Shown in pieces: positions 1 to 64,000 of a stretch of DNA of 64,000 nucleotides. A program made the translations under genes and the position numbers. The notes beneath the pieces are model-generated. The model was not told where the DNA came from and did not search any database. It worked only from the letters and a program-made list of their open reading frames with translations. Numbering within the stretch: the first letter of the stretch is position 1; the number at the start of each line of letters is the position of its first letter. Where the stretch lies: the IMG/VR virus record IMGVR_UViG_3300028840_008157; one strand, written 5' to 3'. Origin of the DNA: a virus. Taxonomy: Duplodnaviria; Heunggongvirae; Uroviricota; Caudoviricetes.

Positions 1-91
1 TTTGCCCCGGCGTCCGCGCGCTGACTACGACGTATCCCTCCTTCTTTTTCCCGTTACGTTTCCCGTTGTCTACGACGTGCCTCTTGGACAA
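1..91 (-). CDS. partial hypothetical protein (N-terminus only; runs off the left edge)
   Basis: TTG start at 91 with AGGAGG (98-103) 6 nt upstream, just after the stop of 107..406. Frame is open to the window edge (MSKRHVVDNGKRNGKKKEGYVVVSARTPGQ). Confidence 0.55.
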   Translation of the reverse strand, partial: MSKRHVVDNGKRNGKKKEGYVVVSARTPGQ

Positions 92-106
92 GGGCTTCCT
101 CCTTTG

Positions 107-406
107 CTAGAAGACCTCCACGTATTTCCTGACCTCTTCCGGCAATCCGTAAAAGTCCGCCCTGGACAGGTTGATGATGGTTCCGCGCTTCAGTACCTCG
201 GCGAGCCACTCGGGGACCATCCTGGCCGCCACGATGATCTCGGCCATGTGGTCCTTCTTCTGGGGAGGGATGCGGATCGGTCCTTGCGGGGTATAGCAGA
301 TGAAATCAGTTTCGTCGTTGGGCTTCCCGGCCTCCTCGGGAGGCTGCGTCGCGAACCAATGAACTATGGCGGCCCTGGCAAGGTCGCCGTCAACCCTTAC
401 CATCAT
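107..406 (-). CDS. hypothetical protein, 99 aa
   Basis: ORF packed between neighbours in the minus-strand operon, with normal globular composition and no recognisable motif. Confidence 0.7.
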   Translation of the reverse strand: MMVRVDGDLARAAIVHWFATQPPEEAGKPNDETDFICYTPQGPIRIPPQKKDHMAEIIVAARMVPEWLAEVLKRGTIINLSRADFYGLPEEVRKYVEVF

Positions 407-1226
407 GCGTCGAATGATCCTTCAGCCATTCGAGAATCTTGCGACGTCCTTCCTCGTGCAACCCCCTTGCGACGAGCCATTTCTCCGTCAGGTTCGGGCT
501 TGCCCAAACCACGTCGAAGTTCATCTTCAGGAAGTCGTCGGCGACGATCGCGTCACGCCCCGCGTAGCTCGTACGGAAGAGCCTGAGCGCGCTGCGCTTG
601 TGGAACCACGAGAAACCGACGGTCTCTGTACATGAGAATGCGGGGTGGAACGCGCCGGCGGAGATGTTGCTGCGGTAACGTCCCAGGTCCCTGACCTCGA
701 TCATGTCGTTGGCCTCTTCGAGGTCGAACTTGAAGTTCGCGTCGTAATGGCAGCCGACGATGGCCTTGGACCTCTTGATGGCCATCTCTATGTCCTTCTC
801 GGAGACGTCCTTGGGGCGCAGGATGACGGCGTAGTCGGTCGCCAACGGGTACAACGCGTCCCTGAGGACTACGCCATCGGAGCACGCCTCGACGCATTTG
901 TTTCCGTCGACGACGATCCACGCGTGCTTGAACGCGCCGGGTATTCCCGCGTTACTCCATGCCCCCTTGATCCTGTGCAGTCCGACGTCGCCTGGCTTGG
1001 AGAGCAAGTCTCCCTCTCGAATATCCGAGAAATGAATTTTGAAATGCTCCTTGATCTCCGTACTGACGAACGGGAGGGAGCTGATCGTCCTGAAGTCGCC
1101 TATGAAGAAGAACAGTTTTGACTTCAGCTTGTACCAGAAGGAGTGATACTTGAGCTCGGGGGACAGCATTATCTTGGCGAAGAGGACCATGAAGACGACC
1201 AAGACGGAGATCAGGACGTAGACCAC
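390..1226 (-). CDS. membrane-anchored permuted papain-like NlpC/P60 enzyme (YiiX/YaeF-like), ~278 aa
   Basis: Only the C-terminal part of the listed 390..2114 ORF looks real. GTG start at 1226 has GGAGG 8 nt upstream. N-terminal TM helix (VYVLISVLVVFMVLFAKIML). His motif (KHAWIV...VEA...GV) precedes Cys motif (YD..F...FSCTE), the permuted order typical of YiiX/YaeF. Confidence 0.75.
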   Translation of the reverse strand: MVYVLISVLVVFMVLFAKIMLSPELKYHSFWYKLKSKLFFFIGDFRTISSLPFVSTEIKEHFKIHFSDIREGDLLSKPGDVGLHRIKGAWSNAGIPGAFKHAWIVVDGNKCVEACSDGVVLRDALYPLATDYAVILRPKDVSEKDIEMAIKRSKAIVGCHYDANFKFDLEEANDMIEVRDLGRYRSNISAGAFHPAFSCTETVGFSWFHKRSALRLFRTSYAGRDAIVADDFLKMNFDVVWASPNLTEKWLVARGLHEEGRRKILEWLKDHSTHDGKG

Positions 1227-1552
1227 GGAACCTTCCTCCACAACCTTTTCTTCTTCGCCCTGGGGCGTACTTTCCTTTCGGGAACCGGAAGTACCTTGTC
1301 GGACGAGGGTTCCGGGAGTACCTCCTCCTCGGCCACCGCGACGTCGTACTGCTTCATGGCCCGTTGCTTGAAGGACAAGGCGGTCTCCGGCGACTCGAAC
1401 GCGTAGGTCAGCGAGACGCGTTGGTCGTCGCCGGGATCGCCGTTGACCGACATGTCGACGATGGATCCGCCCTCCGCCTTGGCGGCGTCGGATATGCCCA
1501 TGAGGGCGACCGGGTCGTTCCGGTATAGTTCCACGTGTATCTGGAATTTCAT
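1211..1552 (-). CDS. hypothetical protein, 113 aa (small alpha/beta domain plus basic C-terminal tail)
   Basis: ORF tightly coupled to both neighbours; no family recognised. Confidence 0.65.
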   Translation of the reverse strand: MKFQIHVELYRNDPVALMGISDAAKAEGGSIVDMSVNGDPGDDQRVSLTYAFESPETALSFKQRAMKQYDVAVAEEEVLPEPSSDKVLPVPERKVRPRAKKKRLWRKVPWSTS

Positions 1553-1555
1553 TTT

Positions 1556-2554
1556 TTACACGCCGCTGGAGTACAGGTACCTGAACCACCGGCTTCGGCC
1601 GCCTGGCATCGTGTAGACGCTCCCCACGACGGCCCCGACCTTCGGGTAGAAAGCCTTCTTGATCTGCTTCTTGTCCCTCTCGAACTCCTTCTCGTTGTTC
1701 TCCTTGAGCCTCTCGAACCCGGAGATCGCGTCCTTGGCGTTCGGTCCGAATATCGTGCTGGGCTCCTGGAACTGGAGGCACATCAGCATGCGCTTCAGGG
1801 CGTTCTTGACGGCCCCCATCATGAGCGTCCCGATGTAGTAGTCGGGGACGTTGTCGAGCGTGTAGGTCGTCCCCGGCGCCTCGATGTTGATCTGGCTGAG
1901 CGCGTCGGTGAGGAACTGGAGCTCCTCGACGACGCTGAACATCCTGAAGTTGTAGGACGCCAGAATCTTGTCCGTCCTTGGGCGCGCGTTGGCGAACGTA
2001 AGCGTTCCCGTGTCGGCGTCGAGGACGAACGTCTGCGGGGCCGGGGGTACCGGGTTGGTGATGATCTCGTTGTTGACGAAGATGACGTGGTTCCCCAGGT
2101 TCCACCTGGGCCACGTGAACTGAAAAACCTTGTACTCGTCGTTGATTCTTCGCCCCAACTCGTTGTAGATCGGTATGTATTGGGCGCAGCGGATGTAGAC
2201 CTCGAGCGCGGCCACGAGCTCCATGGCCCTCGAAGAGATCGTCCCGCCCGGCGTCCCGGCGGCGTTGATGGTGACGTACTCCGTCGCGGCTGTCGGGACG
2301 CCGAGGACGGTCCCCGTGTACCTCGCCGTATACGTCCCTACGGGCAGGCTCGTCGGGATGAACCAGTCATAGAAATAGAACCCGGTCATGACGTGCGTCA
2401 TGACCGTCGCGGGAACGATGGTGGATCCCCCGTCGCCGAATATCTGGATTTGAGCGTCCGGAACGTCGACCGGCGACCCCGATGGCGAAGCCACGAACTG
2501 CGCCGTCAATGTCCCGGTCTGCCCTTGGTTGAAGACTAGACAATCACTGGCCAT
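1556..2554 (-). CDS. putative virion structural protein (Ig-like N-terminal domain; helical C-terminal region reminiscent of head-tail connector/neck proteins), 332 aa
   Basis: AGGAGG RBS upstream. Beta-rich N-terminus (TGFYFYDWFIP..LPVGTYTARYTG), a DADTGTLTF segment, and a helical C-terminus. The functional call is resemblance only. Confidence 0.45.
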   Translation of the reverse strand: MASDCLVFNQGQTGTLTAQFVASPSGSPVDVPDAQIQIFGDGGSTIVPATVMTHVMTGFYFYDWFIPTSLPVGTYTARYTGTVLGVPTAATEYVTINAAGTPGGTISSRAMELVAALEVYIRCAQYIPIYNELGRRINDEYKVFQFTWPRWNLGNHVIFVNNEIITNPVPPAPQTFVLDADTGTLTFANARPRTDKILASYNFRMFSVVEELQFLTDALSQINIEAPGTTYTLDNVPDYYIGTLMMGAVKNALKRMLMCLQFQEPSTIFGPNAKDAISGFERLKENNEKEFERDKKQIKKAFYPKVGAVVGSVYTMPGGRSRWFRYLYSSGV

Positions 2555-2575
2555 TCTTCATCCTCCTGCCCTCTT

Positions 2576-2601
2576 ATTCGCAGGGTCGACCGGCATTACC
2601 T
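2576..2601 (-). promoter_or_regulatory. candidate promoter AGGT-N18-GAAT upstream of 1556..2554
   Basis: Minus strand reads AAGGTAA tgccggtcgaccc TGCGAATAA. Motif ends 21 nt before the ATG and has the same spacing as four other copies. Confidence 0.6.
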
Positions 2602-2604
2602 TGG

Positions 2605-2630
2605 AGGTCCGCCTTCGGCAGCGAGCGAAC
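2605..2630 (+). promoter_or_regulatory. candidate promoter AGGT-N18-GAAC upstream of the plus-strand gene 2652..2909
   Basis: Plus strand reads GAGGTCC gccttcggcagcg AGCGAAC. Motif ends 21 nt before the GTG and lies back-to-back with the minus-strand copy. Confidence 0.5.
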
Positions 2631-2651
2631 AGAACCGTGGAGGGTAGAACA

Positions 2652-2909
2652 GTGGCGTATCTCCTCCTTGGTTTCTCGCTGGGGCTATTCGTCGGAATCG
2701 GGATAGCCTACCTGAACTGGCGCAAGTTGAACAAGAAGAGGCAGGCGTACAAGATAGCCGAGCGCGTCGCCACGGCCATGGAGCACAGGTCCAATTACTT
2801 CGAGAGGCTCTCCAAGGGGCTTCTAACGGACAACGTCAAGCTGCATCGGGAGAACGAGCGCCTTCGAACCGAGAAGCTCAAGGCGTGGGGGATACCGGAC
2901 CGGATGTGA
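2652..2909 (+). CDS. small membrane protein (N-terminal TM helix plus coiled coil), ~85 aa
   Basis: GTG at 2652 with GGAGGG upstream. TM helix YLLLGFSLGLFVGIGIAYLNW is followed by a basic stretch and a heptad-like helix. It fills the only gap between minus-strand genes. Confidence 0.7.
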   Translation: MAYLLLGFSLGLFVGIGIAYLNWRKLNKKRQAYKIAERVATAMEHRSNYFERLSKGLLTDNVKLHRENERLRTEKLKAWGIPDRM

Positions 2910-5900
2910 CCGCGTGCTTGGCCCGCAGCTTGGCCTGGCTCTCCTCGATCTCCTTGGACTTGATGTGTTGCGGTACGTGATTCATGTCGTGGCGAAGCTT
3001 GGTGATCCTCGTCTTGATGGTATACCCCTTTTTGAGGAGCCGCCTGCACCAATCGTCGTCCCCGCCGTAATTGAAGAACGTCACGTCGTCGAGCGCCCCT
3101 ACGGCGTCCCACGTTTCCCTGCGCGTCATGACGCACCAGAAGAACAGCATGGGCGTCCCCAGCGTCGGGCTCATGCCGCCGTCGGGGGCGTGCGGGCCGA
3201 CGAGTCCGAGTTTCGGGTCGTTCTCCAGCTCGTCCCTGTATACGCCCAACCAGTCGTTGCCGTCGGGCTCCCTGCCCTCGACCCAGGCGTCGTCGTTGAA
3301 GAGCAGGACGTGCTTCCCCCTGGCCATGGCGACGCCCATGTTGACGGCCTTCTGATACCCAAGGTTCGTCGAGTTGCGCGTGAACCTGACGGCTGGCCTC
3401 TTGATGGATTCCTTGTCGAGGTAGTCCCTCGTCCCGTCCGTCGACCCGTTGTCGACCACGATGATCTCGAAAGGCGTCGACGTATGCGAGAAGATGCTGT
3501 CAATGCATCGCCTCAACAACGGGAGCCTTCCGGCCGTCGGGATGATGACGGAGACGATGTCCTTGATGGCGCACTCCACCTTGGCTGATCTTGGCGGGTT
3601 CAAGTCCCCTTCCGGGAACTGATGGACGCATATCTTCGTCCACGTCGTTTTATCGACCTGATCCAGCGGTATCAAATCTAGTCCCGACAACGACTTGCAT
3701 GACATCCCGTCGAGCTTGGCGTCGTCCAGGACCATGACGTCGCAGTACTTGATCTTCGTGGCGTCGACGCCCATCGTCTTCCCGTCGTTCCTGGAGATCA
3801 GGCACTCGTTCCTTAGCTCCGGACCTATCAAGACGCGATCATCCTTCTGGTACGTCTTGAAAACCTCGAACACGTAATCATCCATCCATTCCACCAGCAA
3901 CCCGCGCGGGTTGCCCATGAAGCGATAGGTATCCCTGATCGTCATGACGTAGTCCTCGCACTTCGCCAGGGCGAGCGAGAGCGTCGTCATCTCCTGCTGG
4001 GAGCAGCACGTCATCCGTAGCTTCTCCCCCCGCAGCTTGGCCCGGCATACCGGGTTCGGCGTCGTCACGTATACCTCGTCGGCGAACTCGGACGTCTTGG
4101 TCACGGCCTCTTGCAGGACGTTGACGTCGGGGCCTCCATTTATGACCGCGATGAGCCTTTTCTGCTCCGGATTATTTTCCTGCTCGGCGCCTTTCGTCTC
4201 GGGAATTTTTTCCTTTGGGGCCCTCTTTGACGCGGCGGCGTCGCGCAGGGCGACTCGCTTCTTCCACTTGGCGATGCGACGCTCGTATATCTTGTGGTCC
4301 CCCCCGGCGAGCTCGGCCTTGTTGTTGCCTATGTCGTCGGATCGGATTCCGCCCGCCGGCGCTTGGAAATGGAACCCCAGCGCTTCTGGATGGATGTACT
4401 GCTTGTATCCCGCGATGTGGAACCGGTAGGAGAAATCGCTCTCCTCGCGATGCCCGATCTGGGAGAACAGCTTGCAGTAGCCGCCTATGGCCACGCCTAT
4501 CTCGACGCGGAACATGAACGAGCTGTAAAGGTGCTCGACGAGACGAGGCTTCGTCCCCTCGGGGTAGAAGCACACGTACGGCCACGGGACGTTGTGATCG
4601 ATCTTGCCGCCGTAGTTGATGTCCTTTTCCCATCCTGGCGGCGGCGTTTGCGCCTCGCGTGACCTCTTTGGATCGGGGTACGTTCCGCCGACGGCGGCGA
4701 TCTCGCATTTCTCGTCGTCGACGAACGTCTCGAAAAGCTTCTCGAGGTACGTCGGTTCCAGGTAGATGTCGTCGTCGATGCGGCAGAGGAGCTTGTACTT
4801 GCGGCCCGGGTTCTCGTAGGTCATGAACAGCGTCCGGTCATGGGCCATGTGCGGTCCCTGCCGGTGGGACCGGATCATCCTCCAGTCATGCCCCTCGTGC
4901 CTCGCCCGGGCCAACAGCGACATGACGAGGTGGTCGTGCAGGATGTTCTCGTCGGCGTCGTCGACCTCGATGATCATGTCCCAGTCCTTGTACGTCTGGT
5001 GGAGCAACGAGCATAGCAGGACGGACAAGTAAGGATGCCGATCCCGCGTCACGACGTCGATCATGACGCGGTCTCCCTTCTTGACGGGCTCCAGTCCGGG
5101 CCTGACGAAGGAGATCGGGTCGAACTCGTTTCGGGAAGCCTTTTTCCTCCGGTCGGCGTCCCACTCGAACAGGAGCGGCGCGAGCGCCTTGGCCGACTTA
5201 TCCCACGTGAAGTTGTCCCTTACGTGCTCGTGGGCTTTCTTCCCCTTGGCCAACGCCTCCTCGCGCTCTTTCAGGACGTGCCACATCAGGAATTTCAAAT
5301 GGCCGATATGACAGTTGGCCCAGACGCCATTGTCCCCTGGCGCTCCCTCGTACGCCTTCGTGAAGGTTGTGTTCGGGTATGGGCTCAGGGAGATCGGGTA
5401 CGAGTTCTCCTCGTCGAAATACTCGGCGGGCGAGCTCCAATTGGTGAAGATGACGGGACAGCCCGTCGCGGCCCCCTCCAGGATCGGATAACCTATGCCC
5501 TCCCCGTGGCTGGGGTGGACGACGGCGTCCGCGTTGGCGTAGAGCTCGTACATCTCCTCCTTGGGAAGGTCTCCTATCTTGGCCCTCTCGTCCTGTCCGG
5601 TGAAGATGGCCCGGATGTTGGCCCGCCGGTCGTATGGGGGACCATCCTCCCTGGGGGCCGACACCCAAGACAGGTCCCCGAAGTTATTGCTCTTCAGGAC
5701 GAGCTCGACCTGGGATGGCTTGATGGGATAACCCGGCCCCTCCGGGATGTGCTCGGCGTCCTTGGGGAACGCCTCGCAGAACGCCTGGACGAGCCTGTAC
5801 GTGTCCTTCCTGGGCTGGCAAACGCCGACGTTGAGGAAGGTGAACTTGTCCTTCGAGAAATCCTTGATCGGTCGCTTGGCCAACCTCATGTAGGTCGGGT

Positions 5901-8382
5901 CGACGCCCGGAGGTATGACGTGTATCGGGGGCTTGAAGCCCGAATCCTGCTGCACTCGCTTGCAGAAATCCGAGAACGTCAGGATGCGGTCCATGGAGTT
6001 GCAAGCCTGGAGGTAACTCTCCCTGACCTTCGTGGACTCGCATAGCGAGATGCCGACCTTGTAACCGGCCTCGACCCCCAGGAACGTCTCCATGAGCCAG
6101 CAAACGATATTGACGCTATCGTAGAGGTCGTCCCCTTCCTCCTTCGCCTTCTTGGTCTTCTCGTAGAGTTCCTTGATTAGGGGGTTCGTTATCTTCGCCC
6201 CGTTGGACCAGTCGTTGACGTACACGTCGAAACCCATCTCGTGCAACTTGGGGATGAGGCCTTCCGCCAGCTCGCTGAACCCGACTGCGGCCCCGATGTG
6301 GGTTTGCCAGACGACCTTGACCTTCTGGCGCGCCTCCTTGCCCCACTTTGACTTCAAGTACGCGATGTTGTCCTCGATGAGGCCTTGCATGCCGTTCGCC
6401 TTGAGGGCGGCCCTTTTGCGCCCCCAGTCGGCCCCCTCGGGATCGGCCTCGGCGCGATTCTCTAGGTCCGACATGAGCATCCCGGCGACCTTGCCCTTGG
6501 AGCCCCCCTCTATGGCGTGCTTGTTCGTCCCGCCGGACTTGTGCCAGAACGGGACGTCCTGCTCGACGATCTTGAACCCCTTTCCCTGGGCTCGCCAGCA
6601 GAGATCGAGGTCCTCGTAATAGGCCGGCCAGTACGCCTCGTCGAACCATTTCCCGTCGGACATCCTGACGGAGTCGAGAACGCGCCTCGTCAGGAGGACG
6701 CAACAGAAATAAGGGAACTTGGCGCCTTCAAGGATGTCGTCTCGCTCGTTGAGCTTCATGCCGACGATCCCGATCGCCCCATCGGCCTCGGCGCGCTCCA
6801 CGTACATCCGAACCCAGTCCTTCGTGAGGCCGTGCTTCGCGGGGTCGATGGCCTCACCGTCGGGGTTGACGAGGATGACGTCCTTCCCCTTGGCCATCGC
6901 GATGGCCCGGTTGTTGGCCCCCGCGAAGCCGAGATTCTGGTCTAGCAGCAACGGCTTGATCCGCTTGTTCCCGGACGCCGCCTTGGCGATCCATTCCCTC
7001 GTTTTCTCCCTCTCCGGGCTGCCGTTGTCGACGATGATCCATTCGTAAGGGTACGTGACGTACTTCTCCATCGTGGAGCGCAGGCTGTCGATCCCGTCGT
7101 CTCCGGTCAGTTGCTCGTCTCCCGTGACGTTGTAGAGTACCGTCACGATGCTGACGAGTTCTCGTCGTTCCTTGACCTCCCTAATGACCTCGTCCCACTG
7201 GTCGTAGACGACCTTGGGCGAGTATCGGGACTCGGCCAACGCCTCCCCCTTCGCCCCCACCTCCGCCAGCATCTTGCCCCCCGACTTGAAATCCTGGTAG
7301 GCATCCTCCAGCTTGGCGGCGACGTCGTCCGTGTCGACTATGTTGTGGAAGACGGACATCTTGTCGTACCAGGCGCGTTCCTTGACCTTGCAAAACATGG
7401 CCCCCTCGCCGAGTACCTCGGGGAGGACTGGAACGTCAGGGGCGATCACCGGTATCCCGTGCGATATGGCCTCGACCGGGGCCAACCCGAACCCTTCCCC
7501 GGAGGTGGTCGTGAGGAAGACGTCCGCCGGCCAATAGAAGGACTGCGCCATTGACGTCGGGTTGAAGAAGAAGTCGTCGAAGACGACCTTCCCGCCGAGA
7601 CCGAGGTCGTTGACGAGGACCTCCAGGTCGACTCCCTCTTTCTTGCCCTCATCCCACATCGTGCAATCGCGCGGGTTGCACTTGGCCAGCATGACGACGT
7701 CGTCCTTGTCCTTGGCGAATTTGGCAAACGCCTCGAGCGTCAGCTTCCAATGCTTCCTGGGCTGGTGCCTGTCGACGCGCGTGACGACGAACATATGAGA
7801 TGCGTCGGCCTTCCTGCCGATCTTGTCAAGCCTCGGCTGAACGTGGTTCCGCTTGGCTTCTTCCTTAGAGCACGTCCTTCTTTGCGCGATGTCGACGGCG
7901 TGGTATATGACGCCGACGTCCTTCCCCGGGAGTTCCGGGGAATTGATGTTCATCGCGTGCTGGGTGACGAACCGTGTCGAGGCGCATTTGGAGAACAATT
8001 CGATGCCGAGCTTGTCGGGGCCGTCCCCCTCGAACGGGAGCCAGAAGACGGCCTTTTCCTGGATCTCCTGCGGCATGTCTCGGAGATAGGAGTAGCGATA
8101 ACTGTCGTTGTGGAACAGGAGGACGTCCGGGGAGACCTCGCTGTAGACGCGCTTGAGGCATTCGAGGTCTCCGTAGATGGCGTTCTTGTCCCTCTCGAGG
8201 GCGTAATTTGGGACGATCTTCAGGTCGTACCAGTCCTGGATGGTCTCCGGCATCCAGCCGCCGTTGAAGGCCATCGCATAGATCTCGTGTCCCCTGGCGA
8301 TGAGTTCCCTGGCGGTGAGCCGACAGGTATAGGCGTAGCCCGTTTGGATGGACGGGTTATCCATGAAGATCAGGATTCGCAT
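2878..8382 (-). CDS. multi-domain glycosyltransferase polyprotein, 1834 aa (GT4-GT2-GT4-GT2-degenerate GT2-like-GT2)
   Basis: GT4 motifs RHQPRKH / TTSGEGFGLAPVEAISHGIPV and VCQPRKD / HPSHGEGIGYPILEGAATGCPV. GT2 motifs SIVTVLYN..IIVDNGS..ILVNPD, IDVVTRDR..IIEVDD..CRIDDD, and VSVIIPT..IIVVDNGSTDGT..LLFNDD. Confidence 0.92.
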   Translation of the reverse strand: MRILIFMDNPSIQTGYAYTCRLTARELIARGHEIYAMAFNGGWMPETIQDWYDLKIVPNYALERDKNAIYGDLECLKRVYSEVSPDVLLFHNDSYRYSYLRDMPQEIQEKAVFWLPFEGDGPDKLGIELFSKCASTRFVTQHAMNINSPELPGKDVGVIYHAVDIAQRRTCSKEEAKRNHVQPRLDKIGRKADASHMFVVTRVDRHQPRKHWKLTLEAFAKFAKDKDDVVMLAKCNPRDCTMWDEGKKEGVDLEVLVNDLGLGGKVVFDDFFFNPTSMAQSFYWPADVFLTTTSGEGFGLAPVEAISHGIPVIAPDVPVLPEVLGEGAMFCKVKERAWYDKMSVFHNIVDTDDVAAKLEDAYQDFKSGGKMLAEVGAKGEALAESRYSPKVVYDQWDEVIREVKERRELVSIVTVLYNVTGDEQLTGDDGIDSLRSTMEKYVTYPYEWIIVDNGSPEREKTREWIAKAASGNKRIKPLLLDQNLGFAGANNRAIAMAKGKDVILVNPDGEAIDPAKHGLTKDWVRMYVERAEADGAIGIVGMKLNERDDILEGAKFPYFCCVLLTRRVLDSVRMSDGKWFDEAYWPAYYEDLDLCWRAQGKGFKIVEQDVPFWHKSGGTNKHAIEGGSKGKVAGMLMSDLENRAEADPEGADWGRKRAALKANGMQGLIEDNIAYLKSKWGKEARQKVKVVWQTHIGAAVGFSELAEGLIPKLHEMGFDVYVNDWSNGAKITNPLIKELYEKTKKAKEEGDDLYDSVNIVCWLMETFLGVEAGYKVGISLCESTKVRESYLQACNSMDRILTFSDFCKRVQQDSGFKPPIHVIPPGVDPTYMRLAKRPIKDFSKDKFTFLNVGVCQPRKDTYRLVQAFCEAFPKDAEHIPEGPGYPIKPSQVELVLKSNNFGDLSWVSAPREDGPPYDRRANIRAIFTGQDERAKIGDLPKEEMYELYANADAVVHPSHGEGIGYPILEGAATGCPVIFTNWSSPAEYFDEENSYPISLSPYPNTTFTKAYEGAPGDNGVWANCHIGHLKFLMWHVLKEREEALAKGKKAHEHVRDNFTWDKSAKALAPLLFEWDADRRKKASRNEFDPISFVRPGLEPVKKGDRVMIDVVTRDRHPYLSVLLCSLLHQTYKDWDMIIEVDDADENILHDHLVMSLLARARHEGHDWRMIRSHRQGPHMAHDRTLFMTYENPGRKYKLLCRIDDDIYLEPTYLEKLFETFVDDEKCEIAAVGGTYPDPKRSREAQTPPPGWEKDINYGGKIDHNVPWPYVCFYPEGTKPRLVEHLYSSFMFRVEIGVAIGGYCKLFSQIGHREESDFSYRFHIAGYKQYIHPEALGFHFQAPAGGIRSDDIGNNKAELAGGDHKIYERRIAKWKKRVALRDAAASKRAPKEKIPETKGAEQENNPEQKRLIAVINGGPDVNVLQEAVTKTSEFADEVYVTTPNPVCRAKLRGEKLRMTCCSQQEMTTLSLALAKCEDYVMTIRDTYRFMGNPRGLLVEWMDDYVFEVFKTYQKDDRVLIGPELRNECLISRNDGKTMGVDATKIKYCDVMVLDDAKLDGMSCKSLSGLDLIPLDQVDKTTWTKICVHQFPEGDLNPPRSAKVECAIKDIVSVIIPTAGRLPLLRRCIDSIFSHTSTPFEIIVVDNGSTDGTRDYLDKESIKRPAVRFTRNSTNLGYQKAVNMGVAMARGKHVLLFNDDAWVEGREPDGNDWLGVYRDELENDPKLGLVGPHAPDGGMSPTLGTPMLFFWCVMTRRETWDAVGALDDVTFFNYGGDDDWCRRLLKKGYTIKTRITKLRHDMNHVPQHIKSKEIEESQAKLRAKHAVTSGPVSPTP

Positions 8383-8428
8383 CGGATGCCCTCATTTCAG
8401 TATTCAATCGCGTACGTCTACGACTTGA

Positions 8429-8818
8429 TCATACGGGAGGTTGCTCGTCGCCCATGGACTGGGCCTTCATTTCCGACATGTAGTCGTGGAACTCCTCGGT
8501 GTTGCAATGCCCCGAGCCGTTGCACTTGGGGCATGGCTTGTAGCCCTGGCGGATGGTCGTCCCGCACGAGCACTTCTCCAGCATCCCCCGACGCTCGAGC
8601 AGGTCGAAGACGTCGCTCATGCCGTTGTAGAATTGGTCCATCACGACCTTCTTGTAATACTTGTAGACGTCGGAGTTCCGGTCACCGATCCTCATCTCGC
8701 CGAGGGTCAATATCTCCTTCATCGATGCCATGAACCGGAGGTAGATCAGCTTCGCCAATTGGGCGTCGTCCGGTATCGGCTTGACCGGTTTCGGGGGCCT
8801 GCTGGGACTCGGCGACAT
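8429..8818 (-). CDS. hypothetical protein with C-terminal Cys-rich (probable zinc-binding) motif, 129 aa
   Basis: CSCGTTIRQGYKPCPKCNGSGHC motif; coupled to neighbours. Confidence 0.7.
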   Translation of the reverse strand: MSPSPSRPPKPVKPIPDDAQLAKLIYLRFMASMKEILTLGEMRIGDRNSDVYKYYKKVVMDQFYNGMSDVFDLLERRGMLEKCSCGTTIRQGYKPCPKCNGSGHCNTEEFHDYMSEMKAQSMGDEQPPV

Positions 8819-8821
8819 TGC

Positions 8822-9751
8822 TTACCTCCTCTTCGATATTCCCTTCGGCTTCGCGCCGTCCATGACCTTGACGTCGGTGACCTTCCTCCTGGAGATGGGC
8901 GGCTTGACGCCTTCCTTCTCGATCTCATCGATTTCGCTCATGAGCTCCATCATCCCGCATTGTCGTGGGACGCCACGGGGCTTCGCGGGCGCTTCCTCCG
9001 CTTCCTCCTTGGCGGCCTCCTTGCGGGCCGGGACCATCTCGGCCATCCGCTCCTGCTCGGACGGCTCGTCCGCGTCGACGTCCATGGGGTCCGGCTCCGG
9101 GCCAGCCATGGCCACGCGCTTGTTCGGGTCGGCCGCGTAGTCCACGGCGTTCACCCCGTCGATGATCGGCGCCCATTGGTCCAGGCGCGCGTCGTTGTCC
9201 CGCGCCTGTTGGTTGGCGTAGTCCACCTCCATGCGCGCCGCCTCGGCGGACGATACCCATTGGAGGACGCCCTGGGCCAGTAGCCTCTTCAGAATCGCCG
9301 ACTTCTCGATGTCCTCCGGCCGAACGTTAGACATCTTCACGGCCCTGTCGTTCGGGACCGAGAAGCTCATCATGTGACCGGGGGATATCTCAGTCGTGGT
9401 GGGGAGGTCGTCGATGCAGATGGTCGTCCTGCTCGTCGACCTGATCCATCGTTCGGAGCGAGGCGTCTTCGGCTCCGGAGGGGGCTCGGGCTCCTGCGCC
9501 TCGTCTGGACTTGGCTCGTCCTCCCCGTCCTCCTGGGAGGGCAGCGAGCCCTCGTGCTCCTCCTCCATGAGCTGCGAGAGCGTGACCTCCATGGCCCTTT
9601 CGACGACGACGACGCGATACCTGTCGAAAAGGCTCTCGAAGAACCTCTTCTCGTCCTTGGCGCTCTCGGCCGGGAACTCCTTGATGGTCTTCCCGAACAC
9701 GATCTTCATTACGTCGCCATCGAGGAAAATAACGGCGGTCTTCTTTTCCAT
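8822..9751 (-). CDS. hypothetical acidic protein, 309 aa, with disordered linkers
   Basis: Long ORF in operon with GGAG RBS. An internal segment resembles the N-terminal module of the adjacent GT4. Confidence 0.75.
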   Translation of the reverse strand: MEKKTAVIFLDGDVMKIVFGKTIKEFPAESAKDEKRFFESLFDRYRVVVVERAMEVTLSQLMEEEHEGSLPSQEDGEDEPSPDEAQEPEPPPEPKTPRSERWIRSTSRTTICIDDLPTTTEISPGHMMSFSVPNDRAVKMSNVRPEDIEKSAILKRLLAQGVLQWVSSAEAARMEVDYANQQARDNDARLDQWAPIIDGVNAVDYAADPNKRVAMAGPEPDPMDVDADEPSEQERMAEMVPARKEAAKEEAEEAPAKPRGVPRQCGMMELMSEIDEIEKEGVKPPISRRKVTDVKVMDGAKPKGISKRR

Positions 9752-9754
9752 GAC

Positions 9755-11236
9755 TCATCTCCCTGCAAGGTTACCGTATGTCAGCTTCAACCTCTCATAC
9801 ATTTGATCTACGCAAACCGACCAGTCGTATTCCTTCAATATTCGCTGGCGCAGCAGCTCCCCCTTCGCCTTGGCCTCCTGCTGGTTCTCGTACACGTGCC
9901 TCATCAGGTGGCGCGTCTGCTCCACGGACTCCGGTCCGAATATCGGGAACTCGGCGTTCTCGTAGAAGTAGCTGATCCACGCCAGCTCCTTCTCGGCGGA
10001 ACGGAACCCATCCACGTCGACGAGGTACGAGTTGGAGTCGTCCAGGAAGTCCGTCTGCCCGCTGTACCGGGAAGCGATGCACGGTATGCCGCAAGCCCCG
10101 GCCTGGAGCCATGGGAGGCCGAAACCCTCGCCGCGACTGATCAACACGTAGCAGTCGGCGGCCGCGAACAAGCGCGGCATCATCTCGTCCGACAATACGT
10201 CCCCGAAGAAAGCGAGGTGTGGCTGCTTCCTGTTCGAGGTCAAGGACCTGATCTTGGCGATCTCGTCTCGGATGACCTGCTTCTTGGACTCGTCAGTGCT
10301 GCCGTAGTACCTCGTGGAGAGCAACAGCGTGACGGGTTCGTCGTCCGTGAATTCCTCGAAATACGCCTTCAGCAGGACGTCGTATCCCTTGCGGAGGCTC
10401 CACCCGAAAACGGCCAGGAAGACGAACTCCCTGAGGTTCCTGGAGAAGGCGATGGGCTCGACGCCGGGCTTGAAGGTCTTCGTGTCGACCCCGAGGGGGA
10501 CGACGGAGATCGGCCTCTTGACGCCGCTCTCCTGGAACACGTCTCGGCACCACCTCGAGGGGACGACGATCTCGTCGGCGCAGTTGCATCGGATGGCGTA
10601 GTCCTCGTGCAACCTGCGCGTCTCCATCATCGTGAATAGCATCTTGTAGCGCGACCAGTCGTAATGCAGCGGCGCCGTCATGCCGTATACCTTCGGGGCG
10701 TCGTCCGGAACGCGGGTGGACGAGATCCGCTTGAGCCTGGTCATGGTCGCCGGGTCCATGTCCGGCATCGAGGGGAGCATGTCGTAATGGACGTCGACGC
10801 CCTTCTCCTCGAGCCCAAGCATGAACCTGCGGTTCATGAGCGCGTATCCTCCCGCGTCGGTCGCCGGGCCGCTCCACGTGACCGACAGGCGACCGTCGTC
10901 CTTGAACTCCCTGATGGCCGATCTCTCGACGACCCTTGGTTTCCTGGGCTTCCCCGTTTCGTGGGCCGAGTGATCGTCCTTGACGAGCATGTCCTGCCTC
11001 TTGAGGTAAGGCGATTCCTGTTTCAGGTCGCTGGCGTCCTTCTTCTTGGGCATCTTGGCGGGGATGCCCTTCGTCACGTCCATGAGCAACCCTCCCGATA
11101 TGGCGTATCGGAGGGCTTTGGATCCGGCCGCGTCGAGGTCGTCGATCTCGAAGGGCTCGTTGTCCCTGCTATAGAGGACGGCCACGTTGATGTCGTCGAG
11201 GAAGACGGTTCCCTCTGACAGGTTCAGTACTTTCAT
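9755..11236 (-). CDS. GT4-family (GT-B) glycosyltransferase with an extra N-terminal module, ~493 aa
   Basis: FLAVFGWSLRKGYDVLLKAY and CYVLISRGEGFGLPWLQAGACGIPCI motifs. The ATG at 11236 has a GGAG RBS; upstream ATGs at 11257 and 11275 are possible alternatives. Confidence 0.9.
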   Translation of the reverse strand: MKVLNLSEGTVFLDDINVAVLYSRDNEPFEIDDLDAAGSKALRYAISGGLLMDVTKGIPAKMPKKKDASDLKQESPYLKRQDMLVKDDHSAHETGKPRKPRVVERSAIREFKDDGRLSVTWSGPATDAGGYALMNRRFMLGLEEKGVDVHYDMLPSMPDMDPATMTRLKRISSTRVPDDAPKVYGMTAPLHYDWSRYKMLFTMMETRRLHEDYAIRCNCADEIVVPSRWCRDVFQESGVKRPISVVPLGVDTKTFKPGVEPIAFSRNLREFVFLAVFGWSLRKGYDVLLKAYFEEFTDDEPVTLLLSTRYYGSTDESKKQVIRDEIAKIRSLTSNRKQPHLAFFGDVLSDEMMPRLFAAADCYVLISRGEGFGLPWLQAGACGIPCIASRYSGQTDFLDDSNSYLVDVDGFRSAEKELAWISYFYENAEFPIFGPESVEQTRHLMRHVYENQQEAKAKGELLRQRILKEYDWSVCVDQMYERLKLTYGNLAGR

Positions 11237-11287
11237 GTCGTCTCCGTTCAGGTCATACATACTACACGTAGACATGATACGTCGTCA

Positions 11288-13198
11288 TTACTGTACTTGG
11301 GCTATGCTCAGGGAGCTCCCGTTCGCCACGAGGCTTCCTGAGCCAGCGGTCATGCAAGCCTGCAATTTGAACTTGTCCCCAGACGATACGTCGAGCTGTA
11401 CGTTGAACGACACGGTGACCGAGTCGCCATTCGGGTTGGAGTCCATTATGGTTCCCGGGACCACGGCGTACCCGGATCCCTGGTCCCTCGCCAGCCTCCC
11501 CTCGGACGTGCTGTTGTTTCCTCCGTCAACGGTGTACCGCCCCGATATCTCATAGCGGCCGGCGACGTTGACCGTGACCTCCGCGCCCGAATGCGTCATC
11601 CCGCTGGTCTTCACGTGCTCCGCCGAAAGCGAGACGTCCGTCCAGCTAGGCGACGACGCAAGGCTCGCCTCTCCGGTCCCGTCGTATCCGCAGAAGGACT
11701 CCATCGAGGACGATGCGCCGGACGGGACGTACTTCGTGATGACGCTCGACTGCGCAGACTGGGAGAAGTCCAGCTTCATGCTGGCATACTCGCGGTAGGC
11801 ATGGTACGCGTCCGCATCCCCCACGTCGACCTGGACGGAGGGGTTGATGGTATAAACGACGCCCATGCCGGTCACGTCGGTCCTGTCCCAGCGAGTCACC
11901 GTGGACGACGAGGCCCCGTATCCCGTATCTGACGTTCCGTACCCCTCGAGGCTCCACATCATCGAGGAGACGAACCCGAAGTCGTACAGTGATTGGCCGC
12001 CGGAGTTGTCGTTGTTGATGAGGCCGGCCGCCGCGAGGTTTATCCCGTACGTGGCGCGATGGCCCGTGACCTTTACCCCCCGGGACGCCCATTGGGCCTT
12101 CGGCTCGTACCCTTCGTACCCGCTGTCCGTATAGGACGTCGTGTTTATCGGGAAGCTCTCCACCAACAACCAATCGTTGTAGGTCAGGGTCGACTCGACT
12201 AACGACGGGTTCCATGTCGAGTTCGGGTAGCTGGGGTCGTTCGCGGTTCCCAAAACGTGGTCTGAGTTCCATGCGTTCACGAAGCAGAGCATCGACTGGC
12301 CGTGGACGTAGTCGACCTTCTGGTTGAACGCCGCCCGGCCGTTGGTCGTTGTCGTTCCTTGATCGTATCCCGCCACGTCCATGAAGACGCCATGGACGCC
12401 GAGCGTGACCCATTGACCGACCTTCGTGCAAAACGTCGCGTAGGCGTCCGTCGTGGCGACGTAACCGAAGATCAACGCCCGCGGGTTAAGGGCCTTGATT
12501 CGCGGGATGATCACGCTCGTGTTGGAATAGTCCCCGTGCGAGGGATTCTGGATTCCATCCCCGAAGACGAGAAGCCCGTAGCGGGACATGTCCTGCGCCA
12601 CTTTCTCGTTGTTCCAGGCGTGCGTCCCGTAATTGAACGAGTTGAGCCAGCCATAGTAGATCAGCATGTCCCGTGGCCTGGAATACGAAGCCTGGATCAC
12701 CTCCTGGTTGTGCCAGCCAGTCTTGCCGTGGATCGTGTTCAGGTTGGTCACCGAGCCGCTGGCCCCGATGAGCGGCACGTGCCCTGAGACGTGTAGGGGG
12801 TTGTCGGAGTCGTTGAAGATTTCTCGCCTGTTCACCAGCGTCTGCATGACGTCGAACGGGCCCTTGATGCCCGTGTGCTGGTCGGTCACCGTACAGTTCG
12901 AGTCCAGGAACTGCGTTATCTCCGGGTCCTCCTGGAACGTCGGCGTGTTGTCGTGGGCCGCGATCAGGCCCCCCGCCGGGCTCGTCGTGTCGCCGTCCAA
13001 CGTCGTCTTGTCGCCGGACGACAGCTCGGCGACGAAGACGACGTCTATTCGATCCTCGTCGTCCCCGGCGGGGTTCGTGTCCACCCGGTCCAAGCTCGTG
13101 GCTATCGAGCTCGCACCGATCTCCGTGACGAGCTTCTCGGTATTGACCGCTCCATCAGGAAAGTCGTTGACTATCGAGTAGGTATAGGCGTAGCTCAT
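11288..13198 (-). CDS. putative virion protein with a glycoside-hydrolase-like (beta/alpha)8 barrel and a C-terminal C1q/TNF-like domain, ~636 aa
   Basis: ATG at 13198 overlaps the TGA of the upstream gene (ATGA). Motifs MLIYYGW, YGLLVFGDG, IKALNPRALIFGYV, GVHGVFMD.AGYD, CFVNAWN and WLLVESF. The C-terminus VTVNVAGRYEISGRYTV...LDVSSGDKFKLQA is C1q-like. Confidence 0.65.
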   Translation of the reverse strand: MSYAYTYSIVNDFPDGAVNTEKLVTEIGASSIATSLDRVDTNPAGDDEDRIDVVFVAELSSGDKTTLDGDTTSPAGGLIAAHDNTPTFQEDPEITQFLDSNCTVTDQHTGIKGPFDVMQTLVNRREIFNDSDNPLHVSGHVPLIGASGSVTNLNTIHGKTGWHNQEVIQASYSRPRDMLIYYGWLNSFNYGTHAWNNEKVAQDMSRYGLLVFGDGIQNPSHGDYSNTSVIIPRIKALNPRALIFGYVATTDAYATFCTKVGQWVTLGVHGVFMDVAGYDQGTTTTNGRAAFNQKVDYVHGQSMLCFVNAWNSDHVLGTANDPSYPNSTWNPSLVESTLTYNDWLLVESFPINTTSYTDSGYEGYEPKAQWASRGVKVTGHRATYGINLAAAGLINNDNSGGQSLYDFGFVSSMMWSLEGYGTSDTGYGASSSTVTRWDRTDVTGMGVVYTINPSVQVDVGDADAYHAYREYASMKLDFSQSAQSSVITKYVPSGASSSMESFCGYDGTGEASLASSPSWTDVSLSAEHVKTSGMTHSGAEVTVNVAGRYEISGRYTVDGGNNSTSEGRLARDQGSGYAVVPGTIMDSNPNGDSVTVSFNVQLDVSSGDKFKLQACMTAGSGSLVANGSSLSIAQVQ

Positions 13199-14772
13199 CC
13201 GACCCTCCAAATCTCGATCCTGGCATCCTTGATCGCCTGGGTCTTGCCGCCACCGTCGTCTCGCCACTGAATGACCAGTTCCCTGGACTCCTCGCTGAAC
13301 TCCAGCGTCAGGAAACCGCCCGAGAAAACCCAAGCGTCCTTGTCGGAGCAGGCATACCTCTGGGCGTCCCAAAGGTTTTCACCATTGGTCACATCCCGAA
13401 AGCGAACCCGGTTGAGGAACCCGTCGTTCTGTATGAGCGCCTGCCATTGTATGCGGTAGGTTCCCGTCAGGGTCGGTGTAGTCATGCTGAGCTTGTCCTG
13501 AAAAGTACTGGAGGTGGTCGTGCTCTTGCTTAGGTCCTCGACAACCAGGTAGTCCTCTGGCCCGATGTGTTCCGGAGGCGTCGGGGCGTTGCCGCCGAGG
13601 ACCATCAGCGAGCTTCGCAGGTCCTCGATGTCCCTCAGCCTGGCGTGCGGCGTGTTGCCGTAGGCCGTGCTGGTCTGGAAGATCAGCCTGTAGATAACCT
13701 TGGCCTCGGCGAGCAGCTCGCTGGGGACCGAGAGGTCCGAGAAGGCGTTGTTGTCCCTCGCGTCCCCTAGGTTCGTGTCCTCCCGCTGACCGAGTATGGC
13801 CATTACGGGTTCCTCCCACGAGACCCCGTCGGAGGGGACGCCGCGATTGTTCGAGGCGAAAAGCCACATCGCCACGAAGTTTCCATTTGAGGAGGCGTCC
13901 TCCTGGGACCACGTGCCGCCCGTGTTCTTGTTGTACTTGATCCGGCTCGTGCCCTGGAGGATAGGGAACGTGTTGGCGTTCGTCCTCCTCCACACGGGCG
14001 TCGCCCCGTCCAGGTAAAAGACGGGGATGTTGGCTATGGGGGACAATTCCTGGACGAAACGACCACTGGTTCCGTCGGATATGCTGATTACAAGGTCCTC
14101 GTCGTGGACCGTTCCGTTCGAGATGCTTACCTGGGCGTGGGAGTCGGTGTCTCCGTCGCCAACGATGGTACCGCTCAGGCCGAGCCCCTTCTCGTATCTG
14201 GTCCGAACGGTCAAGTGAAGGTACTTGTGGGTCGACCAAGGCATTGCCAGGCCATGCCGCTCGTCCGCGAAGCTGATCGCCTTGGAGTTGGACGCGTCCC
14301 ATCTGAGGATGGCCACTGTCCCCGCCGCCTCGAAGCTCCATGGCGTCTGAGACGCCACGAGCGACCCGGTCGTGTCGAAGTAAATGAACCATAAACCTTC
14401 TGAAATTGTGAAATCGGTCCCGTCGCCAACCAACGTCTGGTTTTCCGAGAACGAGTACCGGTGTCCGTTCACGTAGACGTAGAACGAGCTTCCCGTCTTG
14501 CTCAGGGTGAAAGTGGTCGTGGAGTCATCCCAGCTTATCTCCGTGTCTGTAACGTTGGGAAAGCCGGTCGGATAATCGCCTACGGCGTCCACGAGGGGGA
14601 CGACGTCCACGGACGGCGTCGCGGTATCAGACCTCTTGCGGTATAGGTTCCCCTCGGAGTCCACGATGATTGACCCAACGGGACAGTGGTCGGTGGTCGT
14701 TTGGGTGGGATCATGGGTGACCTCTATGAGGTACCTAGATTCTCCAAAGCTAGAATGTGAAATCGTTGCCAT
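13195..14772 (-). CDS. putative tail-fibre/appendage protein, 525 aa
   Basis: Beta-rich, Ser/Thr/Gly/Asp-rich sequence with a C-terminal jelly-roll-like domain (TLTGTYRIQWQA...DARIEIWRVG); lies in the fibre-gene cluster. Confidence 0.55.
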   Translation of the reverse strand: MATISHSSFGESRYLIEVTHDPTQTTTDHCPVGSIIVDSEGNLYRKRSDTATPSVDVVPLVDAVGDYPTGFPNVTDTEISWDDSTTTFTLSKTGSSFYVYVNGHRYSFSENQTLVGDGTDFTISEGLWFIYFDTTGSLVASQTPWSFEAAGTVAILRWDASNSKAISFADERHGLAMPWSTHKYLHLTVRTRYEKGLGLSGTIVGDGDTDSHAQVSISNGTVHDEDLVISISDGTSGRFVQELSPIANIPVFYLDGATPVWRRTNANTFPILQGTSRIKYNKNTGGTWSQEDASSNGNFVAMWLFASNNRGVPSDGVSWEEPVMAILGQREDTNLGDARDNNAFSDLSVPSELLAEAKVIYRLIFQTSTAYGNTPHARLRDIEDLRSSLMVLGGNAPTPPEHIGPEDYLVVEDLSKSTTTSSTFQDKLSMTTPTLTGTYRIQWQALIQNDGFLNRVRFRDVTNGENLWDAQRYACSDKDAWVFSGGFLTLEFSEESRELVIQWRDDGGGKTQAIKDARIEIWRVG

Positions 14773-14773
14773 G

Positions 14774-17700
14774 TCAGATGCTTATCTCCGAGACCCAAGT
14801 TTCGCTTCTCCACTTGATCGTCGTGCCAGCTTGGCCTTTAACAAGGATTTCCAGATCGTTGCCGTTGACGCCTATGGTTGCGTCCCACTGCGCCGACGAT
14901 TCCCTGGTCGTCGTCGTCTCGACCGGTCCTTGCAGGTCCGCGGCCGCCGCCTCTCGATAAGCCAACGCTCGCCTGACGTACCCGGCCCTGTTCGATCCAT
15001 CGTCTTGGATGGCGACTATGTGTGTTTCTACGAACACCGCAGTATTCGTGTCCATGGCGATGGTGTCGATTGTCGTATCCGTATTGTCCGTGGTCGTGAC
15101 GTAGGCGACTCGGAAGTTGGCCATCGGGCCGGTCCCGCTGAACCCTGACGACCCTGAGAATCCCGACGTACCGGAAAACGCGGACTTGCCTGAGAATCCC
15201 GACGTCCCGCTATGACCTGACGTCCCGGAGAACGCCGACGTCCCGCTATGGCCGGACGTTCCGGATATCCCCGATGCGCCGCTATGACTTGACGCGCCGC
15301 TATGGCCAGAGGTTCCGGAGAATCCAGATGTCCCGCTGTAGGCGGACGTTCCGGATGCACCTGACGTACCCGAGTAAGCGGATGCGCCTGACGTGCCCGA
15401 CGTCCCGCTATGGCCTGATGTCCCGCTGTATCCGGAAGGTCCCGAGGGCCCCGAATATCCCTTTCCGCTAAATCCGGAGGAACCACTATACCCGGAGGTT
15501 CCGCTGTACCCGGAAACCCCCGAGGGACCACTAGGACCGCTTGGCCCGGAATAACCCTCGCCGGAGAACCCGGAAGAACCTGAATAGCCCGACTGCCCTG
15601 ATGCGCCGGACAACGCGCTTGAACCGCTGGCCCCGGAGCTTCCGCTTGCCCCTGATGATCCGGAGTGTCCCGAATAACCCGAAGTTCCGGCCCCGCTATA
15701 CCCGGATGTCCCGGAATACGAGCTCGTTCCCGAATGTCCGGACTCGCCGGATGACCCGCTGGAGCCCGAGAAGCCCGGCTGTCCGGAGAAGGCCGACGTT
15801 CCAGACGTTCCGCTAGATCCGGAATTGCCGCTCGTGCCGCTGAATCCGCTTCCGCCACTGGTCCCGGAGAAGGCGCTTTGGCCCGAAGCTCCGGACGAGC
15901 CGCTGGTTCCTGATTGGCCACTGGTGGACGATGCACCGGAAACTCCGGAGAATCCAGACCGGCCAGATTGGCCGGAGAACGCAGAGGCTCCAGACTGGCC
16001 ACTGGTCCCCGACGTACCGACGAGGCCACTGAACCCGCTGGTCCCGCTGGTCCCGCTGGTCCCGGACAGGGCGGAAGTCCCTGACGAGCCACTCAGTCCG
16101 GAGAATCCGCTGGTTCCAGATGAGCCACTATCCCCGGACGTTCCGGAATGCCCCGATTGGCCGCTGAAAGCCGAGGTGCCGCTGTTGCCTCTCGCCCCGG
16201 AATAACCGCTGTCTCCTATCTCACCGGAGAATCCCGAGCGACCACTCGTTCCGGACGCCCCTGATACGCCGCTATGACCAGACGTGCCGGTCCCGGAGAA
16301 TCCGCTGCCCCCGGAGGTTCCACTGGTACCACTGGTACCAGTGGAACCCGAAGATCCGCTCTGGCCGCTTGTTCCGCTTTGCCCGGACCATGAACTGATC
16401 CCGGAAAAACCGCTGCCGCCGCTGCTACCACTACTTCCGGAGACGCCACTGACTCCGGAAGCCCCGCTGTCGCCTGGCGAACCGCTAAATCCGCTATCGC
16501 CGCTAGTACCGCTATGGCCAGATGAGCCACTGGAGCCACTGCTTCCACTGTATCCACTGGCCCCTGTCCCGCTGAAGCCTGATCGTCCGGACGAGCCGCT
16601 GTACGCCGATGATCCGGACGAACCGGATTGCCCGGAGAACGCGCTCGTCCCGCTCGCGCCTGAACGTCCGGATTCCCCGGATTCTCCTGGCGTCCCGCTG
16701 AAGCCGGAAGACCCGCTCGCGCCCGAACGTCCGGACGTTCCGCTGATTCCGCTGAAGGCACTCCTTCCCGAAGCCCCCGAAACACCAGAGAATCCACTGG
16801 ACCCTGAATGGGCGGAAGTCCCGGAAAGACCGCTGTTTCCGGACTGCCCGGATGTTCCGATTGACCCACTGAACCCGCTTCGTCCACTGGTACCGCTGGA
16901 ACCGCTGCTCCCCGAATGCCCGCTACTTCCGCTCGTCCCACTATGCCCGGACGCGCCGCTGGTTCCGCTCGATCCGACTTCGCCTGAGAAGCCCGAGGAA
17001 CCACTGCCTCCGGATGAGCCACTGGACCCCGACGTTCCGGTCCCGGAGAACCCACTGGAGCCCGAGGTACCGCTCGCGCCGGAATAACCTTGTTCGCCGC
17101 TCGTCCCGGACGCTCCGGATTGCCCTTGTTCTCCGCTGGTCCCGGAGAAACCGGACGAACCACTGGTACCGGAATAGGCGGACGCGCCCGAGATACCGCT
17201 CGTCCCGCTCTGGCCGCTTTGCCCGGTATCACCGCTGAATCCGCTAGACCCGCTAGACCCTGATTGGCCGCTTGATCCCGTCCCGCTAAAACCACTGGTT
17301 CCTGAAGCGCCGGACGTTCCGCTCGCGCCGCTTGCGCCGGACGTTCCGCTCGCGCCGCTTGCGCCGGACGTTCCGCTCGCGCCGCTCTGGCCGGACGGCG
17401 AACTATAACCCGACGCCCCGGAGAATGCGCTTTGGCCGCTGCTTCCTGATTGCCCGCTGGTCCCTGATTGGCCGCTATGAGCGGACGAACCGCTGAAACC
17501 GCTGGTCCCCGAACCGCCGCTCGTCCCGGAGCTACCGCTATGTCCGCTGCTCCCGGAGGAGCCGCTTCGCCCGGACGCTCCGGACTGTCCACTCAGGCCG
17601 CTTTCGCCAGGCGTTCCGGCTTGACCACTGTAACCGCTAACTCCTGAATGGGACGAGACGCCCGAGAACCCGCTGGTACCGGAGGCTCCCGACGTTCCGG

Positions 17701-20700
17701 ATACGCCGCTTGTTCCCGGGGTCCCGATCCCACTGAACCCTGATTGTCCCGAAACGCCGCTAGTCCCGGAGATACCGGAACGTCCGGACGTGCCGGAGAA
17801 AGCACTGAAACCGCTACTACCCGATGTCCCCGATGTTCCCGACGCGCCGCTCGAACCCGAGAACGACGACGACCCGGATATCCCGCTGAAGCCGCTGACG
17901 CCGGAAGCACCGCTCGCGCCGGATTGACCGGAATGCGCGGATGATCCGCTGTGCCCGCTCGAACCGCTTGAACCACTACTTCCGCTAGACCCGCTGCTCC
18001 CTGATTGTCCGCTGGATCCCGTTCCGCTGAAGCCACTGGTTCCTGATTTTCCGGACGTGCCTGAAAATCCCGACGCCCCGCTCTCTCCGCTGTTTCCGGA
18101 ATAACCGCTTTGACCGGACGGCGAACTATAACCCGACGTCCCGGAGAACGCGCTTTGGCCGCTGTGCCCGCTATGAGCGGATGACCCGCTAAAGCCGCTG
18201 CTTCCGGACGCGCCACTTGTCCCTGAGCTTCCACCATGACCTGACGTTCCGGAAACCCCAGACGAGCCGCTTGTCCCCGATGGGCCAGGTGACGCACTAA
18301 ATCCTGATGAGCCGCTCGTCCCGGACGCGCCGCTCGTCCCGGACGCGCCGCTGGTCCCGGATTCGCCGTTGCTTCCGGAAAGGCCGCTGAATCCGCTGAT
18401 ACCAGAAGAACCGCTGGTCCCGGAAGAACCGCTGGTCCCGGAAGAACCGCTGACACCGGACGTCCCAATCCCGCTAAATCCTGATTTCCCACTGCCTCCG
18501 GACGCGCCTGACGTACCGGACCATCCAGAGAAGGCGCTCGCTCCGGACTCGCCGCTCGTACCGGAATATCCGGACGCGCCCGACTCGCCCGACGCCCCGC
18601 TGAAGCCGCTCGTCCCCGATGTTCCGGAGATACCGCTAAGCCCACTTGTCCCCGAGTCCCCGATCCCGGAAAAACCGGAGGATCCGCTTGTCCCCGAAGA
18701 CCCGCTGACTCCTGAATGGCCGCTTTGTCCTGGATTGCCGCTAAATCCGGAAGATCCAGAATGTCCGGATGACCCGCTGGTCCCGGAATGGGCCGAGGTT
18801 CCGGAGTAGCCGCTGGACCCGCTGCTGCCGGATTGTCCGGAATCACCGATCGATCCGCTAAATCCGCTTTGCCCGGAAAGGCCTGAATGACCCGATGCTC
18901 CGCTGGCCCCTGAATAAGCACTGAAGCCCGAAGATCCGCTTGTTCCGGATGATCCGCTCGTTCCGCTTAGGCCAGGACTACCGCTTGATCCGGAATAGCC
19001 GGATGACCCGCTAAGGGCCGACGAACCGGAGAAACCGCTCGATCCTGAGAGGCCACTTTGGCCTGACGTTCCGCTCTCACCGGAATGACCGCTAAGGGCC
19101 GACGAACCGGAGAACCCGCTGCTTCCGGATGCCCCGCTTTGTCCGCTGGCCCCGCTCTCGCCGCTTGTTCCGACTTCCCCGGAGAAGCCCGAGGAACCAC
19201 TGCCTCCGGATGAGCCACTGGAACCTGATGTTCCAATCCCGGAAAATCCCGAGGAACCGCTGGTCCCACTTGAACCGCTGTCCCCTGAATGCCCGCTTGT
19301 CCCAGGGGAGCCTGAAATTCCAGAGAATCCGGATGAACCGGAAGACCCGCTGAACGCGCTCTGCCCGGAATGGCCACTCAGTCCGCTTTCGCCAATCGCG
19401 CCGCTTTGTCCGCTGGTACCCGAAGATCCGGAGTAAGACGAGATTCCGGAAAACCCGCTGCTTCCGGAATCTCCAGACGTTCCTGATGTTCCGCTCGTAC
19501 CTGACGTGCCGACCCCGCTGAAACCAGACTCTCCAGAAGTTCCAGACGACCCGCTATGTCCAGACGTTCCTGAGAAAGCGCTCGTCCCGCTCGCGCCGGA
19601 ATGACCGCTAATGGCCGATGAGCCCGAGAAACCGCTCGAACCAGATGTCCCGCTTGTCCCGCTGCTTCCGGATTGGGCGGAATGACCGGACGCGCCGCTG
19701 AATCCTGACGCGCCGCTCGTCCCGGACGAACCTGATGTCCCGGATATCCCGCTAAGTCCGCTTTCTCCCTCGATGCCCGACGTGCCGCTGAACGCGCTCG
19801 TCCCGCTCGTCCCGCTCGCTCCGGACGTTCCACTTGCCCCCGATGTTCCTGTTCCGGAAAATCCGCTTGTCCCTGAGGACCCGCTAAGGCCGCTCGTTCC
19901 GGAATGACCACTGTTCCCGGAATCTCCTGACCATGCACTTTCCCCGGAGAATCCTGACGTACCGGAAGAACCGGAGGCCCCGCTGAACGCGCTCGTCCCG
20001 CTGGTTCCGGATTGTCCGCTGGAAGATGTCCCACTGAAGCCTGAGTTTCCGCTGTGCCCGGACGTACCTGAATGCCCGCTCTGGCCGCTTGTCCCACTCA
20101 ATCCGCTTTCGCCAGCCGTTCCGCTTTGTCCGCTCGATCCAGATGCGCCGCTGCTTCCCGAGAATCCGCTCGCTCCGCTTTGACCGGAGAACCCCGAGCT
20201 TCCTGAGAATGCGCTTTGTCCGCTACTCCCGCTGGACCCGCTGACGCCCGAAGAACCGGATTGTCCGGACGCCGCGCTAAATCCGCTGGTTCCGGAATGA
20301 CCAGAAAAGGCGCTCGTTCCCGAGGATCCTGACGACCCCGACGCGCCAGATGAACCGCTGGCTCCCGAAATCCCTGGCGCTGCGCTGAATCCTGACGCGC
20401 CGCTCGTCCCGGACGCTCCGGATTGACCTTGTTCGCCGCTCGTCCCTGAGAAACCGGACGAACCACTGGTGCCGGAATAGGCGGACGAACCAGAATACCC
20501 TGAGGCTCCGCTATTTCCGGATTGGCCGCTTTGCCCAACATCGCCGCTAAAACCACTGGCCCCGGAATGACCGGATGTCCCACTACTTCCGGAAGATCCG
20601 CTCGTTCCCGAGTCGGCGCTAAATCCGGACGACCCACTCGCCCCGGAATGGCCTGACGTCCCGCTATCGCCGGACGTCCCGCTAGTCCCGGAAGAACCGC

Positions 20701-21607
20701 TTTGGCCGGACGACGCTGATGATCCGCTAAATCCTGAATATCCGCTGGTCCCGGAAGAGCCGGAATCCCCTTCCTGACCGGATGATCCACTCGTCCCGCT
20801 GAATCCCGATATGCCACTGGAACCGGATTGGCCACTTTGTCCGGATTGTCCGATCTCGCCTGATTGGCCGCTAAACCCTGAAGCGCCAGAAGTTCCACTA
20901 AACGCCGAAGCCCCGCTCGCGCCGGAAGAACCGCTGATGCCGGAATCGGCGCTAAACCCTGAAGAACCGCTTGCCCCGGATTGGCCCGAATATCCGCTCG
21001 CTCCCGACCATGCGCTGAAACCAGATGCTCCAGAGGTTCCGCTCTCGCCGGAATGACCGCTGAGGGCCGACGTCCCGGAAAAACCACTTGTTCCGGATGA
21101 CCCGCTTGTGCCGCTCGTACCTGAATGAGCTGAAGCCCCTGAAACGCCGCTGGTACCACTGACGCCGCTCTCGCCGCTTGTTCCGAATTCACCGGAGAAC
21201 CCTGACGACCCGCTGCTTCCGGAGGAACCGCTTTCGCCAGATGATCCGACTTGACCGGATGAACCGCTGAACCCGGAAACACCGCTTGAACCAGAATGAC
21301 CAGAGCTGCCACTATAAGACGACGTTCCGCTGGTTCCGGAATACCCGCTTGCGCCGGACGTTCCTGACGTCCCGCTGGTCCCCGACGTCCCGCTGAAACC
21401 GCTGATGCCGCTGACGCCCGTTATCCCGGAGAAACCGGTGAGCCACCCCGTCCCGCTGATGTGAACGATCTCTCCGGTAACGACGTCTACGCGTACCGGA
21501 CCAAGAGCCCACATGCCGGAGAATCCTTCCGGCCCCGAATAGCCGGAGTTTTCCTCGTATGGAACCCTGTGGACGTTATATCCAAGAGGGTTAGAAGGGG
21601 TTGCCAT
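14774..21607 (-). CDS. giant Gly-Xaa-Ser collagen-like repeat fibre protein A, 2277 aa
   Basis: About 55 aa N-terminal cap, ~2100 aa of (SGX)n, and a ~115 aa C-terminal globular domain (VTTTDNTDTTIDTIAM...VKGQAGTTIKWRSETWV). Confidence 0.9.
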   Translation of the reverse strand: MATPSNPLGYNVHRVPYEENSGYSGPEGFSGMWALGPVRVDVVTGEIVHISGTGWLTGFSGITGVSGISGFSGTSGTSGTSGTSGASGYSGTSGTSSYSGSSGHSGSSGVSGFSGSSGQVGSSGESGSSGSSGSSGFSGEFGTSGESGVSGTSGVSGASAHSGTSGTSGSSGTSGFSGTSALSGHSGESGTSGASGFSAWSGASGYSGQSGASGSSGFSADSGISGSSGASGASAFSGTSGASGFSGQSGEIGQSGQSGQSGSSGISGFSGTSGSSGQEGDSGSSGTSGYSGFSGSSASSGQSGSSGTSGTSGDSGTSGHSGASGSSGFSADSGTSGSSGSSGTSGHSGASGFSGDVGQSGQSGNSGASGYSGSSAYSGTSGSSGFSGTSGEQGQSGASGTSGASGFSAAPGISGASGSSGASGSSGSSGTSAFSGHSGTSGFSAASGQSGSSGVSGSSGSSGQSAFSGSSGFSGQSGASGFSGSSGASGSSGQSGTAGESGLSGTSGQSGHSGTSGHSGNSGFSGTSSSGQSGTSGTSAFSGASGSSGTSGFSGESAWSGDSGNSGHSGTSGLSGSSGTSGFSGTGTSGASGTSGASGTSGTSAFSGTSGIEGESGLSGISGTSGSSGTSGASGFSGASGHSAQSGSSGTSGTSGSSGFSGSSAISGHSGASGTSAFSGTSGHSGSSGTSGESGFSGVGTSGTSGTSGTSGDSGSSGFSGISSYSGSSGTSGQSGAIGESGLSGHSGQSAFSGSSGSSGFSGISGSPGTSGHSGDSGSSGTSGSSGFSGIGTSGSSGSSGGSGSSGFSGEVGTSGESGASGQSGASGSSGFSGSSALSGHSGESGTSGQSGLSGSSGFSGSSALSGSSGYSGSSGSPGLSGTSGSSGTSGSSGFSAYSGASGASGHSGLSGQSGFSGSIGDSGQSGSSGSSGYSGTSAHSGTSGSSGHSGSSGFSGNPGQSGHSGVSGSSGTSGSSGFSGIGDSGTSGLSGISGTSGTSGFSGASGESGASGYSGTSGESGASAFSGWSGTSGASGGSGKSGFSGIGTSGVSGSSGTSGSSGTSGSSGISGFSGLSGSNGESGTSGASGTSGASGTSGSSGFSASPGPSGTSGSSGVSGTSGHGGSSGTSGASGSSGFSGSSAHSGHSGQSAFSGTSGYSSPSGQSGYSGNSGESGASGFSGTSGKSGTSGFSGTGSSGQSGSSGSSGSSGSSGSSGHSGSSAHSGQSGASGASGVSGFSGISGSSSFSGSSGASGTSGTSGSSGFSAFSGTSGRSGISGTSGVSGQSGFSGIGTPGTSGVSGTSGASGTSGFSGVSSHSGVSGYSGQAGTPGESGLSGQSGASGRSGSSGSSGHSGSSGTSGGSGTSGFSGSSAHSGQSGTSGQSGSSGQSAFSGASGYSSPSGQSGASGTSGASGASGTSGASGASGTSGASGTSGFSGTGSSGQSGSSGSSGFSGDTGQSGQSGTSGISGASAYSGTSGSSGFSGTSGEQGQSGASGTSGEQGYSGASGTSGSSGFSGTGTSGSSGSSGGSGSSGFSGEVGSSGTSGASGHSGTSGSSGHSGSSGSSGTSGRSGFSGSIGTSGQSGNSGLSGTSAHSGSSGFSGVSGASGRSAFSGISGTSGRSGASGSSGFSGTPGESGESGRSGASGTSAFSGQSGSSGSSAYSGSSGRSGFSGTGASGYSGSSGSSGSSGHSGTSGDSGFSGSPGDSGASGVSGVSGSSGSSGGSGFSGISSWSGQSGTSGQSGSSGSTGTSGTSGTSGGSGFSGTGTSGHSGVSGASGTSGRSGFSGEIGDSGYSGARGNSGTSAFSGQSGHSGTSGDSGSSGTSGFSGLSGSSGTSALSGTSGTSGTSGFSGLVGTSGTSGQSGASAFSGQSGRSGFSGVSGASSTSGQSGTSGSSGASGQSAFSGTSGGSGFSGTSGNSGSSGTSGTSAFSGQPGFSGSSGSSGESGHSGTSSYSGTSGYSGAGTSGYSGHSGSSGASGSSGASGSSALSGASGQSGYSGSSGFSGEGYSGPSGPSGPSGVSGYSGTSGYSGSSGFSGKGYSGPSGPSGYSGTSGHSGTSGTSGASAYSGTSGASGTSAYSGTSGFSGTSGHSGASSHSGASGISGTSGHSGTSAFSGTSGHSGTSGFSGKSAFSGTSGFSGSSGFSGTGPMANFRVAYVTTTDNTDTTIDTIAMDTNTAVFVETHIVAIQDDGSNRAGYVRRALAYREAAAADLQGPVETTTTRESSAQWDATIGVNGNDLEILVKGQAGTTIKWRSETWVSEISI
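17307..17386. repeat. perfect 27-bp tandem repeat x3 (encodes SGASGTSGA), an in-frame expansion within fibre A
   Basis: Unit gcgccggacgttccgctcgcgccgctt at 17307, 17334 and 17361. Confidence 0.9.
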
Positions 21608-21619
21608 TCTCGTGTTCCC

Positions 21620-24600
21620 TTACACCAACTTGAGCGCCATGTACTCTACCCTCACGACGTGAACCCGTGCGGACGTGTTTAGCGTGTCCGCCACGTTCGA
21701 CCCTGTTCTTTCTAGCGTCATTTGAAGCATGTCTCCTGCGGCCATCGAGGCGCCAGTTATCTCCAGGTTTTGCCCGGTCTCCGTCAGTTGGTCGGCGACC
21801 CCCGGCGAAGCCTGTAGGTACACGTCGGTCCAAGTACCGGCCGTGACATCCTCGCCGATGGCCCTCGCGTTGGCGTACAAGACCCAACGAACGTTTCCTG
21901 CCCCGTTGGCGTCGGGAGACCAGAAAGCGTTGACGTAGATCGTCGTTCCGGAAATCCAATCAGATGGTACCGTTATGGCCCAGCCCTCAAGCCTGTCGAC
22001 GTTCTTGATGTAGTCCAGGTACAGCAGGTTGTTCGCCGTACTTCCTAGAGAGGCGTTCCCAAATCCAGCTCCCACGTCCAGGAAAAGGTACTTGTACCCG
22101 CTCGTGCTAGAGGCGGCCGGTCCAGAGAAACCGCTATCGCCCGAGAACCCGCTCGTTCCCGAAAACCCGCTCATCCCCGAAGAACCGGAGTAACCTGATA
22201 CGCCCGAGTAACCGGATGTACCGCTGGGACTCGAGAACCCGGACGCGCCGCTATGCCCAGAAGAACCAGACCACGCGCTGAACCCGCTGGTCCCGCTTTC
22301 CCCGGAAGCTCCAGACGTCCCGCTGGTCCCTGAAGAGCCACTGTAGGCGCTGAACCCGCTGGTACCGCTATGGGCGCTCGCGCCGGAAACGCCCGAATGG
22401 CCGCTCAGTCCGGAAAATCCCGACGTCCCGCTGTGCCCAGAAACCCCTGATGGACCGGACGTACCGCTTGACCCGCTGAACCCGGATTGGCCGGAGTAGG
22501 CGGACGTCCCGGATTGCCCGGAGTGACCGGACGTTCCTGACTCTCCCGTCCCGCTGTAGCCGGAAACGCCGGAGAAGCCGCTCGTCCCGGACGTTCCAGA
22601 GATACCCGAGTCTCCAGATGCCCCGACGCCGCTGAACCCACTCGTACCGCTCTCTCCGGACGTCCCGCTCGTGCCGGAGAACCCGGATTGGCCGCTGAAA
22701 GCGGACGCCCCGGAAGCTCCGGATGTCCCGGATGTCCCGGATGTCCCTGTACCGCTGTAACCAGAAACTCCAGAGTAAGCGCTGAACCCGGACGTCCCCG
22801 ACGCACCGCTATATCCTGACGTTCCAGAAGACCCAGAGTATCCTGACTCGCCAACGCCACTATGGCCGGAGAAACCGCTCGTTCCGCTCGATCCGGATTG
22901 GCCACTCGTGCCGGATGTCCCGCTGTATCCCGAGAATCCTGATGCCCCGCTGGTTCCTGATTGACCGCTAAACGCGGATGTCCCGGAGGAACCGGAAGAT
23001 CCAGAAAATCCGGAGGTGCCGCTGAACGCGCTCGTTCCGGATTGCCCGGAGTAACCGGACTCGCCTATTCCGCTATGGCCAGAGAACCCGCTGGTTCCTG
23101 AAGCCCCGGAAGTTCCGGACGCCCCCGACTCCCCTACGCCGCTATAACCGGATACGCCGGAGTAGCCAGAGGTTCCGGATTCCCCGATGCCGCTGTAACC
23201 GGAAACGCCTGAATGACCGGACTGGCCACTCGTACCAGAAGAACCTGATGCGCCGCTGAACCCGCTGACGCCGGAGAACGCGCTCGTCCCGGACTGTCCG
23301 GAGTAACCGGAGGTACCTACCCCACTGTGTCCGGAGAAGCCGCTGGTCCCGCTCTCTCCGGACGTCCCGCTCGTGCCTGATGTCCCGGACGCTCCGCTTA
23401 TCCCAGAGAAACCTGATTGCCCGCTGAAGGCGGATGCGCCGGACGTACCGGACGCGCCGCTGAACCCGCTGACGCCGGAGTAGGCGGACGTCCCGGATTG
23501 CCCGGAGTAACCGGACGTACCAGACTCGCCGATCCCGCTGTAGCCGGAAACGCCGGAGAAGCCGCTCGATCCGGAATATCCAGATTCGCCGCTCGTTCCA
23601 GACGTGCCCGACGCGCCTGACGTTCCTACGCCGCTGAACCCGGAGGTACCGCTGGTACCGCTCGCCCCCGATTGGCCGCTGAACGCCGAGGTTCCGGAGG
23701 TACCGCTAAACGCGCTGAAACCGCTAACGCCAGAGAACGCGGACGCTCCTGACTGACCTGAATAGCCAGACGTACCGGATTCACCGGTTCCACTGTAGCC
23801 TGAAGTACCCGAGAAGCCGCTCGTACCAGAAGAACCCGACGTTCCGGAGGCTCCAGATGCTCCGACTCCGCTGAATCCACTGGTTCCGGAATAACCTGAT
23901 GTCCCACTCGTGCCGCTAGTTCCGCTAGGGCCAGAGAAACCAGATGTCCCGGACCATGCACTGAATCCAGAAGTCCCCGATTGTCCGGACGTGCCGCTGG
24001 TTCCCGATTGCCCGCTGTACGCGGAGGCGCCGCTGAACCCGCTGGTTCCAGATGTCCCGCTCGTACCCGAGAATCCGGAAACGCCGCTGTAGCCTGATGT
24101 CCCACTAGTTCCACTCGTTCCCGAGGTACCGGACGTTCCTACTCCGCTGAAACCAGACGTTCCCGATTGACCCGAAGTCCCGCTAAACCCGGACGCGCCG
24201 GAAGTCCCGCTCGCGCCGCTGGCTCCGGATTGGCCGGAAGTCCCAGGACCGCCAGCCTGCGCCGAGAATCCTGACAGACCGCTGTATCCCGAGGTACCGG
24301 ACGTTCCCGACGCGCCGGACGTTCCGGACGTGCCGCTTTCTCCTGAGTACGCGCTGAACCCGCTGACGCCGCTGAACGCGCTGAACCCGGACGTCCCTGA
24401 ATGCCCGCTCGTTCCCGACGTCCCGGATATACCGGACGCGCCACTTTCCCCGGAGTGCGCGGAGAACCCGGAAACGCCGCTGGCCCCGCTATGCCCCGAT
24501 GTACCGCTAATGCCAGACGATCCCGAGTAAGCACTGAACCCGGAAACGCCCGAGGTTCCGCTGAACGCGCTCGTCCCGGAATGCCCGCTCGCGCCGCTAT

Positions 24601-27600
24601 AAGCCGAAGTCCCGCTATGCCCAGACGTCCCGGATTCGCCTGACGTTCCGGATTCGCCACTGAATCCCGACGTTCCGGTCACTCCCGAGAAACCGCTTAT
24701 CCCCGACCACGCGCTCGTACCGCTTTGTCCAGAAAAACCGCTCGTTCCGCTGGAGCCGGATTCCCCACTGGTTCCGGACGATCCTGATGTTCCAGACCAT
24801 GCGCTAAATCCAGACGTCCCCGAAAAGCCACTCGTCCCCGAATGGGCTGACGTGCCTGAGGCTCCGCTCGTTCCGGACCACGCGCTGAAACCTGAAACTC
24901 CAGAGTACCCAGAAACTCCAGAGTACCCAGAAACGCCTGACGTCCCTGAATCGCCGCTCGTCCCTGACGTCCCCGAAAATCCGCTGGTCCCCGATTGGCC
25001 ACTGTAGGATGATTGCCCGGAGAAACCCGACACGCCGCTGAATGCGGAAGCCCCGCTGGTTCCAGATGCGCCAGATGCGCCCGAGGAACCAGAGTCACCA
25101 GGCGTTCCGGAGAATCCACTCGTCCCGGAGAACGCGCTTGTCCCCGATGTTCCGGAGGTACCGGAGTATCCAGACGTTCCGCTCGCGCCAGACCACGAAC
25201 TAAACCCAGAAACGCCGGAATGACCGGAGAACCCGCTGAACGCCGAAGTGCCGCTCGTTCCCGAGGCTCCCGAAGTTCCGCTGTAGGCTGATTCCCCAGA
25301 GAAGCCACTCGTCCCGGAATGCCCGCTCGTCCCGGATTGGCCGCTGTGAGCTGATGTTCCGCTGAATCCGGAGGTTCCTGACGTCCCGCTCGTTCCGGAC
25401 GCGCCACTTTCTCCGGAGTATGCCGAGAATCCGGAAACGCCGCTGTAACCGCTTTCCCCAGACGAGCCCGACGATCCGGAATAAGCACTGAACCCGGAGA
25501 TGCCGGAATGACCAGAGTAACCGCTGGTCCCGCTATGAGCGCTTTCCCCGGAGTAACCGGAAAATCCAGAGGTTCCACTCGCTCCCGAGGTTCCACTCGT
25601 CCCGGATTCTCCGCTGGCCCCAGATTCTCCGCCACTCCCCGAGAAGCCGCTCGTCCCGGAATGCGCAGAGGTTCCGCTGGTTCCGGAAGTCCCGGAAGTT
25701 CCCGATGTCCCTGAAAAACCACTTTCTCCGGACCACGCGCTGAACCCCGAGACGCCGCTGTAACCGCTGGTGCCGGACGCGCCGCTCGTGCCAGACGCGC
25801 CGGAAGTTCCAGGACCGCCAGCCTGCGCCGAGAATCCTGACAGGCCGCTGTATCCGGAGGTACCGGACGTTCCGGACGTTCCCGACGTGCCGGACGTGCC
25901 GCTTTCTCCGGAGTAGGCACTGAACCCGCTGACGCCGCTGAACGCGCTGAATCCGGATGTCCCGGAATGCCCGCTGGTCCCTGACGTCCCGCTGATACCG
26001 GACGCGCCACTTTCCCCGGAGTATGCGGAGAACCCGGAGACGCCGCTATAACCACTATGCCCCGATGAGCCGCTTGTACCAGACGATCCCGAGTAAGAAC
26101 TGAACCCTGAAACGCCCGAATCCCCGCTGAACCCGCTAGTTCCGGAATGCCCGCTCGCGCCGCTCGTACCCGAATGCCCGCTAGTTCCGCTATGAGCCGA
26201 CGTCCCGCTGAATCCGCTCGTTCCAGAGGTACCGGAGTATCCAGATGTTCCGCTCGCGCCAGACCACGAACTGAAACCCGAAACCCCGGAATGACCGGAG
26301 AACCCGCTGAACGCCGAAGTACCGCTCGTTCCCGAGGTCCCCGAAGTTCCACTGTAGGCTGATTCTCCGGAGAGTCCCGAGAAGCCACTCGTCCCGCTTG
26401 TCCCGGAGGCTCCGGAAGTCCCGGATGTTCCCGAAGCCCCACTGCTACCGCTGAAGCCGCTCGTGCCGGAATGCCCACTCGTTCCGGATTGACCGCTTTG
26501 GGCCGACGTCCCGCTGAATCCGGAGGTTCCTGACGTCCCGGAGTGGCCGCTGGTACCACTTTCCCCGGAGTACGCCGAGAAGCCCGAAACGCCGCTGTAA
26601 CCGCTTTCCCCAGACGAGCCCGACGAGCCGGAATAAGAACTGAACCCGGATACGCCGGAATGCCCGCTCGTTCCCGAATAACCACTGCTTCCGCTATGAG
26701 CGCTCGTCCCGGAAAATCCGGAAACGCCGCTCGTACCGCTCGTACCGGATTGTCCGGCTTCCCCGCTGAAACCGCTTTCACCGCTGACGCCGGATGTCCC
26801 ACTCGTCCCTGAATAGGCGCTAAACCCTGACGTTCCGGAGGTTCCTGAATGAGCTGACGTACCAGAAGTTCCGCTCGTCCCCGACCACGCGCTGAACCCA
26901 GAGATTCCAGAAACGCCGCTCGTCCCGGACGTACCACTTGTTCCGCTTTCTCCGGAGTACGCGCTGAATCCAGAGATACCGCTGAACGCGCTGGTACCGG
27001 ACGTTCCCGACGATCCGCTTTGACCCGAGTACGCGGAGAACCCGGAAACTCCACTGCCCCCGCTGGCTCCTGATGTACCCGAAATACCGCTGAAGCCGCT
27101 CGTTCCCGAGCTTCCGCTCGTTCCGCTGTAAGCTGATTCGCCAGAGGCTCCGGAAAAACCACTACTTCCTGACCATGCACTGAAGCCCGAGATTCCACTT
27201 TCACCGGACGTACCGGAGGTTCCGCTTTCTCCGGAGTATGCGGAGAATCCCGAAACGCCGCTATACCCGCTTTCCCCGGTCGTTCCCGAATAACCACTGC
27301 TTCCGCTCTGAGCGCTTGTCCCGGAGAATCCGCTCGTCCCGCTCGTTCCACTAGTACCTGATTGGCCAGCTTCCCCGCTAAAACCGCTCGTTCCAGAACT
27401 TCCGCTCGTTCCAGAACTTCCGCTAGTTCCACTGTAAGCCGATTCGCCAGAAGTTCCGGAAAAACCGCTCGTTCCAGACCACGCGCTGAAACCAGAAACG
27501 CCGCTTTCCCCGGACGTACCGGATGTTCCCGACGTTCCGCTTTCCCCTGAGTATGCGGAGAAACCGGAAACGCCGCTGTATCCACTTGTCCCGGATGATC

Positions 27601-29923
27601 CGGATGACCCGCTCGTCCCAGACGTCCCCGACCACGCGCTGAAACCAGAAACGCCGCTCGCCCCAGGAGTACCGCTTGTCCCTGAAGTCCCCGAAGTACC
27701 GGAGGTTCCGCTGGCAGCAGAGAACCCGGACGTTCCACTCAGCCCGGCTTCCCCGCTGAAGCCGCTTTCTCCGCTGACGCCCGAATACCCGGACGTTCCT
27801 GACGCTCCGCTATAGGCTGAAAATCCGCTGGCTCCAGACCACGCGCTGAATCCCGAAATTCCAGAAATGCCGGACGTACCGGATGTTCCCGAAGTGCCGC
27901 TTTCTCCGGAGTACGCGCTGAACCCGCTGACGCCGCTGAAACCGGATGCCCCGCTAGTCCCGCTTTCCCCGGAGGTTCCCGAGTCGCCGGACGATCCCGA
28001 TACTCCAGACCACGCGCTGAATCCAGATACGCCGGATGTACCGGACGTTCCCGAGGAGCCGGACGTTCCCGACGTGCCGCTTTCTCCAGAGTACGCGCTG
28101 AACCCGGATGTCCCGCTGTAGGCCGACGTACCGCTTTGCCCGGAATACGCGGAGAATCCGGAAACCCCAGATGTCCCGCTGCTCCCGCTACTTCCTGATG
28201 CGCCCGAAAATCCGGCTTCTCCGGAGAAGCCGCTCGTGCCTGACGTTCCCGACGTCCCAGACCACGCGCTGAAACCGCTGACGCCTGAATAACCTGACGT
28301 GCCGCTTGTTCCGCTTGTTCCGGACGTTCCTGAGTAGGCGCTGAATCCGGACGATCCCGATTCCCCGCTGGAGCCACTCTCGCCAGACTGACCACTCGTT
28401 CCTTCGACCCCGCTAAACCCGGACTGACCTGACCACGCAGAAAAACCTGACGTCCCACTGGTCCCCGAGTATCCGCTCGTCCCCGAGTGAGCCGACGCAC
28501 CGCTCGTGCCGGAAGAGCCGCTAACGCCAGCTTCTCCGCTGAAACCACTCGTGCCGGACCATGCGCTAAATCCTGACTGGCCCGAGTATGAACTCGTTCC
28601 GGAAAAACCGCTCGTTCCTGATTGTCCGCTGGTACCGGATGTTCCGCTCGTCCCGCTCGCCCCTGAATAAGCGGATTGTCCAGACGACCCGGAGGGTCCC
28701 GAGAATCCCGATTGGCCACTATGAGCGGAGAACCCGGAAGTTCCGCTATGGGCGGATGTACCAGACGACCCGCTGGCGCCGCTGTAGGCGGAGAAGCCGC
28801 TCGCCCCGGACCATGCGCTGAAGCCAGAAGCTCCCGATTGTCCGGACGTGCCGCTGGTTCCCGATTGCCCGCTGTACGCGGAGGTTCCGCTGAACCCGCT
28901 GGTCCCTGACGTCCCGCTCGTGCCGCTGGTACCAGAGAACGCCGACGCCCCGCTTTGACCGGAATGACCACTCTCCCCGGACCATGCGCTGAAACCGCTT
29001 ACGCCGGATTCACCGGACGTTCCCGACGTTCCGCTGGTACCGCTCGTCCCGGAATGGGCGCTGAACCCCGACGTACCGCTCTCGCCAGCCGTCCCGCTGG
29101 TCCCGGAGAAACCAGATTGCCCAGACCACGCGCTGAAGCCCGAGGTCCCGGACGTACCGGACGTACCGGACGTACCGGAATAACCCGACGTGCCCGACGT
29201 TCCGGACGCGCCCGACGTTCCGGACGCGCCCGACGTGCCCGAATGGGCGCTGAATCCAGAAAGCCCCGAATCGCCGGAATAACCACTCGTCCCGGATTGC
29301 CCGCTGTAAGCCGAAGCACCGCTGAACCCGGACGTCCCGCTTCCACCGGATGATCCGCTGCCACCGGAGAATCCCGAAACCCCGGAATGACCGGAACCGC
29401 CGGAGCTGCCGCTCAGTCCAGAACCGCCGGATGATCCGCTATAGGCGGAAAATCCCGACGTTCCGGAGAAGGCGCTGGCCCCGCTAGACCCGCTCCCGCC
29501 GCTGGTCCCGCTCGCCCCGCTGAAGCCGCTGGTCCCAGGGCCGCCCGCCTGGGCGGAGAACCCAGAGAGCCCGCTGTAACCAGATGTTCCCGAGGCTCCG
29601 CTCGGCCCGCTCGGCCCGCTCGGCCCGGATTCTCCCGCTTGTCCGCTCCAGCCGCTAGTCCCGGACTGCCCGGACGTTCCTGGTCCGCCAGCCTGCGCCG
29701 AGAAGCCGCTGATGCCGCTCCATCCGCTCTGTCCGCTATGTCCGGAGAATCCGCTCGTGCCGGAGTCGTAACCGACGAAGCCGCTGATGATGCCGCTTCC
29801 GCCGATGTTGATGATGTCGCCGGTGGTAAGGTCGATGCGCGTGTCGCCGAGGACGAGCCAGCCGGAGAAGCCGGAACTGTAGTCCACCGGCATCTTCTGG
29901 CGTATGTATTGGTTGCATCCCAT
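21620..29923 (-). CDS. giant Gly-Xaa-Ser collagen-like repeat fibre protein B, ~2767 aa
   Basis: The listed start at 30007 overlaps the upstream gene, so ATG 29923 (or 29893) is more likely. N-terminal cap is homologous to that of fibre A, followed by ~2550 aa of (SGX)n and a ~160 aa C-terminal beta-sandwich domain. Confidence 0.9.
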   Translation of the reverse strand: MGCNQYIRQKMPVDYSSGFSGWLVLGDTRIDLTTGDIINIGGSGIISGFVGYDSGTSGFSGHSGQSGWSGISGFSAQAGGPGTSGQSGTSGWSGQAGESGPSGPSGPSGASGTSGYSGLSGFSAQAGGPGTSGFSGASGTSGGSGSSGASAFSGTSGFSAYSGSSGGSGLSGSSGGSGHSGVSGFSGGSGSSGGSGTSGFSGASAYSGQSGTSGYSGDSGLSGFSAHSGTSGASGTSGASGTSGTSGYSGTSGTSGTSGTSGFSAWSGQSGFSGTSGTAGESGTSGFSAHSGTSGTSGTSGTSGESGVSGFSAWSGESGHSGQSGASAFSGTSGTSGTSGTSGFSGTSAYSGQSGTSGTSGQSGASGFSAWSGASGFSAYSGASGSSGTSAHSGTSGFSAHSGQSGFSGPSGSSGQSAYSGASGTSGTSGTSGQSGTSGFSGTSSYSGQSGFSAWSGTSGFSGEAGVSGSSGTSGASAHSGTSGYSGTSGTSGFSAWSGQSGFSGVEGTSGQSGESGSSGESGSSGFSAYSGTSGTSGTSGTSGYSGVSGFSAWSGTSGTSGTSGFSGEAGFSGASGSSGSSGTSGVSGFSAYSGQSGTSAYSGTSGFSAYSGESGTSGTSGSSGTSGTSGVSGFSAWSGVSGSSGDSGTSGESGTSGASGFSGVSGFSAYSGESGTSGTSGTSGISGISGFSAWSGASGFSAYSGASGTSGYSGVSGESGFSGEAGLSGTSGFSAASGTSGTSGTSGTSGTPGASGVSGFSAWSGTSGTSGSSGSSGTSGYSGVSGFSAYSGESGTSGTSGTSGESGVSGFSAWSGTSGFSGTSGESAYSGTSGSSGTSGSSGTSGFSGEAGQSGTSGTSGTSGFSGTSAQSGSSGYSGTTGESGYSGVSGFSAYSGESGTSGTSGESGISGFSAWSGSSGFSGASGESAYSGTSGSSGTSGFSGISGTSGASGGSGVSGFSAYSGQSGSSGTSGTSAFSGISGFSAYSGESGTSGTSGTSGVSGISGFSAWSGTSGTSGTSAHSGTSGTSGFSAYSGTSGTSGVSGESGFSGEAGQSGTSGTSGVSGFSGTSAHSGSSGYSGTSGHSGVSGFSSYSGSSGSSGESGYSGVSGFSAYSGESGTSGHSGTSGTSGFSGTSAQSGQSGTSGHSGTSGFSGSSGASGTSGTSGASGTSGTSGFSGLSGESAYSGTSGTSGTSGTSAFSGFSGHSGVSGFSSWSGASGTSGYSGTSGTSGFSGTSAHSGTSGHSGTSGASGHSGTSGFSGDSGVSGFSSYSGSSGTSGSSGHSGYSGVSGFSAYSGESGASGISGTSGTSGHSGTSGFSAFSGVSGFSAYSGESGTSGTSGTSGTSGTSGYSGLSGFSAQAGGPGTSGASGTSGASGTSGYSGVSGFSAWSGESGFSGTSGTSGTSGTSGTSAHSGTSGFSGSGGESGASGESGTSGTSGASGTSGFSGYSGESAHSGTSGYSGHSGISGFSAYSGSSGSSGESGYSGVSGFSAYSGESGASGTSGTSGTSGFSGTSAHSGQSGTSGHSGTSGFSGESAYSGTSGASGTSGTSAFSGFSGHSGVSGFSSWSGASGTSGYSGTSGTSGTSAFSGTSGFSGTPGDSGSSGASGASGTSGASAFSGVSGFSGQSSYSGQSGTSGFSGTSGTSGDSGTSGVSGYSGVSGYSGVSGFSAWSGTSGASGTSAHSGTSGFSGTSGFSAWSGTSGSSGTSGESGSSGTSGFSGQSGTSAWSGISGFSGVTGTSGFSGESGTSGESGTSGHSGTSAYSGASGHSGTSAFSGTSGVSGFSAYSGSSGISGTSGHSGASGVSGFSAHSGESGASGISGTSGTSGHSGTSGFSAFSGVSGFSAYSGESGTSGTSGASGTSGTSGYSGLSGFSAQAGGPGTSGQSGASGASGTSGASGFSGTSGQSGTSGFSGVGTSGTSGTSGTSGTSGYSGVSGFSGTSGTSGTSGFSGASAYSGQSGTSGTSGQSGTSGFSAWSGTSGFSGPSGTSGTSGTSGYSGTSGFSGVGASGASGTSGSSGTSGFSGTSGYSGTGESGTSGYSGQSGASAFSGVSGFSAFSGTSGTSAFSGQSGASGTSGTSGFSGVGTSGASGTSGTSGESGYSGSSGFSGVSGYSGIGESGTSGYSGQSGTSAYSGVSGFSGASGTSGASAFSGQSGFSGISGASGTSGTSGTSGESGTSGFSGHSGVGTSGYSGQSGTSAFSGVSGFSGASGSSGTSGQSGHSGVSGYSGIGESGTSGYSGVSGYSGVGESGASGTSGASGTSGFSGHSGIGESGYSGQSGTSAFSGTSGFSGSSGSSGTSAFSGQSGTSGASGFSGYSGTSGTSGQSGSSGTSGFSGHSGVGESGYSGSSGTSGYSGASGTSGFSAYSGVSGYSGTGTSGTSGTSGASGASAFSGQSGFSGTSGTSGESGTSGFSGVGASGDSGISGTSGTSGFSGVSGYSGTGESGTSGHSGQSGTSAYSGQSGFSGSSGTSGPSGVSGHSGTSGFSGLSGHSGVSGASAHSGTSGFSAYSGSSGTSGTSGASGESGTSGFSAWSGSSGHSGASGFSSPSGTSGYSGVSGYSGSSGMSGFSGTSGFSGDSGFSGPAASSTSGYKYLFLDVGAGFGNASLGSTANNLLYLDYIKNVDRLEGWAITVPSDWISGTTIYVNAFWSPDANGAGNVRWVLYANARAIGEDVTAGTWTDVYLQASPGVADQLTETGQNLEITGASMAAGDMLQMTLERTGSNVADTLNTSARVHVVRVEYMALKLV
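24241..26115. repeat. diverged segmental duplication within fibre B (~310 bp: 24241-24555 vs 25808-26115)
   Basis: Both copies begin ccaggaccgccagcctgcgccgagaatcctgacag and stay colinear, mostly with third-position differences. A second pair lies at ~25150-25300 vs ~26225-26375. Confidence 0.8.
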
Positions 29924-29933
29924 CGGCGATCGC

Positions 29934-30677
29934 CTAGCTGCTGAAGGTCCTGCCCGTGTAGTTGAGCTTGACCAGGTGGATGTAGACCGGGGCGTCCAAC
30001 GTGTCATCCGCGTGCAACGCCGTTCTCCTGACGGAGATCATGAGTAGCTTGTTGGCCGCCAAGTCGGCCGGCGGGATGACCAGGTTGCTACCAGTCGTGT
30101 AGAGCTTGTCGGAGGCCAAGGCTTGCTGAATGTAGGACACGCTCCCGGCCGGATCGGTCATGTCCTCCCCGGGAAGAACCGCCTTGTGCTCCATGAACCA
30201 CCTGACCTGCGCGGGCTCGCCATTCGGGAAGGTCCAGTACGCCTGCACGTATATCGGAGTCCCCGCGACATAGTCCTTCGGGACGACCAACGTCCACTTG
30301 CTGCGGTGGTTGCATCCCTCCTCGAACACGAGGCTCGGGACGTCGTTGATGTCCTGGATGATCGCGGTGTCCTCGCCGCCATGGATGTCGACAGCGAGGT
30401 ACTTGGTTCCGGGGATGCCCGCGCCTGGCAGCTCGGCGTGAATGACGATCTGTTCCGGCCTCGCGTCGTAGGCGATGATCTCCAGGTACCCGATGTCGAC
30501 CGCGTTCTTGATGTTCGGGAATCGGTAGTACTCGTCCGGGATGATGAGGCAATCGCCGGCCTTTACGGATCTCCTGAACTGGCCCGCGGCCGCGAGCCAC
30601 TCGTATTCCGTGGAGCCGAGCACCTCGTTGGCGCTGACGTCCAGCCACCCCTCGAAGTTCTTTGCCAGGAGGATCAT
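29934..30677 (-). CDS. 247-aa protein whose C-terminal domain is paralogous to the C-terminal domain of fibre B
   Basis: Shared pattern W...VP.D...GT.IYV.A.W......VRW......GED.T......Q......L..TG.NL.I......A...L.....RT.....DTL......H.V...Y. Confidence 0.85.
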   Translation of the reverse strand: MILLAKNFEGWLDVSANEVLGSTEYEWLAAAGQFRRSVKAGDCLIIPDEYYRFPNIKNAVDIGYLEIIAYDARPEQIVIHAELPGAGIPGTKYLAVDIHGGEDTAIIQDINDVPSLVFEEGCNHRSKWTLVVPKDYVAGTPIYVQAYWTFPNGEPAQVRWFMEHKAVLPGEDMTDPAGSVSYIQQALASDKLYTTGSNLVIPPADLAANKLLMISVRRTALHADDTLDAPVYIHLVKLNYTGRTFSS

Positions 30678-30678
30678 G

Positions 30679-31419
30679 TTAGCCCTCCGGCATTACGAGG
30701 TCGTCCGTCACGCTTCGTTTGGTTGGAATGTACGTCGCGATCTGCTTCTCTGGATCGGCGGGCTCTATCGTGTTGTCCGGGTTCAGGTAGGTGGACATCT
30801 TGTTGATCCGGGGCTCGATCTCGCCCTCTATCGACGAGAGCCTCTTCCTCACGAGACGAGGGACCGTGTTCTGGAGGATGTCGTCTTCGATGACGTCCTG
30901 CCTCAATTCCCTCATCGCCCGCGAGACGCGCTCGTAGCACCGATGCGCGACGCGCTTGCTGTCCTTGCGGAAGTAGAAGTTGGCCCTGTACGCGTAGCGC
31001 CCGAGATACGTCTCCATGAGGTACGCCGAGACGCACCATACCTTGTCCTCCGGCTTCTGGAGAACGACGGAGCATAGGTAGTTCGGGTTGGCCGTGTCCC
31101 TGGAGACGAACGATATGGAGGACTCTCGGAACTCCGGCTTGTCGTCCGCGGCGGTCTTCACGGTCTCGGCCGACGAATCACCGTGGTGTCCCTCCGCCTT
31201 GACTTTTTCGGCCTCGGCGTCGTTCTTGTCCATAAGGTGGAGGTTGATTCTGTACTTTCCGGCGAAGCCCTGGTCGATGTGGACGTTGATCTCGTCGGTC
31301 GACGCCGTCCTGACCATTCGAGGGTTCAGCAAGGAAACGACTTCCCTCGCCTGGCGTGACACCTCGTCGCGCAGGGTCTTACGGAGCTTGGAATTCAGCG
31401 ATTCCAGGTACCAGTCCAC
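30679..31419 (-). CDS. hypothetical protein, 246 aa
   Basis: GTG start with GGAGG RBS; globular composition; no family recognised. Confidence 0.75.
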   Translation of the reverse strand: MDWYLESLNSKLRKTLRDEVSRQAREVVSLLNPRMVRTASTDEINVHIDQGFAGKYRINLHLMDKNDAEAEKVKAEGHHGDSSAETVKTAADDKPEFRESSISFVSRDTANPNYLCSVVLQKPEDKVWCVSAYLMETYLGRYAYRANFYFRKDSKRVAHRCYERVSRAMRELRQDVIEDDILQNTVPRLVRKRLSSIEGEIEPRINKMSTYLNPDNTIEPADPEKQIATYIPTKRSVTDDLVMPEG

Positions 31420-31445
31420 TCGGGAGCCTCCGACTCTCTGGTTGT

Positions 31446-31471
31446 CTTCTGAGGACGAGGCTCTTCATCCT
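31446..31471 (-). promoter_or_regulatory. candidate promoter AGGA-N18-GAAG upstream of 30679..31419
   Basis: Minus strand reads AAGGATG aagagcctcgtcc TCAGAAG; motif ends 26 nt before the start. Confidence 0.6.
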
Positions 31472-31477
31472 TGTTTC

Positions 31478-33703
31478 TCAGCCGCCCATCAACATGAGCC
31501 CCCATTGGCGGATCGCCGTCGTGGAAGCACCTCCGTCCCCTCCGGTCCCGGAGAAACCGGAGAAACCCGACACCTGAAGTCCGGAGAACCCGGATACCCC
31601 GGAATAACCAGAATAAGTCCCGGAGAAGCCGCTGGTTCCGCTGGTCCCTGACGTGCCGCTGAGGCCGGAGGTACCTGAGTAGGCGCTTGTTCCGCTGAAC
31701 CCTGACGTACCGCTGGTCCCTGACGTACCGCTGGTACCGGACGTACCGCTGGTACCGGACGTACCGCTTTCTCCGGTCCCGCTGAAGCCGGAAGTTCCCG
31801 ACGCCCCGGAGTATCCAGAATATGTTCCGGAGAAACCGCTGCTCCCGCTTAATCCGGAGAATCCTGACGTCCCCGAATATCCGCTCGTTCCCGACGTGCC
31901 GCTCGTCCCTGACGTGCCGGACATTCCGCTCGTCCCGCTCGTCCCGCTCGGCCCCGAGAAGCCGGACGTCCCGGACGTCCCGGACGTCCCGCTGTAGGCG
32001 GATGTCCCGCTGTAGCCGGACGTCCCGGATTGACCACTCGTACCGCTCGGTCCCGAGAAGCCGGACGTCGCGGAGGTTCCGCTGACGCCGCTGAGACCGC
32101 TGTAACCACTCTCCCCGCTATGGCCGCTGAATCCGCTCGTCCCGACTCCGCTATAGCCGCTCGTTCCCGACGTGCCGCTAAGGCTACTGAAGCCGCTCGT
32201 CCCAGACGTGCCCGATGATCCGCTATATCCAGACTGGCCGCTATCGCCTGTCCCTGAAAATCCGGAAACGCCGGAGAACGCGGACGTGCCACTCGTTCCG
32301 GAAAGGCTGCTGAACCCACTGACGCCGGAGTAAGCGCTGAAACCGCTGACGCCGGAATAGGCGCTGGTCCCGCTGGTCCCGCTGGTCCCGCTGTCGCCGG
32401 TTCCGCTAAACCCGGACGTTCCGCTATAAGCCGAGAACCCGCTCGTCCCGGAATGGCCTGACGCTCCGCTGGTCCCTGAGGTTCCGCTGTTCCCGGGCGT
32501 CCCGCTGGCCCCGCTATAGGCGGAAAATCCCGACGTACCGCTCGTTCCGGGTTCGCCTTCCAGTCCGCTAAAGCCACTGAACCCGCTAACGCCGGAATAT
32601 CCGCTCGTACCCGAGGTTCCGGATTGCCCCGAATAAGTCCCGCTGAAGCCGCTGAATCCGCTGGCTCCGGAATGACCGCTCGTCCCGGAGGTTCCTGCGT
32701 CGCCGCTAGATCCCGATGTCCCGCTGTACGCGCTGAACCCGCTGACGCCGGATTGGCCGCTCGTTCCAGACGTCCCCGACGCACCGGCCCCGCTCGTTCC
32801 GGAGTACGCGGAGAAGCCCGAAACGCCGCTATAGCCGCTCTCCCCGATCGAACCAGGAGTACCGCTATACGCGCTGAACCCGCTGGCTCCGGAATGACCA
32901 CTCGTCCCGGATTCCCCGATTCCACTGTGGCCGCTCGTTCCGGAGTACGCGGAGAAGCCCGAAACGCCGCTATAACCGGAAAAACCGCTAACGCCGCTCG
33001 GACCGCTCGGACCGCTCGGACCTGAAATCCCAATCTCGCCAGAAAAACCGCTCGTCCCGGACGCGCCGCTGAAGCCGCTGATGCCGCTGAGACCGGATTG
33101 TCCCGAGAAGGTCCCGCTGAAACCGCTGACGCCCGAAAAACCGGAAATGCCGCTATGGCCGCTCGTGCCGGAGTACGCGCTCGTTCCTGAATACGCGCTC
33201 GTCCCGGAGAAGCCCGACGTTCCCGAAATGCCGGAATAGGCGCTCGTCCCGGACATGCCTGACGCGCCTGACGTGCCGGAGAAGCCGCTCGTCCCCGACA
33301 TACCCGATAGCGACGAGAAACCGCTTACGCCGGAATACGCCGAGGTCCCGCTATAGCCGCTCTCGCCGGAAGTACCGCTCGCCCCGCTGACGCCGGAGGT
33401 CCCGCTGGTCCCGACACCGCTCGACCCAGAGAAGCCACTCTCGCCGGAATGGGCGCTCGTCCCGGACGCCCCTGAAAAACCAGAAAACCCACTCGCCCCG
33501 GAGAGTCCCGAGATTCCAGAATAAGTCCCGCTGAAGCCGCTAACGCCGGACCATCCGCTCGTCCCGGACGTCCCGCTGGTTCCGGAGTACGCGCTGGTCC
33601 CGGAATAACCGGACGTTCCGGACGTGCCGGACGTCCCCGAGAACCCACTGGTCCCGGAGAAACCGGACTTCCCAGATGCGCCTACTGGATATGCACTGCC
33701 CAT
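31478..33703 (-). CDS. Gly-Xaa-Ser repeat protein C, 741 aa, almost entirely repeat, with very short termini
   Basis: Sequence is MGSAYPVG-(SGX)n-GDGGASTTAIRQWGLMLMGG; GAGG RBS upstream. Confidence 0.85.
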   Translation of the reverse strand: MGSAYPVGASGKSGFSGTSGFSGTSGTSGTSGYSGTSAYSGTSGTSGTSGWSGVSGFSGTYSGISGLSGASGFSGFSGASGTSAHSGESGFSGSSGVGTSGTSGVSGASGTSGESGYSGTSAYSGVSGFSSLSGMSGTSGFSGTSGASGMSGTSAYSGISGTSGFSGTSAYSGTSAYSGTSGHSGISGFSGVSGFSGTFSGQSGLSGISGFSGASGTSGFSGEIGISGPSGPSGPSGVSGFSGYSGVSGFSAYSGTSGHSGIGESGTSGHSGASGFSAYSGTPGSIGESGYSGVSGFSAYSGTSGAGASGTSGTSGQSGVSGFSAYSGTSGSSGDAGTSGTSGHSGASGFSGFSGTYSGQSGTSGTSGYSGVSGFSGFSGLEGEPGTSGTSGFSAYSGASGTPGNSGTSGTSGASGHSGTSGFSAYSGTSGFSGTGDSGTSGTSGTSAYSGVSGFSAYSGVSGFSSLSGTSGTSAFSGVSGFSGTGDSGQSGYSGSSGTSGTSGFSSLSGTSGTSGYSGVGTSGFSGHSGESGYSGLSGVSGTSATSGFSGPSGTSGQSGTSGYSGTSAYSGTSGTSGTSGFSGPSGTSGTSGMSGTSGTSGTSGTSGYSGTSGFSGLSGSSGFSGTYSGYSGASGTSGFSGTGESGTSGTSGTSGTSGTSGTSGTSGFSGTSAYSGTSGLSGTSGTSGTSGFSGTYSGYSGVSGFSGLQVSGFSGFSGTGGDGGASTTAIRQWGLMLMGG

Positions 33704-33727
33704 TTAACGTCCTCGACCTTATTCTCT

Positions 33728-33753
33728 GTTCTCAGGTCTCGAAAATAGTTCCT
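33728..33753 (-). promoter_or_regulatory. candidate promoter AGGA-N18-GAAC upstream of 31478..33703
   Basis: Minus strand reads TAGGAAC tattttcgagacc TGAGAAC. The upstream box overlaps the TAG of the previous gene, and the motif ends 24 nt before the ATG. Confidence 0.55.
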
Positions 33754-34645
33754 ACCAGAAGACGGTTACGGTGCAATATCCGCCTCCGCCGTTGCCACCT
33801 GCTCCTCCTGCGGTACCCGTGCCGCCTCCGCCGCCGCCTGACGCATACCCCCCATTCCCTCCTCTTGCTCCCGTTGCAGAGGCGTTCCCGCCGCCACCTC
33901 CGCCGCCTTTGAACGCGGTACCGCCGGCCGATCCTTGGGTTCCAACAGCCCCGCCTGCGCCTCCTCCTCCTGTAGCAAACGTCGTTTGCATGCCTCCAGC
34001 CTTTCCAGCCGCGGCGACTCCCTCCGTCACGTAGCCCCCAGAACCACCGCCTGCGCCTCCGTACATCGAACCGCCGCCTGCGAAGTTAACGGCAGCGTTG
34101 GAGACGCCACCACCGCCTCCGCCCCATTCGGCTCCCCCGACGGCCTTGTTGTCGTTGTAGTCGGTGTAGTTTACAGAACAGCCGCCCCAGATATCACCTC
34201 CTGCCCCCGTATTCAAGTACGGCAATCCCCTTGTTCCAGTTCCTGCCCCCACAGGCGAGCCGCCCGTCCCAGCACCGATTCCTGGAATACGTTCGTCTCC
34301 TCCTCCTCCCCCATAAGCGATCACGTAGCTCCCGAAGCTGGAATTGCCCCCAGCGGTACCATTCGCAAAGGTCGTCGCCCCTCCAGTTCCTCCTGCTCCA
34401 ATCGTGATCAAAACGCGCCGTGGAAGCTGCGAAGCGAGGAGGTATTTGACCACCATGCTTCCTCCTCCACCTCCGCCTCCTCCGTAGGAGTTTCCGCTGC
34501 GCCCGCCAGAACCTCCTCCTCCAGCTCCCCATATCACGACCTTGATGGCCTTGGCCCTCCAAGGCTTGTACCACCAATACGATCCCGCGTAGGCATAAAT
34601 GCCAAACCAGGACAACCAGCGTCTTCTCCATCTTCGTCTTGCCAT
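33752..34645 (-). CDS. glycine-rich adhesin-like protein 3 (phage Gly-rich domain), ~297 aa
   Basis: ATG at 34645 overlaps the upstream TGA (ATGA). Contains YWWYKPWRAKAIKVVIWGAGGGG, multiple GGGGG runs, and C-terminal GGGGYCTVTVFW. Confidence 0.8.
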   Translation of the reverse strand: MARRRWRRRWLSWFGIYAYAGSYWWYKPWRAKAIKVVIWGAGGGGSGGRSGNSYGGGGGGGGSMVVKYLLASQLPRRVLITIGAGGTGGATTFANGTAGGNSSFGSYVIAYGGGGGDERIPGIGAGTGGSPVGAGTGTRGLPYLNTGAGGDIWGGCSVNYTDYNDNKAVGGAEWGGGGGGVSNAAVNFAGGGSMYGGAGGGSGGYVTEGVAAAGKAGGMQTTFATGGGGAGGAVGTQGSAGGTAFKGGGGGGGNASATGARGGNGGYASGGGGGGTGTAGGAGGNGGGGYCTVTVFW

Positions 34646-35565
34646 CAGAACACCGAGATTACCATTATGTAGCCGTCGCCTCCGTCTCCGCCAACGCCAC
34701 CAGTTGTTCCAGCGCCGCCTCCTCCGCCTCCTCCTCCGCAAAGACCTCCGTTGCCGCCTGCCCCGCCGACACCAGAGTCGTTACCGCCTCCGCCTCCACC
34801 ACCTGCTCCGCCTTTCGTAGAGCCGCCGTTCTCTCCGTCTGTTCCGTCCGAACCGCCCGTTGCTCCACCGCTGCCTCCTCCTCCAGCCGTGTAGCTGAGG
34901 CATGCGCCTCCTGCGGCCCCTGCGGCTTCTACATGGGAACCATTGACGTATCCGCCCGCTCCGCCGCCTGCGCCCGCTCTAAGTGAACTACCACCTTTGC
35001 GAACATAGTTGTCGGAAGCGCAGGAACCGCCAGGCGCTCCCCCACGGTCGGAGGAGTAGGGGTCGCCTGTTATCGGCGAAACGGGGTCTACCCCCTGACC
35101 CGCGTTCCCGTCTGTTAGCGCCACGGGCCTGCCACCCGTTGTTCCGCTGGCGTTTCCCCCAGCCCCTGCGCCGCCTCCACCGACGCCACCATTTGCCGTC
35201 GATTGTCCTCCAGCGCCAGCATATGCGACAACGTAGGAACCAAAGCTGCTTTCGGTTCCTGCGGAGCCATCGTTTCCCGCCGTTCCTCCAGCGCCTCCCG
35301 TCCCAACGGTCACCGTGATCTTCCAAGGAAGTACCCATCCTACGAGATGGACGACCTTGTAGGTTCCCCCTCCTCCCCCTGCCCCTCCTCCTATACTGTC
35401 TGGGCCGCTTTCCCCGCCACCGCCACCGCCGCCTGCCCCATACGCGATGACGGTGACTTGCTTAGCCCACCAGTTTCGACGCCACGTATAGGTTCCCGCG
35501 CTCGAATAGACGCTGACCGCGACGTATCGATGTAGACCAAAGAGCGAAGAAGCGCGTCTTGCCAT
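34645..35565 (-). CDS. glycine-rich adhesin-like protein 2, 306 aa
   Basis: YTWRRNWWAKQVTVIAYGAGGGG ... GDGGDGYIMVISVF; paralog of both neighbours. Confidence 0.85.
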   Translation of the reverse strand: MARRASSLFGLHRYVAVSVYSSAGTYTWRRNWWAKQVTVIAYGAGGGGGGGESGPDSIGGGAGGGGGTYKVVHLVGWVLPWKITVTVGTGGAGGTAGNDGSAGTESSFGSYVVAYAGAGGQSTANGGVGGGGAGAGGNASGTTGGRPVALTDGNAGQGVDPVSPITGDPYSSDRGGAPGGSCASDNYVRKGGSSLRAGAGGGAGGYVNGSHVEAAGAAGGACLSYTAGGGGSGGATGGSDGTDGENGGSTKGGAGGGGGGGNDSGVGGAGGNGGLCGGGGGGGGAGTTGGVGGDGGDGYIMVISVF

Positions 35566-35574
35566 AGTTGATCC

Positions 35575-36528
35575 CTAGAACGCTATCACCATGCAATATC
35601 CATCTCCGCCAGCTCCTCCGCTGCCAGCCGTTATCCCGCCGCCACCACCACCGCCTCCTCCTCCAGCGCGTCCCCCATTGCCACCGTTGCCCGCTGTTCC
35701 TGACGCGTTTCCGCCACCACCGCCGCCACCGCTTCCTCCGATGCCTCCGTAGCCGTTCGTCCCTGCGGTTCCGTTGGAACCGACCGCTCCCCCGCTTCCT
35801 CCGCCAGCCGATCCACGACCTGAAAGCCAGTACTCATTGGATGCCCCGCCTGTCCCGCCTGCGCCGTTGGTGTTGTCGAATTTGGCCCAGCCACCTGAAC
35901 CGCCACCGCCACCGCCATAAATGGAGCTTCCTCCGTCTTGGCTGGACTGGTAATATCCACCACCTCCAGAGCCACCTCCCCATTCTGAACTAAAACCATT
36001 TGATGCGGCAAGTCCCCTTACTCCTTGCCATCCAGCACCGCCGCTTGAGCCAGTTTCGGGTCCTGCTGGGTCTCCGCTAGTGGACAGGTTCGCTCCGCTG
36101 TCTCCACCAGCCCCGCCGCCACCATCGCAAACCGTCGTCGCGCCCTCGTTCAAAGGATTTTCACCGCCTCCTCCTCCGTAGGCGACAACATACGATCCAA
36201 AACTACTTGGCCCTCCGTTCGCTCCGTTCGCCTGGATTCCACCACCTGAGCCTCCCGCGCCGATAGTAACGGTAACGGTATCTGTCAAGTCCGCAGCATT
36301 GAATTGTTCTTGTTTGCAGCCGCCACCACCGCCGCCTCCGCCGCCAGATCTAGACGTACCAGATCCGTCTGACCTACCGCCTGCTCCGCCGCCGCCTGCG
36401 CCGTAAATAACGACGATGACTTGCTTAGCCCAGTACGGCTTTGTCCACTCATACTCATCGGCGGCTTCATAGACCTGGACGTCTGAGAACTCGGCGCTCC
36501 CAAGGTATGTACTCGCACGAATGGGCAT
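35575..36528 (-). CDS. glycine-rich adhesin-like protein 1, 317 aa
   Basis: YEWTKPYWAKQVIVVIYGAGGGG ... GAGGDGYCMVIAF. Confidence 0.85.
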   Translation of the reverse strand: MPIRASTYLGSAEFSDVQVYEAADEYEWTKPYWAKQVIVVIYGAGGGGAGGRSDGSGTSRSGGGGGGGGGCKQEQFNAADLTDTVTVTIGAGGSGGGIQANGANGGPSSFGSYVVAYGGGGGENPLNEGATTVCDGGGGAGGDSGANLSTSGDPAGPETGSSGGAGWQGVRGLAASNGFSSEWGGGSGGGGYYQSSQDGGSSIYGGGGGGSGGWAKFDNTNGAGGTGGASNEYWLSGRGSAGGGSGGAVGSNGTAGTNGYGGIGGSGGGGGGGNASGTAGNGGNGGRAGGGGGGGGGGITAGSGGAGGDGYCMVIAF

Positions 36529-39500
36529 TATTCATCGTCCTTGCCACGCGGATCGATCCATCCCACCGTGTTGATGATCCCAGATATCCCCGTCGAGCTT
36601 CCGGTATGCTTGATCTGCGCCGACGTGTCGGTATAGGCGACCGCGACGGGGACCCGCATCCACGTGCTGGCGGGAGCCGTGGTGACGATACCTTGCGGGG
36701 CCGCCCCGGTGGCGTCGTAGCTCGTCGTGTAGTAATACTTGCTCGTGTCCGCGGACCAGCCTTGTATCGCGTGCCTCGCGCCGACCACGACGCCGGTCGG
36801 GACGGTCAACGTCACGGCCGTCAGGCTGTTGTTGGGGGCCGCGGCGCTGTAGTCCGAAACCGCGGCGTTCCAGTCGAACCGGTCTCCATACTGGTAGAAG
36901 GTCGTGATGTTGCCGCTGCCGTCGGTCAGGATCGCCCCGATGCGCCTCTTGATGTCGTAGTTGGCCGGCATCGTCGGCGCGGTCGCGGAGATCGAGAACA
37001 GGGCGTCCACGACGTTCGTGTCCGATCTCTTGATCAGCCAGACATGGTACCAGGTTGAGTTGGCCTTGGAACCAGTATCCAACCCTCCAAGCCCAGTTCC
37101 CACGGCCCACGCGGCGTCCAAGCGCTTGGTCAGCCCCTCGGCCAAGATCAGGTCGGCCGAGTCCCCGTCGTCCCTGCACGATCCGACGGAGATGTCGATG
37201 TCGTTATTTGGGTCGCCAACGTTGTTGCTGAGGACAAGCCCGTCTATGTACCCCCTTGGCATGGAGACGCCGGCCGACTCGTCCATGTACGGGTTGAACA
37301 TCCATCCCTCGTCGGCGCCCGTATAGACGAACTCGAAGGTCATCTGGTTCAAGTCGCACAGGAGGTCCTCGGCTTCGCCCTGGATGTTGTTGCCGTTGCG
37401 GGCTACCGTCAGGTTGTTCTCCGAGAACGAGGACGTGGCGTCGGACACCGCAACGATGTCGCCGACGCTCGGGCTTTCTGGCAGCGTGAGCGTCCACGCG
37501 CCGCCGCTGGTATCGGCGAGGATGCCCTCGAAGGAGTTAGCCGTGTAATTGGCCGACTTGGAAATCCACGTCACGCCTCCGCCAGTGGTCCCCGAGAACC
37601 CGCTGGTCCCGGAGAAACCGGAGATTCCAGTCTCCCCGGCGTCCCCCGAGAACCCGGAGTAACCGGAGTCGGGACCGCCCGCGCCGATCAGGCCGCGCAT
37701 GTTCACGACGAATCCCGTCGTCGTCCCCGTGGCGATCAGTATGGGCTTGCTGACCTCGGTTCCGCCGATCGGTTCCGTCGTCGTGATCTGGCCGGCGACG
37801 TCCTTGGAGACGTAGTAGACCGACGCGTCGGTCAAGCCCGATAGCCCGCTTATGTACCCGGCAAGAACGATCGTGAAGTCGTCCCCGTCAACGGACTCGA
37901 CGATGCCCACGGCCTCGGCCGTCGCCTCCGCGTCGGCCTTGGCCAGCTCGAACGAGCCTGACGCCCTATAGACGACGTTTTGGACGGCGAATCCATGCCC
38001 GGCCTGGGTGAAGGTCCTCTTGACCGTCTCTCCGGCCCCGACGTTGAATCCAGAGAACCCGGAGAAGCCGGAGTCGCCCGTCGCGCCGGTCGGGCCAAGG
38101 GCACCCGAGATTCCCGAGTAACCCGACTCGCCCGCCTCGCCAGGAGCTCCGGAGAACCCCGAATAGGCGCTGACCCCGGACTCGCCGGAGTAGGCACTGA
38201 ACCCCGAATAGGCGCTGACGCCTGACGCTCCGGAGTAGGCTGACGCCCCGCTCGTACCGGAAGGCGCCGAATATCCGCTGAATCCGGATGTACCTTCAAG
38301 GCCTTCAATGCCGCTGAACCCGGACGCTCCTTGCGTTCCCGCGGTACCGCTGAAGCCGGAATCGCCTATGGTTCCGTCGGCGCCGCTGAACCCGCTCGCC
38401 CCGGAGTAGGACGAGAATCCGCTGGTACCCGAGTAGGAGCTGAATCCGCTCGTTCCTGACGTTCCACTTGCTCCAGCGGAACCAGAAAATCCTGACGTCC
38501 CGCTCTTCCCGGAATACCCGCTCGCTCCCGATTTCCCGGAGTAACCGCTCGCCCCGGAGTAGGAGGTCATCCACAACCAACCATTGATGCCTCCGTCGGC
38601 GTCCTTCTGGGTTACGAGAACCCACTCGCCGCCAGCGGTCAAGGTTACTTTGGTTTCCAGGGAGAAATCGTGTTGAACGGCAAAGGTAACATCCGAGTCC
38701 GAGGATTCGTTCCTGCGAATTATGCAGTTGAAACCGTCAGGCAACGAGCTTGTCGGGAACATGTTGGGTGTCTTGATGCGAACCGACCCGCCGGACGCTG
38801 TAACGTCGAGAACATGATGATGATCCGCCAACGATAGGGTTTGATTGCTGTTATATTCCGTCGTAAGCCAATAACAGGTCGCCGAGAACCCGCTGACTCC
38901 CGATTCACCCTCCCCGGAATAACCGCTGCTCCCTGAATAGGCCGAGAACCCGCTCGTACCGGAGTAAGCGCTGAACCCGGACGTTCCGCTGAATCCGCTT
39001 GGTCCGCTCGGCCCGGATTCCCCCGCTTGTCCGCTGAACCCGCTAGTCCCGGACGCCCCGCTGGCGCCTGCCGTACCGGCTACGCCGGACTCTCCGGAAT
39101 ATCCGCTGAATCCGCTGCTTCCTGGGCCGCCAGCTTGGGCCGAGAAACCCGACAATCCGGAGTATCCCGACGATCCCGAGGTGCCGCTGGTTCCGCTCGT
39201 GCCGGAAGTTCCCGATTCCCCGGTCCCTGAATAACCGCTGACGCCAGACCACCCGCTTGTCCCGGATGATCCTTGTTCACCTGACGAGCCAGAGAATCCG
39301 GAGGTGCCGGAGGATCCAGATGTACCGCTCGTTCCCGATTCCCCGGTCCCGGAATAACCGCTGACGCCAGACCAACCGCTCGTCCCGGACGTCCCCGGTC
39401 CGCCAGCCTGGGCGGAGAATCCAGACAAGCCGGAGTATCCCGAAGAACCAGAAGTACCGCTCGTTCCGGATTCTCCGACCCCGGAATGGCCGCTGAATCC

Positions 39501-41465
39501 GGTAATGCCGCTATGACCTGAAAAACCGCTTGTCCCGCTTTCCCCGGACGTACCGGCTGGTCCAGCCTCCCCCGATGTCCCGCTCGTTCCGCTAAATCCA
39601 GAAATCCCGCTATACGCCGAGGTGCCGCTCGTTCCCGAGGTCCCTGAATCTCCAGCCTCCCCTGTCGTCCCGGAGAAACCGGACGAGCCGCTTAGGCCGG
39701 AATAGCCACTGGCCCCAGAAGTTCCCGAATCGCCTGTCTGGGCTGAAAATCCAGACCATCCGCTCGTGCCGGACGTACCTGGGCCGCCCGCCTCGGCGGA
39801 GAATCCAGACAAGCCGCTATATCCGGACGTCCCGGAATCGCCTGTCGAGCCCGGACTACCCGTCGCGCCCGACTCCCCGGAAATACCAGAGTAGGCGCTG
39901 AAACCGCTCGTCCCGGAATAACCAGACGTCCCTGACGTTCCAGACTCACCGCTCGTTCCGGACCACGCGCTGAAGCCGGATACTCCAGAGGTTCCGGAAT
40001 CGCCTGTCGAACCCGGACTACCAGTCGCGCCAGACTCCCCCGAAAGCCCCGAGAAACCGGAGAATCCAGAGGTTCCTGGTCCTCCCGCCTGGGCGGAGAA
40101 TCCGGACAAGCCGGAGTATCCGGACGTCCCGGAATCGCCTGCCGATCCAGGGCTACCCGCCGCGCCGGACTCCCCGGAAAGACCAGAGTAGGCGCTGAAA
40201 CCGCTCGTCCCGGAATAACCAGACGTCCCTGACGTTCCAGACTCACCGCTCGTTCCGGACCACGCGCTGAATCCGGAAATCCCGGAATCACCGCTGTATC
40301 CGCTGCTCGCGGTTCCCGAGAAACCGGAGGTTCCGGACGTCCCAGGGCCGCCTGCTTCGGCTGAAAAACCTGACAGGCCGCTATACCCGGACGTTCCGGA
40401 GTCGCCAGCCGATCCTGGACTACCGGTCGCTCCCGACTCTCCTGAGTAACCGCTGAAACCGCTCGTCCCGGAGTAGCCGGACGTCCCTGACGTTCCGGAA
40501 TCACCGCTCGTTCCGGACCACGCGCTGAAACCAGAAGTACCAGAAGCACCGGACTCGCCGCTATATCCGCTGCTCGCGGTTCCCGAGAAACCGGAGGTTC
40601 CGGACGTCCCAGGGCCGCCTGCTTCGGCTGAAAAGCCTGACAGGCCGCTATACCCAGAATCTCCCTCGGTACCCGAGACGCCGCTGTAACCACTAAACCC
40701 ACTGGGCCCGCTTGGACCGGAAGGACCGCTGTAACCTTCCCCGGAGAAACCCGAGGTTCCGCTGTCGCCAGAAAACCCGCTGGGTCCGCTTGGACCGGAG
40801 GGCCCGCTGTAGCCTTCCCCGGAGAAACCCGAGGTCCCGCTTTCTCCAGCCTGGGCCGAGAATCCGCTCGTGCCGGAATAACTGCTAAATCCCGACGTTC
40901 CGCTGGTACCGCTCGTTCCCGAATAACCGCTTTGACCAGCACCGCTTTGACCGGAAGCCCCGCTCAGTCCTTCTCCAGAGAAACCCGAAGCCCCGCTGGA
41001 TCCTGATTCCCCGGAAGTCCCGCTTTCCCCGGAAGTACCACCCTGTCCAGAAGTCCCGCTCTGTCCGGAGGGGCCTTGCGTTCCCGATATTCCGCTGTCC
41101 CCGGAGGTTCCAGAGTGACCCGAATTCGCCGAGAACCCGCTAAGTCCCGATTGCCCGCTATGCGATGACGCTCCGCTGGTGCCCGAAATACCGGAGTGGC
41201 CCGATGTCCCGCTAAGCCCGACCGCTCCCCTGTAGCCGGAAGTTCCAGAATGACCAGAATATCCCGAGTAACCCCTCATCCCGGACGTTCCCGACGTCCC
41301 GGAATATCCTGAATCGCCTTGCGGGCCAGGGACGATGGAGCCTCCCTGCCCCGCCTGGTTCATGTCGATGACGTTGGTCTTCGTAGGCGGTGGCGTCTGC
41401 TCCGTCCTGCAAGTTTCCAGGATGATTTCGCCGCTCTGGAAGTTATGTTCGCCGGTGGTTGGCAC
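36528..41465 (-). CDS. mosaic tail-fibre protein D, 1645 aa: Gly-Xaa-Ser stalk segments separating four globular fibre domains
   Basis: GTG start with GAGG RBS. Domains in order: ~810 aa SGX; CYWLTTEYNSN...GWLW domain; ~170 aa SGX; TQAGHGF..LAKADA..EAVGIV domain; WISKSANYTA..DTSGGAWTLTLPESPSVGD (T4 gp34-like fibre repeat); RGYIDGL..DIDISVG..WYHVW..RRIG tip domain. Confidence 0.85.
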   Translation of the reverse strand: MPTTGEHNFQSGEIILETCRTEQTPPPTKTNVIDMNQAGQGGSIVPGPQGDSGYSGTSGTSGMRGYSGYSGHSGTSGYRGAVGLSGTSGHSGISGTSGASSHSGQSGLSGFSANSGHSGTSGDSGISGTQGPSGQSGTSGQGGTSGESGTSGESGSSGASGFSGEGLSGASGQSGAGQSGYSGTSGTSGTSGFSSYSGTSGFSAQAGESGTSGFSGEGYSGPSGPSGPSGFSGDSGTSGFSGEGYSGPSGPSGPSGFSGYSGVSGTEGDSGYSGLSGFSAEAGGPGTSGTSGFSGTASSGYSGESGASGTSGFSAWSGTSGDSGTSGTSGYSGTSGFSGYSGESGATGSPGSAGDSGTSGYSGLSGFSAEAGGPGTSGTSGFSGTASSGYSGDSGISGFSAWSGTSGESGTSGTSGYSGTSGFSAYSGLSGESGAAGSPGSAGDSGTSGYSGLSGFSAQAGGPGTSGFSGFSGLSGESGATGSPGSTGDSGTSGVSGFSAWSGTSGESGTSGTSGYSGTSGFSAYSGISGESGATGSPGSTGDSGTSGYSGLSGFSAEAGGPGTSGTSGWSGFSAQTGDSGTSGASGYSGLSGSSGFSGTTGEAGDSGTSGTSGTSAYSGISGFSGTSGTSGEAGPAGTSGESGTSGFSGHSGITGFSGHSGVGESGTSGTSGSSGYSGLSGFSAQAGGPGTSGTSGWSGVSGYSGTGESGTSGTSGSSGTSGFSGSSGEQGSSGTSGWSGVSGYSGTGESGTSGTSGTSGTSGSSGYSGLSGFSAQAGGPGSSGFSGYSGESGVAGTAGASGASGTSGFSGQAGESGPSGPSGFSGTSGFSAYSGTSGFSAYSGSSGYSGEGESGVSGFSATCYWLTTEYNSNQTLSLADHHHVLDVTASGGSVRIKTPNMFPTSSLPDGFNCIIRRNESSDSDVTFAVQHDFSLETKVTLTAGGEWVLVTQKDADGGINGWLWMTSYSGASGYSGKSGASGYSGKSGTSGFSGSAGASGTSGTSGFSSYSGTSGFSSYSGASGFSGADGTIGDSGFSGTAGTQGASGFSGIEGLEGTSGFSGYSAPSGTSGASAYSGASGVSAYSGFSAYSGESGVSAYSGFSGAPGEAGESGYSGISGALGPTGATGDSGFSGFSGFNVGAGETVKRTFTQAGHGFAVQNVVYRASGSFELAKADAEATAEAVGIVESVDGDDFTIVLAGYISGLSGLTDASVYYVSKDVAGQITTTEPIGGTEVSKPILIATGTTTGFVVNMRGLIGAGGPDSGYSGFSGDAGETGISGFSGTSGFSGTTGGGVTWISKSANYTANSFEGILADTSGGAWTLTLPESPSVGDIVAVSDATSSFSENNLTVARNGNNIQGEAEDLLCDLNQMTFEFVYTGADEGWMFNPYMDESAGVSMPRGYIDGLVLSNNVGDPNNDIDISVGSCRDDGDSADLILAEGLTKRLDAAWAVGTGLGGLDTGSKANSTWYHVWLIKRSDTNVVDALFSISATAPTMPANYDIKRRIGAILTDGSGNITTFYQYGDRFDWNAAVSDYSAAAPNNSLTAVTLTVPTGVVVGARHAIQGWSADTSKYYYTTSYDATGAAPQGIVTTAPASTWMRVPVAVAYTDTSAQIKHTGSSTGISGIINTVGWIDPRGKDDE
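39885..40271. repeat. perfect 90-bp direct repeat (39885-39974 and 40182-40271) within fibre D
   Basis: accagagtaggcgctgaaacc...gaccacgcgctgaa is identical in both copies; related diverged copies lie at ~40290-40390 and ~40565-40645. Confidence 0.85.
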
Positions 41466-41475
41466 GTGGCCGTCC

Positions 41476-41784
41476 TCACATTACGAAATAATTGATGTCC
41501 AGCGTATCGGGAATGTTGGCGTAGCAGATCGTGAACCCGTCGTCGTCCACCGACTTGACGTAGCATTCCGGGGCGAACGCGTAGTTCTGGTAATCGTAAC
41601 CGTAGGCGTCCACGAGGTATCGGTTGTAAATCTTGGAGAAGGCCACCTCGGCCGCCGAGACCGGGAAGGACGTGACGATCTTCAGCTCGCCATCGCCGAG
41701 GACGTCCGTTCCCGATGCCGACACGATTAGATGCCCAAAGACGGGCGCGCTATCGCCATACCGCCATGTGATTCGCCTGCGCAT
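41476..41784 (-). CDS. hypothetical small beta-rich protein, 102 aa (possible fibre-associated subunit)
   Basis: GGAGG RBS; first gene after an intergenic promoter motif; C-terminal VKSVDDDGFTI...INYFVM is beta-strand-like. Confidence 0.7.
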   Translation of the reverse strand: MRRRITWRYGDSAPVFGHLIVSASGTDVLGDGELKIVTSFPVSAAEVAFSKIYNRYLVDAYGYDYQNYAFAPECYVKSVDDDGFTICYANIPDTLDINYFVM

Positions 41785-41812
41785 TCGGAGCCTCCAAGTC
41801 CCTCAAAACCAA

Positions 41813-41838
41813 ATTCTGACGAGGCCGCCGAACATCCT
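41813..41838 (-). promoter_or_regulatory. candidate promoter AGGA-N18-GAAT upstream of 41476..41784
   Basis: Minus strand reads AAGGATG ttcggcggcctcg TCAGAATTT. It matches the core of the B. subtilis sigma-H consensus and ends 28 nt before the ATG. Confidence 0.65.
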
Positions 41839-41851
41839 TTGGTGGCGATCC

Positions 41852-44800
41852 TTAGAATTGAACGACGACGACGTTCGATTTCACGGCATCCCCCGTTACG
41901 GAGCCGTTGTATGGCGTTACGACGGCGTACCACTTATGACCAGGAACGAGGAACGTCGCGGCAACCCCATCGGAGTCGTCCAGGTTCGTGATGCGCTCGC
42001 CGTTCTTGTACCAGGCGACGCGGCTTTGGTCGGCCAGTTCGTCGACGTCGATGTATCGATAGGACAACTTCAGGTTGCTTATCGCCGACGGCGCCGTAGG
42101 CACGACGGCCACGTCCTCGACCGACGGGGCCGATCCTGTGACGGTCACCGTCTGGCTCGAGACGGTCGACCCGAAGTCGCTACCGTCGGACGGCGTCACG
42201 TCGCAACGTATTGTCGCGCCTGGGAATACGTACTTGTTCCCCTGCTCGTCCTTCTCTTCTGCAAGCAGCTTGGAATCGCCCCCGGTCTTGATCTCGAGGC
42301 CCCCGGAATACCACGTGAATACGGTTCCCTCCGGCTTGTCCCCGTCGATGTCCTCGAACTCGTACGTCGCCGTTATGTTGTCGGACGACGTGAAGACGTC
42401 CGGTCCGCCCTTGTTGTCAGAGACGAGCCGAACCTCGCCAATGGACGGCGGCACGTTCGCGATGGTGACCTTAGGAGAGGAGGCGAGCGGTCCGAATGAC
42501 TTGCCATCGCTCGGCCTGACCGTGAAGAACCATTCCTGACCTCGTGCGATGAACTGGTCGATTCCGACGTCCGCCCTCCTGGCGACGATGTCGGAATTGG
42601 AGACGCTTCTTTTGTTGTTCAGTTCCGAGACCGGGGCGCCGTTACGGTACCAGGTTATCTGCGTCGTAGACTCGTCCTCCGTATCCCCGTCCGGGTCGGC
42701 GAACGTGTAGTTCGCTACTAGTGGTCCTCCCGGCAGCGCGGGTGACGGCGTGATGAACAGGTTGACGGCGCGGGGCGCGCTGTTGACGCCGACGCCCTCC
42801 TCGTCAGCGCTGTTCCCGTACATGAAGGCGAAGGAGTCCAATACCCTCGTCTCGTTGGGGTTCGATGACGGGTTCGACATCTTGACTCCGACCCTGAAGG
42901 TCGAAGGATTCTGAACCTCCAGCGTCACCTTGTCGTTAGGGGACAGCCTTCGACGGAAGGCGATGACGCCTCTCTCGGGGACTGCGATGTACTGCTGGGG
43001 CAACACTTCGACGCCATTCAGGTAGACGAACATGACGGCTTCTTGCGACCATGGTCCCGATGGCGCCCTGTATAGCACGAAGTCGTCCGTCTCGAGAACC
43101 TCGTCCGTCGTATTCCCGGCGTCGTCCAGGGTCGCGTTGAATGACCTGTTGATAACGTGTATCGTCCCCCTGTCCCCCGTTCCTGGCTGGGTCACGCCGA
43201 CGTAGTCCCTGTCGAATACGAAGGACTCCCCGTGATGCAGTCCGACCGTCGCAGAGCCGCCCGTCGGGAGCCTGTAGTTTACCACCGATGCGAGCTCGGA
43301 TACCTGCCCCGAGACCGTTTGCGGATAGGTATAGAGAAACTGGACGGCGGCCTCGACGAAGTCTATCGCGACGTATGTCAGGACGGGAGACGAGAACGAC
43401 TTGCTCTGTAGAGAGACGCGATACCTTACGTAGGAAGCCTCGATGGGCTCCTCGAAACGATGGACTAGGTTTGGCGCGATGGGAAGCTCGTACTCGGTAT
43501 AGTTGTAGTCGTCGTCGCTGTACCAGATCGTCATCTCCGCGCGGTTCCCGTCGGGACCGCCGTAGCCCTCGATGTTGGAGACGGCGAAGTAGGCCGACGT
43601 CAGGGGGCCTCCAAGGTCGTGATCGATGGTTATAGTACCCGATCCTATGCTCGAAGGGGCCGACGTCTTGATCCTGTCGATGACGAACTGCACGTAGGAC
43701 TGGTCGATGACCGAGAAGCTGTTCCCCCCGGTACCCTCCGATATGTACTCGAGGTCCCGCACGTCGGTCCTGGCCCTCCGCGCCGACAAGCTCGGGGGCG
43801 TCGTCACGACGAAGTTCGTCACGAATATGGGGAACTCGAAGTTGCCCGCGACGGCGTTTGCCTCACTGACGATGTCCGATGGCGAGACCGTCGAGTAGCT
43901 CTGGTCGTTGTCGCTGGCGGTCACCATCATGTTGCGAGCCTGGGACTGGGCGTCGTTCCTGAGGCGCACGCCCTCCAGGATGCCGTCATAGTACGGGCTC
44001 GAGCCGAACGGGATTTCCTCCCTGAGCCTGTCCAGCGCCTCCTTGGCGTCCGCCGCGTCGAAATCCTCGCCGACGACGGTGACGTCGGGGATGGACGTGA
44101 TGTCGCTATAGTACTCGGCGGAAGCCGATCTCTTCTGGGCCGCCGGCCCGGGGTTGACCGAGAACGACAGCGGGTCGGGATCCTCCGGAGTCTTCTCCGA
44201 GATGGTCGCGTTAGTGTCCGAGCTGCCGTTGTAGAAGTCGTCCTCGACGACGATGTCGATCGCCACGTCGTACAGCGAGCGGTCCTCGCCGATGGTCTGC
44301 GTAACGTTCCTGCGCTCCTCCGGGTCTAGCTCCCTCTTGAGCGCCTCCTCGCTGGGGGCCGTCTCGTTCGCCTTCGCGAACGAGAAGAGATTGTCGGCCT
44401 GCGTTATGGGGTCCTCACTCCTCGGGAGGAGCGACGTCGCGGCCTTCCCGTCGAACAAGGAGACAAGCGTCGAGGAGAAGATGACCGGAAGGATCGACGT
44501 GCTTTGGGGAGGCAACGGCGTCGTGTCCACCTCCGTCGTAGCCCCTTGCTCCTGCTGCAACTCCTGTTGCGTCTGTACCTGGGACGCCTCCTCGTTGGTT
44601 AGTTGCACGTAGATGACGCCCCTGACGCGAACTTTCGTTCCGTCGGGAGGCGGGTCGCCTGCCGCGTCCAGCGCCTCGACGACGACGTTGGCGGTTTGTA
44701 TGCCGTCGGCCCTTATCCGGTCGGGGTCGACGTAGGCGTCGATCGACAACCATCCTGGCGGTTGCCCTGATCCCGATCCGCCGAGAGCGTAGACGTAATC

Positions 44801-46435
44801 CCCGAGCGAGACGCTGCCCGGGTCATGGACCACGAACGGCATTACCGCGTAACCGGACGGCCCCACGATGGACGACGCCGACGGGTCGTATATCTCGATC
44901 TTGTTCTGCCACGGCGACGTGCTAGTCATCCCGCCGAGGACGTACATTTTTCCGGATCGTACGGCCGCCCCGTAACGGTACCTCGGGAGGCATGGGCCCG
45001 AGCAGGAGGACGGGTAAGAACCTATGGACGCCGTCGACGAGTCGTACGTTGAGACGTTGTACTTGACGACCGTCGAGCGAATAGCGTTGGTGCTCTTGCT
45101 AGTCTGACCGGAGTACCGCAGGCCGTAAAGGACGTTTATCTCGTTCCCGTCGATGATGGCGGACGCCCCTATTCGGTTCTCCGGTAGGATGGCGAGGTCG
45201 ACGCTCGACCCCGAAGCGTGCGATAGCGTCAAGGGGGATGCCAGCAGCAGCTCGCCTCGCGCGGCGTTGTGTGACGTGTACAGAACCGTCTCGGAAGCGC
45301 CTCCCCGGTTTATGGTCACCGTCCCGTAGGAGGGAAAGGCCACGTTGGACTGGATGGACAGGCTCTCGTCGCCGGCCGTCGCGGCAGCCTGCAACGTCGT
45401 CGACGCCGCCCCGGAGACGATCACGTCCTGGATCGTCCATTGGTCAGTTCCCGGGTCGTACTGGAACACCGAACGGTTGAACTGGTCGATGACTTCCTCA
45501 TTGTCGGTCTCGGAGAACGAGGACGCCCCTAGAAGGACGTATATCTTGCCGCTTATCACCGCCGACGACCCGAAGGCCACCGGGGACGGCATGCTGCCCA
45601 GCGTTGACCATGAGTTGGAGGTCGTATCATACGCGTGGACGCTCGACGAGGCGTGCGATTCGGAGTCGTCGTATCCCCCCATGACGTACATCTTCGACCC
45701 GATCACGGCGGACATGCCGAACGCCCGCGCCGCCGGAAGAACGGCCACGTTGGACCACTCGTCGGCGGACGGGTCGTATTTCTCGGTGGTCGACGAGTAG
45801 CCGCCGTTCAATCCTCCCGTCACGTATATGTTGCCCCCCACCTCCTCGCAGAACGTGCCGCTTCGGCCCTCCCCGGCGGGCGTCATGGTCTCCCAAGTAT
45901 TCGTCGTCACGTTGTACCGCTGCGTGATGGCCAGGAAGTTTCCGGAGATGTCCGTCTCCTCCTCCGGTTCCTCGATGGTCAGTGTCATGGACTGCGGGAT
46001 GAACCTGGTCGCCGTCCCGAGCTTGTCGTAGGTACTGTAGGCGACGACCGTGACGTTGTTCTCGAGAGGGTTGATGATCGGCTTGAGGGTGACCTTGGCG
46101 ACGGCCCTCGAGACGAGCGTCCCGACGTCCCCGGCGGACGCGTCCTTGACGACGAGGTTTTGGACGACGCCCGTGTCCGAGACGAGCTCGATGCCCTCGA
46201 TGGGCGATATGTTCTCGTTGATCGTCTCTATCGTGAAGCGCCTGAAAAACGTCCCGTTGTCCCTCGACTCGGTCAGCTCCGGCAGCGTCCCCTTGCCGAC
46301 GACGAACTTGACGACGGCCCCTTCCGGGAGCTCGTCCCCCGCGAAAGAGAACGTGGCGTAGAGGTCGATCGACGTCTGCCCGTCGGGGGGGATCGTCGTC
46401 GTTACCTCGTCGCCTATTTGCGCCCACATCGCCAT
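41852..46435 (-). CDS. giant multidomain protein, 1527 aa: Ig-like, Kelch propeller, invasin-type Ig, C-terminal half of a vWA domain, three AIR9-like Ig repeats
   Basis: Kelch repeats (IYVTGG..EKYDP..W; MYVMGG; MYVLGG..IEIYDP). IRADGIQTANVVVEALDAAGDPPPDGTKV segment. Repeats of P.A..L.I.P...G..L.A.Y.F.D.DGD.E......WY.NG. Confidence 0.85.
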   Translation of the reverse strand: MAMWAQIGDEVTTTIPPDGQTSIDLYATFSFAGDELPEGAVVKFVVGKGTLPELTESRDNGTFFRRFTIETINENISPIEGIELVSDTGVVQNLVVKDASAGDVGTLVSRAVAKVTLKPIINPLENNVTVVAYSTYDKLGTATRFIPQSMTLTIEEPEEETDISGNFLAITQRYNVTTNTWETMTPAGEGRSGTFCEEVGGNIYVTGGLNGGYSSTTEKYDPSADEWSNVAVLPAARAFGMSAVIGSKMYVMGGYDDSESHASSSVHAYDTTSNSWSTLGSMPSPVAFGSSAVISGKIYVLLGASSFSETDNEEVIDQFNRSVFQYDPGTDQWTIQDVIVSGAASTTLQAAATAGDESLSIQSNVAFPSYGTVTINRGGASETVLYTSHNAARGELLLASPLTLSHASGSSVDLAILPENRIGASAIIDGNEINVLYGLRYSGQTSKSTNAIRSTVVKYNVSTYDSSTASIGSYPSSCSGPCLPRYRYGAAVRSGKMYVLGGMTSTSPWQNKIEIYDPSASSIVGPSGYAVMPFVVHDPGSVSLGDYVYALGGSGSGQPPGWLSIDAYVDPDRIRADGIQTANVVVEALDAAGDPPPDGTKVRVRGVIYVQLTNEEASQVQTQQELQQEQGATTEVDTTPLPPQSTSILPVIFSSTLVSLFDGKAATSLLPRSEDPITQADNLFSFAKANETAPSEEALKRELDPEERRNVTQTIGEDRSLYDVAIDIVVEDDFYNGSSDTNATISEKTPEDPDPLSFSVNPGPAAQKRSASAEYYSDITSIPDVTVVGEDFDAADAKEALDRLREEIPFGSSPYYDGILEGVRLRNDAQSQARNMMVTASDNDQSYSTVSPSDIVSEANAVAGNFEFPIFVTNFVVTTPPSLSARRARTDVRDLEYISEGTGGNSFSVIDQSYVQFVIDRIKTSAPSSIGSGTITIDHDLGGPLTSAYFAVSNIEGYGGPDGNRAEMTIWYSDDDYNYTEYELPIAPNLVHRFEEPIEASYVRYRVSLQSKSFSSPVLTYVAIDFVEAAVQFLYTYPQTVSGQVSELASVVNYRLPTGGSATVGLHHGESFVFDRDYVGVTQPGTGDRGTIHVINRSFNATLDDAGNTTDEVLETDDFVLYRAPSGPWSQEAVMFVYLNGVEVLPQQYIAVPERGVIAFRRRLSPNDKVTLEVQNPSTFRVGVKMSNPSSNPNETRVLDSFAFMYGNSADEEGVGVNSAPRAVNLFITPSPALPGGPLVANYTFADPDGDTEDESTTQITWYRNGAPVSELNNKRSVSNSDIVARRADVGIDQFIARGQEWFFTVRPSDGKSFGPLASSPKVTIANVPPSIGEVRLVSDNKGGPDVFTSSDNITATYEFEDIDGDKPEGTVFTWYSGGLEIKTGGDSKLLAEEKDEQGNKYVFPGATIRCDVTPSDGSDFGSTVSSQTVTVTGSAPSVEDVAVVPTAPSAISNLKLSYRYIDVDELADQSRVAWYKNGERITNLDDSDGVAATFLVPGHKWYAVVTPYNGSVTGDAVKSNVVVVQF

Positions 46436-46442
46436 GATGCGT

Positions 46443-49400
46443 TCATCCCGATATGCTGCCCGGCGCCAACGGCTCGATCAGGCCGAGGAACACCGGGGGG
46501 GTCGATGAGGTGAGGCTTTGGCCGCCACCCGTGAAGGATATCTGCTTCCCGTTAACCTCGAGCGGGATCATCGCCACGAGCGCGAACACGTCCGGGGACT
46601 GCGGCCACGCCAAGTCCTGATCGTATATGAGGTTATTGTACTCGGTCGTGAGCGGGGCGTCGGGGCTAGAGCCGTAGACGCTCGCGTTCACCTTGAGTTT
46701 GAATTCGGCGACGCCGTTCTCGATCCTTGCCTGCGCCATCATCGGCTGCCCGTTGGGGGAAATATTGGTCGTGATGATGACGTCGTAAGGCGAGACGCTA
46801 CCGTGCCTGGTGGTAACGTAGAGCGTGACGAGGTTGCCATCGTCCAGGCTAGGGACGGATCCCCCGAGCGCCACGATCCTATCCCTGAAGTACGCCCCCG
46901 ACTGCGGATCGGCCGGGTCGCCGTCGAGCTCGGGCTTGGCGACGACCACGAAGGTCGCCTCGGTCTCCCCGTCGGCCATGAGCTCCGCCTTGTTGAACGC
47001 CCCGTTTGCCTTCAGGAATATCCGGTTCAGCAAAGGTGGCGGCTCGAACGGGTTGAGCTCGATCTTGGCGTACTCGACCTTCTCCAGCCCGGCCACCTCG
47101 ACCGTGCATTTGAGCGCCCATAGCTCGCCGTCCGTGCAGGTAGGGGAGGATGGCGGCTCGACGTCCGACGCCGGGCCGAAGAAGACTTTCCTCGCGATCC
47201 CCGACCTGACGTATGACTTGACGCCCGTGCCAGGGACGTTGTCCGTGCTATACAGCGAGCGTGGTTTCTGGGACTGGATGCGGACGAGCTCCCATGTGAC
47301 GACGGTCTGGTCGGGGACGGGGGACTTGGACGCTCGGGATTCGAGCGGGTCACCATAGTAGACGAACGCGCTTTGTTCCGCGATGCTGATCCCGTCAGGC
47401 GTGAAGTCCTGCGCCTCGATGTCGATGTTGAGGGACGACTCGAAGTGGACTTCCTCCGTCACCGTCTCCTCGTAACCACGGTACTCGACGGACGCCTCGA
47501 TGATGAAGTCCCCCGGGAAGTCCTGGGGCGGTATCGATAACGACAGGAGGCTCCTTGTCACGGTTGTCCCGGACGGGTTTCCGGTTCGATCCAATGACTC
47601 GTCCGTGGACGGGACGAGGTTCAGTATCGCCACGCCATCGCTATTCGTCTGCGGCAACCTTACCGTGCTGGAGGGTTCTCCCGTGTCGACGTCCAATATC
47701 CTGACCCTTACGGGCAGCGACGACGGTATGTAGGCGTCCCTGTACTTGGCCTCGATTTCCATGTCGAGGGATTCGCCCGTCCTCACGTAAACGCCCGGGA
47801 ACTGCTCGATCTTCTTCTCGGGAGCGTCATCCAGCGAGCAGGCGAGCGTCCATGACGTCCGGTTGACTTTCTGGGTCGGGTCGACCTCGATGGCCAGGTC
47901 GAGCGGGTTTGCGAGCCTCACCGTGGCCGACGGGGTCAATACCTGGGAGAACAACTTGCCCGTCGCGGCCTCCTCTACCCTGAGCGCTCCCCTGAACTCA
48001 AGGCTGGCGTCTTCCATCTTGTTCCTGACGAACATCGACGGCGTCGCGTCGATCGTAGACACGAGGCTGTTAGTCTCGGACTGCGGTATCGAGGCGAACT
48101 CGATGGCGTCCTGCTCGTCGACCTCCTCTCCCTCCTTCGCGTTGATGGTTCGCTTGATCTCGTCGAACTCCAGCGTGGCCAACGACGTCCTCGAGTTTAG
48201 GTCGGAGAACGATACGGACAACGTGGCGGTGACCGTGTCTCCAAACCACACGGAGAGGCTCCTCTCCTCCTCGATGGCGAGTCGCCACGAGAGGTCGACG
48301 CGCCTACCGCTCGCTATGCGGTTCCGGAACTCGATGGGCGGAGCCGGGGGTATGGAGTCCGAAGAGGGGTCGATCTCGGTCGGTCTCGCGACGAACGTTA
48401 CCGCCGATGACATGTTCTCCAGGCGGTCAAGGGCGACCAGCAGGTAGAAGTGCGGCTCGTCGTTATCTAGGTTCCTGTGGATGTATGACGTGTCCTCCCC
48501 GTCATAGAGGAGGGTTCCGGTGATGGTCGTCTGCCCGTCGATGTCGGCCTTGATTTCCGGGCTGCTCTCCGGGTCGTAGTAGAGCTTGTATCTGACCGAC
48601 GTCGCGTCACCAGCGACCCACCTGATTTCCAGTTCCTCGTTGCCGATGATGACGGATGCCGTGGGTGGCGATGGCGGAGTGACGTCGAAGCAGTACTGGG
48701 ACGGGTCGTTGAGCGGGAACTCGAGCTCCTCCCAGAAACGATCCACGCTTTGTATCGCGGCCGAGTCCTTGACGGCGTTGTCCGGAGAAACGGAACCGCC
48801 AAGGGAGCCCTTGTACGTGAAGATGGTATAGTAGTAGGTCAAGCCCAGGATCGGCGACAGGTGCTCCGTCGGGGCGGCCGTCGCGTCGTAGAAATCCCTG
48901 AACGAGTACGTCCCGGAGACGTCCTTCGGGATGGTCGACGGGGCGCTGTCCGGGACCAGCGTCCTATATCCTCCGTATGAGGACAACCTCATTGGCGTGC
49001 CGTCGAAGATCGACTCGGCGTAGCGGTCTGTCCTCCTGATCACGCAGAACCCGTCGTAATCCAGGGCCAGGTCGTCGGACGCGGGGTCTCGCCACTCGAG
49101 CGTCACGTAGCGTTCCCCGAGGTCGTACGTCCCGGCCGCTCCCGTCGGGCAACCGGCATCCGGGAGCGTCCTTTCCTGGATGACCGACGTCGTCACCAAT
49201 CCGGCTCCTCCTACCGGGTAGACGAACCCGTCGACCGTGGTGACCATCGTCGTGAAACCAGAGGAGAAGTTACCCGCCGCGTCGTACGCGTAGACGCCGT
49301 AGTAATAAGTGCCGCCGTCGGCGGTCGTCAGGTCAGAGTAACCCTCGGCCGTACCCTCGTACAGGACCACGCCGTCCGTTGGACCAGTTATCGGGGAGCC

Positions 49401-50273
49401 CTGCTTTCTCAGGAGCCTTGACCCTACCGGCAACGACGTAGAGCTACCGGATTCCAGGGAGAGGCTGAGGCGCCCGATCTGGCGCCCATGGAACTTGACG
49501 ATGGAATAAGTCGCGTCGGATTGGGGGTGCGGGGCGAGGCTCGACTCGAGATCGTCGATGAACGCCTCCAGGAAGTCGAAGCGCAACCCGTCGTTGTCGT
49601 TCCACGTCATGGAACCGCTATGGTCGACGACCATGGTTATCGCGTAGTCGCCGAAGTCGATGACGACGGTATCCCCGTCTATCGCCGTCCGGTCCAGCGT
49701 CCCGAGGGACCACTGGGCCGCGGTATCGTCCTCTATCGTCGTGTCCCTGCCGGGCTGGAGGGTCGCCGTCTGCTCATCCTCGTCGATGGCGCCCGGCGTC
49801 CCGTCCGGGAGGGAGGTCAGGCTGTACGCGAAGAAGGAGAACTTCCTCGTCGGGTCCTTCGTCCAGGAAGAACCGCCGTCGTCGCTGATCAGCATGGGCT
49901 CGCCGGAGGCGTTGACGAACCTCCACGCGACGTAGTTCGAGGCGTTCCCGGCCGGAACCCTCAGGACGAGGCCGATCGTCGTCGGCGTGTTGGCCTCCGT
50001 CCTGAAATTGTAGAGCCCCCGATACGCCATGTCCGACAACGCCTTGTAGTCGCTGGCCAGCGGGGCGCCGACGGGTAGGTTATTGGAGTCGAGCGCGTAT
50101 ATCTCGACGAGGACGGAGATCGACTGGGCCGCCACGGGATCGTCGACGACGGGTTCCAGGTATAAGGCGACCTTGTCCAGCCTCCCGCTCGGGACGACGA
50201 TGACCTGGCCCAGAACCCTCGCGCCGTAGGAGGGCTCCCTGGTACTCAATACCGTTGTCTCGGAGAATGCCAC
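46443..50273 (-). CDS. giant multidomain protein, 1276 aa: N-terminal half of a vWA domain with MIDAS motif, FN3-like and Ig-like domains
   Basis: GTG start. ITMVVDHSGSM..RFDFLEAFIDDL..YSIVKFHG; YYYGVYAYDAAGNFS; PPSPPTASVIIGNEELEIRW; HFYLLVALDRLENMS. Confidence 0.85.
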   Translation of the reverse strand: MAFSETTVLSTREPSYGARVLGQVIVVPSGRLDKVALYLEPVVDDPVAAQSISVLVEIYALDSNNLPVGAPLASDYKALSDMAYRGLYNFRTEANTPTTIGLVLRVPAGNASNYVAWRFVNASGEPMLISDDGGSSWTKDPTRKFSFFAYSLTSLPDGTPGAIDEDEQTATLQPGRDTTIEDDTAAQWSLGTLDRTAIDGDTVVIDFGDYAITMVVDHSGSMTWNDNDGLRFDFLEAFIDDLESSLAPHPQSDATYSIVKFHGRQIGRLSLSLESGSSTSLPVGSRLLRKQGSPITGPTDGVVLYEGTAEGYSDLTTADGGTYYYGVYAYDAAGNFSSGFTTMVTTVDGFVYPVGGAGLVTTSVIQERTLPDAGCPTGAAGTYDLGERYVTLEWRDPASDDLALDYDGFCVIRRTDRYAESIFDGTPMRLSSYGGYRTLVPDSAPSTIPKDVSGTYSFRDFYDATAAPTEHLSPILGLTYYYTIFTYKGSLGGSVSPDNAVKDSAAIQSVDRFWEELEFPLNDPSQYCFDVTPPSPPTASVIIGNEELEIRWVAGDATSVRYKLYYDPESSPEIKADIDGQTTITGTLLYDGEDTSYIHRNLDNDEPHFYLLVALDRLENMSSAVTFVARPTEIDPSSDSIPPAPPIEFRNRIASGRRVDLSWRLAIEEERSLSVWFGDTVTATLSVSFSDLNSRTSLATLEFDEIKRTINAKEGEEVDEQDAIEFASIPQSETNSLVSTIDATPSMFVRNKMEDASLEFRGALRVEEAATGKLFSQVLTPSATVRLANPLDLAIEVDPTQKVNRTSWTLACSLDDAPEKKIEQFPGVYVRTGESLDMEIEAKYRDAYIPSSLPVRVRILDVDTGEPSSTVRLPQTNSDGVAILNLVPSTDESLDRTGNPSGTTVTRSLLSLSIPPQDFPGDFIIEASVEYRGYEETVTEEVHFESSLNIDIEAQDFTPDGISIAEQSAFVYYGDPLESRASKSPVPDQTVVTWELVRIQSQKPRSLYSTDNVPGTGVKSYVRSGIARKVFFGPASDVEPPSSPTCTDGELWALKCTVEVAGLEKVEYAKIELNPFEPPPLLNRIFLKANGAFNKAELMADGETEATFVVVAKPELDGDPADPQSGAYFRDRIVALGGSVPSLDDGNLVTLYVTTRHGSVSPYDVIITTNISPNGQPMMAQARIENGVAEFKLKVNASVYGSSPDAPLTTEYNNLIYDQDLAWPQSPDVFALVAMIPLEVNGKQISFTGGGQSLTSSTPPVFLGLIEPLAPGSISG

Positions 50274-50279
50274 CCTATT

Positions 50280-53200
50280 TTACTCCACCAATATGAGGTT
50301 CCCGACGACGGCCATTCGCCTTCCGAGGCTCGTCACGAATATCTTGTGGGCGGAATCGGCCCCGAGGGGCTCGAACGTCCACGAACCGCTCTGTAACTTA
50401 TACGCGTACGGAACGCTCCCGACGACGTGCATGGAGTCCTCCGCGACGTAAAGGTCGCCGACGTACGTCTTGTACTTGCCCTCCGGCGTCGTCGCGTCGG
50501 GGAACTGCGTCTCGATGATCGAGAACAACTCGCTCTTGACGAACGTGACCGTGTTAGCCTTCGACGACCCGTCGTCCGTGTACAAGCCCTTGTTCGTCAG
50601 CGCGAACACCTTCTCCGCGAACGGTCCGAGCTGGAGGATCGTCACGACCTCACCATCCACGTCGGAGAACTCGTATCGCTTTTCCCACGTCTTCCCGTCG
50701 ACGGAGCTGTAGTAGGCGTTCTCAACGCCGGCGAACATGAGCCCCGACGAGGGGGCGATCGCGACGCACGATCCGCCATCCTGCGCCTGGTTCCCGGAGT
50801 CGACGAGGGACGCCTTGAACCATATCTCGTACGGGGGGTCGGAGAACGAGTCGGCGTAGTATATGCCGTCCGACGCCCCGATGACGAGCAGGTTGTTGAT
50901 CTCGGATACGACGTATATCTCGTCCGGGAGGCCGTTGCCCGCGTTCTTCTCGGAGGCGAACCCGGTCCCGCTCGGCGTCAGGACGTACAGGCCGTCCCTG
51001 GTGACGGCGAACAACTGGTTGCTCAGGACCTTCAGGTCGTAGACGGGGTTCTCGTCCTCGTCACCGACGGTCACGACGGCCGTCACCGAGAACGGAGCGG
51101 CCGGGCTCGTGGGGTCGACGACGAAGATGCCCGCGTCGGTCCCGATGAGTACCTGGTCGGGCAGGTACTCCAGGATCGTGTAAGGTACGAGGGCCGACTC
51201 GCCGATGTCCGGCTGGGACGACTCCCTCCTGTAGTCGATGGTCGAGTTGAACCTGTCGAAGTCGCGGCGCCCCATGATGTAGAACTCGGCGTTCTTCAGG
51301 AACGCGTTGAAGGACCTGTCGACGAGGCTCGTTTGCAGGCAGTAATACTGGTTGCGCTCGAGCCCCTTCTCGAGGAAGTTGTGCTCGACGTTGACGCCCA
51401 TCTGCAACAAGCCCGCGGCGTAGTCCCTTCCCATCGACAGGTGCAAGCCCTTCTCGAGCTCCATCCCGTCCTCGACCTCCTCGTGCAACAGCTCGCCCTC
51501 GTCGAGGAGGGTCGTCCCGTATACCGACACCGTGACCGGGTCGAACTTGGTCAGGGGATCGGAGAAGGCGACCTGTCCGTTCCAGGCGTCGTAGACGTAC
51601 CCGGTTTCTATGGGCGCTCCTGACACGTAAACCTGGACCGGGGCGTCCGCGTTCTGGTGATACCAGCCGCCTCCCTCCATGGTGAATAAGGAGTACTCGT
51701 AGGCCACCTCGACCTCGACGGTCGCCAGTCGCTTGAACTCGAAAACGACCTCGTCATTGGTCGTGTCGTACCTGTATCCCCCCCGGGCGACGACGCCGTC
51801 GACCCTGACCGTCGGGATGGATCCCCCGAACTCGGCGATCCTCGTCGCGTTGTGCGCGGCGTCCACCGAGTACAGGTCGTCCTCGTACCCGACGATGACG
51901 TCGCCGCCGGAACCTTCGAGGAGGAATACCGCGTTTCGTTCCGGGTCTCGGTTCCTGTTGAACTGGACGAGATCGAACGTGATCCCGTCCGAGGACGAGT
52001 ACAGCCCCGTCGTCGTCCCGAGCAGAAGCTCGAGCCCTCCCCTGGCCACCAATACGGAAGACTCCGTTATGATGGACTGGACCGATACCTGCGTCCACAC
52101 GACCCCGTCGATGCTTCGATACACGGCTTGTCCGGCGGTAGCGTAGAGCACGTCGCCCATCAACTCGATGTTCCGGACGTCATCGAGCTCCTTGACGAGG
52201 GACCACGTCTCGGCGTCGTCCTCCGTCTGGTAAATTCCTATCTCCGTCGATGCAAGGACGCGGGGCGTCCCGTAGGTGGCGCCGGCCCCGTACTCGACCA
52301 GGTCGAACGTCTCGGTCGTCCCGGCGCCGATCAAGCCGCCGGCGAACCACGTCATGGCGGTCCGTATTTCCTGGGTTATCGCGTATACGCCCAGATCGGT
52401 CGCCGCCATCAGCGTTCCGCCGGACGTCTCGATGATCTTGTGAACGACTCCGGTCGCCTCTAGGCCGGACATCTGGATGAAGTTGATCCCCTGGTCCGAG
52501 CTGACGTACACGGAGTTCCTCGCCACGGCGTAGACGTATCCGTCGGAGCCTATCATCATTTGCTTGATGGGTTCCGTCACGTCGACTCTCGCGTCCGATG
52601 GCGATTCGGACGGCGCCGTCGTCCCCGTCCACGTCCCGAGCGCCGCGTCGTATATCTCGCGATTTCGATCCCCCGTCACCGATAGCGCGCCCTCGACGAC
52701 GGACGTCCTGATCTCGCTCGCGTCGTTGAGGTCTCCGGTCGCCGACCAGGAGAAAGACGCCAGGACGAGACGCTCGGCGGAGGCGATCTCCCGCTTTACC
52801 CAATACCTCTCGTCCGTGTATCCGGTCATCGTCGGCGTCGCCGGGATCTCGTCCCATTGGACCGGATTGGCCGGGTTGTATACCGTCGTCCCTCCCGCCA
52901 CGACCATGTCATAAGGTGAGCCCGGAAGAAGGTTTGCGGAATGATTGTAGCGGGCCGTCGACATCGGGGATATGGTCTGCCACGTGTTGGTGGCCGGGTT
53001 GTATACCTCGCATGACGCGTGATTCCAGATCGGCGCGAGGCCGTTCGGGTAGGGCGTCGTGTCTAGGACGTACGCGTCGGCCGGGTAGCGTCGGCCGCCG
53101 GTGACGAGGACGCGCCCGTCAGGGAGCAACGTGCATGTGTGGGCGATCCTCCCCGTCGCCATCGGGCTGGCCGCCGAGAACGTCCCGCTCGTCGGGTCGT

Positions 53201-56200
53201 AGATGGAACAGGTAGTGACGCCGAGCGTCAGCCTGCCGCCAGCGTCGTAGACGCCGCCTCCTGTAACGAGGACGCGGCCGTCCTGCAAGACGGCGGCCGA
53301 GGGGAGCAACGTCCCCTCGATAGATCCTTCGAGACGCCCAGACTTGTACGTCGCTGCGTATTCCGTCGCCGCAGGCAGCGCCGACGGTACGATGGGCAAA
53401 GCGGATAGCAGGTCGCTGGACGCGTTCAGGTTGTCGTCCGCGGAGACGAGTATCCCCGAAGACAGGTAGCTTCTCAGGACCCCGGAGCTCGTCCCGATCA
53501 GGACGCCACCGGACAGCAGGCTGACGAACGAGTACGGGGTCGTCCCCGTCCCTACCTCGGCGGGGAAGGTATACCAGTTGGTCGTCGTCACCGTCGTGAA
53601 CGGTGGCCACGCCCTTTCCTTGATCCTCCCCGCGTGCGATATGGGAGGGAGCTGCCCCTTGAGGAGCTTCCCCGTCTTGAGCTGGGATCCGTCCAAGCCC
53701 TCCAGGGAGGTCGCCGGCAGGAGACCCTGGACTTCCTCGCGATTGACGATCTCCAGGGCGACCTCCGTCCCGGCGGGAAGGGGATCGGTAAAGACGATTG
53801 ACTTGGTGACGAAATCGACGTAGTGATCGAGCGCCGTCCTCGACCCGTTGACCAGCGCGAAGACGGTATCGGAACTGTCGAACGCCCCTGACGCGCTGAC
53901 GTACGTAGACTGGTTCTGCGTCTCGAAGTCGTTAAGGACGATGTTCGGCGACAGGCTGACTTGTCGCGCCCCCTGCTGGTTACCGAATTCCGGGATCGTC
54001 GGCTCGATGACGACCGTCACGACCGCCTGCTCGTCGACCAGCGACGGGAACCTGATCACCTGGGTTGGCTCGTCGACGCGAGCTTCCTGATTCGTCACGC
54101 CGTCGACCTGGACGTCGTATCCGCGATAGTCCAGGTCGAGTATGGCCGGGACGTAAAAGTGGATGCGTTGCCCGTCGAAGGTCTTCGTCCCGTCGACGGG
54201 GGCGGACAGGACGACGAGGTTATCGTCGTTTTCCAGGACGTAGCTTACGGAGGGACGGCTCCCCGAGACGAGGAACTGGAAGTCCCCGACCCTCGGGACG
54301 TTCCCGACGACGGACGCCGGATGTATGGTGAAGGTCGTCCCCGACGAGAAGGTCGACGCCCTCGAGGCGAGCCCCTGGTAATACTCGAGGGCCTCCGCCG
54401 ATAGGTCGTAGGAGGACAGCGTCAGGGTGCCTATCGTGGAGACGTCTAGCGCGGCGAGCTCTTCGACGGCCGTCACGGTCGTAGAGTTGAGCGGCTTGAC
54501 GGAGTGCTTGTGGACGAGGAGTCTGCTGTTCGTCTCCTCCCTCAGGGTCGCGTACAGGTCCTCCACGATGCGCTGTTCGTTGGTGATCGATACTATGGCC
54601 CCGCTTCTCGTGACGACGGTCGCCAGGGGGATCGAATGCGCCGGGGCGATGGCCCCCGTGTCGGCTATGGGGGAGGCGTTGTCTCGTACCGCGGTGACGG
54701 TATACCAATAGGTCACCGAGCCGCCCTGCGACCCGACGACGGTCGAGTCGACGTAGCTCTTCGTCGAGGACTTGACGCTGGCGATGAACGCGTAACCCGC
54801 GTACTGGTCCGTCGACCTGTAAATGTTGAAGTCGGTCGGCCCCCCGGCCGGGTACACCCAGTTCCCCGAGAACGGCGGATCCTCGTACTGCCCGGGGTAG
54901 GAGAAGGACCACGAGAGGTTGACTACGCCGACTCCTGGCGTCGCGATCAGGGACGTCGGCGCCTCGAACCTCGTCGAACCCGTGTTGATACCGTCGCTGG
55001 GCGACGACAAAGTGGTCCCCGAATAATCGGACTCGTTGCCCCTGTGATCAACGGCCTTGACGGCGTAGGCGTAGGTATGCCCGTTCGTCAAGCCCACGTC
55101 GAAGAACTCGGGCTGCGTCACGGAAACGATGATCTCGGTCCCGGGGATGGTCGTCAACGGCAGGTTGGGGGGCGTTATGACGGGCTCCCTGACTTCCCTG
55201 CGCCATACGACGTAATGGTCGAAGTCCTCGGCCGCGCTTGGCGCCCAGGAAAAGGTAAGGCTCTCGTCCCCGACCTCGACCTTGGTCTCGACGGGGACCG
55301 GCGGAGGGGTCGTGTCCTCCTGCGGGGTCGCCGTCGTCGTTATGTACGTCGAGAAATTCCCCGCGGAATCCTTGGCCTTCAGCCTGAACGACGTCTGTAC
55401 CCCGTTGGTAAGGGAGTCGACGGTCCACGTGGTAACGTAGGCGAGGTTTATGTCCGGGCCGTAACCAGAACCAGTATCGACGTTTAGAACGTATCCGATG
55501 ACGTCGTCGCTGGTGCTATGCTTCCAGGTTAGGACGACCTCCTCGTCTCCTGCGGCGGCTTCGAGGTTCCTCGGCCCCGTCGGGGCCGTGAGGTCGAGCG
55601 TCGTGGCCCTGACCAGCACTCCGCCGCTCTCGTTGCCGAACGGGTCGACGGTCGTGACCCGGAACCCGTAGCGGGTGCCGCCCTGGAGGAAGGCGCGCTC
55701 CCCGAACCCCACCTCCGCCGTCTCGAAGTAGCTGCTCACGAGCCTGCTCGTCGCCAGCCCGACGTCGGTCAAGGGGGCGCTCTCGATCCATTCGTCGTCT
55801 ATCACGTAGACGTTGTATTGCGACTTCTGGCCTATGGAGCTGCCCGTCGGGGACGCCGACGCCGTCCATGACAACTGGATGCCGGCTACCGTGGCGTTGG
55901 CGGTCAGCGCGCCTGGGTCCAGGGGCGCCGGGACCGAGAAGGGCGTCTCCTCGCGGATGATGCCATCGCTGGAAACCTCGTAGGTCCAATGCGCCTGCTT
56001 GCGGACGGCCTGCACGACGAACCTGTGCCGGTGACCGTTCGGGAGTCCGCCGATGGTCAGCGTCTCGTCCGGCATCGTGACGGCGATCGTCGTCCCCGGA
56101 AGGACCGGCGTCCCGTCGGCGTTGAGCCTGTAATACGTGACGTCGTGTCGTATCACGTCCGACGTCACGCTCGCCTCGAACATCAGGGACATCGTCGAGT

Positions 56201-56918
56201 TGCCTGGATACAGGAGCAGTTGTTGCGGGTCGGTCGGCTTGGTCAAGTCCTGAGGCGTCGTTATGGTCGCCGTCGCGGACCACGCGGAATTATTGCCCGA
56301 GTTGTCGACGGCCCGGACGCGGTAGTAGTAGGTTTGCTCCGCGCTGAGACCGGAATCCACCAGTGGACTGGTAACCGTCCCGTTGGTCGTCGGGCTCCCG
56401 ACCGCCACCGGGGAGGGGAACGCCATGTTGACGTCCCTCTGAACCTCGTAGTGGCTGATGTCCGGCTCCGAGTTGGCGTCCCAGGTCAGGTTGACCGTGT
56501 CGAAGTCGGCGGCCGTCGCCGCCAGGTTCGTCGGCATCGCGGGCGGCGTGGTATCGGAGAACGAGGCGGACGCCACCTCAGACGGCGCCCCTTCGACGCT
56601 TATCGGGAATCCTCCCGACGTCCCGAACATGTTCGAGCGCATGTAGATCACCGACGTTGCGTCGTCGACGAGCGTCAGGTTCTTGTCGCTGAGGGTCGAG
56701 TGGAGGACCGAGCTGATGAACCCGCGACCTCGCGCCACGACGACCTCGAGGCCGCTGACGGTCCCGACGGTCCAACCTTCCAGGACTCCGTCCCCGACGA
56801 TGAGCGAGACGTCGTATAGCTGGTTCTCGGTGACCTGCATGCGGTCCTCGTCCACCGAGGCGCTGTACAGGTCGCCGGTCTGGTTGAAGCCGAGCTTGTA
56901 TTGCGGGGTTCGCCTCAT
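50280..56918 (-). CDS. giant multidomain protein, 2212 aa: phage-type N-terminal anchor domain, FN3 repeats, Kelch/galactose-oxidase-type propeller, further beta-propellers
   Basis: GVLEGWTV...GLEVVVARGRGFI N-terminus. FN3 repeats (PPAMPTNLAAT..VNLTW..YYYRVRAVDNSGNNSAWS). LDGSQLKTGKL..GQLP fibre-like motif. ASPMATGRIAHTCTLLPDGRVLVTGG repeats. Confidence 0.85.
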   Translation of the reverse strand: MRRTPQYKLGFNQTGDLYSASVDEDRMQVTENQLYDVSLIVGDGVLEGWTVGTVSGLEVVVARGRGFISSVLHSTLSDKNLTLVDDATSVIYMRSNMFGTSGGFPISVEGAPSEVASASFSDTTPPAMPTNLAATAADFDTVNLTWDANSEPDISHYEVQRDVNMAFPSPVAVGSPTTNGTVTSPLVDSGLSAEQTYYYRVRAVDNSGNNSAWSATATITTPQDLTKPTDPQQLLLYPGNSTMSLMFEASVTSDVIRHDVTYYRLNADGTPVLPGTTIAVTMPDETLTIGGLPNGHRHRFVVQAVRKQAHWTYEVSSDGIIREETPFSVPAPLDPGALTANATVAGIQLSWTASASPTGSSIGQKSQYNVYVIDDEWIESAPLTDVGLATSRLVSSYFETAEVGFGERAFLQGGTRYGFRVTTVDPFGNESGGVLVRATTLDLTAPTGPRNLEAAAGDEEVVLTWKHSTSDDVIGYVLNVDTGSGYGPDINLAYVTTWTVDSLTNGVQTSFRLKAKDSAGNFSTYITTTATPQEDTTPPPVPVETKVEVGDESLTFSWAPSAAEDFDHYVVWRREVREPVITPPNLPLTTIPGTEIIVSVTQPEFFDVGLTNGHTYAYAVKAVDHRGNESDYSGTTLSSPSDGINTGSTRFEAPTSLIATPGVGVVNLSWSFSYPGQYEDPPFSGNWVYPAGGPTDFNIYRSTDQYAGYAFIASVKSSTKSYVDSTVVGSQGGSVTYWYTVTAVRDNASPIADTGAIAPAHSIPLATVVTRSGAIVSITNEQRIVEDLYATLREETNSRLLVHKHSVKPLNSTTVTAVEELAALDVSTIGTLTLSSYDLSAEALEYYQGLASRASTFSSGTTFTIHPASVVGNVPRVGDFQFLVSGSRPSVSYVLENDDNLVVLSAPVDGTKTFDGQRIHFYVPAILDLDYRGYDVQVDGVTNQEARVDEPTQVIRFPSLVDEQAVVTVVIEPTIPEFGNQQGARQVSLSPNIVLNDFETQNQSTYVSASGAFDSSDTVFALVNGSRTALDHYVDFVTKSIVFTDPLPAGTEVALEIVNREEVQGLLPATSLEGLDGSQLKTGKLLKGQLPPISHAGRIKERAWPPFTTVTTTNWYTFPAEVGTGTTPYSFVSLLSGGVLIGTSSGVLRSYLSSGILVSADDNLNASSDLLSALPIVPSALPAATEYAATYKSGRLEGSIEGTLLPSAAVLQDGRVLVTGGGVYDAGGRLTLGVTTCSIYDPTSGTFSAASPMATGRIAHTCTLLPDGRVLVTGGRRYPADAYVLDTTPYPNGLAPIWNHASCEVYNPATNTWQTISPMSTARYNHSANLLPGSPYDMVVAGGTTVYNPANPVQWDEIPATPTMTGYTDERYWVKREIASAERLVLASFSWSATGDLNDASEIRTSVVEGALSVTGDRNREIYDAALGTWTGTTAPSESPSDARVDVTEPIKQMMIGSDGYVYAVARNSVYVSSDQGINFIQMSGLEATGVVHKIIETSGGTLMAATDLGVYAITQEIRTAMTWFAGGLIGAGTTETFDLVEYGAGATYGTPRVLASTEIGIYQTEDDAETWSLVKELDDVRNIELMGDVLYATAGQAVYRSIDGVVWTQVSVQSIITESSVLVARGGLELLLGTTTGLYSSSDGITFDLVQFNRNRDPERNAVFLLEGSGGDVIVGYEDDLYSVDAAHNATRIAEFGGSIPTVRVDGVVARGGYRYDTTNDEVVFEFKRLATVEVEVAYEYSLFTMEGGGWYHQNADAPVQVYVSGAPIETGYVYDAWNGQVAFSDPLTKFDPVTVSVYGTTLLDEGELLHEEVEDGMELEKGLHLSMGRDYAAGLLQMGVNVEHNFLEKGLERNQYYCLQTSLVDRSFNAFLKNAEFYIMGRRDFDRFNSTIDYRRESSQPDIGESALVPYTILEYLPDQVLIGTDAGIFVVDPTSPAAPFSVTAVVTVGDEDENPVYDLKVLSNQLFAVTRDGLYVLTPSGTGFASEKNAGNGLPDEIYVVSEINNLLVIGASDGIYYADSFSDPPYEIWFKASLVDSGNQAQDGGSCVAIAPSSGLMFAGVENAYYSSVDGKTWEKRYEFSDVDGEVVTILQLGPFAEKVFALTNKGLYTDDGSSKANTVTFVKSELFSIIETQFPDATTPEGKYKTYVGDLYVAEDSMHVVGSVPYAYKLQSGSWTFEPLGADSAHKIFVTSLGRRMAVVGNLILVE

Positions 56919-56927
56919 GGCGCCCTC

Positions 56928-59900
56928 TTAGATAGAGAAGTCATGGGTATGCCCTGCCGATGCCTGGACAACCCCGTTGATCACCTCGTGCGAGTGGGAC
57001 GCGTTCGATGACGTCGTCCCGCTTATCAGGAACTTGTCCGTTATCAGGGCGTCGAATGTCAGCGTGTGCGCGTGGTCCATCGTCCTGGTCGTCACGACGG
57101 TCCTCGTCGTCCCGGTCGGGGCCGCAGGCCCGCTGCTGCCCGGCGAGCCGGGCAGGTTCAGCTTGACGATGGCGTCGTTGGCCAGGGAGAACAGCAACGC
57201 GAACTCGTCGACGACCGGGACGGTCGTCGGATCCGATATCAGCTTGATGCCGACGCGGAACCCCTCGTTCTGGTGCTCCGGCGGGACCTCGAAGACCTTG
57301 TTCGGCGTTATGACGAAGTATTCCGAGAAGTCCGTCGTGTCCTTCCCCGATATTCCGAAGACGATGTCCGTCGATGGCGGGTTGAGGCAGCCGTTGTAGG
57401 TCAGCAGGCCGCGACGCAGGTCGTTAGGCAGTCGGAAGTGCGTCGTGAAGTAGTGAACCGCCTGGGCCGTCCGCATCTGGATCCTGACCTCGTGCAGCTC
57501 GGGGCTGAGGACGCCGGGCCTGCTGGCGGTCAGCGTCGCCCTGAATTGCAGAAATTGACCGGCCTGGTTCGTGATGTCGTTCCCGGACGGGTTGGTCATC
57601 TCGGGGGACCACGCCTCGGTCAGGACGCCGGCCGAGGTCGAGGAGCTCCTGACGGCCAACGTGACGGACGTCCCTGCGGGCGTCGTCGCGTCCCACTCGA
57701 TGCTGCGCCATTGGACCAGGGACGACGTCCCGTTGAATATCTCCGATTCGTATACGGCGATCTCGGCCTCGACCTTGTTCCCGCTGAGGAACGCGATGTC
57801 GCCGTTGATCGAGAATACCTCCCTCGCGTTCCCGTCGATCTCCACGAGCCTGTGGTTGAGGATGGCGCCGCCCTGTCCGGTCGTGCTCGGGTCGTCGGCC
57901 CCGGGGAGCGTCAGTCCGACGCACGGGTTGTAGCACGTGATCCACGTTCCGTCGTCGTTCTTGACCGTCGATATGTTGCCGACGCCGTCCCTGAACCTGA
58001 CGTAGGCGCAAAGCTCGATGTTCCCCGCGACGGCCGCCCCGTCCACGGCCGCGTCCAGCGTCGAGACGGAGTTGTCGTGGAGCATCAGCAGCCTACCAGG
58101 CAGGAATCCCACGTCATTGATGTCGTTGCCGGTTCCCGTCATGAACTGCCAGCGCTGGCCGTCGAAGAAGTAGACGTCGTCCTCGGCGGCCGCGTACATG
58201 CGCCCGTCGCTCGCCCTGAGCGCGCTGACCAGTTCGTGGGCGGTATCGAAGGACTTGATGAAGAGGTCCTCCCCGCTGACGTAGCGGTATATCTTGCCGT
58301 TCGGGTAGGTCGCGGCGAAGAGGAGACCCCTCTCCGGGACGGACCCGATGACGTTCATCGAGTAGTCCTTGTCGGCGTGGACGATGTTGACGAGCCCCGA
58401 GATCGGATTGTACTTGAAGACGCGACCCGGCCTGGAGCCGTTGAGGACGTGGGTATGGTTGTCGGCGACGGCCAGTATTCCGTTGGCCACCGCGTGCGTG
58501 TGCCCATCGGACTCGGAGGTCGTACCGTTGACGCCCGACAACGAGGTGACGCCCGAAGAAACCTCGATGGAATGGGCGTGGTCGTTCGTCGTCGTCGTAC
58601 GAAGGGTCGATCCAGCCGAGACGCCTCCATTGGAGGTCACCCAGAAGAGGTTCGTCCCGAGTATGGCGAAGTCGTTGACCGACTCCTCGTAGGTATCCTT
58701 GAAGAGGCTCAGGTTCATCGCCTCGTCGATGGCGTAGACGCGTCCGTTCGGGCTGCTCCCCAGGAACAGCGTGCTGTCGAAGGAGGCCATCGACCGGATG
58801 CCCTCGCCGGGGAACTCGAATGCCTGGGTCAGCGTCGTCCCGTCCCACGTATAGACGCGTCCATTCGAAGACGTCCCGACGAGGAGCTTGCCCGCGAAGG
58901 CGGCGAGCGACGTTACCTCGTCCTCGTTGGTCGTAAAGAGCAGCGCTACGTCTCCCGTAGACGCGTCGAGCTCGTAGACGCGTCCGGGGTCACGCGTCAT
59001 GATGAGGATGCGTCCGTCGTACTCGTAGAATCCGGTGGCCTCTTGGTCTAGTCCGGCCGGCGGGATCGGCTCGATCTCGTCGACGAGCTCCGTGACGGCA
59101 ACGTCCTGCGGGAGCTCGAGGTTGTACGTCGGGGCGAACGTGATCCACGGCAGGTCGTTGCCCTCGGAGTCCTTGAAGTCCTCCCTCGCGCTGACTTGCA
59201 TGTCCGCCACGCCGCTGACCTCGTCGGTCGCGGTCAGCGTGAGGGTTATGTTGGTTACGGAGTTGATGCGGGATATCGCGGCGCAACCGACCGGCCCCGC
59301 CTCGTCCATGGCGATGGTATCGGAAATGTCGCAGATGGTCGGGTCGTGTAGTATGTCATAGACGCAGCCGTTGCTGCCCGACAAGCCCACGTACAGCTTG
59401 TCGACGCCATTACCGTCGTACGTCTCCATGTCTACGACCCTGTAGGTAGACGGCATCGCCTCGAAGTTGCGCATCCAGAACGGGGGCTGCCCCCTCGAGT
59501 CGTACGCGACGTATACCCAGGACGCGGCGGAGAGCGTCATCCTTACGTACTCGTCCGAGTCGTCGGATTGGCCGGCCGACGGGAGAACCACGTGGAACGA
59601 GTCCCGGATCTCGTTTGCCGGTAGCGCGACCTTGTCCGTGGTGTCGTCGGTGTACATGACGTCCCCCGAGGAGACGCCCTGCATGACGACCGCGCCGGAC
59701 GGCGTCGAGATGGAGGATATCGGGTTCGACGTCCCGCTCGACGGAACGACGAAGAGACCGTACATGAGCGCCCCTTGGTTGCTCGCTCCGTCCGCCAGGT
59801 TGCCCCCGAGCACGACGTCGCCCGCGTCGAACCTGGCCCGGTAAAGCGGCATGATCGCCCGCGTGGCGTTGACGACGGCCCGGTCCTCGAAGTTGCCCAC

Positions 59901-62900
59901 GTTCGTGGAGAAGTTTCGTATCTCCCTCCATCCGTGATACACGAACGCCTCGACCTTGTCCGATGGCCCCAGCGGCTCGTCGAAGATGATGAAGGGCACG
60001 CTGGCGTCCACCCGGTAAGTTCCGAACGCCGACTCCCCATTGACCGTGGCCATGACGAGGACCTTGTCGCATCCTCCCCACGGAAGCTCGTTTCCGAGGA
60101 TGAGATAGTACTTGAAGTCCGTGATGCGATCATCGCCAAGAAGTCCGTCCTCCACCGTGTAACGCCTGAAGACGTTGTCGCAGTCCTCGCGCATCTCGAC
60201 GAGGCCGACGGACGTGGCCATCCACTTGACGCCGTTGGCGTCGATCGTCCCGTCCAGGATGACGCCTATGCCTAGTCCCTCGGAGACATACGGGGTGAAG
60301 GTCGACCCGGATATCACCGTCAGTCCGTAGGACGTCCCGACGTATCGCTTTCCCTCGTCCGGCTCGAAGAAGATCGAGCTGACGTCGTCGCTGGACATGC
60401 CCTCCGCCACCGTGAACGTGGTCGACGCGTCGCGGTTGAACTTCACGAGACCCCTGTCGGTTCCAACCCAGAGCGTCCCATCGTCCTCCTGGCCTATGGC
60501 TTGTATCTTCGTCGAAGGTAGGCCATCGAGGATGCCATAGGAGGTGATCGTCGTGATCCTAGTCGTAGAGAGGCGCTGGATCTTGTCCTCGTTAGTCTCC
60601 TCGTCGGTCGCGCTGGTCGTCCCTTCCGAGTCAGTCGTCTCCGTCGTAACCACTTCCGAGGTTGCGCCCTGCGTCGTCGGCGATCCTTCGGTAATGATCG
60701 CCCGAGTTGTCTGTTGCGAGGTTTGGCCCGTAACGGTTTCTGCAACGTTGGTGCCGGCTAGCGTTGACAAATCATCCTCGGTCAAAGGTTTCTCTATCGA
60801 GACGATGGTCAGGCCGCCGCGCGTCCCAACGGCAACGCCTCCCTTGATCGGGCGAACCGTAAGAACGGAGTCAGAGGCCAGCCCGTCGGCGCTCGTCATC
60901 CTCTGGATGACGGAGCCCTCGAGGTCGTCGATGGAGTCCTCCTTGGAGGACTCGACCGGGTCCTGCGTGGAGTCCGACCAGGACGAGGCCGTTGAGTTCC
61001 TGATGAGGTACATGAGGCCGGCCGTGTCTGTCCCGGCCCAGATGTCGTTGTTCTCGTCAACGCAGATCGAGGAAACGGAGTCCACGGGCAGCCCGTCGCC
61101 GAGGTTCGTGAAGTTGACGAATCTGCCGGGCTTGTTGTTGACTTGCCTTTCCCCGTTGAGCCATCTTTCGATGTCGTCGTTGAGCTCGTTGAGGTTGGCC
61201 GTAGAAATTCCGTTCTCGGTCGCCATCCACAGTCTGTTGTGCTGATCGATGGCCATGTCGCGAACGACGTCATCGGACATCCCGAGTTGCGTGTTCCAGG
61301 AGAATACCTGGAGAGGCTCGAAAGAGGCGCACAGGGAGAGCCTGACGTCGGTCCAGTAGGAGCTCGCCGCTATCGGGTTGACGTGCCCCCACTCGATCCT
61401 CTTCTCGAGGTCTACCCGGTGGATGACGCTGCTGATGTTGGGCTGTACGCCAGAGACGTTCTTCCGGCGCATGACGGAACCCGGCGAGGGGGTCGTGTCC
61501 TCGTATATCATGAGCTCGTCGATGACGGCGTTGGCCGTATCCGTCCCGGAGGCTTGATAGTCCCCGAAGTACAGGTCTAGTTGTGGCTCCCAGTCGAACG
61601 GGACATCTCCGGTCCTGACTTGAGTAGGTTCCTTGCCGTTGATATAGATCGTCAGGTTCCCGGACTTCGTTACCGAATATACCTGGATAGCGCCCCCGTC
61701 CGAGGAACGGACGACGGATCCCCCGACGCCAACCGCCAACATGTCAAGCCCCGACCCGGCCCCCCCGAAATTGGCCTCGATGGCCCGGAGCGCCCCGTTC
61801 TCGACCTCCGTCCCGTACATGACCCACGTGTCGCCAGCGTCGGAGCTTCGCAGGACGAGGCCATCCTGGCCGACTGCGTACACGTCGTCCGAGTCTGGAC
61901 CGTGCGCGACCCCGTACAGGCTCGGGTTGACGGAGAGGTTCAGAACCGTGGCAGACCAAGAATCGCCGCCGTCCGTCGTGCGGAGGATCATGCCGCTCCT
62001 GCCCACGATGTACGACTTGTAGTTTCCGGCTTGATGGGTTTTGCTTAATCGCATGTACTCGGTCGAGGCCGGGGCACCGGCCGGGATGTAGACCGAGCCG
62101 ACCGGCATGAAATGCAAGCCATCGTCCGTGGAGCGGTATATCTGGCCACCGGCTCCGATCACGATGACCGCTTCCTGACCGAACTCGCGAGCGAGCGCGA
62201 CGTCCCTTAGGTCCCCTATGGCGCCGGTCGTTATGCTGTCCCACGTCGCCGCGCCATCGTCGGTCCTTAGTATCGTGCCGCCGGAGCCGACGGCGAAGGC
62301 GACCGACGTTGTCCTGACGTAGACGCCGTTGATGTCCTCGTCAAGGACGCCTCCCGTATCGGTCCAGCTCTCGCCGCCGTCGGTCGTCTTCAGCAACGTC
62401 CCCATTTCGCCGACGGCCATCCCGTTGCTTGCATCCACGAAATCGATCGAGAACAGGTCGTACGTGACGCCGCTGGTCTTCTGCACCCACGTCGCGCCCC
62501 CGTCGGTGGTCTTGAAGATCGCGCCTAGGGCTCCGCACGCGAATCCCGTCGACGCGTCGACGAATGAAACGTCGTTCAGCGACGACGTCCCTATGGCGTG
62601 ATTATCCCAGGCCACCCTGACGTGTACGGGGTCGTTGGCGGACCACGAGAAGTTCGTCGAGCCCGGGGCGTTCTGGACCTCCGTCTGGTGGACGTACCCG
62701 TACGCGTCTACGATCCTGAATCTCAACGCGTTCCCGGCCCCCACGGCAGTCGATCCGAAGCACATCGTGTTGGAGGTCGTCGACGTCAGGCTGGAGTTTC
62801 CGCAGAAGACCATCGTCCCGACGTCCGTCGAAGCCCAATGGGGCCGCATCCAGAACTCGATGGCTCCGGTCCTTCCAACTAGCGAATAGGGCACGCTAAA

Positions 62901-64000
62901 TACGTTCCCGTCAGCCGACAGGTCGAAAGCCCCCTGCGTGGCGGGGGCCATGAGGGATATCCCATCGTCCGGGGCGGCGACGTGGAGGACGTTGGTCGCG
63001 ACGGAGGATTCTCCGTCCTCGGGGGGGGCCATCACGTATTCGGCCCCGATGAGCTGCGCCTGGGTCAACGCGCCGACGAGCCTTTCCTCGCCCGTCGGGA
63101 CATACTCCTCGTTCGGGACGTCGATGATGACGCCCCCGTTGTTGATGGCGACCTGCTCTAGCAGGTAATAGTTCGTGGGCTGATACGAGTAGGAAAAGAT
63201 CGCGACGTCCAGCTCGTTTGCGGACTGGAGGACGGGGACGTAAGTCGACACGGCCGACGGGTCGACGGCCCCTCCCTGAGCGTCTGTCGTCTCGCCCTGC
63301 GAAAGGACGATGACGGCCCCTACGGATGACGCCGTGAAGGAATAACCGACGGCCTCGATCAGAGACCCGCTAGCGGCGTCCTCGGTCGTTCCGGAGGGGG
63401 ACGCGACGAATGCCTGCGCGGTGGCCTTGTTCGCCGTCGTCGCCGGCTGCAATGACCCGAAGAGCCTGATTATCTCACCGTTCGAGGCTAGCCTTTCGCT
63501 GGTAATGACCTCCAAGGAATCGGCGTCGCCGAGCAGCGAGATCACCTCGGAGGCGGCCGACTTGGCGATCGTCAACGCCTCGGCGGACATTCCGGAGGAC
63601 GTATCGAGGACGATGATGATCTCGAGGGGCGGCGGGATCGCTGACTTCCTGCGAATCTTGTTCTCCACGATCAAATCTGAGTCGTCGTCGTCGAGCGGGA
63701 AATAACCCACGAGCGAGTTGTCGTAATTGACGCCGCTGTAGACGAAGTCGTCCGTTTCCGGGGAGAACGAAGACGGCTTGATGGCGGATCCGGTCTGGAC
63801 CAAGCACGAGGCGATCCGCGACGTGACCTCGTCCTTCTCGGCCTCGTATAGGATCGTGACGACGCCCTGCTCGTCCATGGCCATGGCGGGACGGGCCGAT
63901 CTGGTCATGTAGGTGTCGATCCGGGCTTCCATGCCGCGCCCGGAGCTCGAGAGCCACTCCTCGTCCGCCGCCGAATACCTGGCATAGTAGATGGACGGGT
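56928..64000 (-). CDS. giant multidomain protein, at least 2356 aa, 5'-truncated: LamG, vWA, BNR/Ycf48-type propeller, two-component-regulator-type propeller, Ig-like domain, further propeller, two His-rich modules
   Basis: The frame stays open upstream of the listed ATG at 63932 to the window edge (PSIYYARYSAADEEWLSSSGRGM). Motifs LVGYFPLDD, IIIVLDTSSG, IEFWMRP, GAIFKTTDGGATW, GLPSTKIQAI..DDGTLWVGT, DHAH/GHTH. Confidence 0.88.
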   Translation of the reverse strand, partial: PSIYYARYSAADEEWLSSSGRGMEARIDTYMTRSARPAMAMDEQGVVTILYEAEKDEVTSRIASCLVQTGSAIKPSSFSPETDDFVYSGVNYDNSLVGYFPLDDDDSDLIVENKIRRKSAIPPPLEIIIVLDTSSGMSAEALTIAKSAASEVISLLGDADSLEVITSERLASNGEIIRLFGSLQPATTANKATAQAFVASPSGTTEDAASGSLIEAVGYSFTASSVGAVIVLSQGETTDAQGGAVDPSAVSTYVPVLQSANELDVAIFSYSYQPTNYYLLEQVAINNGGVIIDVPNEEYVPTGEERLVGALTQAQLIGAEYVMAPPEDGESSVATNVLHVAAPDDGISLMAPATQGAFDLSADGNVFSVPYSLVGRTGAIEFWMRPHWASTDVGTMVFCGNSSLTSTTSNTMCFGSTAVGAGNALRFRIVDAYGYVHQTEVQNAPGSTNFSWSANDPVHVRVAWDNHAIGTSSLNDVSFVDASTGFACGALGAIFKTTDGGATWVQKTSGVTYDLFSIDFVDASNGMAVGEMGTLLKTTDGGESWTDTGGVLDEDINGVYVRTTSVAFAVGSGGTILRTDDGAATWDSITTGAIGDLRDVALAREFGQEAVIVIGAGGQIYRSTDDGLHFMPVGSVYIPAGAPASTEYMRLSKTHQAGNYKSYIVGRSGMILRTTDGGDSWSATVLNLSVNPSLYGVAHGPDSDDVYAVGQDGLVLRSSDAGDTWVMYGTEVENGALRAIEANFGGAGSGLDMLAVGVGGSVVRSSDGGAIQVYSVTKSGNLTIYINGKEPTQVRTGDVPFDWEPQLDLYFGDYQASGTDTANAVIDELMIYEDTTPSPGSVMRRKNVSGVQPNISSVIHRVDLEKRIEWGHVNPIAASSYWTDVRLSLCASFEPLQVFSWNTQLGMSDDVVRDMAIDQHNRLWMATENGISTANLNELNDDIERWLNGERQVNNKPGRFVNFTNLGDGLPVDSVSSICVDENNDIWAGTDTAGLMYLIRNSTASSWSDSTQDPVESSKEDSIDDLEGSVIQRMTSADGLASDSVLTVRPIKGGVAVGTRGGLTIVSIEKPLTEDDLSTLAGTNVAETVTGQTSQQTTRAIITEGSPTTQGATSEVVTTETTDSEGTTSATDEETNEDKIQRLSTTRITTITSYGILDGLPSTKIQAIGQEDDGTLWVGTDRGLVKFNRDASTTFTVAEGMSSDDVSSIFFEPDEGKRYVGTSYGLTVISGSTFTPYVSEGLGIGVILDGTIDANGVKWMATSVGLVEMREDCDNVFRRYTVEDGLLGDDRITDFKYYLILGNELPWGGCDKVLVMATVNGESAFGTYRVDASVPFIIFDEPLGPSDKVEAFVYHGWREIRNFSTNVGNFEDRAVVNATRAIMPLYRARFDAGDVVLGGNLADGASNQGALMYGLFVVPSSGTSNPISSISTPSGAVVMQGVSSGDVMYTDDTTDKVALPANEIRDSFHVVLPSAGQSDDSDEYVRMTLSAASWVYVAYDSRGQPPFWMRNFEAMPSTYRVVDMETYDGNGVDKLYVGLSGSNGCVYDILHDPTICDISDTIAMDEAGPVGCAAISRINSVTNITLTLTATDEVSGVADMQVSAREDFKDSEGNDLPWITFAPTYNLELPQDVAVTELVDEIEPIPPAGLDQEATGFYEYDGRILIMTRDPGRVYELDASTGDVALLFTTNEDEVTSLAAFAGKLLVGTSSNGRVYTWDGTTLTQAFEFPGEGIRSMASFDSTLFLGSSPNGRVYAIDEAMNLSLFKDTYEESVNDFAILGTNLFWVTSNGGVSAGSTLRTTTTNDHAHSIEVSSGVTSLSGVNGTTSESDGHTHAVANGILAVADNHTHVLNGSRPGRVFKYNPISGLVNIVHADKDYSMNVIGSVPERGLLFAATYPNGKIYRYVSGEDLFIKSFDTAHELVSALRASDGRMYAAAEDDVYFFDGQRWQFMTGTGNDINDVGFLPGRLLMLHDNSVSTLDAAVDGAAVAGNIELCAYVRFRDGVGNISTVKNDDGTWITCYNPCVGLTLPGADDPSTTGQGGAILNHRLVEIDGNAREVFSINGDIAFLSGNKVEAEIAVYESEIFNGTSSLVQWRSIEWDATTPAGTSVTLAVRSSSTSAGVLTEAWSPEMTNPSGNDITNQAGQFLQFRATLTASRPGVLSPELHEVRIQMRTAQAVHYFTTHFRLPNDLRRGLLTYNGCLNPPSTDIVFGISGKDTTDFSEYFVITPNKVFEVPPEHQNEGFRVGIKLISDPTTVPVVDEFALLFSLANDAIVKLNLPGSPGSSGPAAPTGTTRTVVTTRTMDHAHTLTFDALITDKFLISGTTSSNASHSHEVINGVVQASAGHTHDFSI

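Follow-up and report, generated by a model that had tools for sequence, protein, structure and literature searches.

Does a tailed phage with a very large genome use its own enzymes to glycosylate collagen-like fibres? This question is raised by a 64,000-nucleotide stretch (the window) of a ~547-kb phage genome, in which the genes for giant Gly-X-Ser repeat proteins and for soluble glycosyltransferases (GTs) all lie on the minus strand (Table 1). The region is best explained as the fibre and host-recognition part of the phage, in which a variable cassette is bordered by conserved giant β-propeller proteins on one side and a conserved soluble GT module on the other. In the cassette, four proline-free (Gly-Xaa-Ser)n proteins are accompanied by three with glycine-rich domains and by a few accessory proteins, while the module consists of a 506-aa GT4, two small conserved proteins and a 1834-aa GT4-GT2a-GT4-GT2b-X-GT2c fusion. 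The genomic evidence supports well the proposal that the module glycosylates the fibres, and we put its probability at roughly 55%.

Table 1. Genes and domains of the fibre block and GT module, in gene order.
Feature	Coordinates	Strand	Assignment
1645-aa fibre protein	36528..41465	-	Pfam Collagen; ~987 triplet residues in several blocks
317-aa glycine-rich domain protein, first of three tandem paralogs	35575..36528	-	Pfam Gly_rich_2 PF21722, E 1.9e-12
306-aa glycine-rich domain protein (paralog)	34645..35565	-	Pfam Gly_rich_2, E 2.9e-8
~297-aa glycine-rich domain protein (paralog)	33752..34645	-	Pfam Gly_rich_2, E 9e-5, slightly under cut-off
741-aa fibre protein	31478..33703	-	Pfam Collagen, E 3.4e-74; nearly all Gly-X-Ser (660 residues)
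246-aa protein within fibre block	30679..31419	-	No Pfam/PHROG match
247-aa protein	29934..30677	-	Stand-alone protein paralogous to the C-terminal globular domain of the 2795-aa fibre
Giant fibre, ORF of 2795 aa	21620..30007	-	2553 residues in Gly-X-Ser triplets
Giant fibre, 2277 aa	14774..21607	-	2079 residues in Gly-X-Ser triplets
525-aa protein, variable block	13195..14772	-	No Pfam/PHROG match
~636-aa protein, variable block	11288..13198	-	Weak C-terminal BclA_C-like match; start read from sequence
506-aa GT4, first gene of module	9755..11275	-	Pfam Glyco_trans_1_4 + Glycos_transf_1
309-aa acidic protein, conserved module member	8822..9751	-	No family match
129-aa protein, conserved module member	8429..8818	-	Cys-x2-Cys ... 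Cys-x2-Cys motif
1834-aa soluble GT fusion	2878..8382	-	GT4 - GT2a - GT4 - GT2b - Rossmann-like domain - GT2c
GT2b domain (fusion residues ~1125-1440)	4063..5010	-	In other phages, homologs show genomic linkage to aromatic Gly-X-Ser fibres
332-aa protein	1556..2554	-	Follows fusion gene in most relatives, directly or after one small gene

The fibre proteins carry collagen-type repeats

The four repeat ORFs (1645, 741, 2795 and 2277 aa) contain 6,279 residues in [Gly/Ala]-Xaa-Ser triplets, counted in runs of at least six [G/A]-x-x triplets, and 2,287 Ser in total. These counts bear out the ~6,300 repeat residues and 2,000 or more Ser hydroxyls claimed in the initial annotation. Position 1 is Gly in 89-93% of triplets and Ala in 7-11%, while position 3 is Ser in 79-96% (92% in the 741-aa fibre and 95.5% in the 2795-aa fibre). 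The X position is filled by Thr, Phe, Tyr, Ser or Ala; proline is essentially absent, and Lys almost absent. Pfam Collagen matched both of the fibre proteins that were scanned whole, with E values of ~1e-101 to 2e-101 for the 1645-aa protein, and by these measures the repeats are of the collagen Gly-X-Y type with Ser at Y. Tandem Repeats Finder reported just 13 short arrays across 26.7 kb, and all six Ser codons are in use at the Y position (TCN 57%, AGY 43%). Because the arrays are few and all six codons are used, we rejected a DNA-repeat artefact and infer that the triplet periodicity is maintained at the protein level. Triplets whose Y residue carries a side-chain hydroxyl are thus preserved by protein-level selection.

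The 1645-aa fibre has a globular insert and a C-terminal non-repeat region of ~350 aa, and the 2795-aa and 2277-aa fibres end in globular domains of ~160 aa and ~117 aa. If triple-helical, these two would be ~730 nm and ~595 nm long, respectively. The true start of the 2795-aa ORF is probably a Met at ~29923 or ~29893. By eye, the short N-terminal motif of the 2277-aa fibre is like that of the 2795-aa fibre; low-complexity-filtered tblastn of N-terminal segments from both against the window gave no cross-match. Also by eye, the N-terminus of the 1645-aa fibre is like those of short fibres that occupy the same slot in two related loci, L305 and L007, and BLASTP with low-complexity filtering linked L007 with L305 only, not with the 1645-aa fibre.

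PHROG tail-fibre families match Gly-X-Ser proteins, and the 317-aa glycine-rich-domain protein matches PHROG 863 (tail category, E 1.9e-19). The listed ORF of its ~297-aa paralog extends to 34741; the likely start, as read from the sequence, is an ATG overlapping the upstream stop codon. The 247-aa protein is 32-38% identical to residues ~2675-2789 of the 2795-aa fibre. The ~636-aa protein, which scores 18.3 bits against Pfam BclA_C (E 0.0023; cut-off 38), may form the tip of a fibre or serve as an accessory protein.

The glycosyltransferases are intact and soluble

The GT genes run in the same direction as the fibre genes, as first described, but do not lie directly downstream of them, since the 525-aa and ~636-aa genes intervene before the GT4. 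Six intact GT domains, three GT4 and three GT2, had been recognized in the two GT genes, and we recover all of them: five are robust by Pfam, and the sixth, the divergent GT2b, which alone falls under the Pfam cut-off (E 0.018), is identified by homology and an AlphaFold model. The 506-aa GT4 has an N-terminal extension of ~130 aa and orthologs that are 59-64% identical; its best match among solved structures is chlorovirus B736L (E 5e-8). The fusion comprises GT4 (residues 1-400), GT2 (400-700), GT4 (690-1135), GT2b (1130-1440 in the Pfam scan) and a strong GT2 (1595-1834); its full-length orthologs number more than 50 and are 45-83% identical to it. Relatives carry a gene of 292-348 aa at the place of the 309-aa acidic protein, one of 119-138 aa at that of the 129-aa protein (40% identical in L026), and a counterpart of the 332-aa protein of 327-330 aa.

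In a Kyte-Doolittle scan of the enzymes and fibres, the maximum 19-residue mean was 1.28, and we therefore find no transmembrane or signal-like segment in either, in agreement with the original remark that neither has an evident signal peptide. Enzymes and fibres are thus predicted to be soluble, and their genes are co-oriented.

The module is conserved while the fibre slot varies

Gene-order comparison identifies the GT module as a conserved core cassette of a huge-phage clade and the fibre block as a variable neighbouring insert. In the related locus L001, which also lacks the 525-aa gene, a Kelch gene directly abuts the GT4, and the window's fibre block is a clean insertion relative to it. 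Six-frame scans of L001, L002 and L003 found no Gly-X-Ser gene within 10 kb of the module, nor did Pfam gene calls alone on the P0038 contig, and the conserved giant proteins contain no short Gly-X-Ser tracts. Elsewhere in the clade (L007/L008, L009, L305, the P0004 contig and L013), collagen-like genes adjoin the module. GT8/GT9 genes occupy the same slot in L002 and L003, and a DNA methylase lies within the module of L003. Because the module is core (more than 50 relatives) and the fibre block variable, fibre-GT adjacency in the window alone is weak evidence. In addition, the persistence of the module in relatives without a nearby Gly-X-Ser gene calls for another (or additional) acceptor, unless those genomes encode fibres at some other position.

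These comparisons lend weight to a different reading, that the module decorates other phage targets (the capsid, the giant Kelch/fn3/VWA proteins or a free glycan coat) and that its adjacency to the fibres is incidental. The fibres would then be unglycosylated or modified by different enzymes. Inteins are present in orthologs of both GT genes, suggesting that these are old, conserved genes; another large GT island lies nearby in the same genome; and mycobacteriophages glycosylate capsid and tail-tube proteins (Freeman 2023, as cited in PMC12582341). We regard this reading as unlikely, though a serious possibility, because it leaves unexplained both the recurrence of collagen-like genes beside the module within the clade and the operons in which small, unrelated phages lacking such giant proteins combine GT2b homologs with aromatic Gly-X-Ser genes.

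GT2b is linked to aromatic Gly-X-Ser fibres across phages

The motifs of GT2b are intact (R-I-D-D-D, VEHLYSSFMFR, HREES-x-F and GGIR), and its Asp-Asp-Asp metal-binding motif and other invariant residues are kept across 43 aligned homologs. The AlphaFold model has a GT-A fold (pLDDT 90.7). IMG/VR holds at least 562 matches, while a search of prokaryotes (one genome per species, 185,579 species) yielded 10, all on metagenome-assembled contigs. GT2b is a separate subfamily within GT-A, and most of its members lie on phage contigs. Sequence and profile searches of the PDB returned no match, and a fold search gave only generic GT-A matches (polysaccharide polymerases, ppGalNAc-T, TarP), which are therefore uninformative on the acceptor.

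We picked 80 IMG/VR loci by GT2b alone and sought Gly-X-Ser runs within 10 kb. Aromatic-rich Gly-X-Ser genes were present at 49 of the 80, all on the GT2b strand, and where at least 3 kb flanked both sides, 20 of 25 loci had Gly-X-Ser runs. By comparison, 80 control loci selected by PhoH (1.15 Mb) contained neither an aromatic Gly-X-Ser gene nor GT2b (Fisher p = 7e-20, uncorrected for locus relatedness). The linkage appears in 6 of 10 GT2b clusters (<50% identity between clusters) and spans GC contents of 0.23-0.52, or up to 0.62 when the window's own clade is included. Part of the association is inherited gene order, as 60 of the 80 loci belong to a single 50%-identity cluster. Of the 80 loci, 26 also carry a GT2a relative and 38 a GT2c relative.

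The reverse search started from 55 records, mostly fragments, picked solely by a Gly-Tyr-Ser DNA pattern, and recovered GT2b in 22. The domain is absent from both Gly-Tyr-Ser-fibre records estimated to be 100% complete; among the more complete records without GT2b, however, multi-domain GT2 genes are present in each of four, and are fibre-adjacent in two. The linkage is limited to aromatic Gly-X-Ser and is not seen for non-aromatic Gly-X-Ser or Gly-X-Thr fibres. On prokaryote MAG contigs, 9 of 10 GT2b-like loci lack a Gly-X-Ser gene in the vicinity. The fibre-GT co-occurrence that the initial annotation proposed as a test therefore holds for GT2b, one domain of the fusion. Gly-X-Ser fibres of the non-aromatic type occur without the GT2b family. 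Aromatic content in the window's own fibres is 24%, compared with a median of 49% for GT2b-linked fibres. Three things are shown here: how the repeats are built, that the GT domains are intact, and that GT2b is linked to aromatic Gly-X-Ser fibres across phage genomes. Because this linkage appears in forward and reverse tests alike, genomics supports fibre glycosylation well. We found no paper on this pairing.

The usual order at GT2b loci is fibre - methyltransferase - GT2b - small GT9-like protein, and the methyltransferase and GT9-like partners are absent from the window. This small-phage cassette (IMG/VR loci L021 and L038-L104) occurs in minimal form, as gp23-gp26, in the cultured Methylophilaceae phage P19250A (KX815270.1). 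GenBank annotates the P19250A genes as 'hypothetical' and labels the fibre gene a tape-measure protein. The window shares with the cassette its fibre chemistry and the GT2b family (27-36% identical to the fusion domain). However, the small-phage GT2b stands alone at ~325 aa, whereas that of the window is one of five GT domains in a fusion accompanied by a GT4, and the window's fibres reach 2,800 aa.

The specificity of the linkage for aromatic Gly-X-Ser chemistry would be unexpected of an enzyme that remodels host surface glycans (LPS O-chain, teichoic acid or capsule), for example in blocking superinfection. Such a role has been put forward in print for GTs encoded amid the tail-fibre genes of pelagimyophages and cyanomyophages (PMC7029224), and the place of the GTs in the host-recognition cluster would then reflect regulation or evolutionary history. 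Fold matches that include TarP, polysaccharide polymerases and SpsA fit this account, as do the GT8/GT9 genes of L002 and L003, families typical of LPS synthesis. Nevertheless, the GTs have no membrane segment, and the window genes include no flippase, polymerase, initiating phosphoglycosyl-transferase or Gtr-type membrane protein, so we hold a host-glycan target to be doubtful. Modification of phage DNA, by which T-even phages glucosylate hydroxymethyl-cytosine and evade restriction, is the classic phage GT role (PMC9614988), and the DNA methylase within the L003 module would fit it, but it is highly improbable here given the lack of a hydroxymethylase or other base-modification gene in the window, a six-domain assembly suggestive of an oligosaccharide product, and the operon linkage to fibre genes.

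Relation to known glycosylation systems

The best precedent, by analogy, is provided by BclA of the Bacillus exosporium and BclA3-SgtA of Clostridioides difficile, in which collagen-like surface filaments are O-glycosylated (PMC7157674; PMC8968730), in the cytoplasm in the case of BclA3-SgtA. SgtA, a GT-A enzyme whose gene neighbours bclA3, modifies the Y-position Thr of Gly-Pro-Thr collagen repeats with O-GlcNAc and accepts Ser-substituted peptides as well (PMC7157674). The window shares the Gly-X-Y stalk, the hydroxy amino acid at Y, the globular ends and a GT-A gene beside the fibre gene. It differs in having Ser rather than Thr at Y, Thr/Phe/Tyr/Ser/Ala rather than Pro at X, stalks ~10 to 100 times longer and no fibre protein with a BclA_C domain above cut-off. 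Its six-domain module lacks a TPR domain and, fold aside, shows no recognizable sequence similarity to known solved GTs; the system is borne by a phage, not a spore, and its glycosylation is a prediction.

Giant viruses likewise use virus-encoded GTs, for mimivirus and chlorovirus fibril or capsid glycans, and mimivirus encodes L230 alongside L71 and other collagen-like proteins (PMC9614988). They share with the window GTs of their own that are independent of host glycosylation organelles, collagen-like proteins and multi-domain soluble GTs. L230, however, hydroxylates Lys and glucosylates the hydroxylysine in the style of animal collagen, whereas the window has almost no Lys and no hydroxylase, and its virus is tailed and has a bacterial host. 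The collagen-like fibres already known from phages and prophages (E. coli O157:H7 prophage collagens, PRD1 P5, streptococcal HylP) are Gly-X-Y trimeric stalks in host-recognition proteins (PMC3368898). Unlike those of the window, they are short (tens of triplets) and contain proline or charged residues, with no reported glycosylation.

The initial annotation knew of no comparable system in tailed phages. Mycobacteriophages, however, glycosylate virion proteins with phage-encoded GTs (Freeman 2023, Cell Host Microbe, as cited in PMC12582341), and since the logic is the same, the general idea is not new for this group. Common to both, as proposed for the window, would be O-glycosylation of the phage's own virion proteins in the cytoplasm; the GT families differ. 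The mycobacteriophage targets are reportedly the C-terminal tails of capsid and tail-tube subunits, not collagen-like fibres.

The repeats had also been likened to animal Ser-Gly glycosaminoglycan sites and to the streptococcal serine-rich-repeat proteins GspB, Fap1 and PsrP, with which they share many regularly spaced Ser hydroxyls and adjacent GTs. A true analogue of either, xylose-initiated or built by GtfA/GtfB, is scarcely credible despite 1,792 Ser-Gly dipeptides, a weak match of the 506-aa GT4 to Gtf1/GtfA (5e9t, E 4e-4) and a match of GT2c to GalT1 of the Fap1 pathway (5hea, E 4e-8): both matches are limited to generic nucleotide-binding regions; the repeats have a strict period of three with Gly first and are assigned to Collagen by Pfam, whereas the streptococcal period is two, without obligatory Gly; only 40 of the 1,792 dipeptides (2%) have the acidic context that glycosaminoglycan sites need; and we saw in the window no xylosyltransferase, GtfB-like partner or accessory Sec genes, on which the one system or the other depends.

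A model for fibre glycosylation

Returning to glycosylation of the Gly-X-Ser fibres, we propose that the module would O-glycosylate the repeat hydroxyls in the cytoplasm of the infected cell, with the regularly spaced Ser at the Y position as the likeliest acceptor. Initiation would fall to GT2b, as the candidate fibre-specific enzyme, and the remaining GT-A and GT-B domains would extend the glycan. Roles for such fibres in shielding or mimicry, as first suggested, are speculation. The outcome would be hydrated, sugar-coated stalks of up to ~0.2-0.7 μm, whose glycan may stabilize a triple helix that is aromatic-rich, lacks proline and has Ala at ~9% of its Gly positions.

A collagen-type triplet in four repeat proteins

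The phage genome is about 547 kb (longest contig, 546,851 bp), and every gene in the window is encoded on the minus strand. Triplet runs of the form [Gly/Ala]-Xaa-Yaa occupy 987, 660, 2553 and 2079 residues of the four repeat proteins and individually reach 647 residues; their sum, 6,279, agrees with the roughly 6,300 repeat residues of the initial annotation. Gly fills the first position in 89-93% of triplets in all four proteins, Ser fills the third (Y) in 79-96%, amounting to 2,287 serines, and the middle position (X) is Thr (27%), Phe (15%), then Ser, Ala or Tyr. In a Pfam scan of whole proteins, which covered the 1645-aa and 741-aa proteins, the Collagen family (PF01391) matched both, with E values of 2e-101 and 3e-74 and 11-12 matched stretches. 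Because of this match, we describe the unit as a Gly-X-Ser collagen-type triplet rather than a Ser-Gly dipeptide repeat. The sequences depart from the strict-Gly, imino-acid pattern of collagens: Ala stands for Gly in 7-11% of triplets, Pro is at 0.8-2.9% and charged residues are few. Given a triple helix, the computed stalk lengths are ~190-730 nm at 0.286 nm per residue.

Tandem Repeats Finder detected just 13 short arrays across the 26.7 kb of repeat region, and the Y-position serines draw on both codon families (57% TCN, 43% AGY) and on every one of the six codons. Together, these results rule out a DNA-repeat artifact as the source of the periodicity, and the mixed codon use argues for selection on the protein. 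Alternative minus-strand frames within the two largest repeat genes contain open reading frames of up to 1013 aa. These are Pro/Ala/Arg-rich translations of the same repeats, most likely by-products of composition and not genes.

The 182 Ala-for-Gly triplets of the repeat region (~9%) follow a grammar of their own. In 81% of them the next residue is Tyr, Phe, Trp or His, versus 24% after Gly, and most follow a Phe or Thr triplet. The pattern recurs in relatives L007-L009 (8.7% Ala) and not in small-phage fibers (0.4%).

Positions and contents of the features discussed. Window genes are listed in transcription order; other entries are metagenomic or viral loci (L), fusion orthologs or their contigs (P), or a cultured phage.
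Feature	Position	Strand	Contents
Window genes
Four giant proteins	63998-41852	minus	VWA/BNR, fn3/Kelch and Kelch domains
1645-aa repeat protein	36528-41465	minus	Gly-X-Ser
Three tandem glycine-rich-domain proteins		minus	Pfam Gly_rich_2; PHROG tail category
741-aa repeat protein	31478-33703	minus	Gly-X-Ser
Two ~246-aa proteins		minus
2795-aa repeat protein	21620-30007	minus	Gly-X-Ser
2277-aa repeat protein	14774-21607	minus	Gly-X-Ser
525-aa protein		minus
~636-aa protein		minus
506-aa GT4	9755-11275	minus	one glycosyltransferase domain
309-aa protein	8822-9751	minus	acidic
129-aa protein		minus	Cys-x2-Cys
1834-aa fusion	2878-8382	minus	five glycosyltransferase domains
332-aa protein		minus
Other window features
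Region of Ala-for-Gly triplets	14774-41465	minus	182 triplets
Alternative-frame reading frames	within 21620-30007 and 14774-21607, e.g. 24697-27738	minus
Slot upstream of GT4 in relatives
L001			Kelch protein abuts GT4; window block 41465-11288 entirely missing
L002, L003	L002:4982-6544, L003:1-2990		GT8/GT9 and methyltransferase genes upstream of GT4
P0038 contig			methyltransferases and transposase
L007/L008			two Gly-X-Ser genes directly upstream
L305			307-aa aromatic Gly-X-Ser fiber exactly between Kelch and GT4
P0004 contig			388-aa gene with Collagen match
L009			873-aa Gly-Tyr-Ser gene nearby, opposite strand
L013 (distant relative)			Gly-x-Thr-Gly-Val-Gln collagen-like gene directly after fusion
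Other loci
Volactin-like genes	L001:26359-26840, L002:24610-25538, L004:18027-19112, L305:23834-24946, L306:17401-18504
Intein carriers	P0002, P0005, P0026, P0044, P0050; L004:657-3536; P0004 and P0038 contigs
P19250A gp23	KX815270.1 21390-24995 (L317:2759-6364)
Genes directly upstream of minimal cassette	L021:126-1446 (and L080)		cupin-domain protein, 191-aa protein
Non-aromatic Gly-X-Ser class near phoH	L106-L185, e.g. L168, L178, L183, L184
GVMAG-named IMG/VR records with Gly-Tyr-Ser pattern	L187, L193, L196, L206, L223, L232, L245, L247

Six glycosyltransferase domains in two genes

The six glycosyltransferase (GT) domains that the initial annotation placed in two genes were recovered by Pfam, homology and structure modeling. 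The fusion reads GT4, GT2a, GT4, GT2b, GT2c, its last two GT domains separated by a Rossmann-like domain, and the 506-aa protein supplies the sixth domain. All three GT4 domains score above the Pfam cut-off (Glycos_transf_1 or Glyco_trans_1_4), and Glycos_transf_2 matches three stretches of the whole fusion (E 6e-44), GT2b alone being weak by Pfam. On visual inspection, the two GT4 domains of the fusion retain the Glu-x7-Glu motif, whereas the 506-aa GT4 has Gln for the second Glu. The metal-motif region, also read by eye, is N-P-D-G in GT2a (a Pro-Asp-Gly variant), I-D-D-D in GT2b and N-D-D-A in GT2c. The genes are co-oriented with and downstream of the fiber genes as originally described, though not directly so, as two other genes separate the last fiber gene from GT4. 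We found no membrane or signal-like segment in the enzymes and fibers of the window, in keeping with the earlier observation that signal peptides are not evident.

GT2b is a divergent GT-A domain. Its AlphaFold model has a pLDDT of 90.7 and matches GT-A folds at probability 1.0. Four motifs, R-[IV]-D-D-D, V-[ED]-H-L-[YH]-x-x-F, H-R-E-E-[ST]-x-F and G-G-I-R, all lie within fusion residues 1125-1440, with the Asp-Asp-Asp at 1203-1205; in an alignment of 43 sequences their columns are invariant or nearly so, in the forms R-I/V-D-D-D, VEHLYSSFMFR, HREE-S/T-x-F and GGIR. Neither a sequence search with a stand-alone GT2b nor a profile search with GT2b alignment A2 identified a relative in the PDB. 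Foldseek returned generic GT-A folds only (chondroitin and heparosan polymerases, GlfT2, hyaluronan synthase, ppGalNAc-T2, TarP and SpsA), with no pointer to the acceptor.

Cultured phages yielded no megablast match to the GT region, and an IMG/VR search for related loci with the fusion protein as single query returned nothing. A search with the GT4 alignment returned no genome contig, one IMG/VR locus and eight JGI loci, most of them short. At their N-termini (~25 residues), the 506-aa GT4 and the acidic 309-aa protein resemble each other by eye: both have a short motif, beta-strand-like and containing Phe-Leu-Asp and Asp/Gly-Asp, that may be a shared docking element.

GT2b is linked to aromatic Gly-X-Ser genes across phages

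Searching IMG/VR with the 741-aa fiber returned four contigs. One of them (L021), from a low-GC small phage, carries an operon for an 890-aa Gly-X-Ser fiber, a methyltransferase, a 324-aa GT2 and a 147-aa GT9-like protein, and the 324-aa enzyme specifically matches fusion residues 1106-1400 (E 1e-18). The cultured Methylophilaceae phage P19250A (KX815270.1) has the same minimal four-gene cassette as gp23-gp26: 843 of the 1201 residues of gp23 are in aromatic Gly-X-Ser triplets, and this gene is followed by the methyltransferase (gp24), GT2b (gp25, 74% identical to the L021 enzyme) and the GT9-like protein (gp26). Judging from these repeats, gp23 is more likely a fiber, and its GenBank label, "tail length tape-measure protein", looks wrong. 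Directly upstream of the L021 cassette, one gene encodes a cupin-domain protein and another a protein of 191 aa. The latter has no Pfam match; its His-x-Asp ... His pattern recalls 2-oxoglutarate/Fe(II) oxygenases, and it may be a further fiber-modifying enzyme.

A profile scan of IMG/VR identified at least 562 GT2b loci, and we examined the best 80 with flanks of up to 10 kb. Gly-X-Ser runs were found in 49 of the 80, all on the GT2b strand. Linkage held for 20 of the 25 loci with at least 3 kb on both sides, and an upstream fiber was present in 35 of the 48 with at least 3 kb upstream. The other cassette members were also frequent among the best 80 (methyltransferase in 47, GT9-like gene in 74), as were relatives of GT2a (26) and GT2c (38). 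For comparison, we used 80 PhoH-selected viral loci totaling 1.15 Mb. The control is imperfect in that fourteen of them contain Gly-X-Ser genes, all non-aromatic, with Ser, Thr, Leu or Ile at X and an aromatic share of 0-4%; the share is 18-63% (median 49%) in GT2b-linked fibers and 24% at X in the window fibers. GT2b was absent from the 80 control loci and from 16 whole control records. The check proposed in the initial annotation, co-occurrence of fibers and GTs across IMG/VR, was therefore positive for GT2b, as aromatic Gly-X-Ser genes accompany it in 49/80 loci versus 0/80 controls (p = 7e-20, kinship of loci ignored). Part of this association is inherited gene order, because 60 of the 80 loci form one 50%-identity cluster. 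Linkage occurs in six of ten clusters plus the window's clade, and linked loci span a GC content of 0.23-0.52, or up to 0.62 once the window's clade is included.

We also ran the test in reverse, with a DNA pattern encoding two copies of Gly-Tyr-Ser-Gly-[Tyr/Phe]-Ser that picked out at least 120 stretches. GT2b was present in 22 of the 55 searchable records, most of which are fragments. Genes for multi-domain GT2 proteins are present in each of four of the more complete records that lack GT2b, and they adjoin the fiber gene in two of these. In a set of one genome for each of 185,579 prokaryote species, GT2b is nearly absent: it gave 10 matches, all on MAG contigs, with a fiber gene nearby in one. 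Among 27 long GT2b reading frames, we found no fusion of fiber and GT2b.

The same Gly-Tyr-Ser pattern matches contigs assigned by binning to giant-virus (Nucleocytoviricota) MAGs, one locus having as many as 35 matches. The non-aromatic Gly-X-Ser class is common near phoH, where it reaches ~2,100 residues per locus without GT2b, and GT9-family genes of 400-438 aa occur in 4 of the 16 control records with non-aromatic fibers.

In the window, the fibers lie upstream of and co-oriented with GT2b. The best-supported conclusion from these comparisons is that GT2b-family enzymes would act on aromatic Gly-X-Ser collagen-like fibers. The GTs of the module may instead modify the host O-chain, which is the published reading of such enzymes within phage host-recognition clusters (PMC7029224). 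Host modification, however, does not predict specificity for one fiber chemistry, and the window enzymes come without membrane parts and the usual polysaccharide-export partners. On the other side, we found no methyltransferase or GT9-like homolog in the window, which weakens the case for fiber glycosylation. Region 1400-1620 of the fusion, considered as a fused counterpart of the small GT9-like partner, was rejected, as BLASTP found no similarity between them; its model shows a Rossmann-like plus beta-sheet domain.

The glycosyltransferase module and its variable neighbor

More than 50 full-length orthologs of the fusion, 45-83% identical, occur on metagenomic contigs, several with inteins. 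The module is constant in every readable context and comprises, in order, the GT4, two proteins of ~300 and ~125 aa, and the fusion. The next gene usually encodes a ~330-aa protein, PhoH lies further on, and six contexts include a Volactin-like gene. This gene (PF25216, actin-fold) is kept ~8-10 kb downstream of the module in relatives. Inteins with Hint, Intein_splicing and LAGLIDADG domains recur in both GT genes of the clade, stretching the proteins to 959-3183 aa; inteins usually reside in conserved, important genes.

The contents of the slot upstream of GT4 differ between relatives. Collagen-like genes fill or flank it in about six of ten lineages, and several contigs end there, as repeats would cause. 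Two relatives (L002 and L003) have in this place proteins of 520-540 aa that match GT8 as well as GT9 in Pfam, plus a Methyltransf_24 gene, and the slot seems to swap between fiber genes and extra glycan enzymes. Judged by gene order, the GT module is the core and the fiber block a variable cassette in the neighboring slot. In four relatives (L001-L003, and P0038 by Pfam gene calls), no Gly-X-Ser gene was found within 10 kb of the module, and this retention of the enzymes weakens the fiber-glycosylation reading. Nor did the conserved giant proteins or L001-L004 contain short Gly-X-Ser tracts that might serve as alternative acceptors. By itself, adjacency within the clade is suggestive at most of a link between fibers and GTs.

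Comparison with known glycosylated repeat proteins

The initial annotation had likened the system to proteoglycans and to streptococcal serine-rich repeat proteins, and the defining features of both fail here. Proteoglycan sites have an acidic cluster, whereas 40 of the 1,792 Ser-Gly dipeptides have at least two acidic residues within four positions, the repeat is a collagen triplet, and the GT region has no Pfam match to a xylosyltransferase-type family. Serine-rich repeat proteins are built on a Ser-x dipeptide, in contrast to the period of three with Gly first seen here. The match of the 506-aa GT4 to Gtf1 (E 4e-4) is weak and generic, and no accessory Sec genes (SecA2/SecY2) or GtfB-like partner were found among the window's genes.

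The BclA type fits the window system in logic and not in membership. Both have a hydroxy amino acid at Y (Ser in the window, Thr in BclA and BclA3; PMC7157674), and the window likewise has a GT4 and a GT fusion 3.5-6.4 kb downstream of the fibers on the same strand. BclA is glycosylated (PMC8968730), and SgtA, a GT-A enzyme encoded beside bclA3, transfers O-GlcNAc onto Thr at position Y of Gly-Pro-Thr repeats, with Ser-substituted peptides serving as acceptors too (PMC7157674). Unlike BclA, the window fibers have Ser for Thr, essentially no proline and no BclA_C (C1q/TNF-like) trimerization domain, which had no match in the separately scanned fiber C-terminal domains; the neighboring ~636-aa protein has a sub-threshold BclA_C match (18.3 bits versus a cut-off of 38).

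Viruses also glycosylate their own proteins. Mimivirus encodes glycosylation of collagen-like proteins via hydroxylysine (PMC9614988), and mycobacteriophages are known to glycosylate their virions with enzymes of their own (Freeman 2023, as cited in PMC12582341). Literature searches on glycosylation of phage collagen-like fibers, Gly-X-Ser repeats and huge phages with collagen and GTs did not find such fibers paired with dedicated GTs. By its sequence features, the window system is a candidate for a glycosylated collagen-like surface fiber with virus-encoded glycosylation, in an extreme fused form.

Proposed function and implications

The fiber-glycosylation interpretation of the initial annotation thus gains support from the GT2b linkage and loses that of the proteoglycan and streptococcal analogies. 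Glycosylation of the four fibers by the GT module, through GT2b, is in our estimate slightly more likely than not (about 0.55). GT2b, fused with GT2a-like, GT2c-like and two GT4 domains, would be part of an assembly line that decorates the four giant fibers in the cytoplasm. By analogy with SgtA, the acceptor is most likely the Y-position Ser.

Proline-free, aromatic-rich sequences with Ala for some Gly should make a poor triple helix alone, as indicated by collagen host-guest studies. It is therefore an attractive extension that the glycan may stabilize the triple helix of the fibers. The galactosyl-threonine of the cuticle collagen of the vent worm Riftia exemplifies the principle that such a sugar-dependent helix would match. 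A bolder proposal, which we regard as doubtful, is that proline-free aromatic (Gly-X-Ser)n proteins are a widespread, undescribed fiber class whose helix folding needs dense O-glycosylation of Y-position Ser by GT2b, a dedicated GT-A family located mainly on phage contigs, and extension enzymes. The six-domain assembly line and the four ~0.2-0.7 um fibers would then surround the virion with a proteoglycan-like coat or net.

With its minimal four-gene cassette, the cultured phage P19250A makes fiber glycosylation by GT2b directly testable. If this glycosylation occurs, it would explain why six GT domains are kept beside ~19 kb of repeat genes in a huge phage, and it would provide a natural collagen-type helix without proline or hydroxyproline, held by sugars, which would be of interest to collagen biophysics and recombinant collagen materials. 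The reading of GTs in host-recognition clusters as modifiers of host LPS would need revisiting. If GT2b does glycosylate fibers, environmental phages would commonly glycosylate their own host-recognition fibers, a trait so far overlooked and not a mycobacteriophage curiosity, given the number of GT2b loci in IMG/VR and the Gly-Tyr-Ser genes on giant-virus-binned contigs.

What the first reader, a model, noticed from the sequence alone, without database searches (positions are those of the whole stretch)
14774..33703. Gly-Xaa-Ser giants follow a strict sequence grammar and could be sub-micron fibres
Seen: Gly every third residue with Ser, not Pro or Hyp, fixed before it. Gly-to-Ala or Gly-to-Ser substitutions mostly precede an aromatic or His residue (SAW, SAY, SAF, SAH, SSY). 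Register breaks are stereotyped (F/Y-SG-[TIVE]-G-x-SG in A, B and D; SGT-Y/F-SG in C). The first ~1,900 aa of B are essentially unbroken in register, and breaks cluster in its C-terminal third. Each protein has its own dialect: A is Ser-rich with Arg; B is Thr/Trp-rich; C has Met and SSL; D has Glu/Pro and AQAGGPG. Known: collagen rise is about 0.29 nm per residue, so ~2,550 aa would span about 0.7 micrometres if extended; polyglycine-II bundles are an alternative fold. Inference: a fibrous material whose triplet X position encodes structure or glycosylation sites.
Basis: partly seen in the sequence, partly recalled or inferred. Interest (0 to 1): 0.75.

Follow-up and report, generated by a model that had tools for sequence, protein, structure and literature searches.

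The report
Giant serine-collagen phage fibre genes
Four neighbouring genes of an uncultivated, probably huge phage encode collagen-register proteins of up to 854 Gly-X-Ser triplets. They contain almost no proline or charged residues and carry a regular pattern of alanine/aromatic marks. They most likely form very long, probably sugar-coated virion fibres, but no structure has been shown.

Summary
A (14774-21607), B (21620-30007) and C (31478-33703) are 705, 854 and 233 triplets of Gly-X-Ser. D (36528-41465) lies outside the stated span. In A-C, Ser fills 95-98% of the position before Gly, and Pro is about 1%.

Ala or Ser replaces Gly in 7-11% of triplets and is then followed by F/Y/W/H (71-92% against 19-29%; p 4e-6 to 3e-38). 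Register breaks are almost all one-residue deletions after an aromatic triplet. B runs 621 triplets without a break. Spacing of the marks is far from random. Where breaks appear in B, Ala marks halve, so their total stays at 11-15 per 100 triplets.

All six Ser codons are used and DNA copies are only 60-70% alike, so selection acts on the protein.

Gly-X-Ser collagen-like proteins are common in metagenomes (180 of those fetched). This scan's earlier notes report them in at least 49 other genomes. The longest other arrays I saw had about 245 triplets. Glycosyltransferase genes lie beside the fibres here and in 4 of 5 relatives examined.

Best reading: homotrimeric, glycosylated collagen-type fibres (0.5).

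The parts
14774..21607 (-). Fibre A, 2277 aa. N-terminal module is about aa 1-60 (21428-21607). The Gly-X-Ser shaft is aa 61-2130 (15218-21427): 705 triplets, 15 breaks, Ser-rich X positions, 10 Arg. The tip of about 147 aa (14774-15217) has no detectable relatives.
   Evidence: Pfam Collagen 733 bits; tip has no relatives
21620..30007 (-). Fibre B, 2795 aa as listed. The ATG at 30007 overlaps the upstream gene by 74 nt, so the true start is probably 29923 or 29893. 854 triplets.
   Evidence: Pfam Collagen 785 bits
24155..29743 (-). B shaft, aa 89-1951: 621 triplets in one register. The Gly position holds 541 G, 74 A and 6 S. A quasi-repeat of about 8 triplets is built on G[VI]S-GFS-A[YW]S-G[ET]S.
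22148..24154 (-). B shaft, aa 1952-2620: all 13 one-residue-deletion breaks lie between aa 1957 and 2488. Ala marks halve here, so total mark density is unchanged.
21620..22144 (-). B tip domain, aa 2622-2795. It belongs to a widespread, uncharacterised module that nearly always sits at the C-terminus.
   Evidence: 445 representative proteins at E<=1e-3; alignments; no PDB or Pfam match
29934..30677 (-). Stand-alone 247-aa protein carrying a copy of the B-type tip domain.
   Evidence: 30% identity to the B tip
31478..33703 (-). Fibre C, 741 aa: 233 triplets with no globular end domain. It has 13 breaks, including five SGT-[Y/F]-SG insertions.
   Evidence: Pfam Collagen 245 bits
36528..41465 (-). 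Fibre D, 1645 aa: several looser Gly-X-Ser segments (Ser 77%) interrupted by globular parts. Residues about 1299-1393 match PHROG tail-fibre families independently of the repeat.
33752..36528 (-). Three tandem Gly_rich_2 paralogs (PF21722; phrog_863 'tail fiber assembly') between C and D.
9755..11275 (-). GT4-type glycosyltransferase, 506 aa. Candidate fibre-modifying enzyme.
2878..8382 (-). 1834-aa multi-module glycosyltransferase (GT4 and GT2 modules). Candidate fibre-modifying enzyme.

Best explanation
A, B and C (and the collagen segments of D) are shafts of virion fibres of a very large tailed phage.

Inferred structure: each shaft is a homotrimer. The chains are held in polyproline-II conformation by Gly at every third residue and wind into a collagen-type triple helix.
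- The N-terminal module shared by A and B would dock the fibre on the particle.
- The differing C-terminal tips would bind different receptors.

The helix lacks proline and salt bridges. The near-invariant Ser before each Gly occupies the position held by hydroxyproline in animal collagen and by glycosylated Thr in BclA and vent-worm collagen. I infer that Ser supplies stability through O-linked sugars added by the neighbouring GT4/GT2 enzymes, through bound water, or both.

About every 8 triplets the helix is punctuated. The mark is either Ala-for-Gly flanked by aromatics (GFS-A[Y/W]S) or a one-residue deletion after an aromatic triplet. In a homotrimer these marks coincide in all three chains. 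They would form rings of aromatic side chains around a locally loosened core, acting as hinges, register-setting points or contact sites.

Shown here: the sequence pattern, its statistics, selection at protein level, and glycosyltransferase genes next to the fibres.

Inferred only: trimer, helix, glycosylation, length, and location on the virion.
For: Collagen register:
- Pfam PF01391 scores 733, 785 and 245 bits.
- Segments of B and C align to collagen chains in PDB, B with E 5e-107.

Selection on register and on Ser:
- 621 triplets run without an indel.
- Ser is encoded by all six codons (about 40% AGY).
- DNA copies are mostly 60-70% identical and tandem DNA repeats are few.

Ordered grammar:
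- The Ala-aromatic rule holds at p 4e-15, 3e-38 and 4e-6.
- Spacing variance of the marks is 11.4 against 49.8 expected.
- Mark density stays at 11-15 per 100 triplets, with breaks replacing Ala marks.
- Mark spacing varies from 3 to 16 triplets. That suits a linear helix better than a folded-back bundle.

Class level:
- 180 fetched proteins are of Gly-X-Ser type, and 366 of their 425 breaks are the same one-residue deletion, mostly after Y/F.
- About 40 listed relatives carry Peptidase_S74. Others carry BclA_C or Mtd_N. From established knowledge of these families, all three are trimeric modules.

Fibre context:
- A and B share an N-terminal module (E 3e-8).
- The B tip lies at the C-terminus in nearly all of the listed relatives, out of 445 representative proteins matched.
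- D matches tail-fibre PHROGs outside its repeats, and Gly_rich_2 genes are adjacent.

Glycosylation:
- GT genes lie downstream on the same strand here.
- They also lie within 5 kb in L001, L003, L004 and L005. L004 is syntenic with the window.
- Literature: a phage collagen-like protein forms a trimeric triple helix (PMC3368898). Glycosylated Thr at this position stabilises collagen (cited in PMC11923368).
Against: No structural evidence exists.

Known collagen stabilisers are absent:
- Pro is 0.5-1.1%.
- Charged residues are 1.8-2.8%.
- There are no KGE or KGD motifs. PMC11923368 presents these as the common folding clamp.
- B's shaft has no Lys or Arg.

Ala/Ser at the Gly position in 13% of B's triplets means no perfect run exceeds 16 triplets. 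From own knowledge, Gly-to-Ala strongly destabilises model triple helices. Aromatic residues, at 25-30% of X positions, are also poor helix formers.

The tips of A and B match no Pfam family or solved protein by sequence, so their oligomeric state is unknown. C has no end domain to nucleate a trimer.

The window's glycosyltransferases are generic GT4/GT2, and nothing links them to protein substrates. One relative (L002) has no glycosyltransferase nearby.

No capsid, portal or tail-tube gene lies in the window. Phage identity rests on gene layout, PHROG matches and earlier notes that I could not check.
Confidence: 0.5

Rival explanations
1. The chains adopt polyproline-II conformation but do not form a collagen triple helix. 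They pack as polyglycine-II-like bundles or sheets, as in snow-flea antifreeze protein or the gp38 adhesin of T-even phages. The Ala/aromatic and G-x-G marks would be turns or bundle edges, giving a much shorter and thicker object.
For: - Marks recur about every 8 triplets and no perfect Gly run exceeds 16 triplets. Frequent non-Gly residues are hard to reconcile with a canonical triple helix.
- The two kinds of mark differ by one residue yet are interchangeable, as turn variants could be.
- Three Gly_rich_2 genes, a family thought to use such packing, lie beside the fibres.
Against: - Unit lengths range from 3 to 35 triplets. Antiparallel strands of such unequal length would not pack.
- Bulky F/Y/W fill 25-30% of X positions, whereas known polyglycine-II bundles need small residues on packed faces (own knowledge).
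- Marks keep the three-residue register exactly, which turns do not require.
- Relatives carry trimeric end domains.
Confidence: 0.15
2. The shafts are largely disordered, densely O-glycosylated Ser-Gly polymers forming a mucin- or proteoglycan-like brush on the particle. The triplet period reflects the spacing that the modifying enzymes need, not a fold.
For: - Ser+Thr is about 45% and Gly about 30%, with very low charge and Pro.
- Multi-module glycosyltransferases are adjacent here and in relatives.
- None of the known collagen stabilisers is present.
Against: - A disordered brush should tolerate indels of any length. Yet 621 triplets stay in register while DNA copies have diverged to 60-70% identity.
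- The breaks that do occur are of one stereotyped kind, across 180 proteins from many sources.
- Gly itself is conserved at 89-92% and is replaced only by Ala or Ser.
- Marks are evenly spaced.
Confidence: 0.2
3. The proteins are not virion parts. They are released or displayed in the infected cell, for example as a matrix or decoy material.
For: No capsid or tail hallmark gene lies in the window. The neighbours are giant Kelch/FN3/VWA adhesin-like proteins of unknown location.
Against: - No signal peptide is obvious at the N-termini of A-D (by eye).
- The layout of a shared N-terminal module with swappable C-terminal tips is that of phage fibres.
- There are PHROG tail-fibre matches outside the repeats.
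Confidence: 0.05

Closest known systems
Prophage collagen-like side tail fibre proteins of E. coli O157:H7 (EPclA-D; PMC3368898)
   Same: Phage fibre proteins with a Gly-X-Y domain between globular end modules. They were shown experimentally to be trimeric, with a collagen CD signal and a 42 C melting point.
   Different: EPclA's stability is attributed to abundant Pro at X and about 22% charged residues (PMC11923368), and Ser does not dominate its Y position. Here Pro is about 1%, charge 2-3%, Ser 95-98% at Y, and the arrays reach 854 triplets with 7-11% Ala/Ser for Gly.
BclA of the Bacillus exosporium, and glycosylated-Thr collagens (vent-worm cuticle collagen; galactosylated (Gly-Pro-Thr)10 peptide, as cited in PMC11923368)
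   Same: A hydroxy amino acid at the Y position of a collagen-like repeat. In those cases it carries O-linked sugar that stabilises the helix. The protein forms surface filaments with a C-terminal globular domain.
   Different: Those use Thr with Pro at X; here Ser is used with no Pro. BclA has tens of triplets. No BclA_C domain is present in A-D; the only hit is a weak sub-threshold one in the neighbouring ORF 11288-13198. Glycosylation is not shown here.
Bacterial collagen-like proteins in general (Scl1/Scl2 and others; PMC8968730, PMC11923368)
   Same: Pfam PF01391 register, absence of hydroxyproline, and very long arrays. Up to about 2000 triplets are reported for prokaryotes.
   Different: Published compositions give Pro 19-31% at X and Thr 32-48% at Y, with charged pairs as clamps. 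None of these applies here.
Interrupted defence collagens (mannose-binding lectin G-Q-G break; C1q Ala-for-Gly and insertion). Own knowledge.
   Same: Single one-residue-deletion breaks or Ala substitutions tolerated inside a functional triple helix, where they act as hinges.
   Different: Those have one such site per chain. Here there is one every 7-8 triplets, with a fixed aromatic context.
Polyglycine-II bundle proteins (snow-flea antifreeze protein; T-even phage gp38 adhesin). Own knowledge; PMC12892980 for gp38.
   Same: Three-residue Gly periodicity and polyproline-II geometry in a phage receptor-binding setting.
   Different: Those have short strands of about 10 residues joined by turns, with small side chains. 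Here runs are hundreds of triplets long and rich in aromatics.
Proline-free Gly-Ser/Thr-Ser phage fibres beside TibC-like glycosyltransferases, noted earlier in this scan
   Same: Same class: phage, no Pro, Ser before Gly, glycosyltransferase next door.
   Different: - Those notes describe mostly Ser/Thr at X and a TibC/Aah-type enzyme.
- Here X carries 25-30% aromatics arranged in the Ala/aromatic pattern.
- The arrays here are about three times longer than any I retrieved.
- The enzymes here are GT4/GT2; no TIGR04414 match appeared among those listed.

Membership tests
Collagen triple helix repeat proteins (Pfam PF01391) | Gly at every third residue over long runs; score above Pfam's cut-off | tested here: met
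   733, 785 and 245 bits against a cut-off of 27.2. Gly is 89-92% at its position, and the remainder is Ala or Ser only.
Collagen triple helix repeat proteins (Pfam PF01391) | Sequence stabilisers of the helix: imino acids at X/Y or charged pairs (KGE/KGD) | tested here: not met
   Pro 0.5-1.1%, charged residues 1.8-2.8%, KGE/KGD count zero.
Collagen triple helix repeat proteins (Pfam PF01391) | Three chains wound into a triple helix | not testable with these tools
Collagen triple helix repeat proteins (Pfam PF01391) | Adjacent trimerisation domain | tested here: inconclusive
   The tips of A and B match no Pfam family or solved protein by sequence. C has none. Class relatives carry Peptidase_S74, BclA_C or Mtd_N.
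Phage tail or side fibre proteins | Conserved N-terminal attachment module shared by paralogs, with swappable C-terminal tips | tested here: met
   A and B N-termini align (36% identity, E 3e-8). The B tip is C-terminal in nearly all listed relatives (445 representative proteins matched), and a stand-alone copy lies next door.
Phage tail or side fibre proteins | Homology to known fibre proteins outside low-complexity repeats, and a virion-gene neighbourhood | tested here: inconclusive
   D residues about 1299-1393 match phrog_972, phrog_4302 and phrog_9648 (E 3e-7 to 1e-13). Three phrog_863 genes are adjacent. No tail tube, baseplate or capsid gene is in the window, and no whole genome is held.
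BclA-type glycosylated collagen-like filaments | Hydroxy amino acid at Y and glycosyltransferase genes alongside | tested here: met
   Ser 95-98% at Y. GT4 and a GT4/GT2 multi-module gene lie downstream. Glycosyltransferase genes lie within 5 kb in 4 of 5 relatives.
BclA-type glycosylated collagen-like filaments | BclA_C (C1q-like) C-terminal domain; O-glycan demonstrated | tested here: not met
   No BclA_C in A-D. The glycan itself cannot be tested with these tools.
TibC/Aah-type protein O-heptosyltransferase partners (TIGR04414), as in the scan's earlier notes | A TIGR04414-class enzyme next to the fibre | tested here: not met
   No TIGR04414 match among the listed hits for either window glycosyltransferase, and no Glyco_transf_9 by Pfam. 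The GT9 in L004 scores 19.7 bits against a cut-off of 200. The rest of the genome could not be searched.
Polyglycine-II bundle proteins | Short polyproline-II strands of similar length joined by turns, with small residues on packed faces | tested here: not met
   Units between marks range from 3 to 35 triplets. F/Y/W fill 25-30% of X positions.

The most novel reading that the evidence does not exclude
These are true triple helices of a kind not yet described. They would be collagen without proline, hydroxyproline or salt bridges, held together by dense O-glycosylation of the Ser before each Gly. Evenly spaced aromatic/Ala collars would punctuate them. The resulting phage fibres would be 0.6-0.7 micrometres long, far longer than known phage fibres. 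The pattern would constitute a second, independent 'folding code' for collagen.
Probability: 0.3. Interest if true: 0.8.

Novelty: new variant of a known kind. Interest (0 to 1): 0.6.

Why it matters
Collagen biophysics explains helix stability by imino acids, hydroxyproline, charged pairs or glycosylated threonine. These proteins keep the collagen register under clear selection for thousands of residues while lacking the first three. They also tolerate Ala at the Gly position about every eighth triplet.

If they fold as triple helices, they define a new stabilising principle and a simple, repetitive, recombinantly accessible design for long protein rods. If they do not, they define a new polyproline-II-based material.

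For phage biology, fibres several hundred nanometres long with sugar coats would change ideas about how huge phages find hosts. The class is common in metagenomes, yet it is absent from the two reviews and the primary paper on microbial collagens that I read.

Tried and rejected
- **Trimer prediction.** Three copies of B's last 266 residues were submitted with alignment A1. 
- **Fold of A's tip.** The single-sequence fold was useless (pLDDT 38). No relatives could be found to build an alignment (the hits cover only the collagen remnant).
- **Close relatives of both tips.** None in IMG/VR. tblastn of B's tip and of C against 50,697 phage records found nothing. For C this is probably because of the low-complexity filter.
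- **The window's own contig.** Not found in viral or metagenome collections, nor by exact protein look-up. No whole genome is held. The records behind L001-L005 are not searchable. Genome size, capsid genes and any TibC-type enzyme elsewhere therefore could not be checked.
- **Literature.** A search for 'Gly-X-Ser' returned only lipase motifs. PDB entry 8zxl, named 'spindlefibril/axialfibril', is cited by a collagen-assembly paper, and I did not pursue it as a phage fibre.
- **Recent DNA slippage or mis-assembly.** Rejected as the source of the repeats. There are few tandem DNA arrays, copies are mostly 60-70% identical, and only a few 110-185-nt pairs reach 80-92%.
- **Strict helical super-period.** None found. 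Phe spacing peaks at 8 triplets but is broad. Y/W alternation is weak (p 0.03).

Full report
**What is there.** The window is a single minus-strand run of very large genes with tiny gaps. Four of them are collagen-register proteins:
- A: 14774-21607, 2277 aa.
- B: 21620-30007, 2795 aa as listed.
- C: 31478-33703, 741 aa.
- D: 36528-41465, 1645 aa. It lies outside the finding's span.

A register parse gives 705, 854, 233 and about 316 triplets. In A-C the Gly position is 89-92% Gly, with Ala 6.5-10.6% and Ser about 1%. The position before Gly is Ser in 95.0-97.5% of triplets, and Pro is about 1%. D is looser (Ser 77%). Pfam's Collagen model scores 733, 785 and 245 bits for A, B and C.

**The grammar is real.**
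- Ala or Ser at the Gly position is followed by F/Y/W/H in 71% (A), 92% (B) and 81% (C) of cases, against 19-29% after Gly. Fisher p is 4e-15, 3e-38 and 4e-6. The effect is not significant in D.
- In B the preceding triplet is usually G-F-S. The extended consensus is G[V/I]S-GFS-A[Y/W]S-G[E/T]S.
- Breaks are nearly all one-residue deletions of the form [F/Y/H]-S-G-x-G-x-S-G. C adds five SGT-[Y/F]-SG insertions.
- B's first break is at residue 1957. Before it, 621 triplets keep one register.
- Order along the chain is far from random. Phe-Phe spacing of 7-9 triplets makes up 45% against 14% expected. Non-Gly marks are never closer than three triplets (0% against 24% expected). Spacing variance is 11.4 against 49.8. 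None of 2000 shuffles reached these values.
- A new point: marks of either kind number 11-15 per 100 triplets in every 300-residue bin of B. Where breaks appear, Ala marks halve (15 to 7 and 6). The two marks are therefore interchangeable. No perfect Gly run in B exceeds 16 triplets.
- X composition differs among the four proteins (chi-square 243, p 3e-31).

**Selection acts on the protein, not on a DNA repeat.**
- Ser before Gly uses all six codons, about 40% AGY.
- In B the two codon families alternate more than chance (446 runs against 389 +/- 14).
- Tandem DNA arrays are few and short.
- Dispersed copies are mostly 60-70% identical, with a few 110-185-nt pairs at 80-92%.
- Recent slippage or mis-assembly is therefore unlikely. 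Keeping 621 triplets in register implies constraint on a structure.

**How common it is.**
- A search with C found 1585 proteins, almost all with Pfam Collagen. Of the proteins fetched, 180 have at least 60 triplets with Ser at 60% or more of the Y position and virtually no Pro.
- Of their 425 breaks, 366 are the same one-residue deletion, mostly after Y or F. The C-type insertion also recurs.
- The Ala-aromatic rule holds only in the aromatic-bearing subset. Ser/Thr-only members have Ala marks without aromatics.
- Among hits of 1252 aa or more, the longest Gly-X-Ser arrays had 246 and 240 triplets, and the longest unbroken run was 118. That search scored only the 8000 best candidates.
- Published work states that prokaryotic collagen-like chains can reach about 2000 triplets (PMC11923368). 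The size is therefore exceptional for this class and for phages, not for biology as a whole.
- This scan's own notes report the proline-free Gly-Ser/Thr-Ser phage-fibre class in at least 49 other genomes.

**Context.**
- A and B share an N-terminal module of about 50 residues (E 3e-8).
- B's 174-residue tip belongs to a family of 445 representative proteins. In nearly all listed members it is C-terminal. It matches nothing in Pfam or PDB.
- A stand-alone gene (29934-30677) carries the same tip.
- A's tip has no detectable relatives.
- C has no globular end.
- D matches tail-fibre PHROGs outside its repeats, and three Gly_rich_2/phrog_863 genes lie between C and D.
- Downstream on the same strand lie a GT4 gene and an 1834-aa GT4/GT2 multi-module gene. 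Neither is TibC-like.
- In five contigs carrying relatives, four have glycosyltransferase genes within 5 kb on the same strand (L001, L003, L004, L005). L002, which looks like a cyanophage contig, has none.
- L004 is syntenic with the window: its Kelch giant is 43% identical and the preceding giant 38% identical, each over nearly its full length. Its fibre has only 711 aa, so the giant size here is a lineage-specific expansion.
- Earlier notes call the genome a roughly 547-kb phage. I could not verify this, because neither the genome nor the contig is held.

**Interpretation.** The best reading is homotrimeric collagen-type fibres, probably glycosylated on the Ser before Gly (confidence 0.5).

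For it:
- The collagen register is under selection.
- Trimeric end domains (Peptidase_S74, BclA_C, Mtd_N) are fused to class relatives.
- A phage collagen-like protein has been shown to be a trimeric triple helix (PMC3368898).
- Glycosylated Thr at the same position is known to stabilise collagen (as cited in PMC11923368).
- Mark spacing is variable, which suits a linear helix.

Against it:
- Every known stabiliser is missing. Pro is 0.5-1.1%, charged residues 1.8-2.8%, and there are no KGE/KGD motifs.
- Ala sits at the Gly position about every eighth triplet.
- Aromatic residues are abundant at X.
- The tips' oligomeric state is unknown.

Rivals are a polyglycine-II-like folded bundle (0.15), a disordered glycosylated brush (0.2) and a non-virion product (0.05).

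At 0.286 nm per residue the shafts would span about 590 nm (A), 725 nm (B) and 200 nm (C). This is arithmetic, not evidence.

**Limits.** All structural statements are therefore inference.

Noticed in passing
window 22148-29743 (B shaft): AGY and TCN serine codons alternate more often than chance at the Ser-before-Gly position (446 runs against 389 +/- 14). It looks as if codon choice is scrambled to keep the DNA non-repetitive.
   Followed up: partly
window 29934-30677 and 31478-33703: A 247-aa stand-alone protein carries B's tip domain, and similar proteins of about 250 aa exist elsewhere (P0251-P0253). Fibre C just upstream has no end domain. The two might form a two-part fibre.
   Followed up: partly
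L004:1-22136 (NCBI GCA_034680565.1, JAXOUH010042469.1): A 160-kb contig syntenic with window 41852-50273 (43% and 38% identity over two giant proteins). There a 711-aa Gly-X-Ser fibre is followed 16 bp later by a GT9 gene, then a 2156-aa RCC1-repeat protein and a GT8+GT9 gene.
   Followed up: partly
window 11288-13198: The C-terminal 127 residues of this 636-aa protein give a weak, sub-threshold BclA_C (C1q-like) match (E 0.0016, 18.7 bits against a cut-off of 38).
   Followed up: no
window 21620-30007 (B), residues 85-2620: The shaft has no Lys and no Arg but 59 acidic residues. A trimer would carry roughly -177 charge spread evenly along its length.
   Followed up: no
A residues about 2018-2060, D about 218-260, B about 130-145, C about 225: The few prolines cluster in G-P-S-G-P-S-G-P-S runs, often after the motif SGFSGEGYSG. 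These are possible helix nucleation sites.
   Followed up: no
window 29893-30007: B's listed ATG overlaps the upstream gene by 74 nt. ATGs at 29923 and 29893 lie after that gene's stop and are more likely starts. No clear ribosome-binding site was seen.
   Followed up: partly
window 33752-36528: Three tandem Gly_rich_2 (PF21722) paralogs that also match phrog_863 'tail fiber assembly'. The first listed ORF overlaps the second by about 100 nt, so its start is probably further in.
   Followed up: no
L003:16524-21644 and L005:13502-19642: Relatives' fibres are followed by single polypeptides of 1706 and 2046 aa that string together several GT2, GT17 and methyltransferase modules. This resembles the window's 1834-aa multi-module enzyme.
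   Followed up: no
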